64,000 nucleotides of DNA, taken from positions 69,688,001 to 69,752,000 of the forward strand of contig CM069134.1 of assembly GCA_035221665.1 (NCBI GenBank). The letters run 5' to 3'. This document shows positions 1-64,000 of this stretch, piece after piece (positions within the stretch are counted from its first letter, which is position 1; each line of letters opens with the position of its first letter). Source of the stretch: Okamejei kenojei (lineage: Eukaryota). The notes below the pieces were generated by a model. It was not told the DNA's origin and did no database searches. It worked only from the letters and a program-made list of their open reading frames with translations. The translations under genes were made by a program, and so were the position numbers.

Positions 1-169
1 TTTAACCAGATTTGACAATCATACTCACTTGGTTGTGAGATGTATGCCACATAAATTAGGCTGTTGTTTATAGACAACAGCACAGTGCAATTCATGTTAA
101 AACATTTGAGCAGAGCATTTTCACAGATTAGAAAGTGCATTGATCATCTGCACTCCCAGTTGCATGTCT

Positions 170-1276
170 AATGCAGCAATTATATCAATACTATCATCCC
201 CTCCAAGCTAGTTATCAAGGTCATGGAACTGGGTTTCTGAGCATCCCTCTGCAACTGGATCCTCGACTAGCTCATCAACAGATCACAGTCTGATCGAATT
301 GGCAACAACATTTCTTCTTCAATAACTATCAGTACGGGGAGCACCTCAAGGCTGTGCGCTCTGCCCCCTGCTCTACTCGCTCTGTGCTCACGAGTGTGTA
401 GTCGGATAGTGTGAACTTCATCTTCAAGTTTGCGAATGACACCACTGTTGTTGGACAAATTACAGATGATGATAAGTCAGGGTATAGGTGAGATTGATCA
501 ACTGACCAAATGGTGCCAGCACAACAACCTGGCTCTCAATGTCAGTAAGACCAAGGAACTGATTGTGAAGTTTGGAAGAGGAAAGATAAGGACCCACAAA
601 CCTGTTTATATTGACAGGGCAATGGTAGAAAGCTTCAAATTCCTGGGAGTACATATTTCTGAAGATCCTTCTTGGACCCAGCACAGTGATACAATTAAAA
701 AGAAAGCCCATCAATGCCTCCACTTCCTGAGAAGTTTGCGGAGATTCGGCATGTCAGAGAAGACTTTTTTGAACTTCTGCAGATGTACAGTAAAAAGCAT
801 TTTGCATCACGGCCTGGTTTGGCAACTTGAATGCCAGGAGTGAAGAAGACTGCAAAAAGTAGTGATGACTGCCAAAAGTAGTGAACCAGTCCATCACGGG
901 TTCTGACCTCCCTACCACTGAAGGGATTTACAGGAGTCACAGCCTCAAAAAGGCAGCCAGCATCATCAGAGACCCACACCACCCTGACCACATACTAATT
1001 TCACTCCTGCCATTAAGAAGAAGAACCTAAGAATATAGGAGCCTGAAAACTATAACACCCAGATTCAGGAACAGCTGTATGTTTTTATATACACATGTAC
1101 TGTATGTGCATGTGTATATACTGTACTGTATATGTGTGTTTACACACACTGAACTGGTTCTCATTTATTATGCTATTTACAGTACTATATTTACATATTC
1201 TGTTGTACTGTTGCAAATAAGAATTTCATTGTTCAATCTAGGACATATGACAATAAAACACTCTTGACCCTTGACA
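170..1276 (+). mobile_element. Rex1/Babar-type LINE, 5'-truncated and degenerate (RT C-terminal half plus 3' tail)
   Basis: ORF 430-843 has WCQHNNLALNVSKTKELIV and FKFLGVHISED..WT.H. Upstream frames give TG.PQG and KFANDTTVVG (FADD-like). The tail is catatgacaataaaacactcttgacccttgac. Confidence 0.85.
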
Positions 1277-1629
1277 TGCAGGGCCAAATCATCTCACATT
1301 CCTGCAACCTATATATTTTAATTTGAAAGGCATTGCAGATTTGCTCAGCACTGGCAATGTTGCATTTATTATCTATCAAGCATCAAGAATCACATCAAGC
1401 CTGGAGCTATTCAATAATACAGCTCACCACCATCTTCTCATGGGAAGGGCACCCAGTGATGGGCAATAAAACTATCTCAACCAATGATGCCCTACTCGCA
1501 AAACTGGTTAAAATGTAAAAGGTTCAGGCTAGAACAACTTGAGTGGAACATAATATGAGACCTGATCTTTTTAAAGGCTGCGTTATTTATGATGATGTAA
1601 AGTTGAGCACCTCAAGGATAATGACAGGC

Positions 1630-1890
1630 ATTGTGTTTATGTTCAGTTTAAACCAGCAACTGCAGTTCCTTCCTACACATTTCATCTGATCTACTGCAAA
1701 ATCTCCTCAAGGTACGTCTACTTTTAAGAGGTTCTCCTCCTCTCTCCAACGAGAGTTCTGCAACAGCCTCTCTCGCTAGTCCCCCTATGTGGAGTCTGAA
1801 GAAGGGTCTCGTCCCAAAACGTCACCCATTCCTTCTCTCCAGAGATGCTGCCTGTCCTGCTGTGTTACTCCAGCATTCTGTGCTTGTCAG
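1630..1890 (+). mobile_element. Penelope-like pseudo-LTR-derived short element with degenerate hammerhead motif
   Basis: CTGAAGAAGGGTCTCGTCCCAAAACGTC at 1796, followed by ttccttctctccagagatgctgcctg, the same terminal sequence that follows GIY-YIG fragments elsewhere in the window. Confidence 0.75.
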
Positions 1891-2319
1891 GTATTCAAAT
1901 ATTGATTTAATTGATACAAAGCATAAACGTTTTGGTGCTGTCTGACCTTCTGAGTACTGCCAGCACTTACATATTGTGACTAATTTTCAGCATTCACTGT
2001 AACATGGTATGGGAATATGATTATGGGCATTCAATTTTCTTCTCATAACTTGGTAAGGTTCCTCATTCTGAAGTTTTGGTTGCAGTCCAGGATATAGAAA
2101 GACCCTGGGTAACTTTCGTCAAATGCAGCTTCCATCTTTACGCGATGTACAAACTCCACAGATTGGCGTTATTCATTTCTTTTGTTTGCATGGTTGTTTG
2201 CACTTCAGGCCTGGGAAGTATGCAATCGTTCTTGGAATCTGAAGCAAAACATCCAAATAACTGTTGCCCCATTATAGGATGTATGTAGAGATTTTGAGGA
2301 GCGTCGGAGATTGAGCAAA

Positions 2320-2680
2320 AACCTGATAGAATTATCTAAACTGATGAGAGGCATGGACAAACAAAACCTTTTTCCCGGGGTGAAAATGTCAAAGACTAGA
2401 GAGCATAGCTTTAAGGACAGAGATGGAAAGTTTAAAAGAGATATGTGCAGTGAGTCTTTTTTTACAGAGAGTGCTTTGTGCCTGGAACAGCTGCCCGGGG
2501 TGCTGGTGGAAGCAGATGCGATAGTGGTGTTTACATGGCTTTAAGATCTTCATGTAAAAATGCAGGCAACAGAGGGGATATGCACCACATGCAGGCAGAT
2601 GAGATGAGTTTAATTCATCATCATGTTCAGCACAGACATCGTGGATTGAAGGACCTATTCATGTGCTATATTTTATGGTT
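2320..2680 (+). mobile_element. CR1 LINE 3' fragment
   Basis: LIELSKLMRGMD..LFP....SKTREHSFK resembles the CR1 ORF2 C-terminus. Confidence 0.75.
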
Positions 2681-3344
2681 TAAATTTTGTTTAAACTGCC
2701 TTTATTGCAAGTTCCAATGCTGTTTTTTCTGGATTTCCCCAAGAAATCTGTTTCATTCATTCACTCTCGTGAGCTTTGCTTGTGGAAATGGATGAAAGAA
2801 AATACAACCAGAGTTTAATTTATGAAATTATGATTATGTTAGATGAATTTTAACTGGCAGTGATATAGATTGATGATTTGGGGTTAATCATTTCCTGATG
2901 AGCATCATTTGACCAGAAGTATCTTCTAATTAAGACATGAACAGTATTTCCTAAACATAACCTATTTCATTATTTATGATAATTATTATGAACAGTCATT
3001 ATTGTTAGATTGTGCTGCACATTATAATGAAATCACTTTATTCTAATATGCTACAGTTCTGACCCTGATTAATACTCTATACCACATTATTCTTACCCAA
3101 TTAATTCTATCAAACATATGGTGATAAAACTTTATTTCACCACACCACCATGTATGAATGTTTCCCATTCTCAGACAAAATGAAACAATATTTCATTTTA
3201 GTGAAATACAGTATATTTACAAATGGTTTACAGCTGTGATATAGAAACATTTTAGAGACACAAGAAACACAACTTAGTCACATGCAGTGGACAGTTCGAT
3301 TTGTGAGATACATATTATTGCATTTTATTTCTCAGTATATCATG

Positions 3345-3790
3345 AAAGAATGGATCTACGGGACTTATATTCACTGGAATTTAGAAGGATGAAAGTGGAT
3401 CATAGAAACATATAACATTCTTAAGGGATTGGGCAGGCTAGATGCAGGAAAAATGTTCCCAATGTTGGGGGAGTCCAGAACCAGGAGTCACAGTTTAAGA
3501 ATAAGGGGTAGGCCATTTATGACTGAGATAAGGAAAAACATTTCAAACCAGAGAGTTGTGAGTCTCTGAATGCTCTGCCACAGAAGGCATTGGAGGATAA
3601 TTCACAGGATGTTTTCAAGAGAGAGTTAGATTTAGCTCTTTGGGCAAACTGAATCAAGTGATATAGGGTGAAAGCAGGAACAGGGGTACTTACTGATTTT
3701 GGATGATCAGCCATCTTCATATTGAATAGCGGTGCCGAATGGCCTACTCTTGCACCTATTTTCTATGTTTTCTATGTTTCTTTGTTTCTA
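3345..3790 (+). mobile_element. CR1 LINE 3' fragment
   Basis: Colinear with 13270-13700 and ends in a (ctatgttt)n tail. Confidence 0.85.
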
Positions 3791-3885
3791 TTTTTACATC
3801 TTATATCTCAGCTGACCAGCAGTGGCAGTAGTTTTGAAGTGGAGTTGTCACATTGTTAAATAAATAACAATTTATTGTTCAACAG

Positions 3886-4620
3886 GTCAGACAACGTTTC
3901 TGGAGGATATGGCTAGGCAATGTTTTGGGTCGGGATCCTTATTCAGACTGATTGTAGTAGGGGGGAGAAAGGCTGGAAAAGAGGTGGGCAGAATAAAGCC
4001 TGGCAAGAGATAGAGACCACTTCCTCTGCTACTACTTTGTTCATCCATCCCTTCCCACGCAAACCACCCTTTCACCAGGAATCTTCCACGGCAACCGCAA
4101 GAGATGTAACACCTCCACCTACCCAGCCTCCCTTACATGCAGCCAGCAGAAACCGAAGAGAGAAACAAAATGTTGGAGTAACTCAGCAAGACAGGCAGCA
4201 TCTCCGGAGAGAAGGAATGAGTAACACAAAATGCTGGAGTAACTCAGCGGGATAGGCAGCAGCTCTGGAGAGAAGGAATGGATCTGCTTGCCAGGAGCGG
4301 CCTGGCCTGCTGCTGCGGGCTAATCAGAAGTGAATGTCTGAGGAAAGGTCTCGACCCGAGGGTGACCTATTCCTTCTCTCCAGAGATGCTGCCTGTCTCG
4401 TCGAGTTACTCCAGCATTCTGTGTCACCCATTCTTTCTCTCCAGAGATGCTGCTTGTCCTGCTGTGGTACTCCAGCATTTTGTGTATAGCTTTGGTTTAT
4501 ACCAGCATCTGCAGTTCCTTCCTCCACATATCACTTGCCAGGCGTTGTCCTGCTTCCATCTTTTGTTCCAGCTTTCTCCCCCTACTACAATGAGTCTGAT
4601 GAACGGTCCCAAACCAAATG
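3886..4620. mobile_element. Cluster of Penelope terminal fragments in tandem and inverted orientation
   Basis: Two tandem caaaatgctggagtaactcagc...ggagagaaggaatg units (4165-4280) are mirrored by two reverse units (4362-4485). Hammerhead-like cores lie at about 3920-3950 (-), 4338 and 4596. Confidence 0.75.
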
Positions 4621-4625
4621 GGTTA

Positions 4626-5163
4626 TATACTGGACTCACTGAATGTCCCTATCCAGCAAGCTAAACAATTGATCCAATAAAGAGCAGCAGAGACGAGCTG
4701 TCGTTTGATTCTTTACTGTATTCACATGTGAAACTGCAACATATAAGCACAAAAAGAAACAACATAGGGTTTAGTTACATTGTACATTTATTATAGGAAC
4801 ATAAACGAGGATGCCACCACCAAACACAGTGCTGGTATGCGAGAAACCAGCCAGGGTACATGAAACATTCTTAAACTTTGTTGATAATCATAATCATGCT
4901 GAATAACGTTCATAACATATAAAGATGATGTCAATAAACATAATTACTTACAGATATTGTGTCTAACAAACTCCGTGAGGAAGGATGGCAGCGGATTAAA
5001 CACAGGTGAGTCAATATCTGCACACCATGAGGTTACCCTTTCTCAGCTGCACTTCCTTGTTTATGACAACTTCCTGTCTAATAGGAAATGAAACTTAAGG
5101 CTGCTATACCAGAACTTCTAGGAGACGGCACTAATGCATCTAAATAAAATACAATCCAGTACA
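4626..5163 (-). repeat. 3' LTR of BEL/Pao element
   Basis: Follows the PPT (ggcggggag on the minus strand); 4901-5163 is duplicated at 6251-6511. Confidence 0.85.
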
Positions 5164-6250
5164 CTCCCCGCCTAGGGTCTCCAAGACCCCACGCAAATCT
5201 CTCATTTAACCCCAAGAGTCCTCAGGAGACAGGATGACCACTTCAGTGATTGGGAAGATGTAGAGCTTCTGGCCTCAATCCTTGAAGATTCTGACTTCCA
5301 CTCTCCGAACCTTCCCATCCTGACTTGGAAAGGTCTTTGAGATGATTGCAATGGTCCACTCATTTCTTCTGGCCTGTTTGTCTTTAAGATGTTGGCTTGT
5401 GTCCAACCACTTGCGTCGGCTTTGCAGAGTAACAAGATACTCCTGACGCCACTTGTTCCAAAAGGTTTCCGCTAGGGTTTGAACATGCTTCCACTCTTTC
5501 TTTGAGAGGAACTGCTTTCCCAAAGTCACCAGGAGGAGGAAGGGGAACACCTGTCTTCTGAGTCAAGAGTGTAGCTGGAGTCAGGAGGAAAGGTGACTCA
5601 GGGTCCGAAGACACAGGGATGAGTGGTCTTACATTAATCATGGCTGTGACCTTTGCCATAAATGTCGTTAAGACCTCATGTGTGAAGCGGGCTGCTCCAT
5701 TCTGGAGGTGCATGTAGTCGATGATACGATGGGCGACATCGAACATCCGCTCCCACGCACCACCCATGTGGGAGGAATGGGCGGATTGAATACCCATGTG
5801 CACTTCTGATCCTGGAGGTATATCTCGATGCTGTCGGAACTGGTGCTTGAATCACCCATCTTCAGCTCATGACTGGCACCAACAAAGTTAGTGCCGCAGT
5901 CTGATCGTACCTGCTTTGCTGGCCCTCTGATGGCAAAAAATATCATCAAGGCATTGATAAAGCTGCTAGCACTCATGCTCTCTATCACTTCGATGTGCAC
6001 AGCTCTGGTACACATGCAGGAGAACAACACAGCCCATCTCTTGCTGTTGCTGTGTCATCCTCTAGTCCGGCATGACGCCACCTCCCAAGGGCCAAACACG
6101 TCGACACCCACGTAAGTGAAGGATGGTGCCACTTGTAGTCGTTCCGCTGGAAGGTCGGCCATCTGCTGGTACTCATTCTTACCATGGAGTTTCCTGCAGA
6201 TGATGCACCTGAAGAGGAAACCACTCCTTCAGGTGCTTCACTTCTTCGCT

Positions 6251-6511
6251 GAATAACATTCACAACATATAAAGATGATGTCAATAAACATAATTACTTA
6301 CAGACATTGCGTCTAACAAACTCCGTGAGGAAGGATGGCAGCGGATTAAACACAGGTGAGTCAATGTCTGCACACCATGAGGTTACCCTTTCTGAGCTGC
6401 ACTTCCTTGTTTATGACAACTTCCTGTCTAATAGGAAATGAAACTTGGCTGCTATACCAGAGCTTCCAGGAGGTGTCACTAATGCATCTAAACAAAATAC
6501 AGTCCAGTACA
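6251..6511 (-). repeat. Truncated 5' LTR of BEL/Pao element
   Basis: High-identity copy of 4901-5163, joined directly to integrase-region sequence. Confidence 0.85.
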
Positions 6512-6589
6512 GGTTATGACCCAAGACATAACCTCCAGAGATGCTACCTGACCTGCTGAGTCACTCCAGCACTTTGTGTTTTTGGTTTT

Positions 6590-7172
6590 GTGTTAGTGTC
6601 ACAGCTTAGTGTGCTTTGTGAAGCTGCGGGCCGGGATTCTCCCGGCAAGTTGTGGGCCGGGATGCTTGTAGCAAGCAGGCCCGATTCACCCGCTGTGGGC
6701 CTCGGAGGACCCGCCCGGTAGGCCTGGCTTTCCTGCTGAAGTCTCCCGCGGGATCGGGAACGCACCTGAAGGCTCAACGGAGTCCACCCGAAGATTCGTG
6801 GTCGGGGAGACCTCACTCGAAGGCTCGGCAGTCGATGGGATCGGAACCAGCCCGAAGGCTCAACAGACATCATAAGCTGTAGAGGTCTGACACAAGGAGC
6901 AGGACCAGTAGCGATAATGCCTCCAATGCCTTCAAGTAGGCTGCAGGAGGCGCTCCAGGGACATGAACATGGCCGGACGAGGAGAGGAAAGGGACATCGG
7001 TTTGCGGGAACTGCTCCAGTACATCGAGCATGCGGGCCGACTGGACTTTGGACTTTGAATAAATGTATATTACATGTGGGCGCGAATAACGGCAGCGCCC
7101 ACATGTGTAATATATGCAAAAAGAATTTCACTGTGCAGTTGCATATTTGACAAGTAAAGCACTATTGACTAT
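6590..7172 (+). mobile_element. GC-rich non-coding repeat with Rex1/LINE-type 3' tail (probable non-autonomous retroposon)
   Basis: Tail aagaatttcactgtg...catatttgacaagtaaagcactattgactatt resembles 1220-1275; hairpin at 7066-7114. Confidence 0.45.
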
Positions 7173-7697
7173 TTGTTTTACAAGCCAGATTACCTGTAGA
7201 CCAACTCCCACGCGAGGGAGATTCATTGAGTGAATGGCCTACTTCAATGTCATGAGAAAGAAAAGAGGTGTGGGGAAACCTCTCAGTGCCACAGCCTACA
7301 ATCATCTTATTGCTTATCCTCCACTTCTCTGTGCCACCGTGGAAATAATAGGGAACTTGTGACAAATGACAACAATCATCATCACTGTTGAGAATTGCAG
7401 GGGATTCCTAAACAATCCAGGCACAGCAATCTGATTTTTGGGATCTCAATGGCAGTTTCCACAAAGGTCATCTAGGTCCCATGGTTGTAATTTTTAATTT
7501 ATAATATTTTGGCCTCAGAATGCATGGTTCCTTATGTAGGTGCATGGAGGAACTGAGATCCCATTCAATGTCTGGGATAAAGACCCTCCTGTCCAGACCA
7601 CATTTCCCCTTCTTCCTTCCCTGCTCATTAAGGGGTTCCTTAATTAGTTTTTCTATGGTTCCTTAATTTGTTGGAAGTCTAGCAAGGCTAAGAATAA

Positions 7698-7885
7698 CTG
7701 CCGATGCTGGGTTTTTTTTATTACAAAGTGCTGGAGTAACCCAGTGGGTCAGGCAGCAGCTCTGGAGGATATGGATAGATGACATAGATGACTGAAGAAG
7801 TGCCCAACCTGAAACATCGCCTATCTATGTCCTCCAAAGATGTTGCCAGAGCAGCTGAGTTCCTCTTACACTTTCTCTTTTCTTT
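7698..7885. mobile_element. Palindromic Penelope-derived element with a hammerhead core next to the loop
   Basis: Arms at about 7725-7783 and 7815-7873 are reverse complements; CTGAAGA..GAAACATC at 7792-7818. Confidence 0.7.
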
Positions 7886-8264
7886 TAAGACCAAGAATAA
7901 AATAGTTATACTTTTTTTGATAAAAATATTATCTTCATCTCCAAAAATATTCCCAATTTTTATTTTAAGTTGTAACGTTGAATAAGCTCAAAGCTGCTCG
8001 GGGGTGAAATAATAACTAATCAGCTGCAAGAGAAAGCCTTTTTGATAAACTATGATGAAACAAAAGCCTGGGGTCATTACAAGGAACAATTAAATGCATT
8101 TAAATGCATTTCCTGTTCCAATAAATAGGAGATTAGTTGTTTTTTTACCTCGAGGGGAGAAATATTGCTTCTCAATGTTATGCAATTGTGCATAGAATAT
8201 TTATGGGAAGATCATTGTGTAAAGAGTGAGTAAAAAGTCACAGTGGTTATCTGGATAAATGTCA

Positions 8265-8440
8265 GATATGATACGATACGATAGAACTTTATTTATCCCA
8301 GAAGGGAAATTGGTCTGCCAACAGTCATAAAACACAAGATACTTGAAACATGAAATCACAGTGACGAGTGGAGAGGATTGGGAATGTGCAAATATTAGGG
8401 AGGTGGGGGTGGAAGGGGAGCCAGTCTACCCTACACTGAC
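8265..8440 (-). mobile_element. LINE 3' tail fragment
   Basis: Minus strand ends aataaagttctatc(gtatc)n. Confidence 0.55.
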
Positions 8441-8756
8441 TGCAAACTAATATCAGCAAAGCAGAAAGCAGTAGTTTTTTTAGGGCAGCTTTCATTGAGC
8501 TCAGCTACCAGTTTTGTAACTTCAGCATTATATGCAAATTTCAGACCATTATAAAATGAACTGCAGATGCTGGTTTACATGTTGCCTCACCCGCTAATTA
8601 CACCATTATTTAGTGTCAATTTTCATTGTAAAATGATGCCCTTATAATCAAGGCTTTGCCACTGATGTACTAATACGCATATGAAATTACCTGGAAGGCC
8701 TTTCGACATAATTTGAAACCAGCTATGAGGAATCCTGCAAACATGTTCTCAGTGAA

Positions 8757-9092
8757 ACTAGCATTAGGGATCTCACAGAGTAACTGCAGATCGATCTCCA
8801 GGGCAGTGTGAGCAGCCAGTGGTTGTGGTACATGTGTAACAATGCAGGTAATAAAAGGGGGGTGGGGGGGGGGGGGGGGGGGGGGGGGGGGGTGGGGGAC
8901 TATTGCAAGATGTATTTAAGGAACCATTTTCTCCAGAGATGCTGCCTGACCTGCTGAATAATTTCAGTACTTTGTGTCAATCTAGTTATAAAGTTATTCC
9001 TTACTACTACCCATCCTTAAATATCCTTGAATTTAGTATCAGTAGAAAACTGGCAATTTTCAATTGACAATAGATAGGGCAAATGCGCACAG
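8757..9092 (+). repeat. Copy 1 of a ~320-bp local direct duplication
   Basis: Colinear with 11452-11766; the poly-G tract is longer in this copy. Confidence 0.9.
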
Positions 9093-11449
9093 GGAACTCA
9101 TCCTTTAAATACAGTGCAGGACTGTTTTGCAACATGCAGTATTGTTTAACATTTTAAACAGTTAATACGGAGTTGTGTCGCAGTTGTTTGTGAGCGGGAC
9201 ACGATAGGCCGCAGATCCTTCTATGCAGGGGACTGTAGTTTAAAACAGCAACTGTACAAATCGTCGAGAGTTTGTCAGGCTATCTCTATATTGTGTCTAC
9301 GTGGCAAGTTGCCGTCCTTGGGATTATATAAGATTTCTTTTTGTCAAGTTCCTTAAGCTGAATAGCCTTTGTACAGCTAAGTTTCAGGTGAATTGTTCCA
9401 CCAGAACAGACAGTAATTTGAGGTTTTTGAACGGACTTCATAAAAAATAGAGAACGACACGATGGCAGCGTCCACGGGCTACATCGGAAACCTTACCACT
9501 TTTGAGAAGAGTAGAGAGCCGTTCAGCTCCTATATGGAGAGAGCAAACATGGTTTTCACGGCAAACAACATAATGGAGATTAGTGGAGAAGGAGAGGTGG
9601 TGAAACAAATAAAGCCGTTTGCAAACGCATGAAAGCGATTCTGCTCATGGAGATCGGTCCTGAAGTGCATGGCACACACGTGAATCTCCTTGCGCCCATA
9701 AAGGCAAAAGACGTGCCATTCAAATGACATTATGAAGAAGTTGGAGGAGCACTTCAATCCAAAGCCACTGGAAATTGCAGAAAGTTATAAATTTGGCACT
9801 AGAAACCAGAAACAGAATGAGTACATTGTTGCCTTGAAAACTTAAGTTTGCGCTGTAATTTTGGAACCTTTCTCGGAAGCGCACTACGTGACAGATTTGT
9901 TTGTGGTCCAGTGGATGAACAAATTCAGTCCAAACTCATGAACATTCCAGATCTTACATTCGTGAAAGCATGCAAGATTGCTACCACAATGGACATGGCA
10001 TCAAATAATGCTCGCGAGTTTCGTCCACCACAGACTGGCATAGTAAGTATGAAGTCAATTGCCAGGATGTTTGGCATGAATTTGTTTCTATTGTGTATTG
10101 GCCTGGCATTGACAGTGACATCGAGTCACTGGTGAACAAATGTAGTGTCTGCCAAAATTACCGGAGTAAACCACCAAAAACACCACTGCAACCCTGGTCA
10201 TGGCCAAGTTGACCTTTTAAGAGAGTTCATGTAGATTTTTGTGAAAGGGTAATGATCACTTTCTGGTATTAATAGATAGTCATTCCAAATGGATTGATGC
10301 TAAGCATATGGGGTAAAGCATTACTACTGAGTGTATCATAGATGAGTTGAAATCAAATTTTGCATGCCATAGTTAACCGGAAGAACTTGTTTCTGATAAC
10401 GGGCCTCAGTTTCGTTCAGAACGATTCAAAGAGTTCATGCACCGGAATGGTGTAAAACACACGCTTGTTCCCCCATACCAACCAGCCTCCAATGTGGTGG
10501 TGGAATGGTCTGTTAGAGTTGTCAAAGATGCTCTCAAGAAACAGGTTTTGCAGGCTAGTTCAAAGCTCAGCATGAAACATCATTTGGCTATATTCTTCCT
10601 GAAGTACTTAACCACACAACAGACAACAACGGGTTACTCACCTGCAGAACTGTTGTTGAAGAGAAGGCTAAGAATATGCCTAAGTCTAGTTCAACCAAAT
10701 TTGGCCTTGAGAATTGTGCAAAAACAGTTCAAAAACTTCAAGCCAGATGAGTAAGTTTGTGTTCTCAGTCCTCCCAACAAGTCCAATCGAGACAAATGGG
10801 ATGTTGGGAAAATAGTGGAAGTGTGTGGAACAAAAAGATACTTAGTTGAAGTTGGAGATAGGATCAAAAGTGTTCATGTTGATCAAATGATTCCAGCCAA
10901 AGATGAACCAAAAACTGAGCATAAAGTCCTAATCCCTGAGTTTTCACCTGAAAGTGAGTTGGAAGAGACCACTGTGATTGAAACACAAAGTTCAGTTAGT
11001 ACAGACAAAGAAATAGATTCCTCTGGTCAGTCAGGGTATTAAAACAGAGCCGAACAAGCCAACCTAAACCTGTTACACCTGTTACTGTTAGACGATCAGA
11101 CAGGATCCGTAAAGCAGTAGTCAGATTAGGTTTGTAAGTTAAGTAACTCACTGTATAAGTAAAATGAAAATGTGTAGATATGTAAAATAAATATATTATG
11201 TTTATCATTTAAGATTTCATAAATACTGGTTTAAATCAAGTATCACAACAACAACATTGTAACTGAGTACTTAGATTTAATACTTTAAAATAGGAGAGCA
11301 GTGTAATGTATTCATACATATTCATGGCTATGTTAATGAGTTGGTGTTGTATATAAGCAGGGAATGTTGGGTAATAAATCTCTCTCTTTCTTGTGATCCA
11401 GGCAACCTGCGTGTAAGTTGTTATTCACTCTACTGTCCGGAATATAACC
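9093..11449 (+). mobile_element. Gypsy (Mag-like) LTR retrotransposon remnant: gag start, integrase, PPT and 3' LTR; PR/RT deleted, no 5' LTR
   Basis: gag from ATG 9462 (CNFGTFLGSALRDRFVCG); integrase (LVSDNGPQF, PPYQPASN); PPT aaaataggagag; LTR tgtaatgt from 11302 containing aataaa. Confidence 0.85.
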
Positions 11450-11451
11450 GT

Positions 11452-11766
11452 ACTAGCATTAGGGATCTCTCAGAGTGACTGCAGAGCGATCTGCAGGGTA
11501 GTGTGAGCAGCCAGTGATTGTGGTACATGTGTAACAACACAGGTAACAAAAAGGGGGTGGGGGAGGGGGGAAACTATTGCAAGATGTATTAAAGGAACCA
11601 TTTTCTCCAGACATGATGCCTGACCCACTGAATTACTTCAGTACTTTGTGTCAATCTAGTTATAAATGTATTCCTTACTACTACCCATCCTTACTTATCA
11701 TTGAATTCAGTATCAGTAGAAAACTGGCAATTTTAAATTGACAATAGATAGGGCAAATGCGCAGAG
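11452..11766 (+). repeat. Copy 2 of the local direct duplication
   Basis: Colinear with 8757-9092 and continues seamlessly into a CR1 fragment. Confidence 0.9.
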
Positions 11767-12060
11767 TCTTTTACTCGGAATAGGGGATTCAAGAATCAGC
11801 GGACAGAAAGGGTGAAGATTTATTATGAACCAAAGTGGCAACTTTTTCACACAGAGAATGTTGAATTTATGAAACAGGTTATCTGTGAAGATAGTTAAGA
11901 TAGATATCATATCAATATTTTCAAAACATTTGGACAGGGAAATGTTTAGAGGTTTATGAGCCACACATGAGCAGGTGGGGCAAGCGTAGATGAGACATCT
12001 TAGTTGGCATTGACGTTGTGCCGAAGGGCCTTTTCTGTGCTGTATAATTCTATAATTCAA
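11742..12060 (+). mobile_element. CR1 LINE 3' fragment (old)
   Basis: atagatagggcaaatgc..agtctttt, ttcacacagagaatg and gccgaagggcc 3' motifs. Confidence 0.7.
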
Positions 12061-12439
12061 AGCTTTTATTCTTTCCAAACAATTATCTTTCCCGTTAACT
12101 TAGTTTTATACCCACATCCAAGCTTAAAATAGTCCTTGATACAATGAGCTGAAAGCATAGGAAGGTTTTGAACTCTAAGGTAGGTGACTCACCTTTTGCA
12201 GGCAGTGCTAATTCTGCTCTGCTATTTATCAGATGACTGAATTGGTTCAGTGGGAGGTCTTACCTATGAGTCAGGAACATGGTGAACCGAAAGCCCAGTC
12301 CAAAACCTAAGTGGGTAGTCTGCTGGCAAACCAAAGGGAATATCACCATGTCACCTTCTTTCGGATGAGGTGGGGGAAGGGGGGTGCGTGGGAAGAAGCT
12401 GGAAGATAAATCAGGGATTTAGCAAGGATTTATTTCAGC

Positions 12440-13703
12440 ATGGACTTATGAAGGTGAAAGAGAAGTCAGCATTGATTTACGATTGGGAAATCATGCTTAA
12501 CTAATCTTCTGGAATTTTTTGAGGATGTAACTAGGAAAATGGACAAGGGAGAGCCAGTAGATGTAGTGTACGTGGACTTTCAGAAAGCATTTGATAAGGT
12601 CATAGGTGATTAGTGGGGAAAATTAGAGCACATGGTATTGGGGGTAGGGTGCTGACATGGATAGAAAATTGATTTGCAGAGAAGAAACAAATTAGGGATT
12701 AACGGGTGCTGGGACCGCAGCTATTTACAATATACATCAATGATTTAGATGAAGGGATTAAAAGTAACACTAGCAAATTTGCAGATGACGCAAAGATGGG
12801 TGGCAGTGTGAACTGTGAAGAGGATGCTATGAGGATGCAGGGTGACTTGGACAGGTTGGGTGAGTGGGCAGATGCATGGCAGATGCAGTTTAATGTGGAT
12901 AAATGTGAGGTTATCTACTTTGGTGGCAAAAACAGGAAGGCAGATTATTATCTAAATGGAGTCAAGTTGGGAAAAGTAGAAGTACAACGGGATCTGGGGG
13001 TCCTTGTTCATCAGTCAATGAAAGTAAGCATGCAGGTACAGCAGGCAGTGAAGAAAGCTAATGGCATGTTGGCCTTCATAAGAAGAGGAGTTGAGTATAG
13101 GAGCAAAGAGGTCCTTCTGCAGTTGTATAGGGCCCTAGTGAGACCACACCTGGAGTGTTGTATGCAGTTTTGGGATCCCAATTTGAGGAAGGACATTCTT
13201 GCTATTGAGGGAATGCAGTGTAGGTTCACCGGGTTATTTTCCGGGATGGCGGAACTGGCATATGTTGATAGAATGGAGCGGCTGGGCTTGTATACTCTGG
13301 AAATTAGAAAGATGAGAGGGAATCTTATTGAAACATATAAGATTATTAAGGGATTGGACAAGCTAGAGGCAAGAAACATGTTCCCGGTGTTGGGAGAGTC
13401 CAGAACCAGGGGACACAGTTTAAGAATAAGTGATAAGCCATTTAGAACGGAGATGAGGAAAAACGTTTTCACACAGAGAGTTGTGAGTCTGTGGAATTCT
13501 CTCCCTCAGAGGGCGGTGGAGGCCTGTTCTCTGGATGCTTTCAAGAGTGAGCTAGAGAGAGCACTGAAAGATAGCAGAGTCAAGGGATATAGGGAGAAGA
13601 TAGGAATGGTCACTGATTGTGGATGATCAGCCATGATCACATTGAAAGGCGGTGCTGGCTCGAAGGGCCGAATGGCCTACTCCTGCACCTATTGTCTATT
13701 GTC
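12440..13703 (+). mobile_element. CR1 LINE, 5'-truncated (RT C-terminal ORF 12706-13626)
   Basis: [36 protein letters not shown]; (ctattgt)n tail. Confidence 0.95.
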
Positions 13704-14117
13704 TTTTGGCAGGACAAAGCCTGATGTTTGATAGGTGGATACAAGTGAGGGAGGTAATATAACACATAATACAATTTATAATACATTTGTCTAATTTTTA
13801 TCCCTCAACTAAAATCACCAATACAGATTTCCTTATTTTGACAAGCCTGTTTTATGGACTTTGTTCTATGTATGTTAACTACTGTATTTTGCTGTATCAC
13901 ATCATCACAGAACAATCTTTGAAACCATTGTGAAGAGGTTAGTGCACTGTAGAACTACATATTTGTTCTTCCTCATTTTGTCTTCTTTGCTGGCTGTTTA
14001 TCACTCAGAGGAAGTTTAGATTTGAATGTGTGACAAGCTATCTTGTGTGACCCACCAGATGAGGATCTCAGTGGGGCACAGCTGGCAGATAAAGGAAGGT
14101 TACTACTCAGAAACACT

Positions 14118-14403
14118 TTTAGTTTAGTGTAATTTTGAGATTCAGCACGGAAATAGGCCCTTCGTCCCACCTAGTCGGCACTGATCAGCAATCCACACAC
14201 ATTAACACTACCCTACACACTCAAGCCAATTAACCTATAAACCTGTACATCTTTGGAGTGTGGGAGGAAACCAAAGATCTCGGAGAAAACCCTCACCGGT
14301 CATGTGGAGAACATACAAATTCCATACAGACAGTACCCGTAGTCAGGATCGAACCTGGGTCTCTGGCGCTGTAAGGCAGTAGCTCTACCACTACGCCACC
14401 GTG
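14118..14403 (-). mobile_element. tRNA-derived SINE (HE1/V-SINE-like)
   Basis: Minus strand has A box TGGCGTAGTGG, B box GGTTCGATCC, a gggttttctccg core and an (actaa)n tail. Confidence 0.85.
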
Positions 14404-14490
14404 TGCTCACTTATCCAAATCCGCTGAAGGTGTATTAGCTATCAGGTTAGGGTTGAACGTTATGATTGCCATCAGTCTTTATTTCATCTA

Positions 14491-15279
14491 TCTATACTAT
14501 TACTAAAACTCGAATCTAGACCCCTTCCGGTCTGCGTTATAATTAAATTTGCGCAAAAACACTTCCCTATATTGCTAAGATTTTTTTGCCACCTTACTCA
14601 CCATTCTCCTCTACTCCAAGACACGAAGTTTTGTTCCGATCGGTGAAATATGTGAAAAGTTACGAAGGTTTAAATAAATCGTGAGATCAGCAGATAGGTC
14701 TTCTCGCCTGTCAGTCACCATAAAGGTAACGCCCTTTCCGGCACCTGCTGGAAAAAAAATCCCCAGAGGCGGGGCTGAGTAAACAAGCCACGCTAATTGC
14801 GACAGCAAGAGTGGAGTTGGGAAAGCCGCTGTGTGGAGTCAGGAAAGCCGCTGTGTGGAGTTGGGATAGCCGATGTGTGGAGTCAGGAGGTGCTGTGTGA
14901 TGCCACAGCCACTGGCCATTGAGAGAAGTCCCTCTCCCTACACACCCCCCTCCCCCCACACTACCTCCCTTCCCCCTTCCCCTTGCCCCTCCCGTCCTCC
15001 CACACATCCCCCACTTAACAACCCCCCCCTTCCCCCTACCCCCCCTTCCCACACCCCCTTTACCCCTCCCCGTTCCCTCCACCGCCTTCCCCCAACCCCC
15101 CCCCACGAACCTACCACGCCCCATCCACACCACACCACCCCCACACCTCCCACTCACCCCACAACACCCGCCCCCCAACACCACACCACCCCTCTCCCCC
15201 ACACCACTCCTCTGCCCCCCACACCACCCCTCCCCCCAAACCACCCCTCCCTCCAACACCAATCCCTTGGTCAGTCGAG
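14491..15279 (+). mobile_element. Non-autonomous Helitron-like element (copy A)
   Basis: A|TCTATAC 5' end; 14545-14740 is similar to 56805-56960 and to the reverse of 60310-60450. Internal 22-bp repeats and a C-rich tract; the 3' hairpin plus CGAG (degenerate CTAG) is uncertain. Confidence 0.55.
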
Positions 15280-15747
15280 ATCATAAAATTATTCCAGTAA
15301 AGTCTATCTGAATTGATTTGCATGAAATCCCTCGTAAGTAGTAAAATTAATTAGGGATTAGCTCCAGTTGTTTTTACACAAGTGTTCCAATGTCAAGGTG
15401 TTTTATCAAACGTGATTTGCATTGCTTTACTGTTGCAAACATTGATGCTGGTTAAGGCTTGTGAGTTGCCCATAGGGGGTAGTGAACATAATCAACCATT
15501 CTTTCAGTCACAATATACACTTCAAATATTCACTCAATTCCTGTAGAGAGGTTTGACAAAGATATTCCCTGAAAACATATTGAATTTCAAATTAAAGATC
15601 CCTGTAATAAAAGAGCTATAATTTACTTGGGCATGACATGTAGCTCTTCTGTCTTGGGGCCTCTGAATATTCATGGCTATTCCTTGTTTGGATACTTTGA
15701 ATTTTTGCACTATGTGCCACATTCTTCAACATGCAATTCAGAGGAAA

Positions 15748-15933
15748 ATTTAGTTTAAAGATACAACGCAGAAACAGGTCCTTCGACCCACCATGTCCGT
15801 GCTGACCAGCGATCCACCCTGCACTATCCTAAACACTAGGGACAATCTACAATCTTTATCTAAGCCAATTAACCAACAAACCTTTATGTCTTTGGAATAT
15901 GGGAGGAAACCAAAGCACCTGGGGAATACCCAC
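15748..15933 (-). mobile_element. 3' half of a SINE split by a Gypsy insertion (5' half at 25848-26062)
   Basis: SINE sequence resumes after the LTR at 25847 (ccac|gcagtcac), with a Penelope piece inserted at about 25858-25950. Confidence 0.8.
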
Positions 15934-16115
15934 TGTAGATTAGTTTCACTCTTATTATTGGTCCACCCACAGGCTTATTAGAGTGCTTTCTCTCTCTCTC
16001 TAGCAGACTAACTGTATGCATGTGGAGTCAAAAGCACCTTGTGTTTCCTCTACAGAGTTTCTAATAAAAGACTGTGGATTGTAATCACTGTGTGTGAGTC
16101 TGATCATTTCCTACA
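15934..16115 (+). repeat. Gypsy 5' LTR
   Basis: TGTAGA...CCTACA, with AATAAA, followed by the PBS. Confidence 0.92.
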
Positions 16116-16133
16116 TGGTGTCAGAAGTGGGAT
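16116..16133 (+). promoter_or_regulatory. Primer binding site, tRNA-Leu
   Basis: TGGTGTCAGAAGTGGGAT is complementary to the 3' end of vertebrate tRNA-Leu (ATCCCACTTCTGACACCA). Confidence 0.85.
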
Positions 16134-17247
16134 AATTCAATTAATTGTTTGGCACTCCTGACGGCACGTTTAGCTAGTTCATTCGGCTGAGGATATACAG
16201 GGCTGCTGTTGATGTGATGAAAACCCCAGCATGCAGCAAGGTCTTTAAAGTGCTGGCTAGCAAATTGACTGCCGTTATCAGATAGTAGTTGACATGGAGC
16301 TCCGTGATCGGAGAAATGGCGTGCCAGCTTCTGAACTACCCCATGAGAAGTGGGGCTACTAATGAAGATCGATGTCAAACCAACCAGAATATGAGTCGAC
16401 AAGAACCAGGTACTGTTTGCCATGCCACTCAAATATGTCAGTGAATTTGTGGACCATGGAAGGACAGGAACCCGGTGTGAGTGAAGTGGTTGTTTTTGTT
16501 GATGTGGTGCCAAACTGTTGATCACTGCACAGGATTCCACTTTCTTCAGAATGTAATCGGTCATACCAGGCCAATAAAACATGTTATTTTCTCGCAGGAC
16601 AGTTGCTTCTGTGCCTGGGTGTCCCGCATAATACTTGCTATGTAGAGAGGAAGGAACTACAGCTTTGTAACCTTTTATGATAATGCCATATTGCTGTACT
16701 AGTTCATCACAGACAGCAAAGAAGGGCCGAACTGGAAGTGGTAGATTGTATTGCTTGTCAGGCCAACCACCCGTAATGACCAAGGAGAACTACCGTATGG
16801 TACCACCAGTGTCAGTGTGAGCTACCAGGTCCTCCAAGCAGGACGAGGGAATAAAGGAAACAGTCATTACCACAAATCCGTCATCTGGTGTGGATGAACC
16901 CTCGCAGGTCTTTCGAGGAGCACGCAAGAGGGTGTCAGCCAGGTGCATGTTCTTGCCACATTTGTAGGTCAGAACAATGTCATACTTCTGAAGCTGTAGC
17001 AACATCCGCTGATCGGGGGTTGGTGGTCAGTTTCAATCATAACCGTTTTCCCAAAGATAAAGTCATTAAACCTCTTGCATGTGAAAATGAATGCTAGCAG
17101 CAACTTTTCAATCTGGGTGTAGCGTTGTTCTGTCATGCTGCGTGAAGCACAGCCAACAGGCCTGTTGCCGTTACCATCATCATGGAGGCAAGCTGCTCCT
17201 AAACTGTACTGTGAGGCATCACAAGTCAGTGTGACTGGTAATTTAGC
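16134..17247 (-). pseudogene. Gypsy RNase H and integrase remnant (inverted)
   Basis: TCDASQYSLGA, LQKYDIVLTYK, HLADTL, YLVLVDSYSGW, LLSDNGSQF. Confidence 0.88.
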
Positions 17248-18711
17248 ATTTTACTTCGGAGTCACGTGAGTGTAGTCGGCCGGTGCAGTCGGCCGGTTGG
17301 AGCAGCAGCGCTCCTCCGAGCGGTAAGTTTAAACCGCGGGTTATTCGAAGAGCTGGAGAATTCGGCGGGTGCAGCAGCATCTAAGGGGCGAAGGAGATGG
17401 GCGACGTTGCGGGTCGAGACCCTTCTTCATACTTCACCCTCGATTCTCCAGCATTTGCAGTTCTTCGTTAAACAAGTTTAAAGAGGTAAGGTTTTTTAAA
17501 AATTTTACCGCATGTTCAATTTCTGCGACGGTTTGGGTAGAGAATGTTGCAGAAAGGGAAGAAGGTGTCGGCGAGGCGCTCCGGGGGTAGAAAGGAAAAG
17601 TGGCAGGAGAGTGTTGAGAATGGAGGCCCGTCTGGTACACCTGGTCCGGTGCTGGCTACACAGCCAGTGGTTGCGGACCCACTGCCAGGGGGCAGTGGAG
17701 GCTTGTCAGTAGGGTGGAAGGCCACTGGCAAGTCTCTGTGGCCCGTAAATGAGTCAGCCCTAGGAGGTTATACCCTCCATAGGAGAGTCCGTTTGCTCAC
17801 GGCTCTCCCACGTCGAGATTCTATTTCAAAAGAATGCTCGACAGGGACCAGCTCCGTGGGGAGGAATGGTGCCCAAGTCACGCTGATGGAGAGCTTGTGC
17901 TAACAGCACCTGTTTCAGGGCTGCAGAACTATCCTGCCTGTGAGGAGGATGTTCCAGCTCCGTGAGGAGGAGTGGGTGCCCAAGCCAGGCTGATGGAGAG
18001 CATGTGCTAGCAGCACGTGTTTCAGGGCTGCAGAACTATCCTGCCTGTGAGGAGGATGTTCTATCAGGGCAGTTTGCTGACACTGTTTCTATGCTGGGGG
18101 AGAGCAGTAAAGGTGTTCGGTTGGAGGTAATTCCGAACATTGCTGGGAAGTTTGCTGAGTGTAGAGGCAGGAAAGGCGATTGATGTAGAATTGGCCGAAG
18201 CCATTCAGTATATGCTCTCCCATCAGTTACAGGAGCTAGCTATGGATGAAGTAGCAAAGAACTATAAAGCTCCTGTTAATTGTGATCTCCTGAAGGTACC
18301 GGTGGTTAATCACCAAATTTGCATAGATGGGTTTGCCTGCTAGGGCCCAGGAGATGAAGTTTTAAAAAAGTGCTTAAACTGTTGTCAGCAGGTATTACAG
18401 CTGTGGTGAAAGTTATTGATACAAATTATATGGTTGAAGCACACCAGGATGAACTGGGACTCCTTTGTAATGCATTTTGTAAATTAATAATATCGGGAGG
18501 GCCGCTATTAGGCCAGTGCTAACCCGAATTTGGCGAGTTGTGCAAACCGACCAGTGTACCACCATGAAATCTGTTGTTTGGTGGTAACCTTGCAAAAAGG
18601 GTCAAAGACTATTATGAGGTTGTTATAACCATGGCCCTCATTAAGCCAGCTGGAAGCAAGGCAAAAAAGGTTCTCTACAAGAAGTCGAGGACAACAAGGC
18701 CGCAAGGAAAG

Positions 18712-20563
18712 ATGCTGGTAAGGAATATAACATTGACAGACGATGAATTAACTGATGTTCCTGTTCAAATTGGGGAAGGTTAAAATTGTTCTCAAACAAT
18801 GGCAGCAGTTGACATCAGATTTGTTCATACTTAGTGTATTGAAGGGGTGAAAAATTGGATTTTACTATAAGGACAGTCTACCTAATCAACATTTTCCTAG
18901 TCATAAATGTGCTTATTCAAGCAGAGATTCAGTCATTACATAAGAAGGGGTAATTGAGCCTTCTGTCTATCAAAGTCAACAATTTCTGTCAAGTATATTT
19001 CCCAGATCTAAAAAGACTGGGGGATGTAGAATTATTCTGGATTTATCGAACAAATTTGTTTGTTATAGGCATTTCAAAATGGAGACCTTTACCACGGGGA
19101 ACCATTGATTTAAAGAATGCGTATTACGCAGTGTCTATTCATGGTGATGATAGAAGATATTTGAAATTTATTTGGATGACTGAGCTGTGGCAATTCAGGA
19201 CATTGCCGAATGGATTAACTTCAGCTCCTAGGTTATTTACTAAATTGGGAAAACCTGTGTTAGCATTACTTAGAGCTCAGGGGCATGTGGTAATGGCCTA
19301 TTTAGATGATATTCTGATTCTTGGAAAGACTCATGCTGAAACTCAATCATCAGTTTCAGTTGTTAAAATCACTTTTGAACAAATGGGATTTGTTATTCAC
19401 CCAGATAAATCTAAATTATCACCAGTCCAAATTATTGATTATCTGGGATTTACCATTAATTCCAATCACATGTTGGTAACTTTGCCCAGGGATAAATTGA
19501 ATCAGTTAATTGAGGACTGTGTTAATCTCGTTGGAGAACAACGGCCTTCGATTAGACAAGTAGCCAGTTTTATTGGGAAGTTGTTGCAGCCTTTCCAGCT
19601 GTGCAGTATGGTCCTTTGCATTATCAACAATTACAACCATCAAAGGAACAGGCACTGAGAATACAAGGGGCCAATTTTGATAGGCCTATGCAGTTGTCAG
19701 CTGGGGCGTACAATGGTGCTGACATACAATGGTGGATAGTACATGTTTCAAAAAATTTAAGGAAGGTTTGGTGGAATCACCGTCACTGATATTACAGACT
19801 GATGTAAGTGCACTGGGTTGGGGTGCAACAGATATGTCTTCTAGTTGTGGATGCAGATGGAATGTGGATGAGACATCGCTTCCTCAATTACGAGGGATTA
19901 ATTATTTAGAGTTGTTGGGCACCTGGTATGGGCTCAAAGCTTATTGTTCTACAAGGAGGGATCTGCATGTGCAGGTCAGATTGACAACACCACAGCAGTG
20001 GCATATGTAAACCACATGGGTGGAGTTAAGTCACAGTCTTGTGATAGACTGGCTAACCAGATTTGGAGCTGGTGTATTGACCAAAATATCTGGCTTTCAG
20101 CACTTTATTTGCCAGGAAGAGGTCACGTCAGTTTAATGACAACATTGAATGGATGTTAAATCAGGATGTATTTAACCAAATGATTGATCAGTATGCATTG
20201 CCAGATATTGACTTGTTTGCATCTCGATTAAATCATCAGTTACCTAGATATGTTTCATGGTAACCAGATCTTGGGGCAGTAGCAGTGGATGCATTTTCGC
20301 TGCATTGGGGGAGGAATGTTTGTGTATGTATTTCCTTCATTCTGTCTCATCAGCAGATGTTTGCAAAAGATAAAGGAGGACTCCGCTTCAGGGGTATTGG
20401 TAGTGCCAGATTGGCCTACACGAGCATGGTTTCCCGTTGTATTACAAATGGCTAGGGAGCCTTACATGCTTATGCCCAAGAATAAAAATCTACTGGTAAA
20501 TCCAGTCACTGGGGATCAACATCCTTTATAGGATCGTATTGATCTGTTAATTTGCAGATTTTA
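18712..20563 (+). pseudogene. DIRS pol (RT, RNase H, Dam-like methyltransferase), frameshifted
   Basis: IDLKNAYY, LPNGLTSAPRLFTK, YLDD, TDVSALGWGA, INYLEL, DNTTAVAYVNHMGG, DIDLFAS, YVFPSF. Confidence 0.92.
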
Positions 20564-21400
20564 AGGAGGCCATACCTGGGGAGAGGACTGTCTCATCAGA
20601 CGGTGGATGTTCTCACGTCGGCCTGCAGGGTTAGTACACAGCAGCAATATATCACCTATATAAAGAAGTGGGAGCAATTCTGCCTACAGCAGGATATTGT
20701 ATATCACACTGCAGGGATCACGGATGTATTGGAGTTTGTCAACTCTTTATTTTGACCAAAAAATTAAGTTACAGTGCGATTAATTCAGCCAGAAGTGCTC
20801 TGTCTTCTTATTTACCTATGAATGCAGAATTGCATACAGTAGGGACACATCCGTTAGTTCACGATTCATGAAGGGAATTTTCAATTCTAATCCTCCTAAA
20901 CCCAGGTATGCCGGTATTTGAAATGTGAGTGAGGTTCTTATGCTTCTTCGCCAGTGGGCTCCGGTTACAAGCCTATCTATAGCCAAATTAACTATGAAGG
21001 TGGTCATGCTTATGGTGTTGGTTTCAGCCCAACGTGTACAAACATTGCAAAAGCTACGGCTAGATAGAATGCATGTGTCGGCTGATGCCATTATATTTTA
21101 TGTCTATGATTTGCTTAAACATAATAAAAGAGGCATGACAGGATGGAAGATTGTGTTTTCAGCATACCCCGCAGATGATCGCTTCTGTATAGTCTCACAT
21201 TTATCTCGTTACATTGAGATTACTAAACCTCTGAGAGGAACAGAGTTGGCTTTGTTTATTAGTCACATAAAACCACACAGTAAGGTGTCGGTGCAAACGA
21301 TTTCAAGGTCCTCGCGGCCGCAGGATGGTCCAGTGAGCTAACTTTTCAGAGGTTTTATCACAAGCCGATTTCAAGGCTCGGGGTGTTTGCTGATTCTGGT
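20558..21400 (+). pseudogene. DIRS tyrosine recombinase, frameshifted with internal deletion
   Basis: STQQQY..YIKKW, YSAINSARSAL, LMVLVSAQRVQTL, LFISHIKPH..VSVQTISR. Confidence 0.9.
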
Positions 21401-22143
21401 GTCAGTACTGTTACATTTTTTCCCCTGAATTAGAGGGGTTTGTTATGATTTGTTTGTAAATAAACTGTTATTTCATTTAACAAATGTATTACTGATGCAT
21501 GATTGATTGTTAACGACTTTTGTGTCAATCCAGGCAGTGTGAACGTCGGATTTGAGTCTGCGGCGTGAATTCACAGTGCTTTGAAGTCTTCACGTAGTCA
21601 CTCACGTGACTCCGAGGTAAAATAGTAAGATTAAACGAGAACTTACCAGTTTGAAGTTTTATCTTTATTTTATGAGGAGTCGAGTTGAGGGACTACGTGC
21701 CCTCCGCTCCCACCCTCATAGATCTCATCTGGTAGTTCTAGTTTTATCATCTTACCGTTATACTTCGGTCATTGTTAGCTGTGAATTCATTCCGCTGCTT
21801 TGAAGATTGACGCACCAACGGCTGTACGGGCTTCTATTCACGTAGTCCCTCAACTCGACTCCTCATAAAATAAAGATCAAACTTCAAACTGGTAAGTTCT
21901 CATTTAATCTTACTATTAAAGTAGGCGACAGTGGGGACACATGACATCTGTCGTTTAAGAGTGTCAAACATCCTCTGCTGTTGCTCATGCCAGGCTCAAA
22001 CAGTGTCTTTGTGGGTTAGCTGACACAGTTTGGCTGATAGTTCACAACCAAGTTTGGAATAAATTTCCCCGAGTAATTTACCATGCCGAGGAATCTCTGC
22101 AGGTTGAGCACATCTGTGGGTGTTGGTAACTCGTTAATGGCAA

Positions 22144-25100
22144 TAGAAACATAGAAACATAGAAAATAGGTGCAGGAGTAGGCCATTCGGCCCTTGAAGC
22201 CTGCACCGCCATTCAATATGATCATTGCTGATCATCCAACTCAGTATCCTGTACCTGCCTTCTCTCCATACCCCCTGATCCCTTTAGCCACAAGGGCCAC
22301 ATCCAACTCTTAAATATCTTAGGTCCACATCTAACCTCTTAAATATAGCTAATGAACTGGCCTCAAATACCTTCTGACAGAGAATTCCAGAGACTCACCA
22401 CTCTCTGTGTGAGAAATGTTTTCCTCATCTCGGTCCTAAAGGAATTCCCCATTATCCTTAGACTATGACCCCTTGTTCAGGACCTCCCCAACATCGTGAA
22501 CAATCTTTCTGCATCTATCCTGTCCAATCCCTTAAGAATTTTGTAAGTTTCTATAAGATCCCTCCTCGATCTTCTAAATTCTAGCGCGTACAAGCCGAGT
22601 CTATCCAGTCTTTCCTCATATGAAAGTCCTGACATCCCAGGAATCAGTCTGGTGAACCTTCTCTGTACCCCCTCTATGGCAAGAATGTCTTTCCTCAGAT
22701 TTGGAGACCAAAACTGTAAGCAATACTCCAGGTGTGGTCTCACCAAAACCCTGTACAACTGCAGTAGAACCTCCCTGCTCCTATACTCAAATCCTTTCGC
22801 TATGAATGCTAACTTACCATTTGCTTTCTTCACTGCCTGCTGCACCTGCATGCCTACTTTCAATGATTAGTGTACCATGACACCCAGGTCTCATTGCATC
22901 TCCCCTTTTCCTAATCTGCCACCATTCAGATAATAGTCTACTTTCCTGTTTTTGCCACCAAAGTGGATAACCTCACATTTATCCACATTATACTGCATCT
23001 GCCATGCATTTTCCCACTCACCCAGCCTATCCAAGTCACCTTGCAGCCTCCTAGCATCCTCCTCACACTACCCCCCAGCTTAGTGTCATCTGCAAACTTG
23101 GAGATGTTGCATTCAATTCCCTCGTCCAAATCATTAATATATATTGTAAATAGCTGGGGTCCCAGCACTGAGCCTTGCGGTACCCCACTAGTCACTGCCT
23201 GCCATTCTGAAAAGGACCCGTTTACTCCTACCCTTTGCTTCCTGTCTGACAGCCAGTTCTCTATCCTCATCAATACTGAACCTCCAATACCAAGTGCTTT
23301 AAGTTTGTACACAAATCTCTTTTGTTGGACCTTGTCGAAAGCCTTCTGAAAGTCTAGATATAACACATCCACTGGTTCTCCCTTATCCACTCTACTAGTT
23401 ACATCCTCGAAAAATTCAATAAGATTCGTCAGACATGATTTAACTTTCGTAAATCCATGCTGACTTTGTCCAATGATTTCACCACTTTCCAAATGCGCTG
23501 CTATTCCATACTCTAGCATTTTCCCCACTACCGATGTTAGACTAACTGTTCTGTAATTCCCCATTTTCTCTCTCCCTCCTTTTTTAAAAAGTGGGGTTAC
23601 ATTAGCTACCCTCCAATCCTCAGGAACTACTCCAGAATCTAAGGAGTTTTGAAAAATTATCTCTAATGCATCCACTATTTCTGTGGCTACTTCCTTGAGT
23701 ACTCTGGGATGCAAACTATCTGGTCCTGGGGATTTATCGGCCTTTAATCTGTTCAATTTACCCAATACCACTTCCTGGCTAACTTGGATTTCACTCAGTT
23801 CCTCCATCTTATTTGACCCCCGGTCCCCTGCTATTTCCGGCAGATTATTTATGTCTTCCTTAGTGAAGATAGAACCAAAGTAGTTATTCAATTTGTCTGC
23901 CATGTCCTTGTTCCCCATGATCAATTCACCTGTTTCTGACTGCAAGGGACCTACATTTGTTTTAACTAATATCTTTCTCTTCACATATCTATAAAAACAT
24001 TTGCAGTCAGTTTTTATGTTCTCTGCCAATTTTCTTTCATAATCTATTTTCCCTTTCCTAATTAAGCCCTTTGTCCTCCTCTGCTGGACTCTGAATTTCT
24101 CCCAGTCCTCTGGTAGGTTGCTAATTTGTATGCTTCATCTTTTGTTTTTATTCTATCCCTGATTTCCCTTGTTATGCATGGATGCACTACCTTCCCTGCT
24201 GATTCTTTTGCCAAACTGGGATGAACAATTGTTGTAATTCATCCATGCTGTCTTTAAATACCTTCCATTGCACATCCACTGTCAACCCTTTAAGAATCAC
24301 TTGCCAGTCTATCTTGGCCAATTCATGTCTCATACCTTCAAAGTTACCTTTGTTTAAGTTCAGAACCTTGTTTCTGACTTAATTATGTCATTCTCCATCC
24401 TAATGAAGAACTCAACCATATTATGGTCACTCTTGCCCAAGGGGACACGCACAACAAGACTGCTAACTAACCCTGCCTCATTACTCAATACGCAGTCTAG
24501 AATAGCCTGCTCTCTAGTTTTGTTCCTCCACATGTTGATTTAGAAAACTATCCCACATACATTCCAAGAAATCCTCTTCCTCAGCACCCCTGCGCATTTG
24601 ATTCACCCAATCTATATGTAGATTGAAGTCACCCATTATAACTGTTCTACCCTTGTTGCTCGCATTTCTAGTTTCCTGTTTGATGCCATCCCCAACTCCA
24701 CTACTACTGTTAGGTGGCCTGTACACAACTCCCACTAGCGTTTTCTGCCCCTTAGAGTTTCGCAGCTCTACCCATATCGATTCCACATCCTCCAAGCTAA
24801 TGTCCTTCCTTTCTATTGCATTAATCTCCTCACTCACCAGCAACGCTACCCCACCTCCTTTTCCTTTCTGTCTATCCCTCCTGAATATTGAATATCCCTG
24901 GATGTTCAGCTCCCAGCCTTGGTCCCCCTGGAGCCATGTCTCCGTGATCCCGACTATAGCATAGTCATTAATAGCTATCTGCACATTCAACTCGTCCACC
25001 TTATTACGAATGCTCCTCGCATTGAGACACAAAGCCTTCAGGCTTGTTTTTACAACACTCTTACTCCTTATACAATTATGTTGACAAGTGGCCCCTTTTG

Positions 25101-25372
25101 ATTTTTGCCCTGGATTTGTCTGCCTGCCACTATTAATTTTCACCTTGCTACCGATTGCTTCTGCCCTCATTTTATACCTCTCTTTCTCTCTTCTCACACA
25201 TTTAAGAAACCCACCACCTCTTATTCTATGTTTATTATTTTTTCTTCAATCCACCCTACATGTTAGGTCTGAGTGCTTCCCTTCTCTGCCTCTTGCCTCA
25301 GACCCTGTCTACTAGCTTTCTCTATTTGAGTCCCTCCCCCCAACCATTCTAGTTGAAAGTCCCCCCAGTAGC
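22144..25372 (-). mobile_element. CR1 LINE with near-complete ORF2 (APE endonuclease and RT), disrupted
   Basis: CLNARSIRNK, GITETW, YRPP, GDFN; [30 protein letters not shown]; (ctatgttt)n tail. Confidence 0.95.
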
Positions 25373-25672
25373 CGAGTTACTGTACTCGGCCCCCCAGTAG
25401 CCGAGTAGCACAATCAACCAGTTGCACCTATTTCATCACCGAATGTGTCCCCAGTGTGCCCCCGGTGATGGGAGGAGATGCAGGACTGTGCCCTATGCAT
25501 GCTGGTATTGTTTGTAAGCCCACCATAAGGTACCCGGGTATGTTTGAACTTCCTCCAATTTATTGCCACAAACTATGTGTGCTTTATATAATGAGCAGTA
25601 TACATTTGCATTTAATTCTTTGTAGTACTTACTGGTTTTGCACATTTGCATTTAATTCTTTAAGAGGGAGGA

Positions 25673-25847
25673 TGTAGATTAGTGTACTCATACTATTGGT
25701 CTGCCCACAGGCTTATTAGAGTATTTTTTCTCTCTCTCTCTCCAGCAGACTAGCTGTATGGATGTGGAGGCGAAAGCACCTTGTGTTTACTCTACATAAA
25801 AGACTATGGATTTTAATCACTATGTGCGAGTCTGATCATTTCCTATA
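25673..25847 (+). repeat. Gypsy 3' LTR
   Basis: Matches 15934-16115 and is preceded by the PPT. Confidence 0.92.
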
Positions 25848-26574
25848 CCACGCAGTCACACAAAATGCTGGAGTTAAGCAGGATAGGCAGCATCTCCGGT
25901 GAGAGGAATAGGTGACATTTCGGGTTAAACTTGAGACCCTTCTTTAGATGCGATCACAGAAGAATATACAACACCGTACAGGCAGCACTCATGGACAGGA
26001 TTGAACCCAGGGTCTCTGACACAGTAAGGCCGCAACTCTACTGCTGCGCCACCATGCTGCCCCTTGGAAAATGTTCGCAAATGTTTATCAGTCCATAGTA
26101 TTAGGCAACCTGACCAACCTGATATCAATGTCTATGCTTTTTATATCTCAAATATTATTTTAATGATTTTTAAGTTAGTAAACAGCTGGTTCTTAGTTTA
26201 ATAATGCTGGTCTCAAATAAATCCATCTCCGATCAAGTACATCCCGTGGTAGCTGCACAAACCGGTGGTGGAATGAATCAATGGCAATGTGCTGGGCCAG
26301 GCCAACCCCTATTGTGCCACAAGGACACCGGGCCTTAACATGATAAATATTAGAATTTGTATCTCTCCTTGGGCCAAGGTTGGAGTTTCAAGAGACTTGG
26401 AATTGCAAGATGCCGCCGGAACATCTCGACTCTCTGCGTGCTGTTCCAGAATAGGATGTACTGTACTCATGTATGACAGGATAGCATGGAGAGCAAGCAT
26501 TTCACTGTATCTCTGTACATGTGACAATAAAGAAACTAAACTAACAAAACTAAACTAAACAATGGTAAAGTGGG

Positions 26575-26905
26575 AGACACAGTGATAGTGGAGCTGCAGC
26601 ACTCCAACAAATACGGTTCAGTCCTGACCTCAGGTTCTCAATGCATGGAGTCTGCATTTTGTCCCTATAAACAGATGGATTTCCTCCCACATCTCAAAGT
26701 TGTACTCAAAGGTTAATTGGCCACTGTAAATTGCCCCTGGTAGGTGTAGGTGGGTGGCATGAGAAACAGGGAGGGGTTGGTGGGCATGTGAGAGAGAAAA
26801 AGAAACATGGAAATAAGTAGAAAAATGGAACTGAAGGAGTTACTCTGAGCACTGACATGGCCTTGATGGGCCAAATGAACCCCAGTGCCATAAGATTCCC
26901 ATTGT
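26575..26905 (+). mobile_element. tRNA-derived SINE (old, degenerate)
   Basis: Similar to the SINE at 49203 (ggttaattggccactgtaaattgcccct; gggccaaat). Confidence 0.6.
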
Positions 26906-27127
26906 TCCATTAATCTTGGTATTGTAAATGACAAATGTTTTTAGGTTAGAATTTCAGGAGAATTTTGTCAAAAAAATCTTGCCTTGTGCTCCCAATTCTA
27001 ATGCGCGCCAAAGATATGTCAAAACCCACATTTGAACTAAGAGGGGGACTTTCTTGCCTCTCCTTCACAAGAACAATCCAATAACCTGGATGAATAGGAC
27101 AGGACAATATAAAGGAATGCATCATTT

Positions 27128-27290
27128 GAATGCATTCTTGATTAGTACAGGTGACAGAAGGTTACGGGGAGAAGGCAGGAGAATGGGGTTAGGAGGGAGA
27201 GATATATCAGCCATGATTGAATTTCGTGGTAGACTTGATGGGCCGAATGACCTAATTCTACTGTTATTTCTGATGACCTTATGACTTGAC
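27128..27290 (+). mobile_element. CR1 3' end
   Basis: tcagccatgattgaat...gggccgaatgacctaattct 3' UTR. Confidence 0.75.
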
Positions 27291-28069
27291 ATTGAAAAGC
27301 AGAATCCAGAAGATGCAGGAAGTCTGAAATAAATACTGGGGACATTCAGCAACTCAGTCAGGTTTTGGGGAAAGTGATACCAAATTAATATTTCAAATCA
27401 AAGACAATTCAGTAGGATTTAACCAGGACAAGAGCAGTGGGGTTAATGTTGTGTTTCCTTCTCTGTTTTCTGGACCAGTGGCCTCCTTCTGTGAAGCACA
27501 TCCACACCGCAGTAATTCCTCGGGAGTACATTCAGTCTATAAATATGAGCTTACATTCCAGTGGTTGGGCTTCACACCTGTTCTCTGAAGCAAAATCATT
27601 TGGTAGATACTACCACAGGAGCAAACTGATGTTAAAATTGAATGAGTGGATACATTTGGAGACTGTCTTTCTAGACCATACAGAATTTTGCTCAGATGTG
27701 GCATATATCCAGTTTAGTTACCAGGATGCAATGAATTCCTTCTAGTTTTATGAGCTGTTCATAAGAAGAGCCATGTATACGATAATTGGCACCGGAAGGC
27801 TGGATATGATGAAAGCAATTCAGCTTCTTCAGCCAATAAACCATAGAGTTAATTATGATAGAATAGATAAAGCTGGGCCCTAAGAAAACAGGAATATGAG
27901 AAGGCCATGATTTCCTTCCGGCCTATTCTGTCATTTAGCTAGATTGTAACTGATCAATATTTCAGCATCATTTAACTATCTTTGATCAGACATTAAAACT
28001 GCAGTTCTTATTATGAACATTGAGGGTAAAACATTTGAAGCACCCTGAATCCATGAAAGATCCTATATA

Positions 28070-28700
28070 GAGACACAAAGAACAGATGCTGGTTTTACAG
28101 GAATAAAAACACAAAGAGCTTGAGTAACTCAGTGGGGAAGGCAGAATCACCAAAGGACTTGGGTAGGCGATGTTTCTGGTTCATAAGATCATAAGTGATA
28201 GTAGAATTAGGCCATTCGGCCCATCAAGTCTACTCCGCCATTCAATCATGGCTGATCTATATCTCCCTCCTAACCCCATTTTCCTGCCTTCTCCTCATAA
28301 ACCCGAACACCTGTACTAATCAAGAATCTATCTATCTCTGCCTTAAAAATATCCCATTAAATGACTTGGCCTCCACAGCCTTCCGTGGCAAAGAATTCCA
28401 CAGATTCACCACCCTCTGACTAAATACATTTCTCCTCATCTCCTTCTTAAATGAACGTCCTAAAAGAGGGGTTAGGACCCTTCTTCTAACTGATTGTGGA
28501 AAGGGGAAAGAAAACTGGAAAAGAGGTGGAGGCAGGACAAAACCAGCAAGCGATAAGTGGTTACAGATGAGGGGGCTTTGAATGTCAAATTTGTGGACAA
28601 ATAGCTGGAGATGACAAGGAGACCAAAGTGTGTAATTTAAGGAGAGAAGAGGAGTGAAATGTGAAGCCAGAGGGAAGGATACAGGTGGAAGTGATAGAGA
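28070..28700 (-). mobile_element. Penelope terminal fragment interrupted by a CR1 3' end (28183-28470, minus)
   Basis: gagtaactcag..gcagaatc and ggacccttctt flank a CR1 tail. Confidence 0.65.
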
Positions 28701-29267
28701 CTTCTTATTGCTAGAAGAGCACGGACTCCATTAGCTTAGTCCATCACTGATGAAAAGATTAGGATCTATGACTGCGCGTGGTGCTCTAAGTGACATTGAT
28801 AACATTTTGAATAGCTCTATTGATGTTATACACCAGGTTAAAGCATTCAAGTTCTTCACAACTACTTACATCTGCTGACTGCAGATCCATACTTATTTCA
28901 TGCAAAGGTCAGTGTTCTTTTGAGGATATGCCACTCATCAGGAAATATAGAGATGATGCAACAGTGCAGCTCAGTAATAGGATCAAGGATGCCTTCATGT
29001 GTTACAATCAGTGTAGGTGGATGTATAAAACTGATTGCTATGTGCGATCTGGCTGTCCTGCCAATTATCGTTGGCATAGATTGAAGTATGGAGAGGGTCA
29101 CTTCTTTTGCAGTGGGGCAAATATTTTTGTAAGCTCATTATGAAAAGTGTCTGATCACCAGGGAATCTAATAAATGCCTGCCGTGTCTGCTTAGCTGTGA
29201 GATAAAGATGTTAACATTAAACAAGCATATTCTTGTCGTGACTTTCAAGTTTTAACTTCCTTTTAAT

Positions 29268-29540
29268 GCCCATTCAACCATTTAAACTCCCCTTCCCATT
29301 TCCATTCTGACCTTTCTGTCATGAGCTTCCTCCATTGTCATAGTGAGGCCACATGCAAACCTGAGCAACAGCAGCTCATGTTCTGCTTGGGTAGCCTACA
29401 CCCTAACAGTATGAATGTTGAATTCTCCAACATTAGGTAACTAACCTACAGATAAACCTTCCTTTCTCACCACTTTTCTCCCCCCTCGCCCCCTATACTG
29501 TGTTGCACCTGAACTCATACCCATTTCATCCCTTCCCTTC
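29268..29540 (+). mobile_element. Penelope GIY-YIG C-terminal fragment
   Basis: Reads SPSH.HSDLSV..LHCHSEAT.K.EQ.LMFCLGSLHP..MNVEFSN. Confidence 0.75.
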
Positions 29541-29544
29541 GACC

Positions 29545-29830
29545 TATATTCCCATCAATCTCTGCCTTAAAAATGCCCAATATCTTGGGCTCAGCAGCTG
29601 TCTGGGGCAAATAATTTAACAGACTCACCACCACCAGGCTAAAGAAATTCCATCTCATCTCCACTCGTTTTATTCTGAGGCTGTGCCCTCTGGTCTTAGA
29701 CTCTCCCATTACTGGAAACATCCTTTCAAGGTCCACTCCACGTAGAACTTTCATTATCTGGTGGGTTTCAATGACATCCCTCCTCATCCTTCTAAACTCC
29801 AGTGAGTACAGGCCCATAGTCTTCAATTTT
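29545..29830 (-). mobile_element. CR1 3' fragment
   Basis: GLYSLEFRRMR.D.IET; TRGHSLRIK. Confidence 0.8.
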
Positions 29831-30094
29831 GCATGCAAAATGCCACCAGAATGATGTATAGAGTAAACTGCTACTAATGCTGAGGTTTGTAATCAATGAT
29901 GCTCAGTGTTTCTGGGCTCTGCTACTGTATTCAAAGACTGGATTGGTGGGATGAATCACAGAAATTGAGGGTCACCTTTATCTTCTTAAATCCATTCTTC
30001 AAATCAACTCTTGCTAAAATTCCACAGAGGCTGGGAATCCAGGGAACATGACATTCACCGTGAAGAAATTTATCTCAAGATTCTTTTCACAAAC

Positions 30095-30402
30095 TTAGTT
30101 TGGAGATACAACGTGGAAACAGGCTCATCGCTCATGGGGACAAGCTGACCACCAATTACAAGTTCACACAGGTTCTATGTTATCCCAATTTCTCATCCAC
30201 TCCCTGCACAAAAGGGGCAATTTTTCAGAGGTAATTTAACCTACAAACCCGCACATCTTTAGGATATAGGAGAAAACGGAGCAGCTGGAGGAAATCCATG
30301 CAATCACAGGGAGAAAGTATAAATTCCACACTCAACAGCAGCTGAGATCAGGATTGAACCTGGATCTCTGGAGCTGTGAGGCAGCAGCTGTGCCAACTGT
30401 CC
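30095..30402 (-). mobile_element. tRNA-derived SINE
   Basis: Reverse of the SINE consensus (ggttcaatcctga B box). Confidence 0.7.
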
Positions 30403-30544
30403 ACTGGACATATTTTAATCAATACTCTAATATTCACATATATTCTGAAATATATGATGCATATTCTAATTCTAATATTGAATTTCCCTCGGTTTCTACT
30501 TCTGCATGGTCAGGATATTTATTAGGGAAGTTGGGACATTATGT

Positions 30545-31440
30545 TACAGTTGTACAAGGCCACATTTGGAGTATTGTGTTCAGTTTTGGTCACCCTGCTA
30601 TAGGAAGGATGTTGTTAAGCTGCAAAATGTGCAGAGAATGTTTACAAGTATATTCCCAAGGCATGAGGCCCTGAGCTATAAGGAGAGCTTGGCAGTCTAG
30701 GACTTTATTTTAGTTTTTTTTTTGTTTACAGTGTACAGTGTGGAAACAGGCCCTTTGGCCCACCTAGTCCACACCAACCAGCGATTCTCGCACACTAACA
30801 CTATCCTACACATGCTAGGGACAATTTACATTTATAGCAAGTCAATTAATCTACAAACCTGTACATCTTTGGAGTGTGGGAGGAATCCGAAGACCTTGGA
30901 AAAAACTCATGCGGTCACGGGGAGAATGTACAAAATCTGTACAGACAGCACTCATCGTCGGGATCAAACCCGGGTCTCTGGCACTAGAGGCTGTAAGGCA
31001 ACAACCGTACCACTGTGCCACCATGCCGCCCACTTGGTGTATTCCTTAGAGTGCAGAAGGTTAAGGGATGATCTTACAGAGGTGTATAAGATCATGAGGG
31101 AAATAGATAGGGTAAATGAACAGAGTCTTTAACCCAGAGTAGGGGAAACAAGATTTTGGGGAATTATTTAATAAGCATCTGAGGAGGAAACTCTTGACAT
31201 GGAAAAAAATAAAAAGGAGAGCGCTGGCTATATGGATTGACCTGCCAGACCTACTAGATAAGGCAGGTACTATTACAACATTTAAAAGACATTTAGAAGG
31301 TACATGAATAGGAAAAGTTTAAAGGGATGTGGACAAACGCGGGCAGGTGGGACTAGTGTAAATGGAGCTTTCGTGATCGGCATGGCAAGTTCGGCCAAAG
31401 GGGATACTTCCATGCTGTATGACTCGATGACTCTATGCAC
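30545..31440 (+). mobile_element. CR1 3' fragment with nested SINE (30706-31030, minus)
   Basis: RPHLEYCVQFWSP before the SINE and YSLECRRLRDDLTEVYKIM after it. Confidence 0.85.
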
Positions 31441-31498
31441 TTGACCAGACATTGCATTTATAATTATGCTCCTGCAGCTTACCCCATTAGTCTAGTTC

Positions 31499-32224
31499 AG
31501 TAAAAGACAGAGTCAAACACTGGATCAATTATTCTTTATTCTTCCGAAACACAAACAAACATCCTATATGATACGTAAACAACCGTCGATCTGATCCTTT
31601 TCTCTAATCGTCCAAGCCCTTCAGCCTCATGCGAGCAGACACCTCCAAACAGTCACACAGTCCCAAGTGCACCTCCAGAAGATTGACTCTGATCCATGTG
31701 GGGTTCACTCTTTTATAGGGCCTCAGACCTGTGGCGTGAAACTATATTGGCGGGCAGCCCCTACAAGCCAATCACAAATGTCGATCATATTATACAGTTC
31801 CCTAACCAAATCACAAAGTACCCCATTACATTGTTTCCACAGAAGCTTCTAGATGGAAGACAGTTAACCAAAATAAGAAACATTTCCCTCAGGTTGTAGA
31901 AACAATTTGAACAAGGCTTCACACTTTAACCAATCATCAGATAACAGCACAAACACTCTGCAACATAATTAACAACACACCCTCCTGTCTTGCCAATCCT
32001 AATCATGCATTTGCTGACCTGCTCAGCTCTTCTGCATAATCCACATACATATTAACAAAAGGAAGGATATCTGGACCTCACCTTATCCTCAACTTCCTTA
32101 TAGGGTCCAGACTCCTTGGAGCCATGACTCACAGCTTACAACATTCACAGAAAGAGGCCAAGCAGGCCTTGCAAATACAAAGATCCTCCATTTTGTTACA
32201 TATTTTATTTAGGCAATATTAACA
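31499..32224 (-). repeat. ERV 3' LTR
   Basis: Begins TGTTAA after the PPT; CCAAT (~31748), TATAAAA (~31714) and AATAAA (~31540) occur in order on the minus strand. The distal end is approximate. Confidence 0.8.
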
Positions 32225-34236
32225 TTCCTCCATTTTATCATTTATGATAACCCGTGTAATTAATGATAGCCAAAACACAACAATGACTACACTACTAAAA
32301 CAGATATTCAAACAAGATGCTGATGTATTTTCCAAGAATTTCACCAAGCTTCCCGAGTTTGCGTGGGCGTAGCTTAATGATTTCCGTCTGAGGAGTCTTC
32401 ACCTCCTGAGTTTTCATGGGCGTAAATGCCCTCCATCCATCCTGATAAGTTCATCTGTTGTTGACTCATTGCAGAGTATGAAGTTTCTAAGAGAATCTGG
32501 AATAAAGCAAGTTCGCAGCCTACACTCCCATTGATACTCTTGCAGCGGTGGACATGCACCCATGCATTTCTACCTTCTATTTTCACTGCTGTTGGGGTCG
32601 TTAGGAGAACCTGGTAAGGTCCTTCCCAGTGAACCTCCAACCCTTTCCTAACCCAGTTCTTTACATTGTCTCCAGGCCACTTTAGCTGAAGCTGTCAACA
32701 AAGGCAACTCATTATATGCTGTTCTTACTTTACAGTGTGATACTCTCAACACTCGAGTCAAAGCCAGAATGCTGTCAGTCATCTCCGCAGTCATATGATG
32801 GAAATTTATAACTTTCATTGCATTCTGGTTCCAAGGTGTTCTTAGGGGTCTACCATAAATAATTTCAGCTGGTCTCAGTCTAGATTTCCCTGCAGGCGTG
32901 ACTCGCATCTGAAATAAAGCTATGGGAAGTAAATTAATCCAACCAATTCCAGTCTCCGCTTTCAATTTAGGTAATTTAGTTTTAAGAGTCTGATTTGCCC
33001 TTTCTACAAGTCCAGAAGCCTGCGGTCGATAAACACACTGTAATTGTGCTGGATCCCCAGCTGTTCACAAAATTCTTTATTAATTTGCCCAATAAAATGT
33101 GGAGCATTATCAGAACTAAGTCGAATAGGGGTCCCTAAGTCAAATAGGGATGAAAAAAACCTAGGGACAATTTATTTCATTAACACCTTGACAACAGTAG
33201 CTGTTTTATTATCAAGGGTTGGATATGCTTCAATCCACCAGCTGAATACATCGACTATGACAAGTACATATCTATAACCTTGGCACCGTTCCAATTCGAT
33301 GTAATCCATCTGTAATATCTCAAAAGGACCCTTGGGCAATGGTGTCTTCCCATCTCCACATCCCACCCTTTACCTGGAATGTATTTCTGGCAAATCAGGC
33401 AACTGCTATTTACTTTTTGAGCTAATGTTTGTAACCTTGGATGCCATCAAGTAGCCAAAAGAGTGTCTCTTAGTGCTCTTGCACCACAATGAGTTGCATA
33501 GAGCATGCATTCTATAACGCATTCTGCTAGTGAATCAGTCATACAAGTTTGCCCTGCTGGTGTAGTCCACAATCCTGTTATACAATCCAGTGTACACCCA
33601 AGTAGCTTCCATCATTCTTTATCCCTTTCAGTTGCCTCCTCGTGCAACTGAACAATCTCTTGGATGGTTGGCATCAGCTTTGCTAAGGGGGACTTGTTAT
33701 TTAAACATTTGGTCTGCCTCATCATCTTTGGCACCATCATCTTACGTTCCCGGGATATTTATTTTGCTGCCAGATCAGCATTATGATTTCCAATATCAAT
33801 TAGGGTCTGTCCTCTTGTGCGTGCACTACATTTTATAACAGAACTTTGTCTGAGTTACATCAGGGCCTTTAAAAAATCTGTCACTAATTATTTATTTGAA
33901 ATTTGAGTCCCTGCTGAAGTTAGAAATTCTCTATTTCGCCACAATTGTCCGAAATCATGCACTACTCCAAATGCGTACCTGAAATCTGTATATATGTTAA
34001 CCTTTAATTCCCCCCCCCCCCATAATACAAGCCCTAATTAAGGCAAATAATTCAGCCTGTGGTGCTGAATAAGGTGACTCAAAGGCAGTTGTTTCTACAT
34101 TTTCCCCATTCCGATTAACAATTGCATACCCAGCCAATTTCTCACCCCACTGTCCATAGATACACACCCATCTATATACAATGTTATGTCAGGGTCCTCT
34201 ATGGGTGCATCGTTCAAGTCCTCCTCATCGATGATA

Positions 34237-37200
34237 AATAGAAAGATTAAACAAGAACTTACCGTTTGAAGTTTGATCTTCATTTTATGAGAAGATGAAG
34301 ATAGGGAATACATGAAAAGCCCGCCAGTCCGCATGCATGTCAATCTTTAGAGCAGCTGTATGAAACCACAGAATAGTTGCCGAACGTAAGCTATAGAAAG
34401 ATTAACGACCTTAGAACTACCAAATGATCTTTATGAGAAGCAGGGTTGGGAGTGGAAGGCACGTATTCCCTCACTTCAACTTCTCATAAAATAAAGATCA
34501 AACTTCAAATGGTAAGCTCTCATTTAATCTTTCTATTCTATTTTGAAGTCACATGAGTGACATTATGAAGTTTTCAAAGCTCTGTGGTTTCATGCAGTGA
34601 ACCAGTCTCCATGCAGACAACTGCTCCAGTTGACCAACATGGCTAAGGAAACATACTTCATTGAAACATAATGTTAATTTTCAAACATGTCCATGCTTTA
34701 ATGGAAAAAATAGTCCCTTCACATCAGGGATAAACAGTTGATTTAATTAACAGAACTTAAAATGTTGTTAGCAAATAAACCAGGCTTGGTAATTATTATA
34801 AAATGTAAGAACAGTTCGCTCATCCACCCATCCTGCTGTCACAAGGATGTGATCCAGCGGAACTTCCATATTTCTTGCTGCCGACGTGGCTGCAGCCCTG
34901 GTGGAGTGAGATTTAAATACATCAGTATCCACTCCTGCTAATGCTGATACGTATCTTAACCACCTAGAAATGGTCTGCACCATTACCCTTTTATGTGTTT
35001 TTTTATGACTGATGAAGACAGCCGATTTGCTGCCTCGGAGGTTTTTTGTAACCTTTATGTATTCTTTAATATATGTAACCACACATAATCTGCGATCTGG
35101 TGGATATGCCAAGAGCTCCAACCTAAATCCTAGCGCACCTGATCTACTTTGCTTAATTAGCTCATCTATATAAAAGGTGTCCAGAGCCCAGCACCAAATA
35201 TGATGGTAAAGCACTACGAGCAGTGTTAATAGCGCTATAACTCAATTTTTTCTCAAAATAAGATTGAAAGAAATTCTAACACATCAGCTATATCTGCCAT
35301 AAAGTAACATATGCGTATCGACACAAAAGTCTTCCCATTGTTTAATATATGAGACGGACTGCTTCTTAGTGCCTTCACGCCAAGCTGCAGTGATTATATC
35401 CACCGTCCGGTCAGATAATCCGAGCCCCACGAGAGGTCTTTTCAGATTCTGCAAATTATCAGGTCGATTCTGTCATGAAGAGGATGAGGTTCCCGAGAAA
35501 CGGGCTGAAAAAGCAAATGTTCATGTTTATGAACAAGCATGGGCGGTTCCTTTAATACTCCTTTTAGTAAAGGGAACCATGATTGTGTAGGCTAGTTAGG
35601 CACTTCTAAAATACCCGATGTGAAATTTTGTATTATTTTTTGCAGACATCGTCCAATGAGGCAGAATGGAGGGAAAGCATAGAAGAACATTCCCCTCCAG
35701 TCTATAGAGAATGCATCTATTGCCTCCGCCCCTCGGTCTGGCTGCCATGCTACATATGTTGGTAAATGGTGATTAAGCCTGGAGGCAAACAAATCAATAT
35801 CAGGTGTCCCATAACAAGCTATAATGTCATTAAATACTTTATGATTCAACATCCATTAAGTGTGATCATTGAATTTAGGAGATCTAGCATCTGCCACCTT
35901 ATTAAATCTACCCGGCAAGTAAGCAGCTGAGATCCAAATTTTCTTGTCTATACACCAATTCCAAATGAGATTAGCTAAAGTATCACAGGATACTGATTTG
36001 TTTCCACCCATGTGATTAATATATGCCACTGCCGTAGTGTTGTCCATTTGAAATCTAACATGCACATCATGTAGCTTTCCACAGTAAGCCTTCAAGGCAT
36101 AAAATGCTCCCAGCATTTCCAGGTCATTGATACCATATTTACGACTAAATCGTGACTCGTCCATGTTCCATCTGCCACCGCAACTAGAGATGGTGTTAGT
36201 AGCTCCCCATCCCAGTGCACTTGCATCACTTTGCAGTGTTGTTGAAGGTTTGCTAGACAAAAACCCGCAGGAGTAATGTTGCATATTGGCAATCAACCAT
36301 TGTAACTCCGCTTTAGATTTGGACAATAACTGCATATGTCTGTCAAAATGACCTTTGTGGAATCTAAGTGCCTGATCCTTTGCACGCTCCAGATTCTGAT
36401 AATTCAAAGGCCCAAACCGTGCGGCTGGAAAGGCAGTCACTATTTTGCCAATTACTCTAGCCTTCTGGCGAATAGATGGTTTATCGGTAATCAAAAGATA
36501 AGAACAAGCTTCCATTAAATCTCATTTTTTCCTCATGGGCAGGGTCACGGACATTTCCACTGAATTGATAGTAAACCCTAAATAGTCAATAGACCTCGTT
36601 GGTATCAATCATGATTTGGCTCGATGGATGATAATCCACAATTTCTCAAAAATGAGCTTGGCAGCTGAAACAGCTAGTTTTGCCAGATGCAGTGTTCTCC
36701 AGATGATCAGAGTATCATCTATATAGCCCATAATAATATGCCCTTTGGCTCTAAGCAGGCCGAGCACTGGTCTAAGTAGTTTGGTAAACAACTGAGGAGC
36801 TGTGCTTAGACCATTCGGTAATACTTTAAACTGCCACAGCTGCCCCATCCAGCTAAACTTCAGATATCTCCGGTTGTCCTTGTGAATCAGAATTGAGTAA
36901 TATGCATCCTTGAGATCGATGCATGCCAGAAAGCAGCCCTCGGAAATTAGCTGCTTAGCAGTAAAGAAATTCTCCATTTTAAAATATCTATACTGCACAT
37001 GCAAATTGAAATTTGCCAATTCAAGGATGATACGACGTCCACCATCTTTCTTCATCCTAGAGATGTATTGTTCCTTTTCATGAATTGATCTCTCAATTAC
37101 TCCTTTTTTGTGCAATGCGTGTATTTCCGCTTGCATATCCAAAGTCTCTTGTTTGGAGCAAGTTTACATCCTACTCGGCTTATCTTGTGTAGGTGGGGAT

Positions 37201-38876
37201 GAGTTAGGCAAAAAAATCAATTTTGAAACCTTTTATACTGTGCAATATAAACGGGTCTGATGTTATCTGATGCCATTCGTGCAAGACCAAACTTAACCTT
37301 CCACCGACTTGAAATTCCTCCGCACACCCCGTGTGAGTGATGGAAACAGACCCACCTACCTCAAAGGTTACAGGTGGTTTACACCAGGGCCAGCGGATCT
37401 TAATTTTGGTTCTGTCTTTTCCCCCCGCTCTGGAAAGTTGAGCTGTTGGGACGTGAGGCTGCCGCATCTTCCAGGATGGGCGAGATGGGCCTTGGCCTAA
37501 AAAAGACCTGTGACCGGGTTGGAACTGGGCAAATTTGGAATTCCCACCAGCTCTAGAGAACCGCTTCTTGCTGGTAGAGGCGAAGGGGTGATGATGCCGG
37601 AAGAGGAGAGTCTTGCCCACAGAGGATGCCTTGATCATGCCAGCTGCTTTTGACTCCTCATACAAGTCCTTGAACTGCTTGCTCAAGTCTTCTCTGAAGA
37701 GGAATAGGAAGCTGAATATTGCTGGCCCTGCATAAATGTGCAAACTTTGGATTCAATTTTGGCCTGATGCCGTCTTTTCGGAAGCAGTTGATCTCAAAAT
37801 GGGCGTTGCACAGTGGTGCCATAGCATCCTGCTGAACGTCCGACAACTGAATCTCATCTACTGACCTAGCAAAGGCTGTGATACCTGCCGACAATAGCCT
37901 CACGTTCCGTTGTAGCTTCAGTTCTCTGGATCTCGTACTGGACCCAATACTTTCCCAAATAGTGGTGTTAACTATGGGCACATTTTAGGTTGAGCAGTTC
38001 TCCGGATATTTCACAGCCGTTTCCACCATAGTCATCTCCTTCAGCTGGTGGGAAGTGTGGTAGCTGATGCTGTTGGCCAACTCCCCTCGAAGTGGCTTGC
38101 CCGTCCCCGAAGGGACAGCAAATCTGGAGGCAAGAGCGGGCAGCTCTACTTTATGCGATTCATGCATACCATGCATTCCAGCATGGGCCTCCGGCACACA
38201 TTCATATTCAAAGTCAGCTGCATACTGATCTCCGCCACTCCCCTCATTCGAGAGGGAGGAATATAGCAGTCCTGAACCAGGAGATGCAGCAGGCATTTGA
38301 ATTGAACTGCCTGAGTATGCCTCTGTAGCATGGAGCATATTGTGTGCCAGCATCTTCTCCATAAGATGCTCCATCTAAGACAAACAGCCTAATACATCAG
38401 CCATGAGGGAACGGTATCTTCCTGGCCAGAATCGTCCGACAGGACTTGTCTCCTTGTTTTAGCTTTGGCATTTCCCCCCTGCGGGGCTGCCAAGCTTCTC
38501 TCTTGAGGAGCCAATTCAGAGGTAGCTGAGCAGACCAGAGCTGCCAGCAATTCTGATGTAGAAATGGACGGCTGCGGGCTTCCCGCAGTGCTGCGGTCTT
38601 CCCGCAGTGCTGCGGTCTTCTGTTGCTGGTTTTACAGTGGCCCGTCTAGGTTTAGTCCTAGGCTTTTCCATCGTAACAACCTAGAGACTTGTTGAAATTA
38701 AAGTACACCAAACACACTCAGTGCAGGTTTACACTTACCTGAGATGTTTTTAAACTTACCGCTGGGGAACCCGACGTTCCCCCCCATCCCCCAGCCAGTC
38801 CGTGCGCCATGCGTTTGACGCGCATGCGGACTGGCGGGCTCTTCACGTAATCACTCATGTGACTTCAAAATAAAAT
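34237..38876 (-). mobile_element. DIRS1-like retrotransposon (copy 2) inserted in ERV pol
   Basis: Termini and ICR resemble copy 1. RT YIDD; RH DASALGWGA; MT DIDLFAS..YAFPPF; YR FKSHSTRAAATS..AGW. Removing it restores the ERV frame HYCLFIIDEEDL. Confidence 0.95.
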
Positions 38877-41562
38877 AAACAGTAATGTCCCGCTTCTGAC
38901 TGCTCTTCTGAGGGTGAGACAAGAAAAGATGCAGGGTTAATTGTTGTACAATGCCTAAACTGAAGCTTTGAGTTATATAATAAGTAAATTTCATATTTGT
39001 TCTGACGAGCCATTGTTAGGGGCTGTGTCTGTAATTGTCCCAACAAGGCTGCCACTAAATGTGAGCTATATACTACAATCTCCTGCTGTAGGGTCAAATT
39101 TGCAGCCGACTGTAAAGTTTTATATATGGCAGTTAGAATTTGGGTGCAGAGTGGGTGTCCCCTGGCTACAGGATCTAATTTAGAAGAGTAATAGGCAACT
39201 GGTCTATGCCTATCCCCATGCTTTTGAGTAAGGACTGCCATTGAACACTCAGAGAGTATGGTGCAATAGAGTTGGAAGAGTCTGTTGCAAAGTGGTCTTC
39301 CCAATGATGGAGCCTGCATCAATTCAAGTTCTCAAGTTCTCAAAGGCCTCGTGTGCTTTCCTAGTTAATTGAAATCCACTCTCTTTACTTGTATAGGGTG
39401 TCAGCTCTTTAATTTCTAAAGCTATATTAGGGATCGAAGCTCTAAAGTAATTGACCATACCAAGCCATTGCCTCATTGGTTTTGCTTCTTTAGGAATCGG
39501 GAATTCACAAATTGGTTCGAGTCTGCTTTTTTCTGGACTCCTTTCTGTTGCCGAAATTATGACTCCTAAAAATTTTACTTTCTCCTGGCCATCTGTACTT
39601 TCGACTGGGAGACAACATATCCCAGATTAGCCAGATGATGTAGTAATTGTGCAGTATCTTCACGGTTGCTTGGTTCATCTCTGCTGGGCACTAATAAATC
39701 ATCGACGTACTGCCCTAAAGTAGATATTTTTCTATAAATCTAAAGTATTCACTTGTTCTTGTAGACATCAGGAAAATAAAGTAGGTGAATTGATGAATCC
39801 CTGAGACAATATGGTCCAGGTGTATTGCTGGCCCCTGCATCTGAAAGCAAACAAATATTGACTGTTCTTATGGAGAGGCAAGGAAAAAAATGCGTGTTGC
39901 AGGTCGACTATTGAGAAGATTTTGATTTGGCTGGGATTAAAGCTAAGATGTGAACAGGGATTGGCACTAGAGCATGGAGCAGTTCTACAACTGTGTTAAT
40001 CGATCTTAGGTCTTGGACCAGTCTGTACTGGCCTTCCTTCCCTGGTTTCGGTACTGCGGGGATTGGTGTTTGTAGATTGATTGACATTTTACCAAGATGT
40101 TTTGTTCTAGCAGTCCCCGAATGAATTTGTCTATGCTGTTAATGGCATGTGGTTTTAATGGATACTGTTGTATCAAAGGCAATGTTACCCCTTTCTGGAG
40201 TGCTACTTGGATGGGATTGATGTTCACGCATCCTACCTGAGCCGTATCTTCTGCCCAAACCTGAGGGTCCACATACTTGCATACCTCGCTCCCCAGATGC
40301 TAATGTAGGTGGGTAATAACTGTCCTTGGGGCCTGATGAAACTTAACAACATACTGGTTAGACAAATTTTGCTCTTCGCATTTATTTGGGTCTGCCATGG
40401 TAATTGCCCTTTTCACCATTGGTCCTGGATCGACACACTCCAATGTAAAACACAAGCATTGGTATAATATCGCATTTGCTAACTGTACAGTTCCAAAAAC
40501 AAATCACAGTATATTTTTAATCCTTTGCCGTGCTGTTTTCAACCAACAGAACCCCTCCCTTAGATACAGAAGACCTTCCCATCAAAGTACTCTTCGCTGA
40601 GCGGTACTCTTCCTATCAAGCTACTCTTCTTCTGTCAGGTACTCTTTCCTCACACTAAATGCTTAGACATAGGGGTACAGTTCCCATCGAGTTACTCTTC
40701 ACTAACAAGTACTCTTCATCTACCTCAGTTTACTCTTCAACGAACAGGTACTAATCAGTGATCTAAAGGATACGAACCCTTGGTTGAACAGCCACGATTC
40801 GGTCTCCAATTATAATAGCAGTCTTAATCACTCTGTATCCACATACAGTCGCGATTCGAACCACTAGTACAACAATATAACTAACACTCAAAACTTAAAA
40901 TCAAATGCAATACACAGTAGATAAAATAAAACAACGGCAACATTTTAAGCACACTTCAAACTGTAACTTAACAAATTTTAACAATTCCAAAAATATTTTT
41001 ATTCAACAATCTAATATATACAATTGTATTAATATACAATAGCCTGTACCCTCAATATGAAATCCTTGAAATAGAAATACAAGATCTCTATGGAATAACC
41101 AGTCTTTCAATATGAAGCCCTGAATTTTGGTAAATTTGGATCAAAGAATTTAGACCTTTACACTCTTATGCCCGTCTCTTGGGTGCAAAGTCTCCAGAGT
41201 TTTCCGTTCAGGTTTCCTAAGTGGGACAGGGGCATAACTCTCTTGTCCAATCATCTTTTAGTTTCCTTCCCACATATTCAAATTTTAGAATAGACACGTC
41301 TTTATTTTATTTTTTATTATTTTAAATATTTTTTTATTAAGTACATAATAAAAATATTTCATGTAACAGTCATACATTACTAATGTTGTCAATATTATCA
41401 ATTATTTAATGACTGCTATATATTTTTATTTTTTATATAGATAGAAAATAATAAGGAGAGAGAAAAAAAATCAAGAAGGTATAATAAAAAAGAATGGAAT
41501 AATTTACTAATAATAAATTAGTCTAGTATTAATGACGAATACAAGTGTTCCAAAGTAAGACT

Positions 41563-42878
41563 TCAGATGACACTGAGGGACTCTAGAGACAAGACCATCA
41601 GTGCTGTTGCACCGCCCCTAGTAACTGGCCGGAAGTGGACACCATCTGATGCAGTACAGCAAGCTTCATCAGCCCTGAGGCACAAAGACACCGTGGGGCA
41701 AGTGCAGCAAGGAAGAGGAGGCTTTGGCCTTACGACAAGTAAACCAACTTGGCGAAAGGCCACAACATCAGAGCGGAGGACATTGGTGGTTGAGGAGGTG
41801 CGGCGACAGGAGGAGGCCGCAAGAAGTGCAAAGGTGGTCCCTCTTGCCAAACAGGGGCAATGGATGCAGTGGGAAGATGCGGAGCGGAGGAAGATCAGCT
41901 GAAAAGAACAATGGGAAATGGAATCGAGCAAGATCAGCTTCATCATCAGAGCGACATACGACTTGCTTCCATCACCAAAGGACCTCCATCAGTGGTACGG
42001 CGAGGATCCAACCTGTGCCCTCTGCCCAACTCCAGCGACCCTCAAACACATCACGGTAGGCTGCAAGACCAGCCTCACGCAAGGGAGATACATGTGGCGG
42101 CATAATCAGGTACTAAAAAGCCTGGCAACAGCCCTTGAGAACAGGCTGTGTGCGACCAACTCCTTGCCTCCGAGAGCAAGCAACCCCCCCCACATAAGGG
42201 CAACAACCTTTGTCTGAGAAGGACAGAAAACACCTAAACATCCTTCCACCAGATCAGAAGAAGGAAACCTATGCAGGGCCCATGACTGGAGGATGCTGGC
42301 GGACATTGGCCGACAACTAATCTTTCCACCTGAAATTGATTCAACCAACCTCAGGCCAGACTTGGTGTTCTGGTCCCCTTCACAGAAGACTGCTTACATC
42401 GTAGAGCTCACAGTTCCATGGGAGAACTCTGTTGAGGAGGCCTATGAGCGTAAGAAGCTGCGCTACGCAGAGCTTGCAGCAGAGGCAACGCAGCGTGGCT
42501 GGAACACCAAAGTCTATCCAGGTGAAGTGAGATGCAGAGGATTTGTTGCATCATCTACCATCAGACTGCTGAAGGAGCTTGGAATCCATGGTCAGGCTCT
42601 GCGGAAGAACATAAGATCACTCTCAGACACGGCTGAAAGAAGCAGCCGTTGGATTTGGCTCAAGCGGAAAGACCCATGCTGGGCCCCAAGTACGTCATGG
42701 TAAATCTTTGGGGCAGTTTGACATGGGACACGTGCTGAGGGCTGATCATCCTGCAGTGGGCCGCCCTTGTGGAGCGTGTATAGTGTTAAAAGGCCGAAAC
42801 ACCCAGTGATGCAAGGGTACACTACTGATGATGTGTCCTGTGCCCAACTGTCCTGAAGGTCGCCCAGGCCAAGATATA
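41563..42878 (+). mobile_element. Hero/R2-group non-LTR retrotransposon 3' part (CCHC plus restriction-like endonuclease)
   Basis: CALC..ATLKHI.VGC, WRHNQVL, RPDLV, VELTVPWE, KKLRY. Confidence 0.85.
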
Positions 42879-44359
42879 CGTATGCGTCTACCACTCTCAG
42901 CAATCAATGAATGTCGTGAAATGCTCCCCACCTACTGGCACAAGGGACTTCTTAACATCTTGTCCTGTGTACTTGATTCACACCATTGGAGATTTGTTCG
43001 TAAATTATAAAATATAACTCTTCATCTAATCCTTAATTTGAGTTTCAGTCAGGTTCTCATGCCAAACCAGTTTGCCCCTTCAGATAATCAATAAATAGAG
43101 ACCATATTCTGATAAAAAATTCTTGTTTGTCCATTAAGACAAGTCTGATTCTTTCCAAATGTAAGGTCTCCGACAATTCCATAATTCACATTTTGATTGT
43201 GGGGGTTATAGGACCTTTCCAAAATTTTAATATTAATTTTTTTCCCAATTATTATACTATAGTCAATAAAGTTGCTTTGGCTTGTAGTAAGTATTTGACT
43301 TTGTTCTAATATTCCTAATATTATTAATTTTGTGTCGGGGTCCAATTGGGTGTTGACAACTTCCAAAATTATCTTAAAAATTTCCATCCTAAAGTTTTAA
43401 ATTTTTATACAATTTACAAATGTATGAGTTGTTAGCCTCTAAATGCTGCCATTTATCGTAGATAGGAGATATATTTGGCAAGATTCTATTTAATTTCATT
43501 TTTGAGTAATGTAATCTATGTAATACTTTAAATTGTATTAAAGAGTGTCTGGCATTTAACGAGCATTGATGTATATGTTGGAAGCTTTCGTCCCAAATAT
43601 CTTTCATTATTGGCTGGCCTAGTTCGTTTTCCCATGTTTGCCTATATATTTCCGTGGTTGGTGCCTCACTGTCTAATAGGATATTATATATATATAACCA
43701 TATAACAATTTAAGATATAACAATATAAGATATTAATTTTTCTATATTAGGGTGTTTATTCAATCATTCATCAAGAGTTTCTGGATCTCTAGTTCTGTAA
43801 TCCCATGTATTTGATTTAGCATAATCCCTAAATTGTAGATATCTGAAATAGTCATTTGAGTGAGGTCCATAAGTTGTTGTAACTACTGAAATAAAGAAAT
43901 GTACCTTTCCTATAGAGATGACCCATCTTTTTAATTCCGTGATTTTTCCATTGTAAAAAAACCTTTATCCAACATTAAAGGTTTAAATGCAGGGTTGTTT
44001 ACAATGGGGAGAAAGAGTGATAGATTATCCAATTTTAAAGTATTTTTTAATTGTTTCCAAATTCGTATACCACTCTATATTATAGGGTTTTCATTATCGT
44101 TTTTTTTGCTCAGTTTAGTGGTAGCGAACAGAAACAAACCAATTTCAAAGGGTAAACAGTTTTCCTTTTCCATTTTTAACCAGTCTGGTTCCTGGTCCAA
44201 TTCTTCCAACCAGAAATTCATATTTTTAATGTTAACTGCCCAGAAATAGAACACGAAATTCGGTAAAGCTAAACCTCCATTTATTTTTGATTTACATAAA
44301 TGTTTTTTGTTTATTCTGTGATTCTTATAATCGCAGATAAAATTAGGGACTAATTTGGT

Positions 44360-44898
44360 CTCCAAATCTGAGCAAAGACATTCTTGCCATAGAGGGGGTA
44401 CAGAGAAGGTTCACCAGACTGATTCCTGGGATGTCAGGACTTTCATATGAGGAAAGACTGGATAGATTCGGCTTGTACTCGCTGGAATTTAGAACATTGA
44501 GGGGGGATCTTATAGAAACTTACAAAATTCTTAAGGGGTTGGACAGGCTAGATGCAGGAAGATTGTTCCCGATGTTGGGGAGGTCCAGAACAAGGGGTCA
44601 CAGTCTAAGGAAAAGGGGGAATTCCTTTAGGACCGAGATGAGGAAAACATTTCTCACACAGAGAGTGGTGAGTCTCTGGAATTCTCTGCCACAGAAGGTA
44701 GTTGAGGCCAGTTCATTGGCTTTATTTAAGAGGGAGTTAGATGTGGCCCTTGTGGCTAAAGGGATCAGGGGGTATGGAGAGAAGACAGGTACAGGATACT
44801 GAGTTGGATGTCCAGCCATGATCATATTGAATGGCGGTGCAGGCTCGAAGGGCCGAATGGCCTACTCCTGCACCTATTTTCTATGTTTCTATGTTCTA
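44360..44898 (+). mobile_element. Young CR1 3' fragment
   Basis: Very similar to the reverse complement of 22144-22710. Confidence 0.92.
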
Positions 44899-45269
44899 CC
44901 AGAAATTGAGATAGTGTTTTCCAATATTGAATATTCTTATGCAATTTGTTCAATAAAGGAGGGAAGTTTAGTTTAAATAAAGAAGTATATGTCTTAGTTA
45001 CATAAATGCCTAGATATTTAAAATGTTCATTAACTATTTTAAAGGGGGATTGTTGTAATATATGTGGATTGATTTCCATTATTGGCATGATTTCACTTTT
45101 ATTCCATTTCATTCTGTATCCCGAGAACAAACCAAATTGAGTTATTAAATTTAATAGGTTTGGGATACTAAGTTCAGGTTTAGTAATGTAGATTAATATA
45201 TTGTCTGCATATAAATAAATATATTGTCTGCATATAAATAAATATATTGTCTGCATATAAATTGAGTCC

Positions 45270-46300
45270 TCTCAATGTCTCTGTCTCAACTGTTCTCAAG
45301 ATGAAGCTGAGAACATCAGCCATCCGTGATGTCCTCTCTATTCGGAAAATGAAGATACCACACTGTGGTTGTAGATTCCTTTCCCATGTCTCTGTGCCCC
45401 ACAGTTCTCTTCTCATCCCCGCTCACCCCAGTTGGAACAAGAATAGTGTTCCATCAGTCCCTATCTTTCACCCCATCAGGCTCCATATCCAACACATCAT
45501 CTTCTGACTTTTCCACCGCATTCAACGTGGTTCCACCACCAGACAAATCTTCACATCCCCACCTCATTTTGGTTTCCATTGAGGTCACTCCCTCCACAAC
45601 TCCTGGGTTCACTCACCCCCTCTCACCCAAACCACCCCCTCCCCAGGTACTTGTCCCTCCAAGTGCATGAAATGTAACATCTGTCCATGCACCTCCTTTC
45701 TAACATTCATCCAGGGTCCCAGGTTCACATGCACCTCCTCTAAACTAATCTACTGCTCCCGATTTGGTCTTCTTTACATCGCTGCGACTATGCACCATTT
45801 CACCAAACAATCATTCTCGCTCCATCTATGCCTGGTGGATCTCCCAGTTGCTAAAGATTATAACTCTACTTCCCATTCTTGTACCAACCTTTTTGTCCTG
45901 GGTCTCCTCCATTGCCAAAGAAACATTGAAGTCACCAATTTTAGATTTTGAATTTCACCCCGTCCGCTTCCATCTATATCTCTTCCTTTGGGTTTATTAT
46001 TCACTTCTCTTCTGCCTTTACCTTACACCCTTCTGTGACCTTTTCATCATCAGCCTTAGTCATCATCAGTCTACCCATCTGCCAATAAACCCGCTCTCCC
46101 TCCTTTCCTCTATCCACCTATCACTAGCCAGATTTATTTTCGCCCCCACCTCTTTTCCAGCTTTACTCCCTTACAACAATGTCTGAATATTGGTCGGGAC
46201 CTGAAACATCACCTATCCGTGTCTTCCAGAGATGTGCCTGGCCAACTGAGTTACTCCAACAGTTTGTGCTTTTTTTCACAACCCATTGTCTCCAGTTCCT
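45270..46300 (+). mobile_element. Penelope-like element 3' part (GIY-YIG plus terminal repeat)
   Basis: CNICP, FTCTSSKLIYC..LLYI; hammerhead-like ctgaata..gaaacatc at about 46183. Confidence 0.8.
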
Positions 46301-46842
46301 TATCCTTAGTTAATGGTAAGACCCTTAATAGCAATGAACAGAGGAATCTTGCAATCCATTTTCGCAGATCCCTGAAAGTGGCAACATGTAGATAGAGTGG
46401 TAACAATTATATGCTTTCCTTCATTGGTCAGGGCATGGTGTATACGAATCAGGAAGTTATGTTGCAGTTTTTTGAATAAGAGTTTGGTCAGGCCGCATTT
46501 GGAATACTGTGCACAGTTTCATGTGTCACCAGGCATATTAACCCGCGTTGAAGAAATCTCTCCATTCTTTCATAATATCTGCACCTAAAATCATGGAACA
46601 TCACACCAATAGCACTGCAGGTGCATCTTCAGCAGTCGAACTGCAGTGGTTCAGAAAGATGACTCGTCCTCGCCTTCTTAAGGCCAAACAGCAATGGGCA
46701 ATAATTGCTGGTCACACCAGCGATGGTCTTGTCATGACAAGTGATTGTATAAATAAAAGCAAAAGTGACAAGGAAAATCTCTTCTCACGCAACAGATAAT
46801 GATGATCCAGGAAACTCTGTATGAGGAGAGAGTGAGAGGGCA

Positions 46843-47150
46843 TCACAGTGGCACAGCGGTAGAGCTGCTGCCTTACAGCGCCAGAGACTCGGGTTCGATC
46901 CTGTCTATGGGTGGAGTCTGTACAGAGTTTGTACGTTCTCTCTGTGATCGCATGGGTTCTCTATTGGTGCTCCGGTTACTTCCCACATTCCAAAGATGTA
47001 CAGGTTTGTAGGTCAATTGGCTTTGGTAAAATTGTAAATTGTTTCTAATGTGTAGGATAGTGTTAGTGTATAGGGTGGTTGCTGGTCGGCATGGACTCGG
47101 TGGACCGAAGGGCTTGTTTACCTGCTGTATCTCTAAAGTCTACAGTCTAA
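46843..47150 (+). mobile_element. tRNA-derived SINE
   Basis: TGGCACAGCGG A box, GGTTCGATCC B box. Confidence 0.88.
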
Positions 47151-47562
47151 CAAGATAATGGAAGGAAAATCAATCATCACTTCTAAAGAGGAGTTGGACA
47201 AAAATTAATCAAAATCTGGGATATGGGATTTGTTGGACTGGTTTTGTCAAAAAGTACTCCATCTCAATGGGCTGAATGGCCACCCTCTGTAGTGCAATTA
47301 TTCCATAATTCAAAGGAAGAGACTTCAACTAAATGTTCAGAAGTGGCAACAGCTGCCTGCTGTGCTCATCTTCATTAACTTGAATAGAACCAAATCTCAG
47401 GGCTGGAGTACAATACCCAACTGCTTCTATATTTGCATGTTTCACACAAGCAGTAGGTTGAACTAGCCTTATGTATGATACTGAGAGAGAGCTGAGAGTG
47501 GAGAAGTGTATCATCCTTTCACCATACAAAGACTGGAGACCAAAATTACATAAGGCTCACTG

Positions 47563-47905
47563 GTGTAGGAAGGAACTGCAGATTCTGTTTTAAACTGAAG
47601 ATAAACGCAAGGTGCTGGATTAACTCAGCGGGACAGTCAGCATCTCTGGAAAGAAGGAATGGGTGACGTTGCGGGTCAAGACCCTTCTTCAGACTGAGAG
47701 TCGAGGGAAAGGGAAATTAGAGATATAGACGGTGATGTAGAGAGATATAGAACAAGTGAATGAAAGATATGCAAAAACGTAATGATGATAAAGGAAACAT
47801 GCTATTGTTAGTTCTTTGCTAGGTGAGAAAGAGAAGTTGGTGCATCTGTTGAAGTTGGTGGGGAGGGATAGAAAGAGAGAGAATGCAGGGGTTACTTGAA
47901 GTTAG
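47563..47905 (-). mobile_element. Penelope terminal repeat with hammerhead motif
   Basis: Minus strand CTGAAGAAGGGTCTTGACCCGCAACGTC at about 47692-47665. Confidence 0.78.
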
Positions 47906-48834
47906 ATGTTTGGCTCTTGTTTCTCACTGGCTTTTGTTTGCTTGGCCCGCTTCACCACGAGTTTCAAGTGAAGGAAACAACATTCACCCCCGAGATCAGT
48001 TCAACATTTGTAAGTGGATTGACTTGCTTGTAAAGGGTTCAGTAGTTGAGCTACTATATTCTGAGAACTACATTGTGCACTCTGTATCTTTCCCTTTAAT
48101 CAATCTATTGCACTTGAGTTTAGCTTGAAATTGTATTTATTCATCATACTATCTGACAATTGGATAACATGCTAGATGAAGCATTTTACTGTACCTTGGT
48201 ACACGTGACAATAATACACAAAACCTAAGTCAATGTAATTGCAATAATTGCACTTCTTGTCTGGGAGCCTGAATTTAATATTAATATGTATGTTAGGTGG
48301 GAGGTAAAATAAATAGTGATGAAAATCACAAAATGTTGTTGACAACATTGTAAATCTAAGAGAATGATCAGGCACTTGCTGCTGAATGCAACCTGATGAC
48401 GCAAACCTTCAACAACCACATCAGAGGGTACACATTAAAACGTGACAGGGCAGATATCATCAGCTTTAGTCATTTGAGTATCCTGTCAGTATTCTGACAT
48501 AAGACTTATGAATCAAAAAAAAAGTGACAGGATGCACCAATTTTCATAATATATAGATAGAAAGAAACTGCAATGACAGTTCGAATGACTAAGATTTATT
48601 ATGATTGCCATCACTGCAATCCAGCACTTTATCCAAGTGCCATTCTTCATACATGAGCTCAGACACTGACTGTTGGCAGGGGATTTGACTAAGCTGATTG
48701 CAAACCCCTGAGAAGAATAAGTACTAAAAAAAATGGCAACATTATTCATCCATGTTAAAATTGAGTAGATGCCAGTCAGGCATTTGGGGTGACTTTTCAC
48801 ATGACATTAAGGTCAGGATATTTTTCACCCACCC

Positions 48835-49012
48835 TGATGTGCTACAATGCTGAGAACTTTATTCCGCACTCTGTATCTTCCCCTTTGCTCTATCTATTGT
48901 ACCTGTTTGAACTGTTTATATCTATGCATGGTATATTTGATCAGACTGGGTAGCATGCAAAACAAAGCACTTTATTTCAGTACTTGTGACAATAACAAAC
49001 CTAAACCTAAAC
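48835..49012 (+). mobile_element. LINE 3' tail fragment (related copies at 48040-48225 and 26460-26560)
   Basis: gtgacaataa followed by an (aaacct)n tail. Confidence 0.55.
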
Positions 49013-49202
49013 CCGAGGTGGAACAACTTTAACTAGCTCATGTAGCGTAGAGGTCAAACTCATGCTGTTGTTGATCTGAAGTGTTCAGTGGATGGGAATA
49101 TATTTCTCACTGTTCCACTGGCAGCCTCTTCAGTTTAAAATAATGTAAATTATTCATTTATTTGTTTGGTTGTAACAATTCCAGAATTAATTATTCCAGA
49201 GG

Positions 49203-49522
49203 GCAGCACAGTGGCACAGCTAGTAGAGCTGCTGCCTCGCAGCACCAGAGAACGAGCTTTGATCCCGACCTCGGGTGCTGTTTGTGTGCCGTTTGCACAT
49301 TCTCCATGGGATTCCTCCAGTGTTTGGGATTCCTCCCACATCCCAAGGACGTGTGAGTTTGTAGGTTAATTAGCCTCTTGTAAAATCTCCCTTATTGTGT
49401 AAAGTAGATGCAAAAGTAGGATAACATGGAACGAGTGTGCACGGGTGATCAATGGTCGATGTGGACTCAGTGGGCCAAAGGGCCAGTTCATTTCTGCATC
49501 TCCAAACCAAACTAAAACTAAA
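49203..49522 (+). mobile_element. tRNA-derived SINE
   Basis: cacagtggcacagctagtagagctgctgcc head; (aaact)n tail. Confidence 0.82.
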
Positions 49523-50750
49523 CAACCTCCTATATGAGACTAATACATAATTTGATTGACAAAAAAAACACAATATCCCCATCAAAATGCAAAGCATGAA
49601 CTCTCTGGATGTTACCTTAAGAAAGGAATTGCATACAACTCTTCAAAAATGCTTGCTTTACAATACACTTGATGTGTTTTATATTGTGTGCGTTTTTGCT
49701 CAGATATAAATAAAGCGATTCACAACAAAAATCAACCCAACCAACTGCATTTAACATAAAACATATTGAATCCTCTCTGTTATGTCACAAATTACCTTTG
49801 ACACCTAACATATGACAATAAATGGGTCAAATTATTTTCAATCCTGGTTTATTAATGTTAGCATTTTATGTCTTGAACTTGCACAATCTGAATTAATCAG
49901 CAAAATTGACTGAGGATTACTTTTTGTTGATCTAATTACTTATTCATGCGATTTATTGCCTGAAGCAAGAATGCTGAATGCATTACCTGAAGTTCACATT
50001 TATCACCGAATCATTTATTGTTTTGTACTGAGTAACTTGGATCATAATTGGAAGCAATGAGAACATTCATATTAGATCAATATCTTAGATTTTCAAGGTT
50101 ACTGTGTATGTATATCATACTTAACACTATATTGTATACAACCAAAGCATCAGTCAAGGGAATATTATGATATTCTGTTCTAAGCAAGGCAGTAAGGTTT
50201 TTAAAGTGTAGACACATGCTAGGAATGAATTTAACTTAACCAATCCGTGTTTTTTTTTCTACTTTACTCTTCTTGAATCTTCTCTTCAACGGATAAAGGA
50301 TGCCTATGATAGGAAATAAGATCATTCCATTGCAGACCCTTGATATAATTCGAAAGCTTCCCACACATTAATGGAAATCCTATTACGAATCTGCCTCAAC
50401 AATTTGCTTCACATAACAATGAGTAGCAACAGCACTCGGAAATGGAATTCCCTCCCCTGGAGGGCAGTCAGGCAAGGGAGAAGATAAGATCAGAAATGGA
50501 ATAAAAAGCTTTGGGTGTCTTAAGACACCTAAAACATGTTATTCCCGATCTAATAAACTATGTTTTTAAATCGAAATAAAGGTGTCAAAATGAAACAAAA
50601 TTTACATACTTAAGAATTGCTTTATAGTGGTAAATAAGAATTTAAGACTTCCAATGTAATAATGACACCAAAACAGGCTGATGATTAAATGGAAAACAGA
50701 AAAGAATTGAGATATTTGTATTCTGCCTTGTATTTAAATTGTAGGAATAA

Positions 50751-53700
50751 AATAGTAAGATTAAATGAGAACTTACCAGTTTGAAGTTTGATCTTTATTT
50801 TATGAGGAGTTACGATGAGGGATTACGTGAAGACCCCGCCAGCACGCATGCGCGACATTCTTCAAAGCAGTGGTGTGAAATCACAGATACCAGAGTAGAC
50901 TAATATAGTAAGATAAGAAAGAACTTCCATACCAGTTGAACTTTATAATAGAGGGTTTTGGGAGCGGAGGGCACGTAATCCCTCATCGTAACTCCTCATA
51001 AAATAAAGATCAAACTTCAAACTGGTAAGTTCTCATTTAATCTTACTATTTTACTTTGGAGTCACGTGAGTGACTACGTGAAGATTTCAAAGCTCTGTGA
51101 TTTCATGCCCTGGAACGAGACCATGCTCACACACTGCCATTCTGGGACGGAGGATGAACGTATTTCACACACGACACTGTGCTGAAAAACAATAAAGGTA
51201 TTATTCATACCTAAAATAATATGCCCCACATTGGGTAATTTATTTTACAGAACTTAATTTTTCCCTGCAAATGTCTCAGGATCGGCCACGGGTTTATTAT
51301 AAAGCATTGAATGCGTTCATTGCTCCACCCCGCTGTGGCAAGGATGTGATCCATAGGAACTCCCATCATCCTAGCGTCCGATGTAGATGCAGCCCTGTTG
51401 GAGTGAGATTTGAAACATTAGTATTCACCACTGCACGTAATACCACCCAAACCATCTGGATATGGTTTGCACTGTGACCTTAGGTGAGGGCATTTATGGC
51501 TAATGAGAAAGCTCTCTCCGTGCCCATAAGTGTCTTGGTGACTATATATTGGAAAATATGTGTCACTATGCAGGGCCGACTATCTGCAGGATAGGCCAGA
51601 ACTCTAATATTGGCCAAAGGAACCGGGTCAGTCTTGCTTAAGTACCCCTGTATGTAGCAGGTTATCTGCCATTTGTGACAGACATGACGTCCTATTCTAG
51701 CTTGTGTAAGGACTGGACCCGTTGTGCTGATCCAAGTGCCATAATCATTCCCATCTAGGATATTAGTTTGTCCAGAGTGAGCCCCGATATTGGTGTCCAT
51801 CCTCGTAACATGGTGTACTACCTATGTCCCATATATGGGTGTATCTGGGCCTGGGGGGGAATAGAGTACAAATACCCCTCATTCGTTTAGGTACTAGTGG
51901 GTGTGATCCTATAGCCAGGTGATCACTCCCTCTGCCCAGATATTAGATAGGGCACTCCTTGCACAATAATGGCACTGTAACTCAATCCTTCATCGAAATG
52001 AAGGGTGGCCAGAACTCCAGCACTTCAGTGTTGGTGGCTGAGTCATATGTAGTGTTCGTCCTGGTGCAGAACACTTCCCATTTCCTGACATATGTCAGGT
52101 ACTGTCTTCTCGTGGACTCCCTGCACGACGCTGAGATGGCATTGATCGTCCTGTCGGAGAGTCCGTATCCCAGAAATGGCCTGTTCAGAAACTGCAAATC
52201 AACAAGTTCATACAGTCATGGCACGGATACTTTCCCGCACGGGGTGTGCCAACCTCCTTGGCCGTTGTTGATCCAGATGCAGGGTTCTGAGACCATCTTT
52301 GTACTGTTGGGAACCATGGTACCCGTTGCGGCATCTTGTTTAATTATTGTAAGACTCGCCTGATGAGGCAGAAGGGGAAAATGCATAGCAAAACAAATCG
52401 CCCCCCCCCCCCCCCCCAATGCAGCGAGAAATCGTCCATCGCTGCTGCCCCTGGGTCTAGTTCCCAAGCAACATATGTTGGTAGTTGGTGAATTAGTCTG
52501 GATGGAAAAAAGGTCGATATCTGGTGTCCCATACCGGTCTATAATATCTGTAAACACTTTCCGATCCAACATCCATTTAATGTTGTCGTTGAATTTACGT
52601 GACCTGGTGTCTGCCACTGTGTTTAGCTTACCTGGAAGGTAAGTGGTTGAGATCCAAATCTCTCTCCCAGACACCAGTGCCAGATATTATTAGGCAATTC
52701 ATCACATGATATCGACTTTATTTCACCCATATGATTATATATAGGCCCCCAGTGTGGTATCAATTTGTACCGTACATGCAACTGGTGCTCATCTGAGCAG
52801 TAGGCCCTGAGTCCATGAAACGCTCCCAGCATTTCTAGATAATTAATTCCTAGTGCTTTAAACAGAATAATTTTTGTGCACTCATCTGCCACCACAACTT
52901 GCGGTGGTATTAGTTGCTCCCCAATCTTTAGCACTGGCATCAGTCTGTAATGTACCCTAGGGATATAGAATGGGGTGATGGGGTTAGGATAATATTGAAC
53001 ATTTCTATCCACCAGTTTAATTCTAATTTACTTTCCCTGGTAGTTGCATAGGCCTATTGAAATGGCCTGCATGATTTTTGAGAGCTAAAATTTCCCTCTT
53101 CCAGGTTTTAATAATGGAGTGGTCCAATTGTGCTGCTGGGAACACAGCCACCAATTTCCCAATCACTCTTGCTCCTTGCCGAATGGATGGTTCCCTGATG
53201 CCAGTGAGACTTTTGCATACTCCCATCAAGTCTGTCACTTTGTTTGGTGGCAAGGTGATAGACATATGAACAGAGTCAATAGTGAACCCCAGATAATCCA
53301 TGGTAGTGGAGGGTTCCAATTTTGATTTATCTGGATGTACGTTAAATCTCTGTGTTGTGGCTGATACCACCAATGTAGCCAGCTCCAATTTTCACCTACA
53401 ATGAGAATATCATCAAGGTAAGCCATGACGATATGGTTATGTTTCTTTAAGTATGCTAAAGCTGGTTTTAATAAATTTGTAATAGCCTGGGTGCTGATGA
53501 CAACCCATTGGATAAGGCATACTGCCATAGCTGTCCCATCCAGATAAATTTCAGGTATTTACGATGACCCTGTGTGTGACAACCGTGTCTATTTTGAAAT
53601 GGGCATACTGAACGGAAGTATTTAGTTTGGTCAAATCTGTAATGATACGGCAACCACCATCTTTTTAGTTTTTTATAAATATATTTGATACGAACTCTTG

Positions 53701-55373
53701 AAATTCTCTGATTGTTTTCTCAATCCCTTTTGTGTTTAGTCTTAACAGTTCAGCATGGCCTGCTGTTCTCTCTTTTTGTGAAGTATGAACTTCCTGCTAG
53801 GCGTATGCTGAACTGGGACGGTAGTTCGTATACAAATTCAATTTTGTAATTCTGAATACTTCCGATTATGTAAAAGTTCAGAGGTAAAAGTGCAGCACAC
53901 ATGATGAAACAAGTGCAACCGTCCCCCAACTTTTGATGAATCGGACATACAATGTTTTTTAAGACAACCAGACCCACCTACCTCCATGGTTACCGGTGTT
54001 GTGTGGGTTGTCTCCGCAGTTGTTTCTTCTGGTATTGTGTTGCTGCGTTGTGGGGTTGGCGCATTTTCCATGAAGGCCGGGCTGGGCCATGGTCTGAAAG
54101 ACCGCTGTGCAGGTGGGCCGGCCTTCGAGCTTTCACCACCAGATGGTCTTCCATAGCACCGATGTCTGGTGGGTGTGTAGGGGTGCTGCCACTGTTGATA
54201 GTGGGTTTTAGAGGTGCTTGGCACCTTGATCAGGCCTATAGCCTTGGCTTCCTCATGCAGGTCTTTCACCTGCTTCAGGAGGTCCCCCAACAGCAATTTT
54301 GGCGCCTGTGTGCTACTTGTCTTGCATAATTCCGCACTTCTTGATGATGCTCTTCCTGTAACTGTTAATCTCCACTGAGTATTACACAGTCTGCTAGAGC
54401 ATCTAGTAACTCTTCAGGCAAATCAACCCCATCAGTTGTCCTGGTACTGCTGTGATTTTAGCAGCCAGCAGTTTCCTCTGGAGCTTCCCCTCCTGGCTCC
54501 TTATAGATGGGCTCCTGTTGCCCCAGATGGGGTCATAGACTGCTGGTACTTTAAGAGAAATGGAGTTCTCTGGAGCAATGTACTTCCCAGCCATAAAGTT
54601 AATGGCTTGCTCCTGTAGCTGTTTTCGTAGCCATGTATTTTATACTGGCTTGCAGCTTTGTATAGGCAGTCCTTCTTGAGTTGATACAGCATGTGTCCCA
54701 CAAATCTTCTGCTGCTCTCTCTTCTGGCACCCCTCACAGTTGACTGTTCAGCCATTGCCCCTTCTTCAGGGTCAGCCCAGCTCTGACCCCTAATGCTCCC
54801 CTGCGAAGAGGGTGAGACATTTGGCAGTCCTTGAAAGGATGCTGCCGTGGGTCTGCGAGGAGACCCACTGTGACTCTGCCCCTGCATAAGCAGGTCACGC
54901 TGGAGCACTGCTCCCCATCCGCTCCCGCGGGAAAGGCGCCCGCCGTCCCTATCCGTGAACGGGGTGTCTTCAGGTCCGAACCCAGCCGAGTCAACGGACC
55001 TGTCCGACTTCCGGGTGGTTTTGCCGCCGACCGCGGCGCACCTGCGGTCTGTAGCGGCGAGAAGCCGGCAGCTGCTGGCAGCACCTGCAGCTCTGGAGAG
55101 ACGGCACGCTGCTGGCTGCTTCCACAGCAGCGGTATCAGCTGCTGCTCTCCCTTGCACGACTCCATGGTGCTTCCTCCGTTCTGAAAAAGAAACACACCG
55201 AGTCGCCACGCTCACCAGAAAAGGTAAGACTTACCTTCAGTAATTTTTCAAAACTCGCGCTGGAGGAGCGGCGCTCCTCCCGACTGTCGCTTCCGCAATG
55301 CGTTCGACGATATGTCGCGCATGCGTGCTGGCGGGGTCTTCACGTAGTCACTCACGTGACTCCGAAGTAAAAT
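50751..55373 (-). mobile_element. DIRS1-like retrotransposon (copy 3)
   Basis: Left terminus 55373-55310 is matched by the ICR (51050-51085) and by an inverted copy at 50825-50857. RT YLDD; RH INYLEMLGA; MT GTPDIDLF; YR STRRQY. Confidence 0.95.
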
Positions 55374-55410
55374 TGAATGTGTAATGCATTGATATTAATG
55401 TTTATCGCAC

Positions 55411-55725
55411 TTTAGTTTTAGTTTTTAGTTTTAGATGCAGCGAGGAAACTAGTCCTTCAGCACATCGAGTCCGCACCAACCAGCGATCCACACACATTAA
55501 CATTATTCTACACAGACCAGGGACAATTTTTTACATTTGCACCAATTAACCTACAAACCTGCACATCTTTGGTGTATGGAGGGAAACCAAAGATCTTAGA
55601 GAAAACCCATGCAGGTCACGGGGAGAACATACAATCTCCATTCAGACAGCAACCGTAGTCAGAATCGATTCCGGGTCTCTGGCACCGTGAGGAAGTAGTT
55701 CTACCACTACCCCACCATGTCGCCA
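55411..55725 (-). mobile_element. tRNA-derived SINE
   Basis: Same family as 14118-14403. Confidence 0.82.
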
Positions 55726-57134
55726 CATGAAACAATGTGCAGCGCTCCTCTGAACATCATATTTTCTCTAGAGTTAACTGGGCAGTAACTATTTTAATCT
55801 AATGTGCATTTTACTGGATCGAAGTCTTAATGACAGATTATTTACTGGAAACTCCATTTTACTACATCATAGCAGTCTAAGCTGATTCCTTCAAAAATAT
55901 TGCAATGAATGATGTTTCAACAATTTGTTCTTTAAGGAGGCATCACAGTAACCATTGCTACTACCAGCTGCTGTCTCTGGCTCACTTGTAGAATTCTCAC
56001 ATCAAATTGTCAGGCAAGGGGAAATTGAACAGTGCTCTGTACTATTTCTTACTGACTTACTACTTATCAGTTTCACAAACATAATATTTTATAATATTTT
56101 CTGCGTCACGTGCAAATTGACCCCAGATCAATAGTTCACACAAAGGAAAAAATAGTGCTGAATATTCTCAGTATTTATAGTGCAATAGTTCTAGAGCTGA
56201 TGCCCATTGTTTGCAATGAGATAGAGGGGGATCAGACCGTACCCAAGCTTGTGTATAGAAGGACCATTCAGAAGCTTGATAACAGAGGAATATAAGCTGT
56301 TCCTGATTTTATTGAGGCAACAGCACAAACTTTCAAGAGTACCTTCTTTCAAGATATTTTCACTGATAGTTGTGAATGGGTGGAAAAAAGAACAATCAGA
56401 ATTTCCAAATTAATGGAATAGGATCTCAATAGTCTCCTATTCTTGCAGTACTAAATTGTATTGAAGAAATATTTAAGTGGCAGAATTATTTAATAATATT
56501 TAACCAAAACAAGGCTGTTTATGAAGGTCATCATGTGAAAAGGTATAATATAATTAAGATTCTAAGTGGGCCACAGTGTCAAAGCCGCCACAGCCAGACA
56601 TAAAAACAGCTTCTTTCCATGAGCAGTCGCTCTACTCAACAGTCAAAAGTCTGTAGCCCCCTTTTGCTCTGGTATTTTATTTCAGTCTTCACATGGTTAA
56701 GTTATAATATTTTATTCTTAATTGTTTACTGTATATCGTGTTGTTACATGATTTGTAAACATGATAACATCTATGTAATAAAAGTCTCATCTTGACCACC
56801 TTTTGGCCGTCTTACTCACAGTCCTCCTCCGCTGATGCAGCCCCGAGGAATTTTCCGATCGATGAAAAATAAAAAAAGTAATGAGTATTTAAAAAATCTT
56901 ATTGGTTATTGGTCCTCTTGCCCGTCAATCACCACGATGAAGGTAACGCCCCTTCCGGGGGGGGGACTACAAAACCTCGGATGCCTGGACGTGAGTCAAT
57001 CACTCTGGAAGATCGTGAGGGAGAGTCCACAAATGTGATTCTAAACTGTGAATCAACTGAGCTGTGGGTCTGCAATGTACTTGCAATAAATGATTTGTTA
57101 GCCCTTAATGACAATGCAATGAATTGTTTGGCAA

Positions 57135-57775
57135 TTTGGTGGCCTGAACTGTGCTTGAAATGCTATGATATTTAATTTGGTGGCCTGCACTCTGCCTGAG
57201 ATGCTATGAAATTTAGTTTGGTGGCCTGCGCTCTGCCTGGAATGCTTTGAAATTGAGTTTGGTGGCCTGCACTCTACCTGAGATGCTATGAAATTTAGTT
57301 AGGTGGCCTGTGCTCTGCCTGGAATGCTATGAAATTGAGTTTGGTGGCCTGCGCTCTGCCTGAAATGCTATGAAATTGAGTTTGGTGGACTTTGCTCTGC
57401 CTGAAATGCTATGAAATTGAGTTCAGTGGCCTGCGCTCAGCCTGAAATGCTATGAAATTGAGTTTAGTGGCCTGCACTCTGCCTGAAATGCTATGAAATT
57501 TAGTTTGGTGGCCTGCGCTCTGCCTGATATGCTATGAAATTGAGTTTGGTGGCCGGCGCTCTGCCTGAAATGCTATGAAATTGAGTTTGGTGGCCTGCGC
57601 TCTGCCGGAAATGCTATGAAATTGAGTTTGGATGCCTGCACTCTGCCTGAAATGCTATGAAATTGAATTTGGTGGCCTGCGCTCTGCCGGAAATGCTGTG
57701 AAATTGAGTTTGGTGGCCTGCACTGCTTGAAATGCTATGAAATTGAGTTTGGTGGCTTGCACTCTGCGTGAAATG
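57135..57775. repeat. 41-bp minisatellite, about 15 copies
   Basis: Unit tgaaatgctatgaaattgagtttggtggcctgcgctctgcc. Confidence 0.95.
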
Positions 57776-57799
57776 GAATTTCAAGGAATTGCTGTGAAC

Positions 57800-58020
57800 T
57801 GCCAGCCCACCAGCCTTGAGAGACTGATCGGCCAGCCCACCAGCCCTGAGTGACTGAGCTGCCAGCCCACCAACCCTGAGTGACTGAGCTGCCAGCCCAC
57901 CAGCCCTGAGTGACTGAGCTGCCAGCCCACCAGCCCTTAGTGACTGATCTGCCAGCCCATCAGGCCTGAGTGACTGAGCTGCCAGCTCACAAGTCCTGAG
58001 TGAATGAGCTGCCAGCCCAA
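57800..58020. repeat. 30-bp minisatellite, about 7 copies
   Basis: Unit gccagcccaccagccctgagtgactgagct. Confidence 0.95.
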
Positions 58021-59489
58021 GAGTCCATTCAGCCCACAATGTCCATACTAGCCCTCTGGAAACCAGTCCCTTCAGCCCACAACACCCATAATAGTGCTCC
58101 AGATACCCCCCCCACCCCCCCCCCCCCCCCCCCCCCCCCCCCACTGGGCACCAATTTTTGGAATTGGTGGAGAGGTGGAATATTGCATTGGGGGACCAGC
58201 ACTCCAGTGTGAACATGGAACCCAATGGGTCCCACTTAGTCTAGTATTATTTTAAAGTCAAAGTAAAGGTTATTTTAACATGAATAACCCAAATTAAAAA
58301 AATAAAAAATGATGTCATATATCAAATTAAAAAAAAAGATAAACAGTTGCAAACTATTATACATTTTCACACAATGAGCATTAAAGAGAAAATCATAGAA
58401 GGAAAACCACTTTTCATCCTGCAATACACTTACAACATGCAAAATAAATTAAATCGGAGGCAATTAAAAACTTATTCTTCAACACAATTGTAGCCACATT
58501 ACTGAGAGTTGAAGTATTCTATTGTGGAAGAGAAGGAAGCATTTTATTTGTTTTGCACAATATAACTTTGGCTTAACGTTCACTTTGTGTGTGCAGATAT
58601 TTTATTGGTGCCTACCCTTCAATACAGACAATTGTGATTTTTTTTTTCAAAAAATAGCAAAGTATCACACTCCACAAACTACTTTCCAATGCAAAGTCAT
58701 TAATAGGTAATCCAAAAATCAAATAGCATTAATGCAAATACTATTTTGCCACCTCTGGCTCTTTGTTTCTTATATCTGGATAATCCTAGATTTAGAATCA
58801 ACCACAGAGATTTGCAACCTAACCAAGGCTACTTCTGCAGTTTTATACCAAAGGAATATGCCATTACAGGATAATTCATCATACATAAACTCTTCAGCTG
58901 CGAGCAGAATGATTGAGTTCCTTCAGTCGCATTATCAAGGATGCTGGTTGATATTATGGGCATTTCCTGCTTTTTCTCTCTAGCTGTAGGTTTCTGCAAC
59001 ACCTTGACCTGCATTTTATAATTCTAACAATCTACTTTTTTCCCTCTCTCAATGCACTCGTTAATCTAATAATCTGTTGGCTCTATAAATATTGGGTGAG
59101 GGCAAGATTGCCTCGAGAATCACAATCAGACATTCCTTTTATCCTATCCATTTCTCCCACCAAAGCTACCTTAACATTTGAGTTGTCTGGTATTTTATAT
59201 TATCATTTTAGATGTGCAGCATCTGTGGTATACAATACTTTTTTATTTAAAAGCATATTATCGGTTTAATTATTAACTACTGTTTCTGGCTTCTTGCTGC
59301 TAATCATTTGGCAACAACAATACGCATTTGAGACAACTTCAGTTGAAAATTTTACAATTATGAGCAACACCAAGTAACTGCAATGATTTTCTTTCCTCAG
59401 ACAGCAAAAGATGTCATATGCATTATTGTATGAGAGATATTATTATATACTTAAAATAGACAATAGACAATAGGTGGAGGAATAAGGTG

Positions 59490-60496
59490 TGAGGGAAGGA
59501 GGGGTGTGGGGTGAGAGGGGAGGAACGGTGTATGTGGGTGGGAGGGGGAGGAGGTATGTGGGAAGGGGGAGGAGGTATGTGTGGGGGAGGGTGTGTGTGT
59601 GGGCGGGGGTATGTGTGTGTGTGTTGGAGGGTGTGGGTGTGGACGGGGGGTTGGTGGGGGGAGGGAGAGTTGTGGGGTGAGAGGGGTGTGTGGACGGGGC
59701 GGGGGTGAGGGGAGTGAGCTCGGAGAAAAGACGGGGAAGAGCCATGGGGGAGAGGGGGGTATCACAGGGGAGAGGGTGAGGAGCCAGCAAGGGGAACCAG
59801 AGGGGTATTGGCTGGATTTGGCAGTGCGATGGGGACTCACAGCGGGCAATCTTCGCTGGTCGTTCTCCTCCACCGGGATCAGAGTCTCCACTTTCCATTT
59901 GGCGACATTGACGACATCTCCAACTCCGGGCTGGGCTGGGTCACCAACACTGGGCTGGGTCTATGACGCTGGGCTGGGCTGGTTCTCTGACTCTGGGCTG
60001 GGCTAGGTCTCGCATGCTGGGCTGGGCTGAGCAGGATCTCCGACATTGGGCTGGGTCTCCTGGGCTGGTTCTCCAATGTTGGGTCTCTGATGCTAGGGCT
60101 GCATGGGGCTGGGCTGCTTCGGGACCGAGATGCTTCGTGTCCCTCCGAAAGTTTATGTCCGGTTGGAAACCTCCACCGGCCATCCTCAGCTCCAGTAAAG
60201 ACATGATGGTGCAGGAAGGGGCGGACTTTTCCGGTGAGTGAGAGGGAAGAGACTAATCTGCGCAGTTCTGAATGGCAGGAGATCGATCTGCGCATGCGCG
60301 TTTTTAAAGATGTTTTAAATCTCGCTAACTTTTATGCCATTCAACTGATCGGAACAAAACTTGGTGCAATTGCAGCCTAGGAGAACGGTGAGTGCACTGG
60401 CGAAAAATCATAGCGCTATTGCGAACCGTTTGTGTGCAAATAGAAAGACCGCACAAACCGGAAGATAACAAGATCAGAGTTTTAGTTAAGTATGGA
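59490..60496 (-). mobile_element. Non-autonomous Helitron-like element (copy C), 3' end missing
   Basis: Minus strand begins tccatacttaactaaaaactctgatc and shares caagttttgttccgatc-like and ctcacc.ttctcct blocks with copy A; purine/pyrimidine-skewed tract. Confidence 0.55.
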
Positions 60497-60545
60497 GACA
60501 GACAGACAGACATACAGACAGACAGATAGAGATAGATAGAGTATA

Positions 60546-60852
60546 CAGCACAGTGGCACAGCGGTAGACTTGCTGCCTTACAGCGCCAGAAACGAGCGTT
60601 CAATCCTAACTACAGGTGCTTGTCTGTATGGAGTATGTACGTTCTCTCTGTGATCTGCGTGGGTTTTCTCCAGGATCTCTGGTTTCCTCCACACTCCAAA
60701 GATGTACAGGTTTATAGGTTAATGGCGTGGTATAATTGCAAAAATTGTTCTAGTGTGTGTAGGATAGTGTTAGTGTGCTGGTCGGTGTGGACCAGGTGTG
60801 TCGACAGGCCTGTTCCCGCGCTGTATCTCTAATCCGAAAACTAAACTAAACT
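60546..60852 (+). mobile_element. tRNA-derived SINE
   Basis: cacagtggcacagcggtag head; (aaact)n tail. Confidence 0.85.
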
Positions 60853-61397
60853 TAAGCATGGAAATAGGCCTTTGGCCCAACTTGTCCATGTCAACTAACA
60901 TGCCCACTTTTGCTGGCCCACTCTGCCCATATTTGACCCATATCACTCTGAACCTTTCCTATCCAGTTACCTGTCCAAATGCCCTTTAAATGTTGTTTTA
61001 TACCTGCTCAACCACCTCCTCTGGCAGCTCATTCCATATACCCACAACCTTCTGTGTACAAAGTTGCTCCTAAGGCTCGTATTAAATGTGTTCCCTCTGA
61101 TATTAAATCTAGATATGATACCTTATATATGATAGTAGCGTTTAAGAGGCTTTTAGCTAGACACACGGAAGTGCAAGAAATGGACGGGTATGGATCATGT
61201 GCAGGCATATGAGATTGGTTTAACTTTGCATCATTTTTTGTATAAATGGGGAGTATAATAGAACAGAGGGATCCACAAGTAAAGGAGCTTAATTATCTGG
61301 AAGTGTCATAGGTGAACAGTGCTGAAGAAGGCTATGACCATGCTGGCCTTCAGCAATTAGGACATTGCATACAGATGTGGGAACATTATGTTACAGT

Positions 61398-62190
61398 TAG
61401 ACAAAAATCTGGAGAAACTCAGCGGGTGAAGCAGCATCTATGGAGAAAAGGAATAGGCGAGTTGAGATCCTTCTTCGGGTTGAGATTCTTCTTCAGACTG
61501 ATGTCGGGTGAGGGATGGGAAAAATAAAAGAAGAGGTGGAGACAGTAGGCTTGTGGAAGAGCTGGGAAGGGGGAGGGGAAGGAGGGAGAAAGCAAGGACT
61601 ATCTGAAATTGGAGGAGTCAATGTTCATAGCGCTGGGGTGTAAACTACCGAAGCGAAATATGAGGTGCTGTTACTCCAATTTGCACTGGGCCTCACTCTG
61701 GCAATGGAGAAGGCACAGGACAGAAAGGACGGATTTGGAATAGGAGGGGGAGTTGAAGTGTTGAGCCACTGGAAGATCAGGTTTGTTATTGCGAACTGAG
61801 CGGAGTTGTTGGGCGAAGCTTGGTCTTGCCGATGTAGAGAAGTTGACACCTGGAACAGCGGATGCAGCAGATGAGTTTGGAGGAGGTGCAGGTGAACCTC
61901 TGCCTCACCTGGAAAGACTGCTTGGGTCCTTGGATGGAGTCGAGGGGGGGAGATAATGCGACAAGTGTGTCATTTCCTGCATTTGCAAGGAAACGTACCC
62001 AGGGAGGGGGTGGTTTGGGTGGGAAGGCACAAATTGACCAGGGAGGCAAAGGGCTCTGCAGAAAGCAGAAAGGGGAGGAGATAAGAAGATGTGGCCAGTG
62101 GTGTGATCCAGTTGGAGGTGGCGAAAAAGTCGGAGGATTATATGCTGTATGCGACGGCTGATAGGGTGGAAGGTGAGGACAAGGTGCACT
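61398..62190 (-). mobile_element. Penelope-like element 3' part (GIY-YIG)
   Basis: IQGPKQSFQVRQRFTCTSSKLICCIRCSRCQLLYIGKTK; terminal hammerhead remnant at about 61470-61497. Confidence 0.88.
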
Positions 62191-62229
62191 ATAATGGCAG
62201 CTTTTTAAAGCATCCCAAAGTTCAACCTT

Positions 62230-63880
62230 TTGTTAAGCCACTAATATTTTGGAGACCATTAGTAAAGTAATCTCACGGACGTCACGACACTCCTGAGATA
62301 GCAATGATGAATCTTCCAGACATTGTTCGTTGATTAATAGCTTCTTTATTGTAGAAATACAGAACAATGAAATAACTCTTAACTTCCGTTCTTAATCATC
62401 GTCCCAATCATGCTCATGGTCATGATGATAATGTGTCGTAGACATGGTAGAAAACTGTATCATCTCATGGCTCCGACATCAAAACAGAAACTAATCTATC
62501 TGAGCGTCTGCGCTAAATTCTTCTGGCTAAAAACACACCCAGACTATGCAAATAACTCCACCCACAGGCAGATAACAATTTTTACAGGTAACTAGACATG
62601 TGGCTATAATAAACGTACTTAATCTAAATGGCTCCTACTTACTTTCCCCTAAATGTTCTGAAAAAATAACGAGGCAATTACTAATAGACATTAAAAAATG
62701 GAGCTATAAAAGCTTAACATATATCAAAAAACAAAAATAACATGCAATATATATCAGCATTCAGACTTTTTTTTTACAATAGGTGCAGGATTAGGCCGTT
62801 CGGCTCTTCGAGCCTGCACCGCCATTCAATGTGATCATGGCTGATCTCCCCAATCAGTACCCCGTTCCTGGTTCTCCCCATATCCCCTGACTCTGCTATC
62901 TTTAAGAGCCCTATCTAGCTCTCTCTTGAAAGCATCCAGAGAACCGGCCTCCACGCCCTCTGAGGCAGAGAATTCCACAGACTCACAACTCTCTATGTGA
63001 AATATTCTTTAGCGATTCTTCACATCTTCATTTTTACCTTCCAGTAGCAGACATATCTTGGTTATCGGTCTCACCAAGGCATTATTCTTAGTCTGAAGTT
63101 GTACTCATCGCACCAAACCTTTAACATCCGTCATGATTTCTAGTATCTTTCCCATCAACCAAGAACCTCGTGCTGCAGTAGAATCAGCCACCAAAACAAT
63201 ATCAACTGGAATAAAATTTATTTTTACTTGCAACCATCGTTGCCGTTCTTGGATTAGAGACAAATATTCTTGTGTCCATCTTTTCCAAAAAAAAAGCCAT
63301 ACATTCTACTTGTTTCCACCTGCATCTAATATACACATCTTCTTTCATAAAGAGCCCAGGTGGTAGTATTGGATTGATCTTCAACAGAAGAATATGATTT
63401 GGTGTAGATGCTTCCAGGTCATTTGGATCATTAGAACTCTTGGTAATGGGTCTATCATTTAAAATTGCTTCAACTTCACAGAATAAAGTTTGCAATCCTT
63501 CATCGTTCAGAACTTGCTTATGTTTATGTGAACTTGTTTATGAACCAAGCGTAGCACATTTCAAACCATGCGGATCAATTGTTCCCAACGCCACCATGAT
63601 GAGATCCCGCAGGAGGATTAAAGTTGCTTCTCTCAATTCCCTTTCCGCCCCAACAAAATTTGTACCGTTATCTGATCTCAGTGATGAAACTTGACCTCGT
63701 CGACAGATAAATCTCCATAATATGTGAATACAGGTGTCTGTGTCAAGTGTAGATGCAACTTCAAGATGTGCTGCTCTGCTTGCCATGCAAGTGAAGATTA
63801 CACCATACCTTTTCACAAGACTTCATCCTCGCTTAACCTCAATAGGACCAAAGTTATCTACTCCCACATCTGTAAGTATC
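62230..63880 (-). mobile_element. BEL/Pao integrase plus probable 3' LTR, with nested CR1 tail (62768-63005)
   Basis: [51 protein letters not shown] bounds are approximate. Confidence 0.85.
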
Positions 63881-63887
63881 AGTCTGT

Positions 63888-64000
63888 AGCAGTCTTTCCA
63901 AGTGAGGCAGAGGTTCACCTGCACCTCCTCCAACCTCATCTATTGCATCCGCTGCTCTAGGTGTCAACTGCTCTACATCGGTGAGAACAAATGCAGGCTT
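63888..64000 (+). mobile_element. Penelope GIY-YIG fragment running off the window
   Basis: FQVRQRFTCTSSNLIYCIRCSRCQLLYIGE. Confidence 0.85.

Follow-up and report, generated by a model that had tools for sequence, protein, structure and literature searches.

DIRS1-like retrotransposons are likely to splice pol out of part of their RNA, giving a fusion of Gag, a linker and the tyrosine recombinase (YR). This reading of the DNA draws on the splice sites, their phase and conservation, the reading frames and a set of genomic copies that carry the exact junction. The gag-pol linker carries a conserved donor and the beginning of the YR frame an acceptor, both in frame, and these would be used for splicing; RNA left unspliced would yield Gag-Pol and act as the genome. 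A -1 frameshift is predicted to lead into the linker in most elements of invertebrate type and in the family of copy 2 described below, with either RNA then yielding mainly Gag and small amounts of Gag-Pol or Gag-YR. In the family of copy 1, as in several further ones, gag and linker form one frame; the scheme gives no account of free Gag in these single-frame families. By fusion to Gag the recombinase would presumably enter the particle together with the cDNA.

The window, a stretch of 64,000 nucleotides from Okamejei kenojei (contig CM069134.1, positions 69,688,001 to 69,752,000), contains three decayed full-length DIRS copies (Table 1). Inverted matches among the left end, an internal region and the right end of all three reveal inverted terminal repeats (ITRs) as well as an internal complementary region (ICR). 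The copies match the pol of a relative, L061, across its length; in this relative RVT_1 is over the cut-off, Dam is below it (E 0.003) and RNase H is recognized from motifs only. L061 YR has both Phage_integrase and Phage_int_SAM_4 over the cut-off, and the YR remnants of the window match it. Having an RT/RNase H/methyltransferase pol, a YR instead of a DDE integrase, ITRs and an ICR, the window copies fit the DIRS1-like superfamily. The YR gene overlaps pol and sits in the -1 frame relative to it. The copies themselves are too decayed to make the protein, the YR frame being open for only 65, 54 and 69 codons past the AG in copies 1, 2 and 3, respectively.

Table 1. Features of the three DIRS copies (positions in the window; a slash marks the predicted exon-intron boundary)
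Feature	Position	Strand	Remarks
DIRS copy 1 (decayed, full length)	17248..21917	+	left ITR to right ITR
Copy 1 candidate leader splice donor, GCG/GTAAGT	17323..17328	+	near left end
Copy 1 gag remnant and gag-pol linker	17451..18717	+	last 50 codons in frame with donor; ATG 18712 internal
Copy 1 pol remnant (RT, RNase H, methyltransferase), predicted intron	18718..20557	+	1840 nt; donor CTG/GTAAGG, acceptor TTTGCAG
Copy 1 tyrosine recombinase remnant, predicted exon 2	20558..21424	+	family assigned on relative L061
Copy 1 internal complementary region	21599..21699	+	pairs with both ends
DIRS copy 2 (decayed, full length)	34237..38871	-	ICR about 34460-34560
Copy 2 candidate leader intron, 58 nt	38681..38738	-	upstream of gag ATG (38671); second donor at 38759
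Copy 2 predicted -1 slippery heptamer TTTTTTA	37498..37504	-	inside gag FLG motif
Copy 2 pol remnant, predicted intron	35449..37359	-	1911 nt; donor GAG/GTAGGT, acceptor TTTGCAG
Copy 2 tyrosine recombinase remnant	34792..35448	-	matched part
DIRS copy 3 (decayed, full length)	50797..55373	-	right end approximate
Copy 3 candidate leader intron, 53 nt, AAG/GTAAGT ... TTTCTTTTTCAG	55182..55234	-	upstream of gag ATG (55166)
Copy 3 pol remnant, predicted intron	52192..53981	-	1790 nt; donor GAG/GTAGGT, acceptor TTTGCAG
Copy 3 tyrosine recombinase remnant	51316..52191	-	

The donor GT and acceptor G positions that bound the three predicted introns and the lengths removed are exactly those of the original prediction. 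The pol frame ends in ICRF, ICRI and ICSF, each followed by a stop. The original prediction had also described a YR frame that has no Met at its start and opens right at the AG; the first part is correct, while the frame in fact opens 5 to 8 codons before the AG.

The donor is conserved in the gag-pol linker. Measured as simple consensus counts, a phase-0 match of at least 7 to the 9-letter consensus is present in the linker of 30/36 families but in only 16/465 pol control windows, and a match of at least 8 in 15/36 families and 1/465 windows. By phase, a linker match of at least 7 occurs in 30 families in phase 0, in 11 in phase 1 and in one in phase 2; six of the 36 families lack a good linker donor. 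The gag stop codon was considered as the cause of the donor and rejected, as it ends 2 to 41 nt upstream in each of the 22 elements of frameshift type that carry a donor of this kind. When each window copy is compared with its best 20 relatives in the genome, the donor GT is kept in 18/18, 13/14 and 20/20 aligning copies (copies 1, 2 and 3) and the acceptor TTTGCAG in 60/60, counts biased by the choice of relatives for their likeness to the acceptor region. The better-kept relatives of copy 1 have CAG/GTAAG at the donor, against CTG/GTAAGG in copy 1. Together with the acceptor data below, GT-AG ends with their consensus are conserved beyond coding need.

At the 3' end, an in-phase YAG with a pyrimidine tract (only modest in the window copies) lies at one of three homologous spots in 47/53 families, the other six having no classed acceptor, and the YR frame opens just before the in-frame acceptor. 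The AG of a Cys-Arg pair is present in 20/24 families whose YR frame is closed upstream but in only 2/29 whose frame is open for at least 67 codons upstream. Instead, an in-phase YAG lies some 200-225 nt upstream in 27 of these 29, and in 12 of the 27 the TAG itself is the stop that opens the YR frame. The Cys-Arg acceptor class forms a single clade (tree without four decayed rows and with two long ones), so its 20 members are not independent. Codon choice bears out the suggestion that the AG is held at the nucleotide level, with biases beyond background: Cys-Arg is written TGC-AG in 20/20 (background TGC in 52/122 Cys and AGR in 181/250 Arg), Ser at PPF-S is AGY in 20/23 (background 144/622), and a subfamily reading His-Arg still has CAG (four loci). 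The pyrimidine richness of the FPPF codons has protein reasons.

The route from gag to pol differs among families. In family 1 (that of copy 1), gag and pol run as one frame through the donor in 15/19 better-kept relatives, reaching 1090 codons in L061, and several other families likewise have gag and linker in one frame. In family 2 (that of copy 2) and in metagenome elements gag is an ORF apart from pol, which would be reached by a -1 frameshift, as predicted from slippery sites. A slippery heptamer stands in register at the gag/pol overlap in 25/26 metagenome elements, compared with 3/215 control windows. Family 2, which has no ATG before the donor, carries TTTTTTA upstream of it, in register in 10/12 relatives; a small indel has put the site out of register in copy 2 itself. 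The words are of the UUUUUUA and AAAAAAC types, as at the -1 frameshift sites of HIV-1 and MMTV. On the 3' side of these sites, a crude shuffle that leaves out pseudoknots gave no enrichment of stimulatory structure (17 elements with a mean z of -0.5, three of them below -2.5).

A second -1 frameshift, at the end of pol, would give Gag-Pol-YR and is scarcely probable. The YR frame does overlap pol in its -1 frame, and for Ngaro elements, which share this frame and a small overlap, Poulter and Butler (2015), as quoted in PMC13003380, proposed YR as a frameshift product. In contrast to the 25/26 at the gag/pol overlap, a strict slippery heptamer occurs in the pol/YR overlap of only 3/53 families and any canonical one in 10/53, in no common place, and the overlap is only 7-10 codons long in most families of Okamejei kenojei. 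As no slippery site is conserved here, this route was rejected; unlike the Ngaro proposal, as far as PMC13003380 sets it out, the evidence favours a splice from the gag side.

Such a splice has a parallel in the env mRNA of retroviruses and gypsy, where splicing skips pol and reaches a 3' frame. However, the env splice leaves out most of gag as well and its product is a free protein, whereas DIRS would keep gag and its 3' frame encodes the recombinase. Pol was originally seen as an optional intron whose removal gives an env-like mRNA, coding for its own ATG, one codon and YR. The conserved phase-0 ends are supported but this product is not, as the supposed pol start ATG is an internal codon of the gag frame, which is open for at least 50 (copy 1) and at least 144 codons (copy 3) upstream. 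Since the upstream exon comprises the whole gag frame and linker, the splice product would be Gag-YR and not free recombinase.

A free recombinase could still come from an env-like subgenomic mRNA, either through the internal ATG that precedes the donor by two codons or through a splice from a leader donor to the YR acceptor and translation from the first Met within YR; this is very unlikely. Strong leader donors are found in all three window copies and in six other family members examined, and ATG-GAG/GT recurs in several families, yet the ATG is absent in families 2, L076, L084, L091 and L094 and in the pol-less family. An in-frame Met near the YR start, which the original prediction had named as evidence against itself, exists within -100 to +25 in 39/53 families, at scattered places. 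In the remaining 14 no Met comes before +43, and family 1 has its first at +87, where the N-terminal SAM-like domain ends. Moreover, a free YR gives no reason for the phase-0 constraint on the linker donor.

Genomic copies lacking pol carry the predicted junction. A blind search for the junction pattern gave 17 matches (control 4438), ten of which were gag joined straight to YR. From 37 loci then retrieved, 22 had the exact gag-YR junction and 13 were parents with the donor GT; the aligned acceptor is visible in eight of the 13, seven of these ending in CAG. In the pol-less copies it is gag, not a bare ATG, that is joined to YR; most retain the DIRS ends, and a candidate leader intron is still carried. 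The 22 copies are probably one lineage. A leader insertion is shared by 20/22 and by 0/13 parents, a single clade survives the test (p-AU 0.059 and 0.068), and trees of pol-less and parent copies (the YR tree omitting five truncated pol-less rows and keeping two long ones) did not resolve independent origins.

The junction lies in a 4-nt match, AGGT, common to both ends, so a template switch could have made it. It is, however, highly improbable that there is no splicing at all, with AG and GT due to what the overlapping frames demand at protein level and a single RT jump between AGGT words as the source of the pol-less copies. A single lineage agrees with one such jump, internal deletions are otherwise common in these elements, and relatives inherit codons. 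Nevertheless, a chance hit on this pair is unlikely, as the element has 44,631 four-letter pairs more than 300 nt apart, of which 145 lie close to both sites and keep the same phase. Nor do protein constraints explain why the open-frame group tolerates any residue behind Cys (15 codons are used), why the linker, unconserved as protein, keeps G/GTRAG-like words in one phase, or why the acceptor shifts together with the opening of the YR frame, and YR would be left with no expression route.

Junction searches in the three window families and in others turned up no further pol-less copies of this kind: they gave one match in family 1 (an unspliced copy with local changes), none in families 2 and 3 and their kin, one in two other families (with no gag upstream) and, with other exon ends, 11 that all had pol upstream. 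No pol-less locus was seen among 80 metagenome loci, two of them too short for judging, and the viral contigs searched contained no relative.

Sea urchin and brittle star gene models join gag to YR at the homologous E/V or E/I and include the -1-frame FFR linker. Among 300 YR proteins, however, 33 join pol to YR and four join gag alone, so gene models lend weak support; a search of the whole protein library with a Gag-YR model found one further gag plus YR protein among the best 150. A run search gave nine runs, one on record as RNA (X3 and X4 are probably DNA, and X1 and X2 only guessed to be RNA). No joint at the predicted sites was listed for contigs of X1-X4 against copy 1 or of X5 (11 contigs), X7, X1 and X6 against L061, a result that, given the nature of the runs, weighs neither for nor against splicing.

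A literature search, with the main DIRS reviews outside its reach, returned no report of a gag-YR splice in DIRS. The elements analysed here share with published DIRS1-like elements, in the sections of PMC3266345 and PMC9210276 available, a gag, an RT/RNase H/methyltransferase pol, YR, ITRs, ICR, ATT-type ends and a pol/YR overlap that is either long or short (the long form accounting for half of the 28 elements in PMC3266345). Those sections describe three separate ORFs and state no route to pol or YR. In contrast, gag-pol is a single frame in several families here and joined by a slippery link in others, and overlap length tracks acceptor position. In the plant Ty1/Copia element EVD, according to the part of PMC5580714 available, a conserved alternative splice in a single gag-pol frame sets protein output; its spliced RNA yields Gag only, whereas in DIRS the whole of pol would be removed and the integration enzyme attached to Gag.

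A broader proposal, marginally favoured on present data, is that animal DIRS1-like elements use two switches, a -1 frameshift where gag ends and, closely following it, an alternative splice, which swap the enzyme borne by Gag between Pol and recombinase. The donor would have been kept from invertebrates to vertebrates while the acceptor slid among three spots, and some vertebrate families would have hard-wired the frameshift, so that in them Gag-YR itself may form the capsid. Sliding of the acceptor would account for the long and short pol/YR overlaps.

DIRS is a whole order of retrotransposons, whose route to pol and recombinase proteins is unstated in the literature examined, and the sites described provide exact, testable coordinates for one splice and one frameshift. 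If the scheme is true, a Gag-recombinase fusion would answer the question of how the recombinase gets to the cDNA, the split between long and short overlaps among DIRS1-like elements would be explained, and annotated DIRS YR ORFs would carry the wrong N-terminus.

The six splice-site coordinates and three junction texts of the original prediction proved exact on re-reading of the window, and recomputation returned the same removed lengths (table). Copies 1 to 3 are full-length DIRS1-like elements with inverted ends and an internal complementary region, and all three are decayed; past the acceptor AG, the tyrosine recombinase (YR) frame is open for 65, 54 and 69 codons, respectively. Many genomic relatives of copies 1 and 3 are approximately 99% alike in the acceptor region and have the same breaks in common; the best genomic relatives of copy 2 are 79 to 90% alike. 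Copies 1 and 3 each belong to a lineage of near-identical copies with the same stops and frameshifts, and these lineages seem to be full-length elements with dead genes, spread in trans. The gag of copy 1 carries a 107-nt tandem duplication, present in some relatives and absent from others. In two parts of copy 1, contig depth exceeds that of the remainder by a factor of hundreds, which reads as a highly abundant short repeat that has inserted into the 5' part, plus DIRS end sequences common to many elements. Copy 2 appears to lie inside a gypsy-like remnant.

Features of the window (empty cells, nothing reported)
Feature	Position	Strand	Remark
Copy 1	17248-21917	+	removed length 1840 nt
Copy 1 donor GT	18718	+	
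Copy 1 acceptor AG	20557	+	
Copy 2	34237-38871	-	removed length 1911 nt
Copy 2 donor GT	37359	-	
Copy 2 acceptor AG	35449	-	
Copy 3	50797-55373	-	removed length 1790 nt
Copy 3 donor GT	53981	-	
Copy 3 acceptor AG	52192	-	
Leader tandem donors	17323	+	CG/GTAAGT and CAG/GTAAGT
Leader tandem donors	38681-38759	-	as above
Leader tandem donors	55182-55234	-	as above
Predicted -1 slippery site	37498-37504	-	family of copy 2
Tandem duplication in gag	17848-18061		copy 1
High contig depth	~17365-17433, 21576-21900		copy 1
Presumed CR1/L2-type LINE and gypsy-type pol fragments	12703-13623, 22941-24134, 44347-44799; 16124-16789; 32651-33064, 38858-39331		labelled by motif

Conservation was followed in 53 families: 43 distinct metagenome elements with enough flank (from 80 loci) and 10 families of the Okamejei kenojei genome. 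Donors were scored by matches to nine consensus letters in the 36 families anchorable at the pol start. At least 7/9 letters matched in the best phase-0 donor of 30 of these families, compared with 11 families for phase 1 (mostly a tandem GT four letters on) and one for phase 2. Control windows inside pol reached this score in 16, 34 and 25 of 465 (phases 0, 1 and 2), an imperfect control because the linker between gag and pol is freer than pol, though the phase bias arises within the linker itself. In all 22 metagenome slippery-site elements with a good donor, the gag stop ends 2 to 41 nt upstream of it; the donor is thus no by-product of the stop codon, and only frameshifted ribosomes would cross it. 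This distance stays under the 50 to 55 nt beyond which a stop before an exon junction triggers decay.

An in-phase YAG with a pyrimidine tract lies at the Cys-Arg end of pol in 20 families, at the Ser of FPPF-S in 19 and at an Arg four codons later in 8 (six of the 53 are unclassed). Opening of the YR frame tracks acceptor position. The Cys-Arg AG is present in 20 of 24 families whose frame is closed upstream. Of the 29 whose frame is open for at least 67 codons, 27 have an acceptor upstream, and in 12 of those 27 the acceptor TAG is itself the frame-opening stop. In families not using the Cys-Arg site, 15 different codons follow Cys; all 20 that use it read TGC-AG. When at least 11 of 15 letters had to be pyrimidines, a YR-phase site was present within the final 243 nt of pol in 34/53 families, and sites in the other phases in 6 and 11 (control windows: 43, 16 and 36 of 247). 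The Cys-Arg class is one clade and therefore counts as one shift; the tree of acceptor classes needs at least two origins of the Arg class. That YR is reached by a frameshift from pol is scarcely probable, as only 3/53 families have a strict slippery word in the pol/YR overlap.

The ATG beside the donor, originally taken as the start codon of pol, does not start pol. Better-kept relatives came from a recombinase-family search of the genome (40 of 96 matches taken). One of them, L061, approximately 90% like copy 1, has a single open gag-pol frame of 1090 codons; its YR frame is separate, spans 333 codons and reaches its first Met at residue 93. In 15/19 copy 1-type relatives, one open frame runs through the gag motif, the donor and the first pol motif, and several other families show the same arrangement; families L061, L072, L082, L092, L094, L096 and L097 of O. 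kenojei have a single gag-pol frame. Some donors are followed, four letters on, by a second GT, use of which would shift the frame. In the family of copy 2, gag and pol occupy separate frames, with a T-run plus AGG in 12/14 aligned copies (full TTTTTTA in 9, in register with the donor in 10) and a gag stop 41 nt before the donor in 3/5 copies checked; this separation, with the T-run upstream, explains the ATG already seen to be missing from copy 2. Since there is no real pol start at the donor, the exon spliced to YR would be gag plus linker. A free YR translated from a spliced RNA, like env of retroviruses and gypsy, is improbable, though a Met stands near the YR start in 39/53 families.

In 25/26 metagenome elements, the open pol frame has a slippery word in register close to its start (TTTTTTA or AAAAAAC in 24, GGGAAAT in one), compared with 3/215 control windows; HIV-1 and MMTV offer comparable words. 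The predicted -1 site from gag to pol, either AAAAAAC or a TTTTTTA within the FLG motif of gag, occurs in family 2 and the metagenome elements L168-L242. Tandem donors also occur in the leaders of L061, L076, L084, L094, L098 and L100, as in the window, and in most of them a pyrimidine-rich AG immediately precedes the gag ATG, which suggests that these DIRS may have a short intron in the 5' leader.

The genome also holds copies without pol. A degenerate pattern that places GAG ahead of the YR start matched 17 times (4438 with CAG): in 10, gag runs straight into YR in frame, six are unspliced copies carrying a point change, and one is unrelated. The 37 loci taken next, picked by junction or likeness and hence giving no genome-wide ratio, comprised 22 with the junction, one with an altered upstream end, one unaligned and 13 pol-bearing parents. 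All 13 parents have GAG/GTAGGT-type donors and eight an aligned acceptor, in five of them 1.90 to 1.96 kb on. A leader insertion is common to 20/22 pol-less copies and absent from 13/13 parents, a single clade is not rejected by trees, and AGGT is common to both ends of the junction. Searches of the genome for junctions of window and other families and for other exon ends found no second pol-less lineage. With 44,631 possible four-letter pairs, the junction represents a single well-aimed event rather than many; coding constraint with a template switch and no splicing is a very improbable account. Most pol-less copies still have the right end of DIRS and therefore were likely mobilized with borrowed proteins; DIRS-1 RT is reported to act in trans (PMC7192593). 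The insertion, 1.4 to 1.8 kb in the 5' leader, pads the pol-less lineage (L119-L153) to approximately 4.4 kb vs 4.76 kb in parents, and one idea is that mobilization may need a certain length.

Among 300 YR-bearing proteins, four join gag to YR with no pol, and 33 combine pol and YR. Three of the former are RefSeq models from Diadema antillarum and Amphiura filiformis, and their cluster has a fourth member; known here from protein records, they join at E/V or E/I, like the genomic pol-less junction, and carry a -1-frame FFR linker. Protein P0194 fits the upstream acceptor.

The sites, phases, frames, conservation and pol-less copies are direct observations, and the splice-site pair is a real, widely conserved feature. 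The original prediction was likely right about the intron; the product is likely Gag-YR, not an ATG-led YR. None of the literature searched describes a pol intron in DIRS, a fusion of Gag with YR or a slippery site between gag and pol; novelty in print is uncertain, as Poulter and Butler 2015, Goodwin and Poulter 2001 or Repbase notes may mention splicing. In these elements, unspliced RNA would give Gag-Pol and serve as genome, and RNA spliced at the linker would give Gag-YR; where a slippery site is present, both RNAs would also give free Gag.
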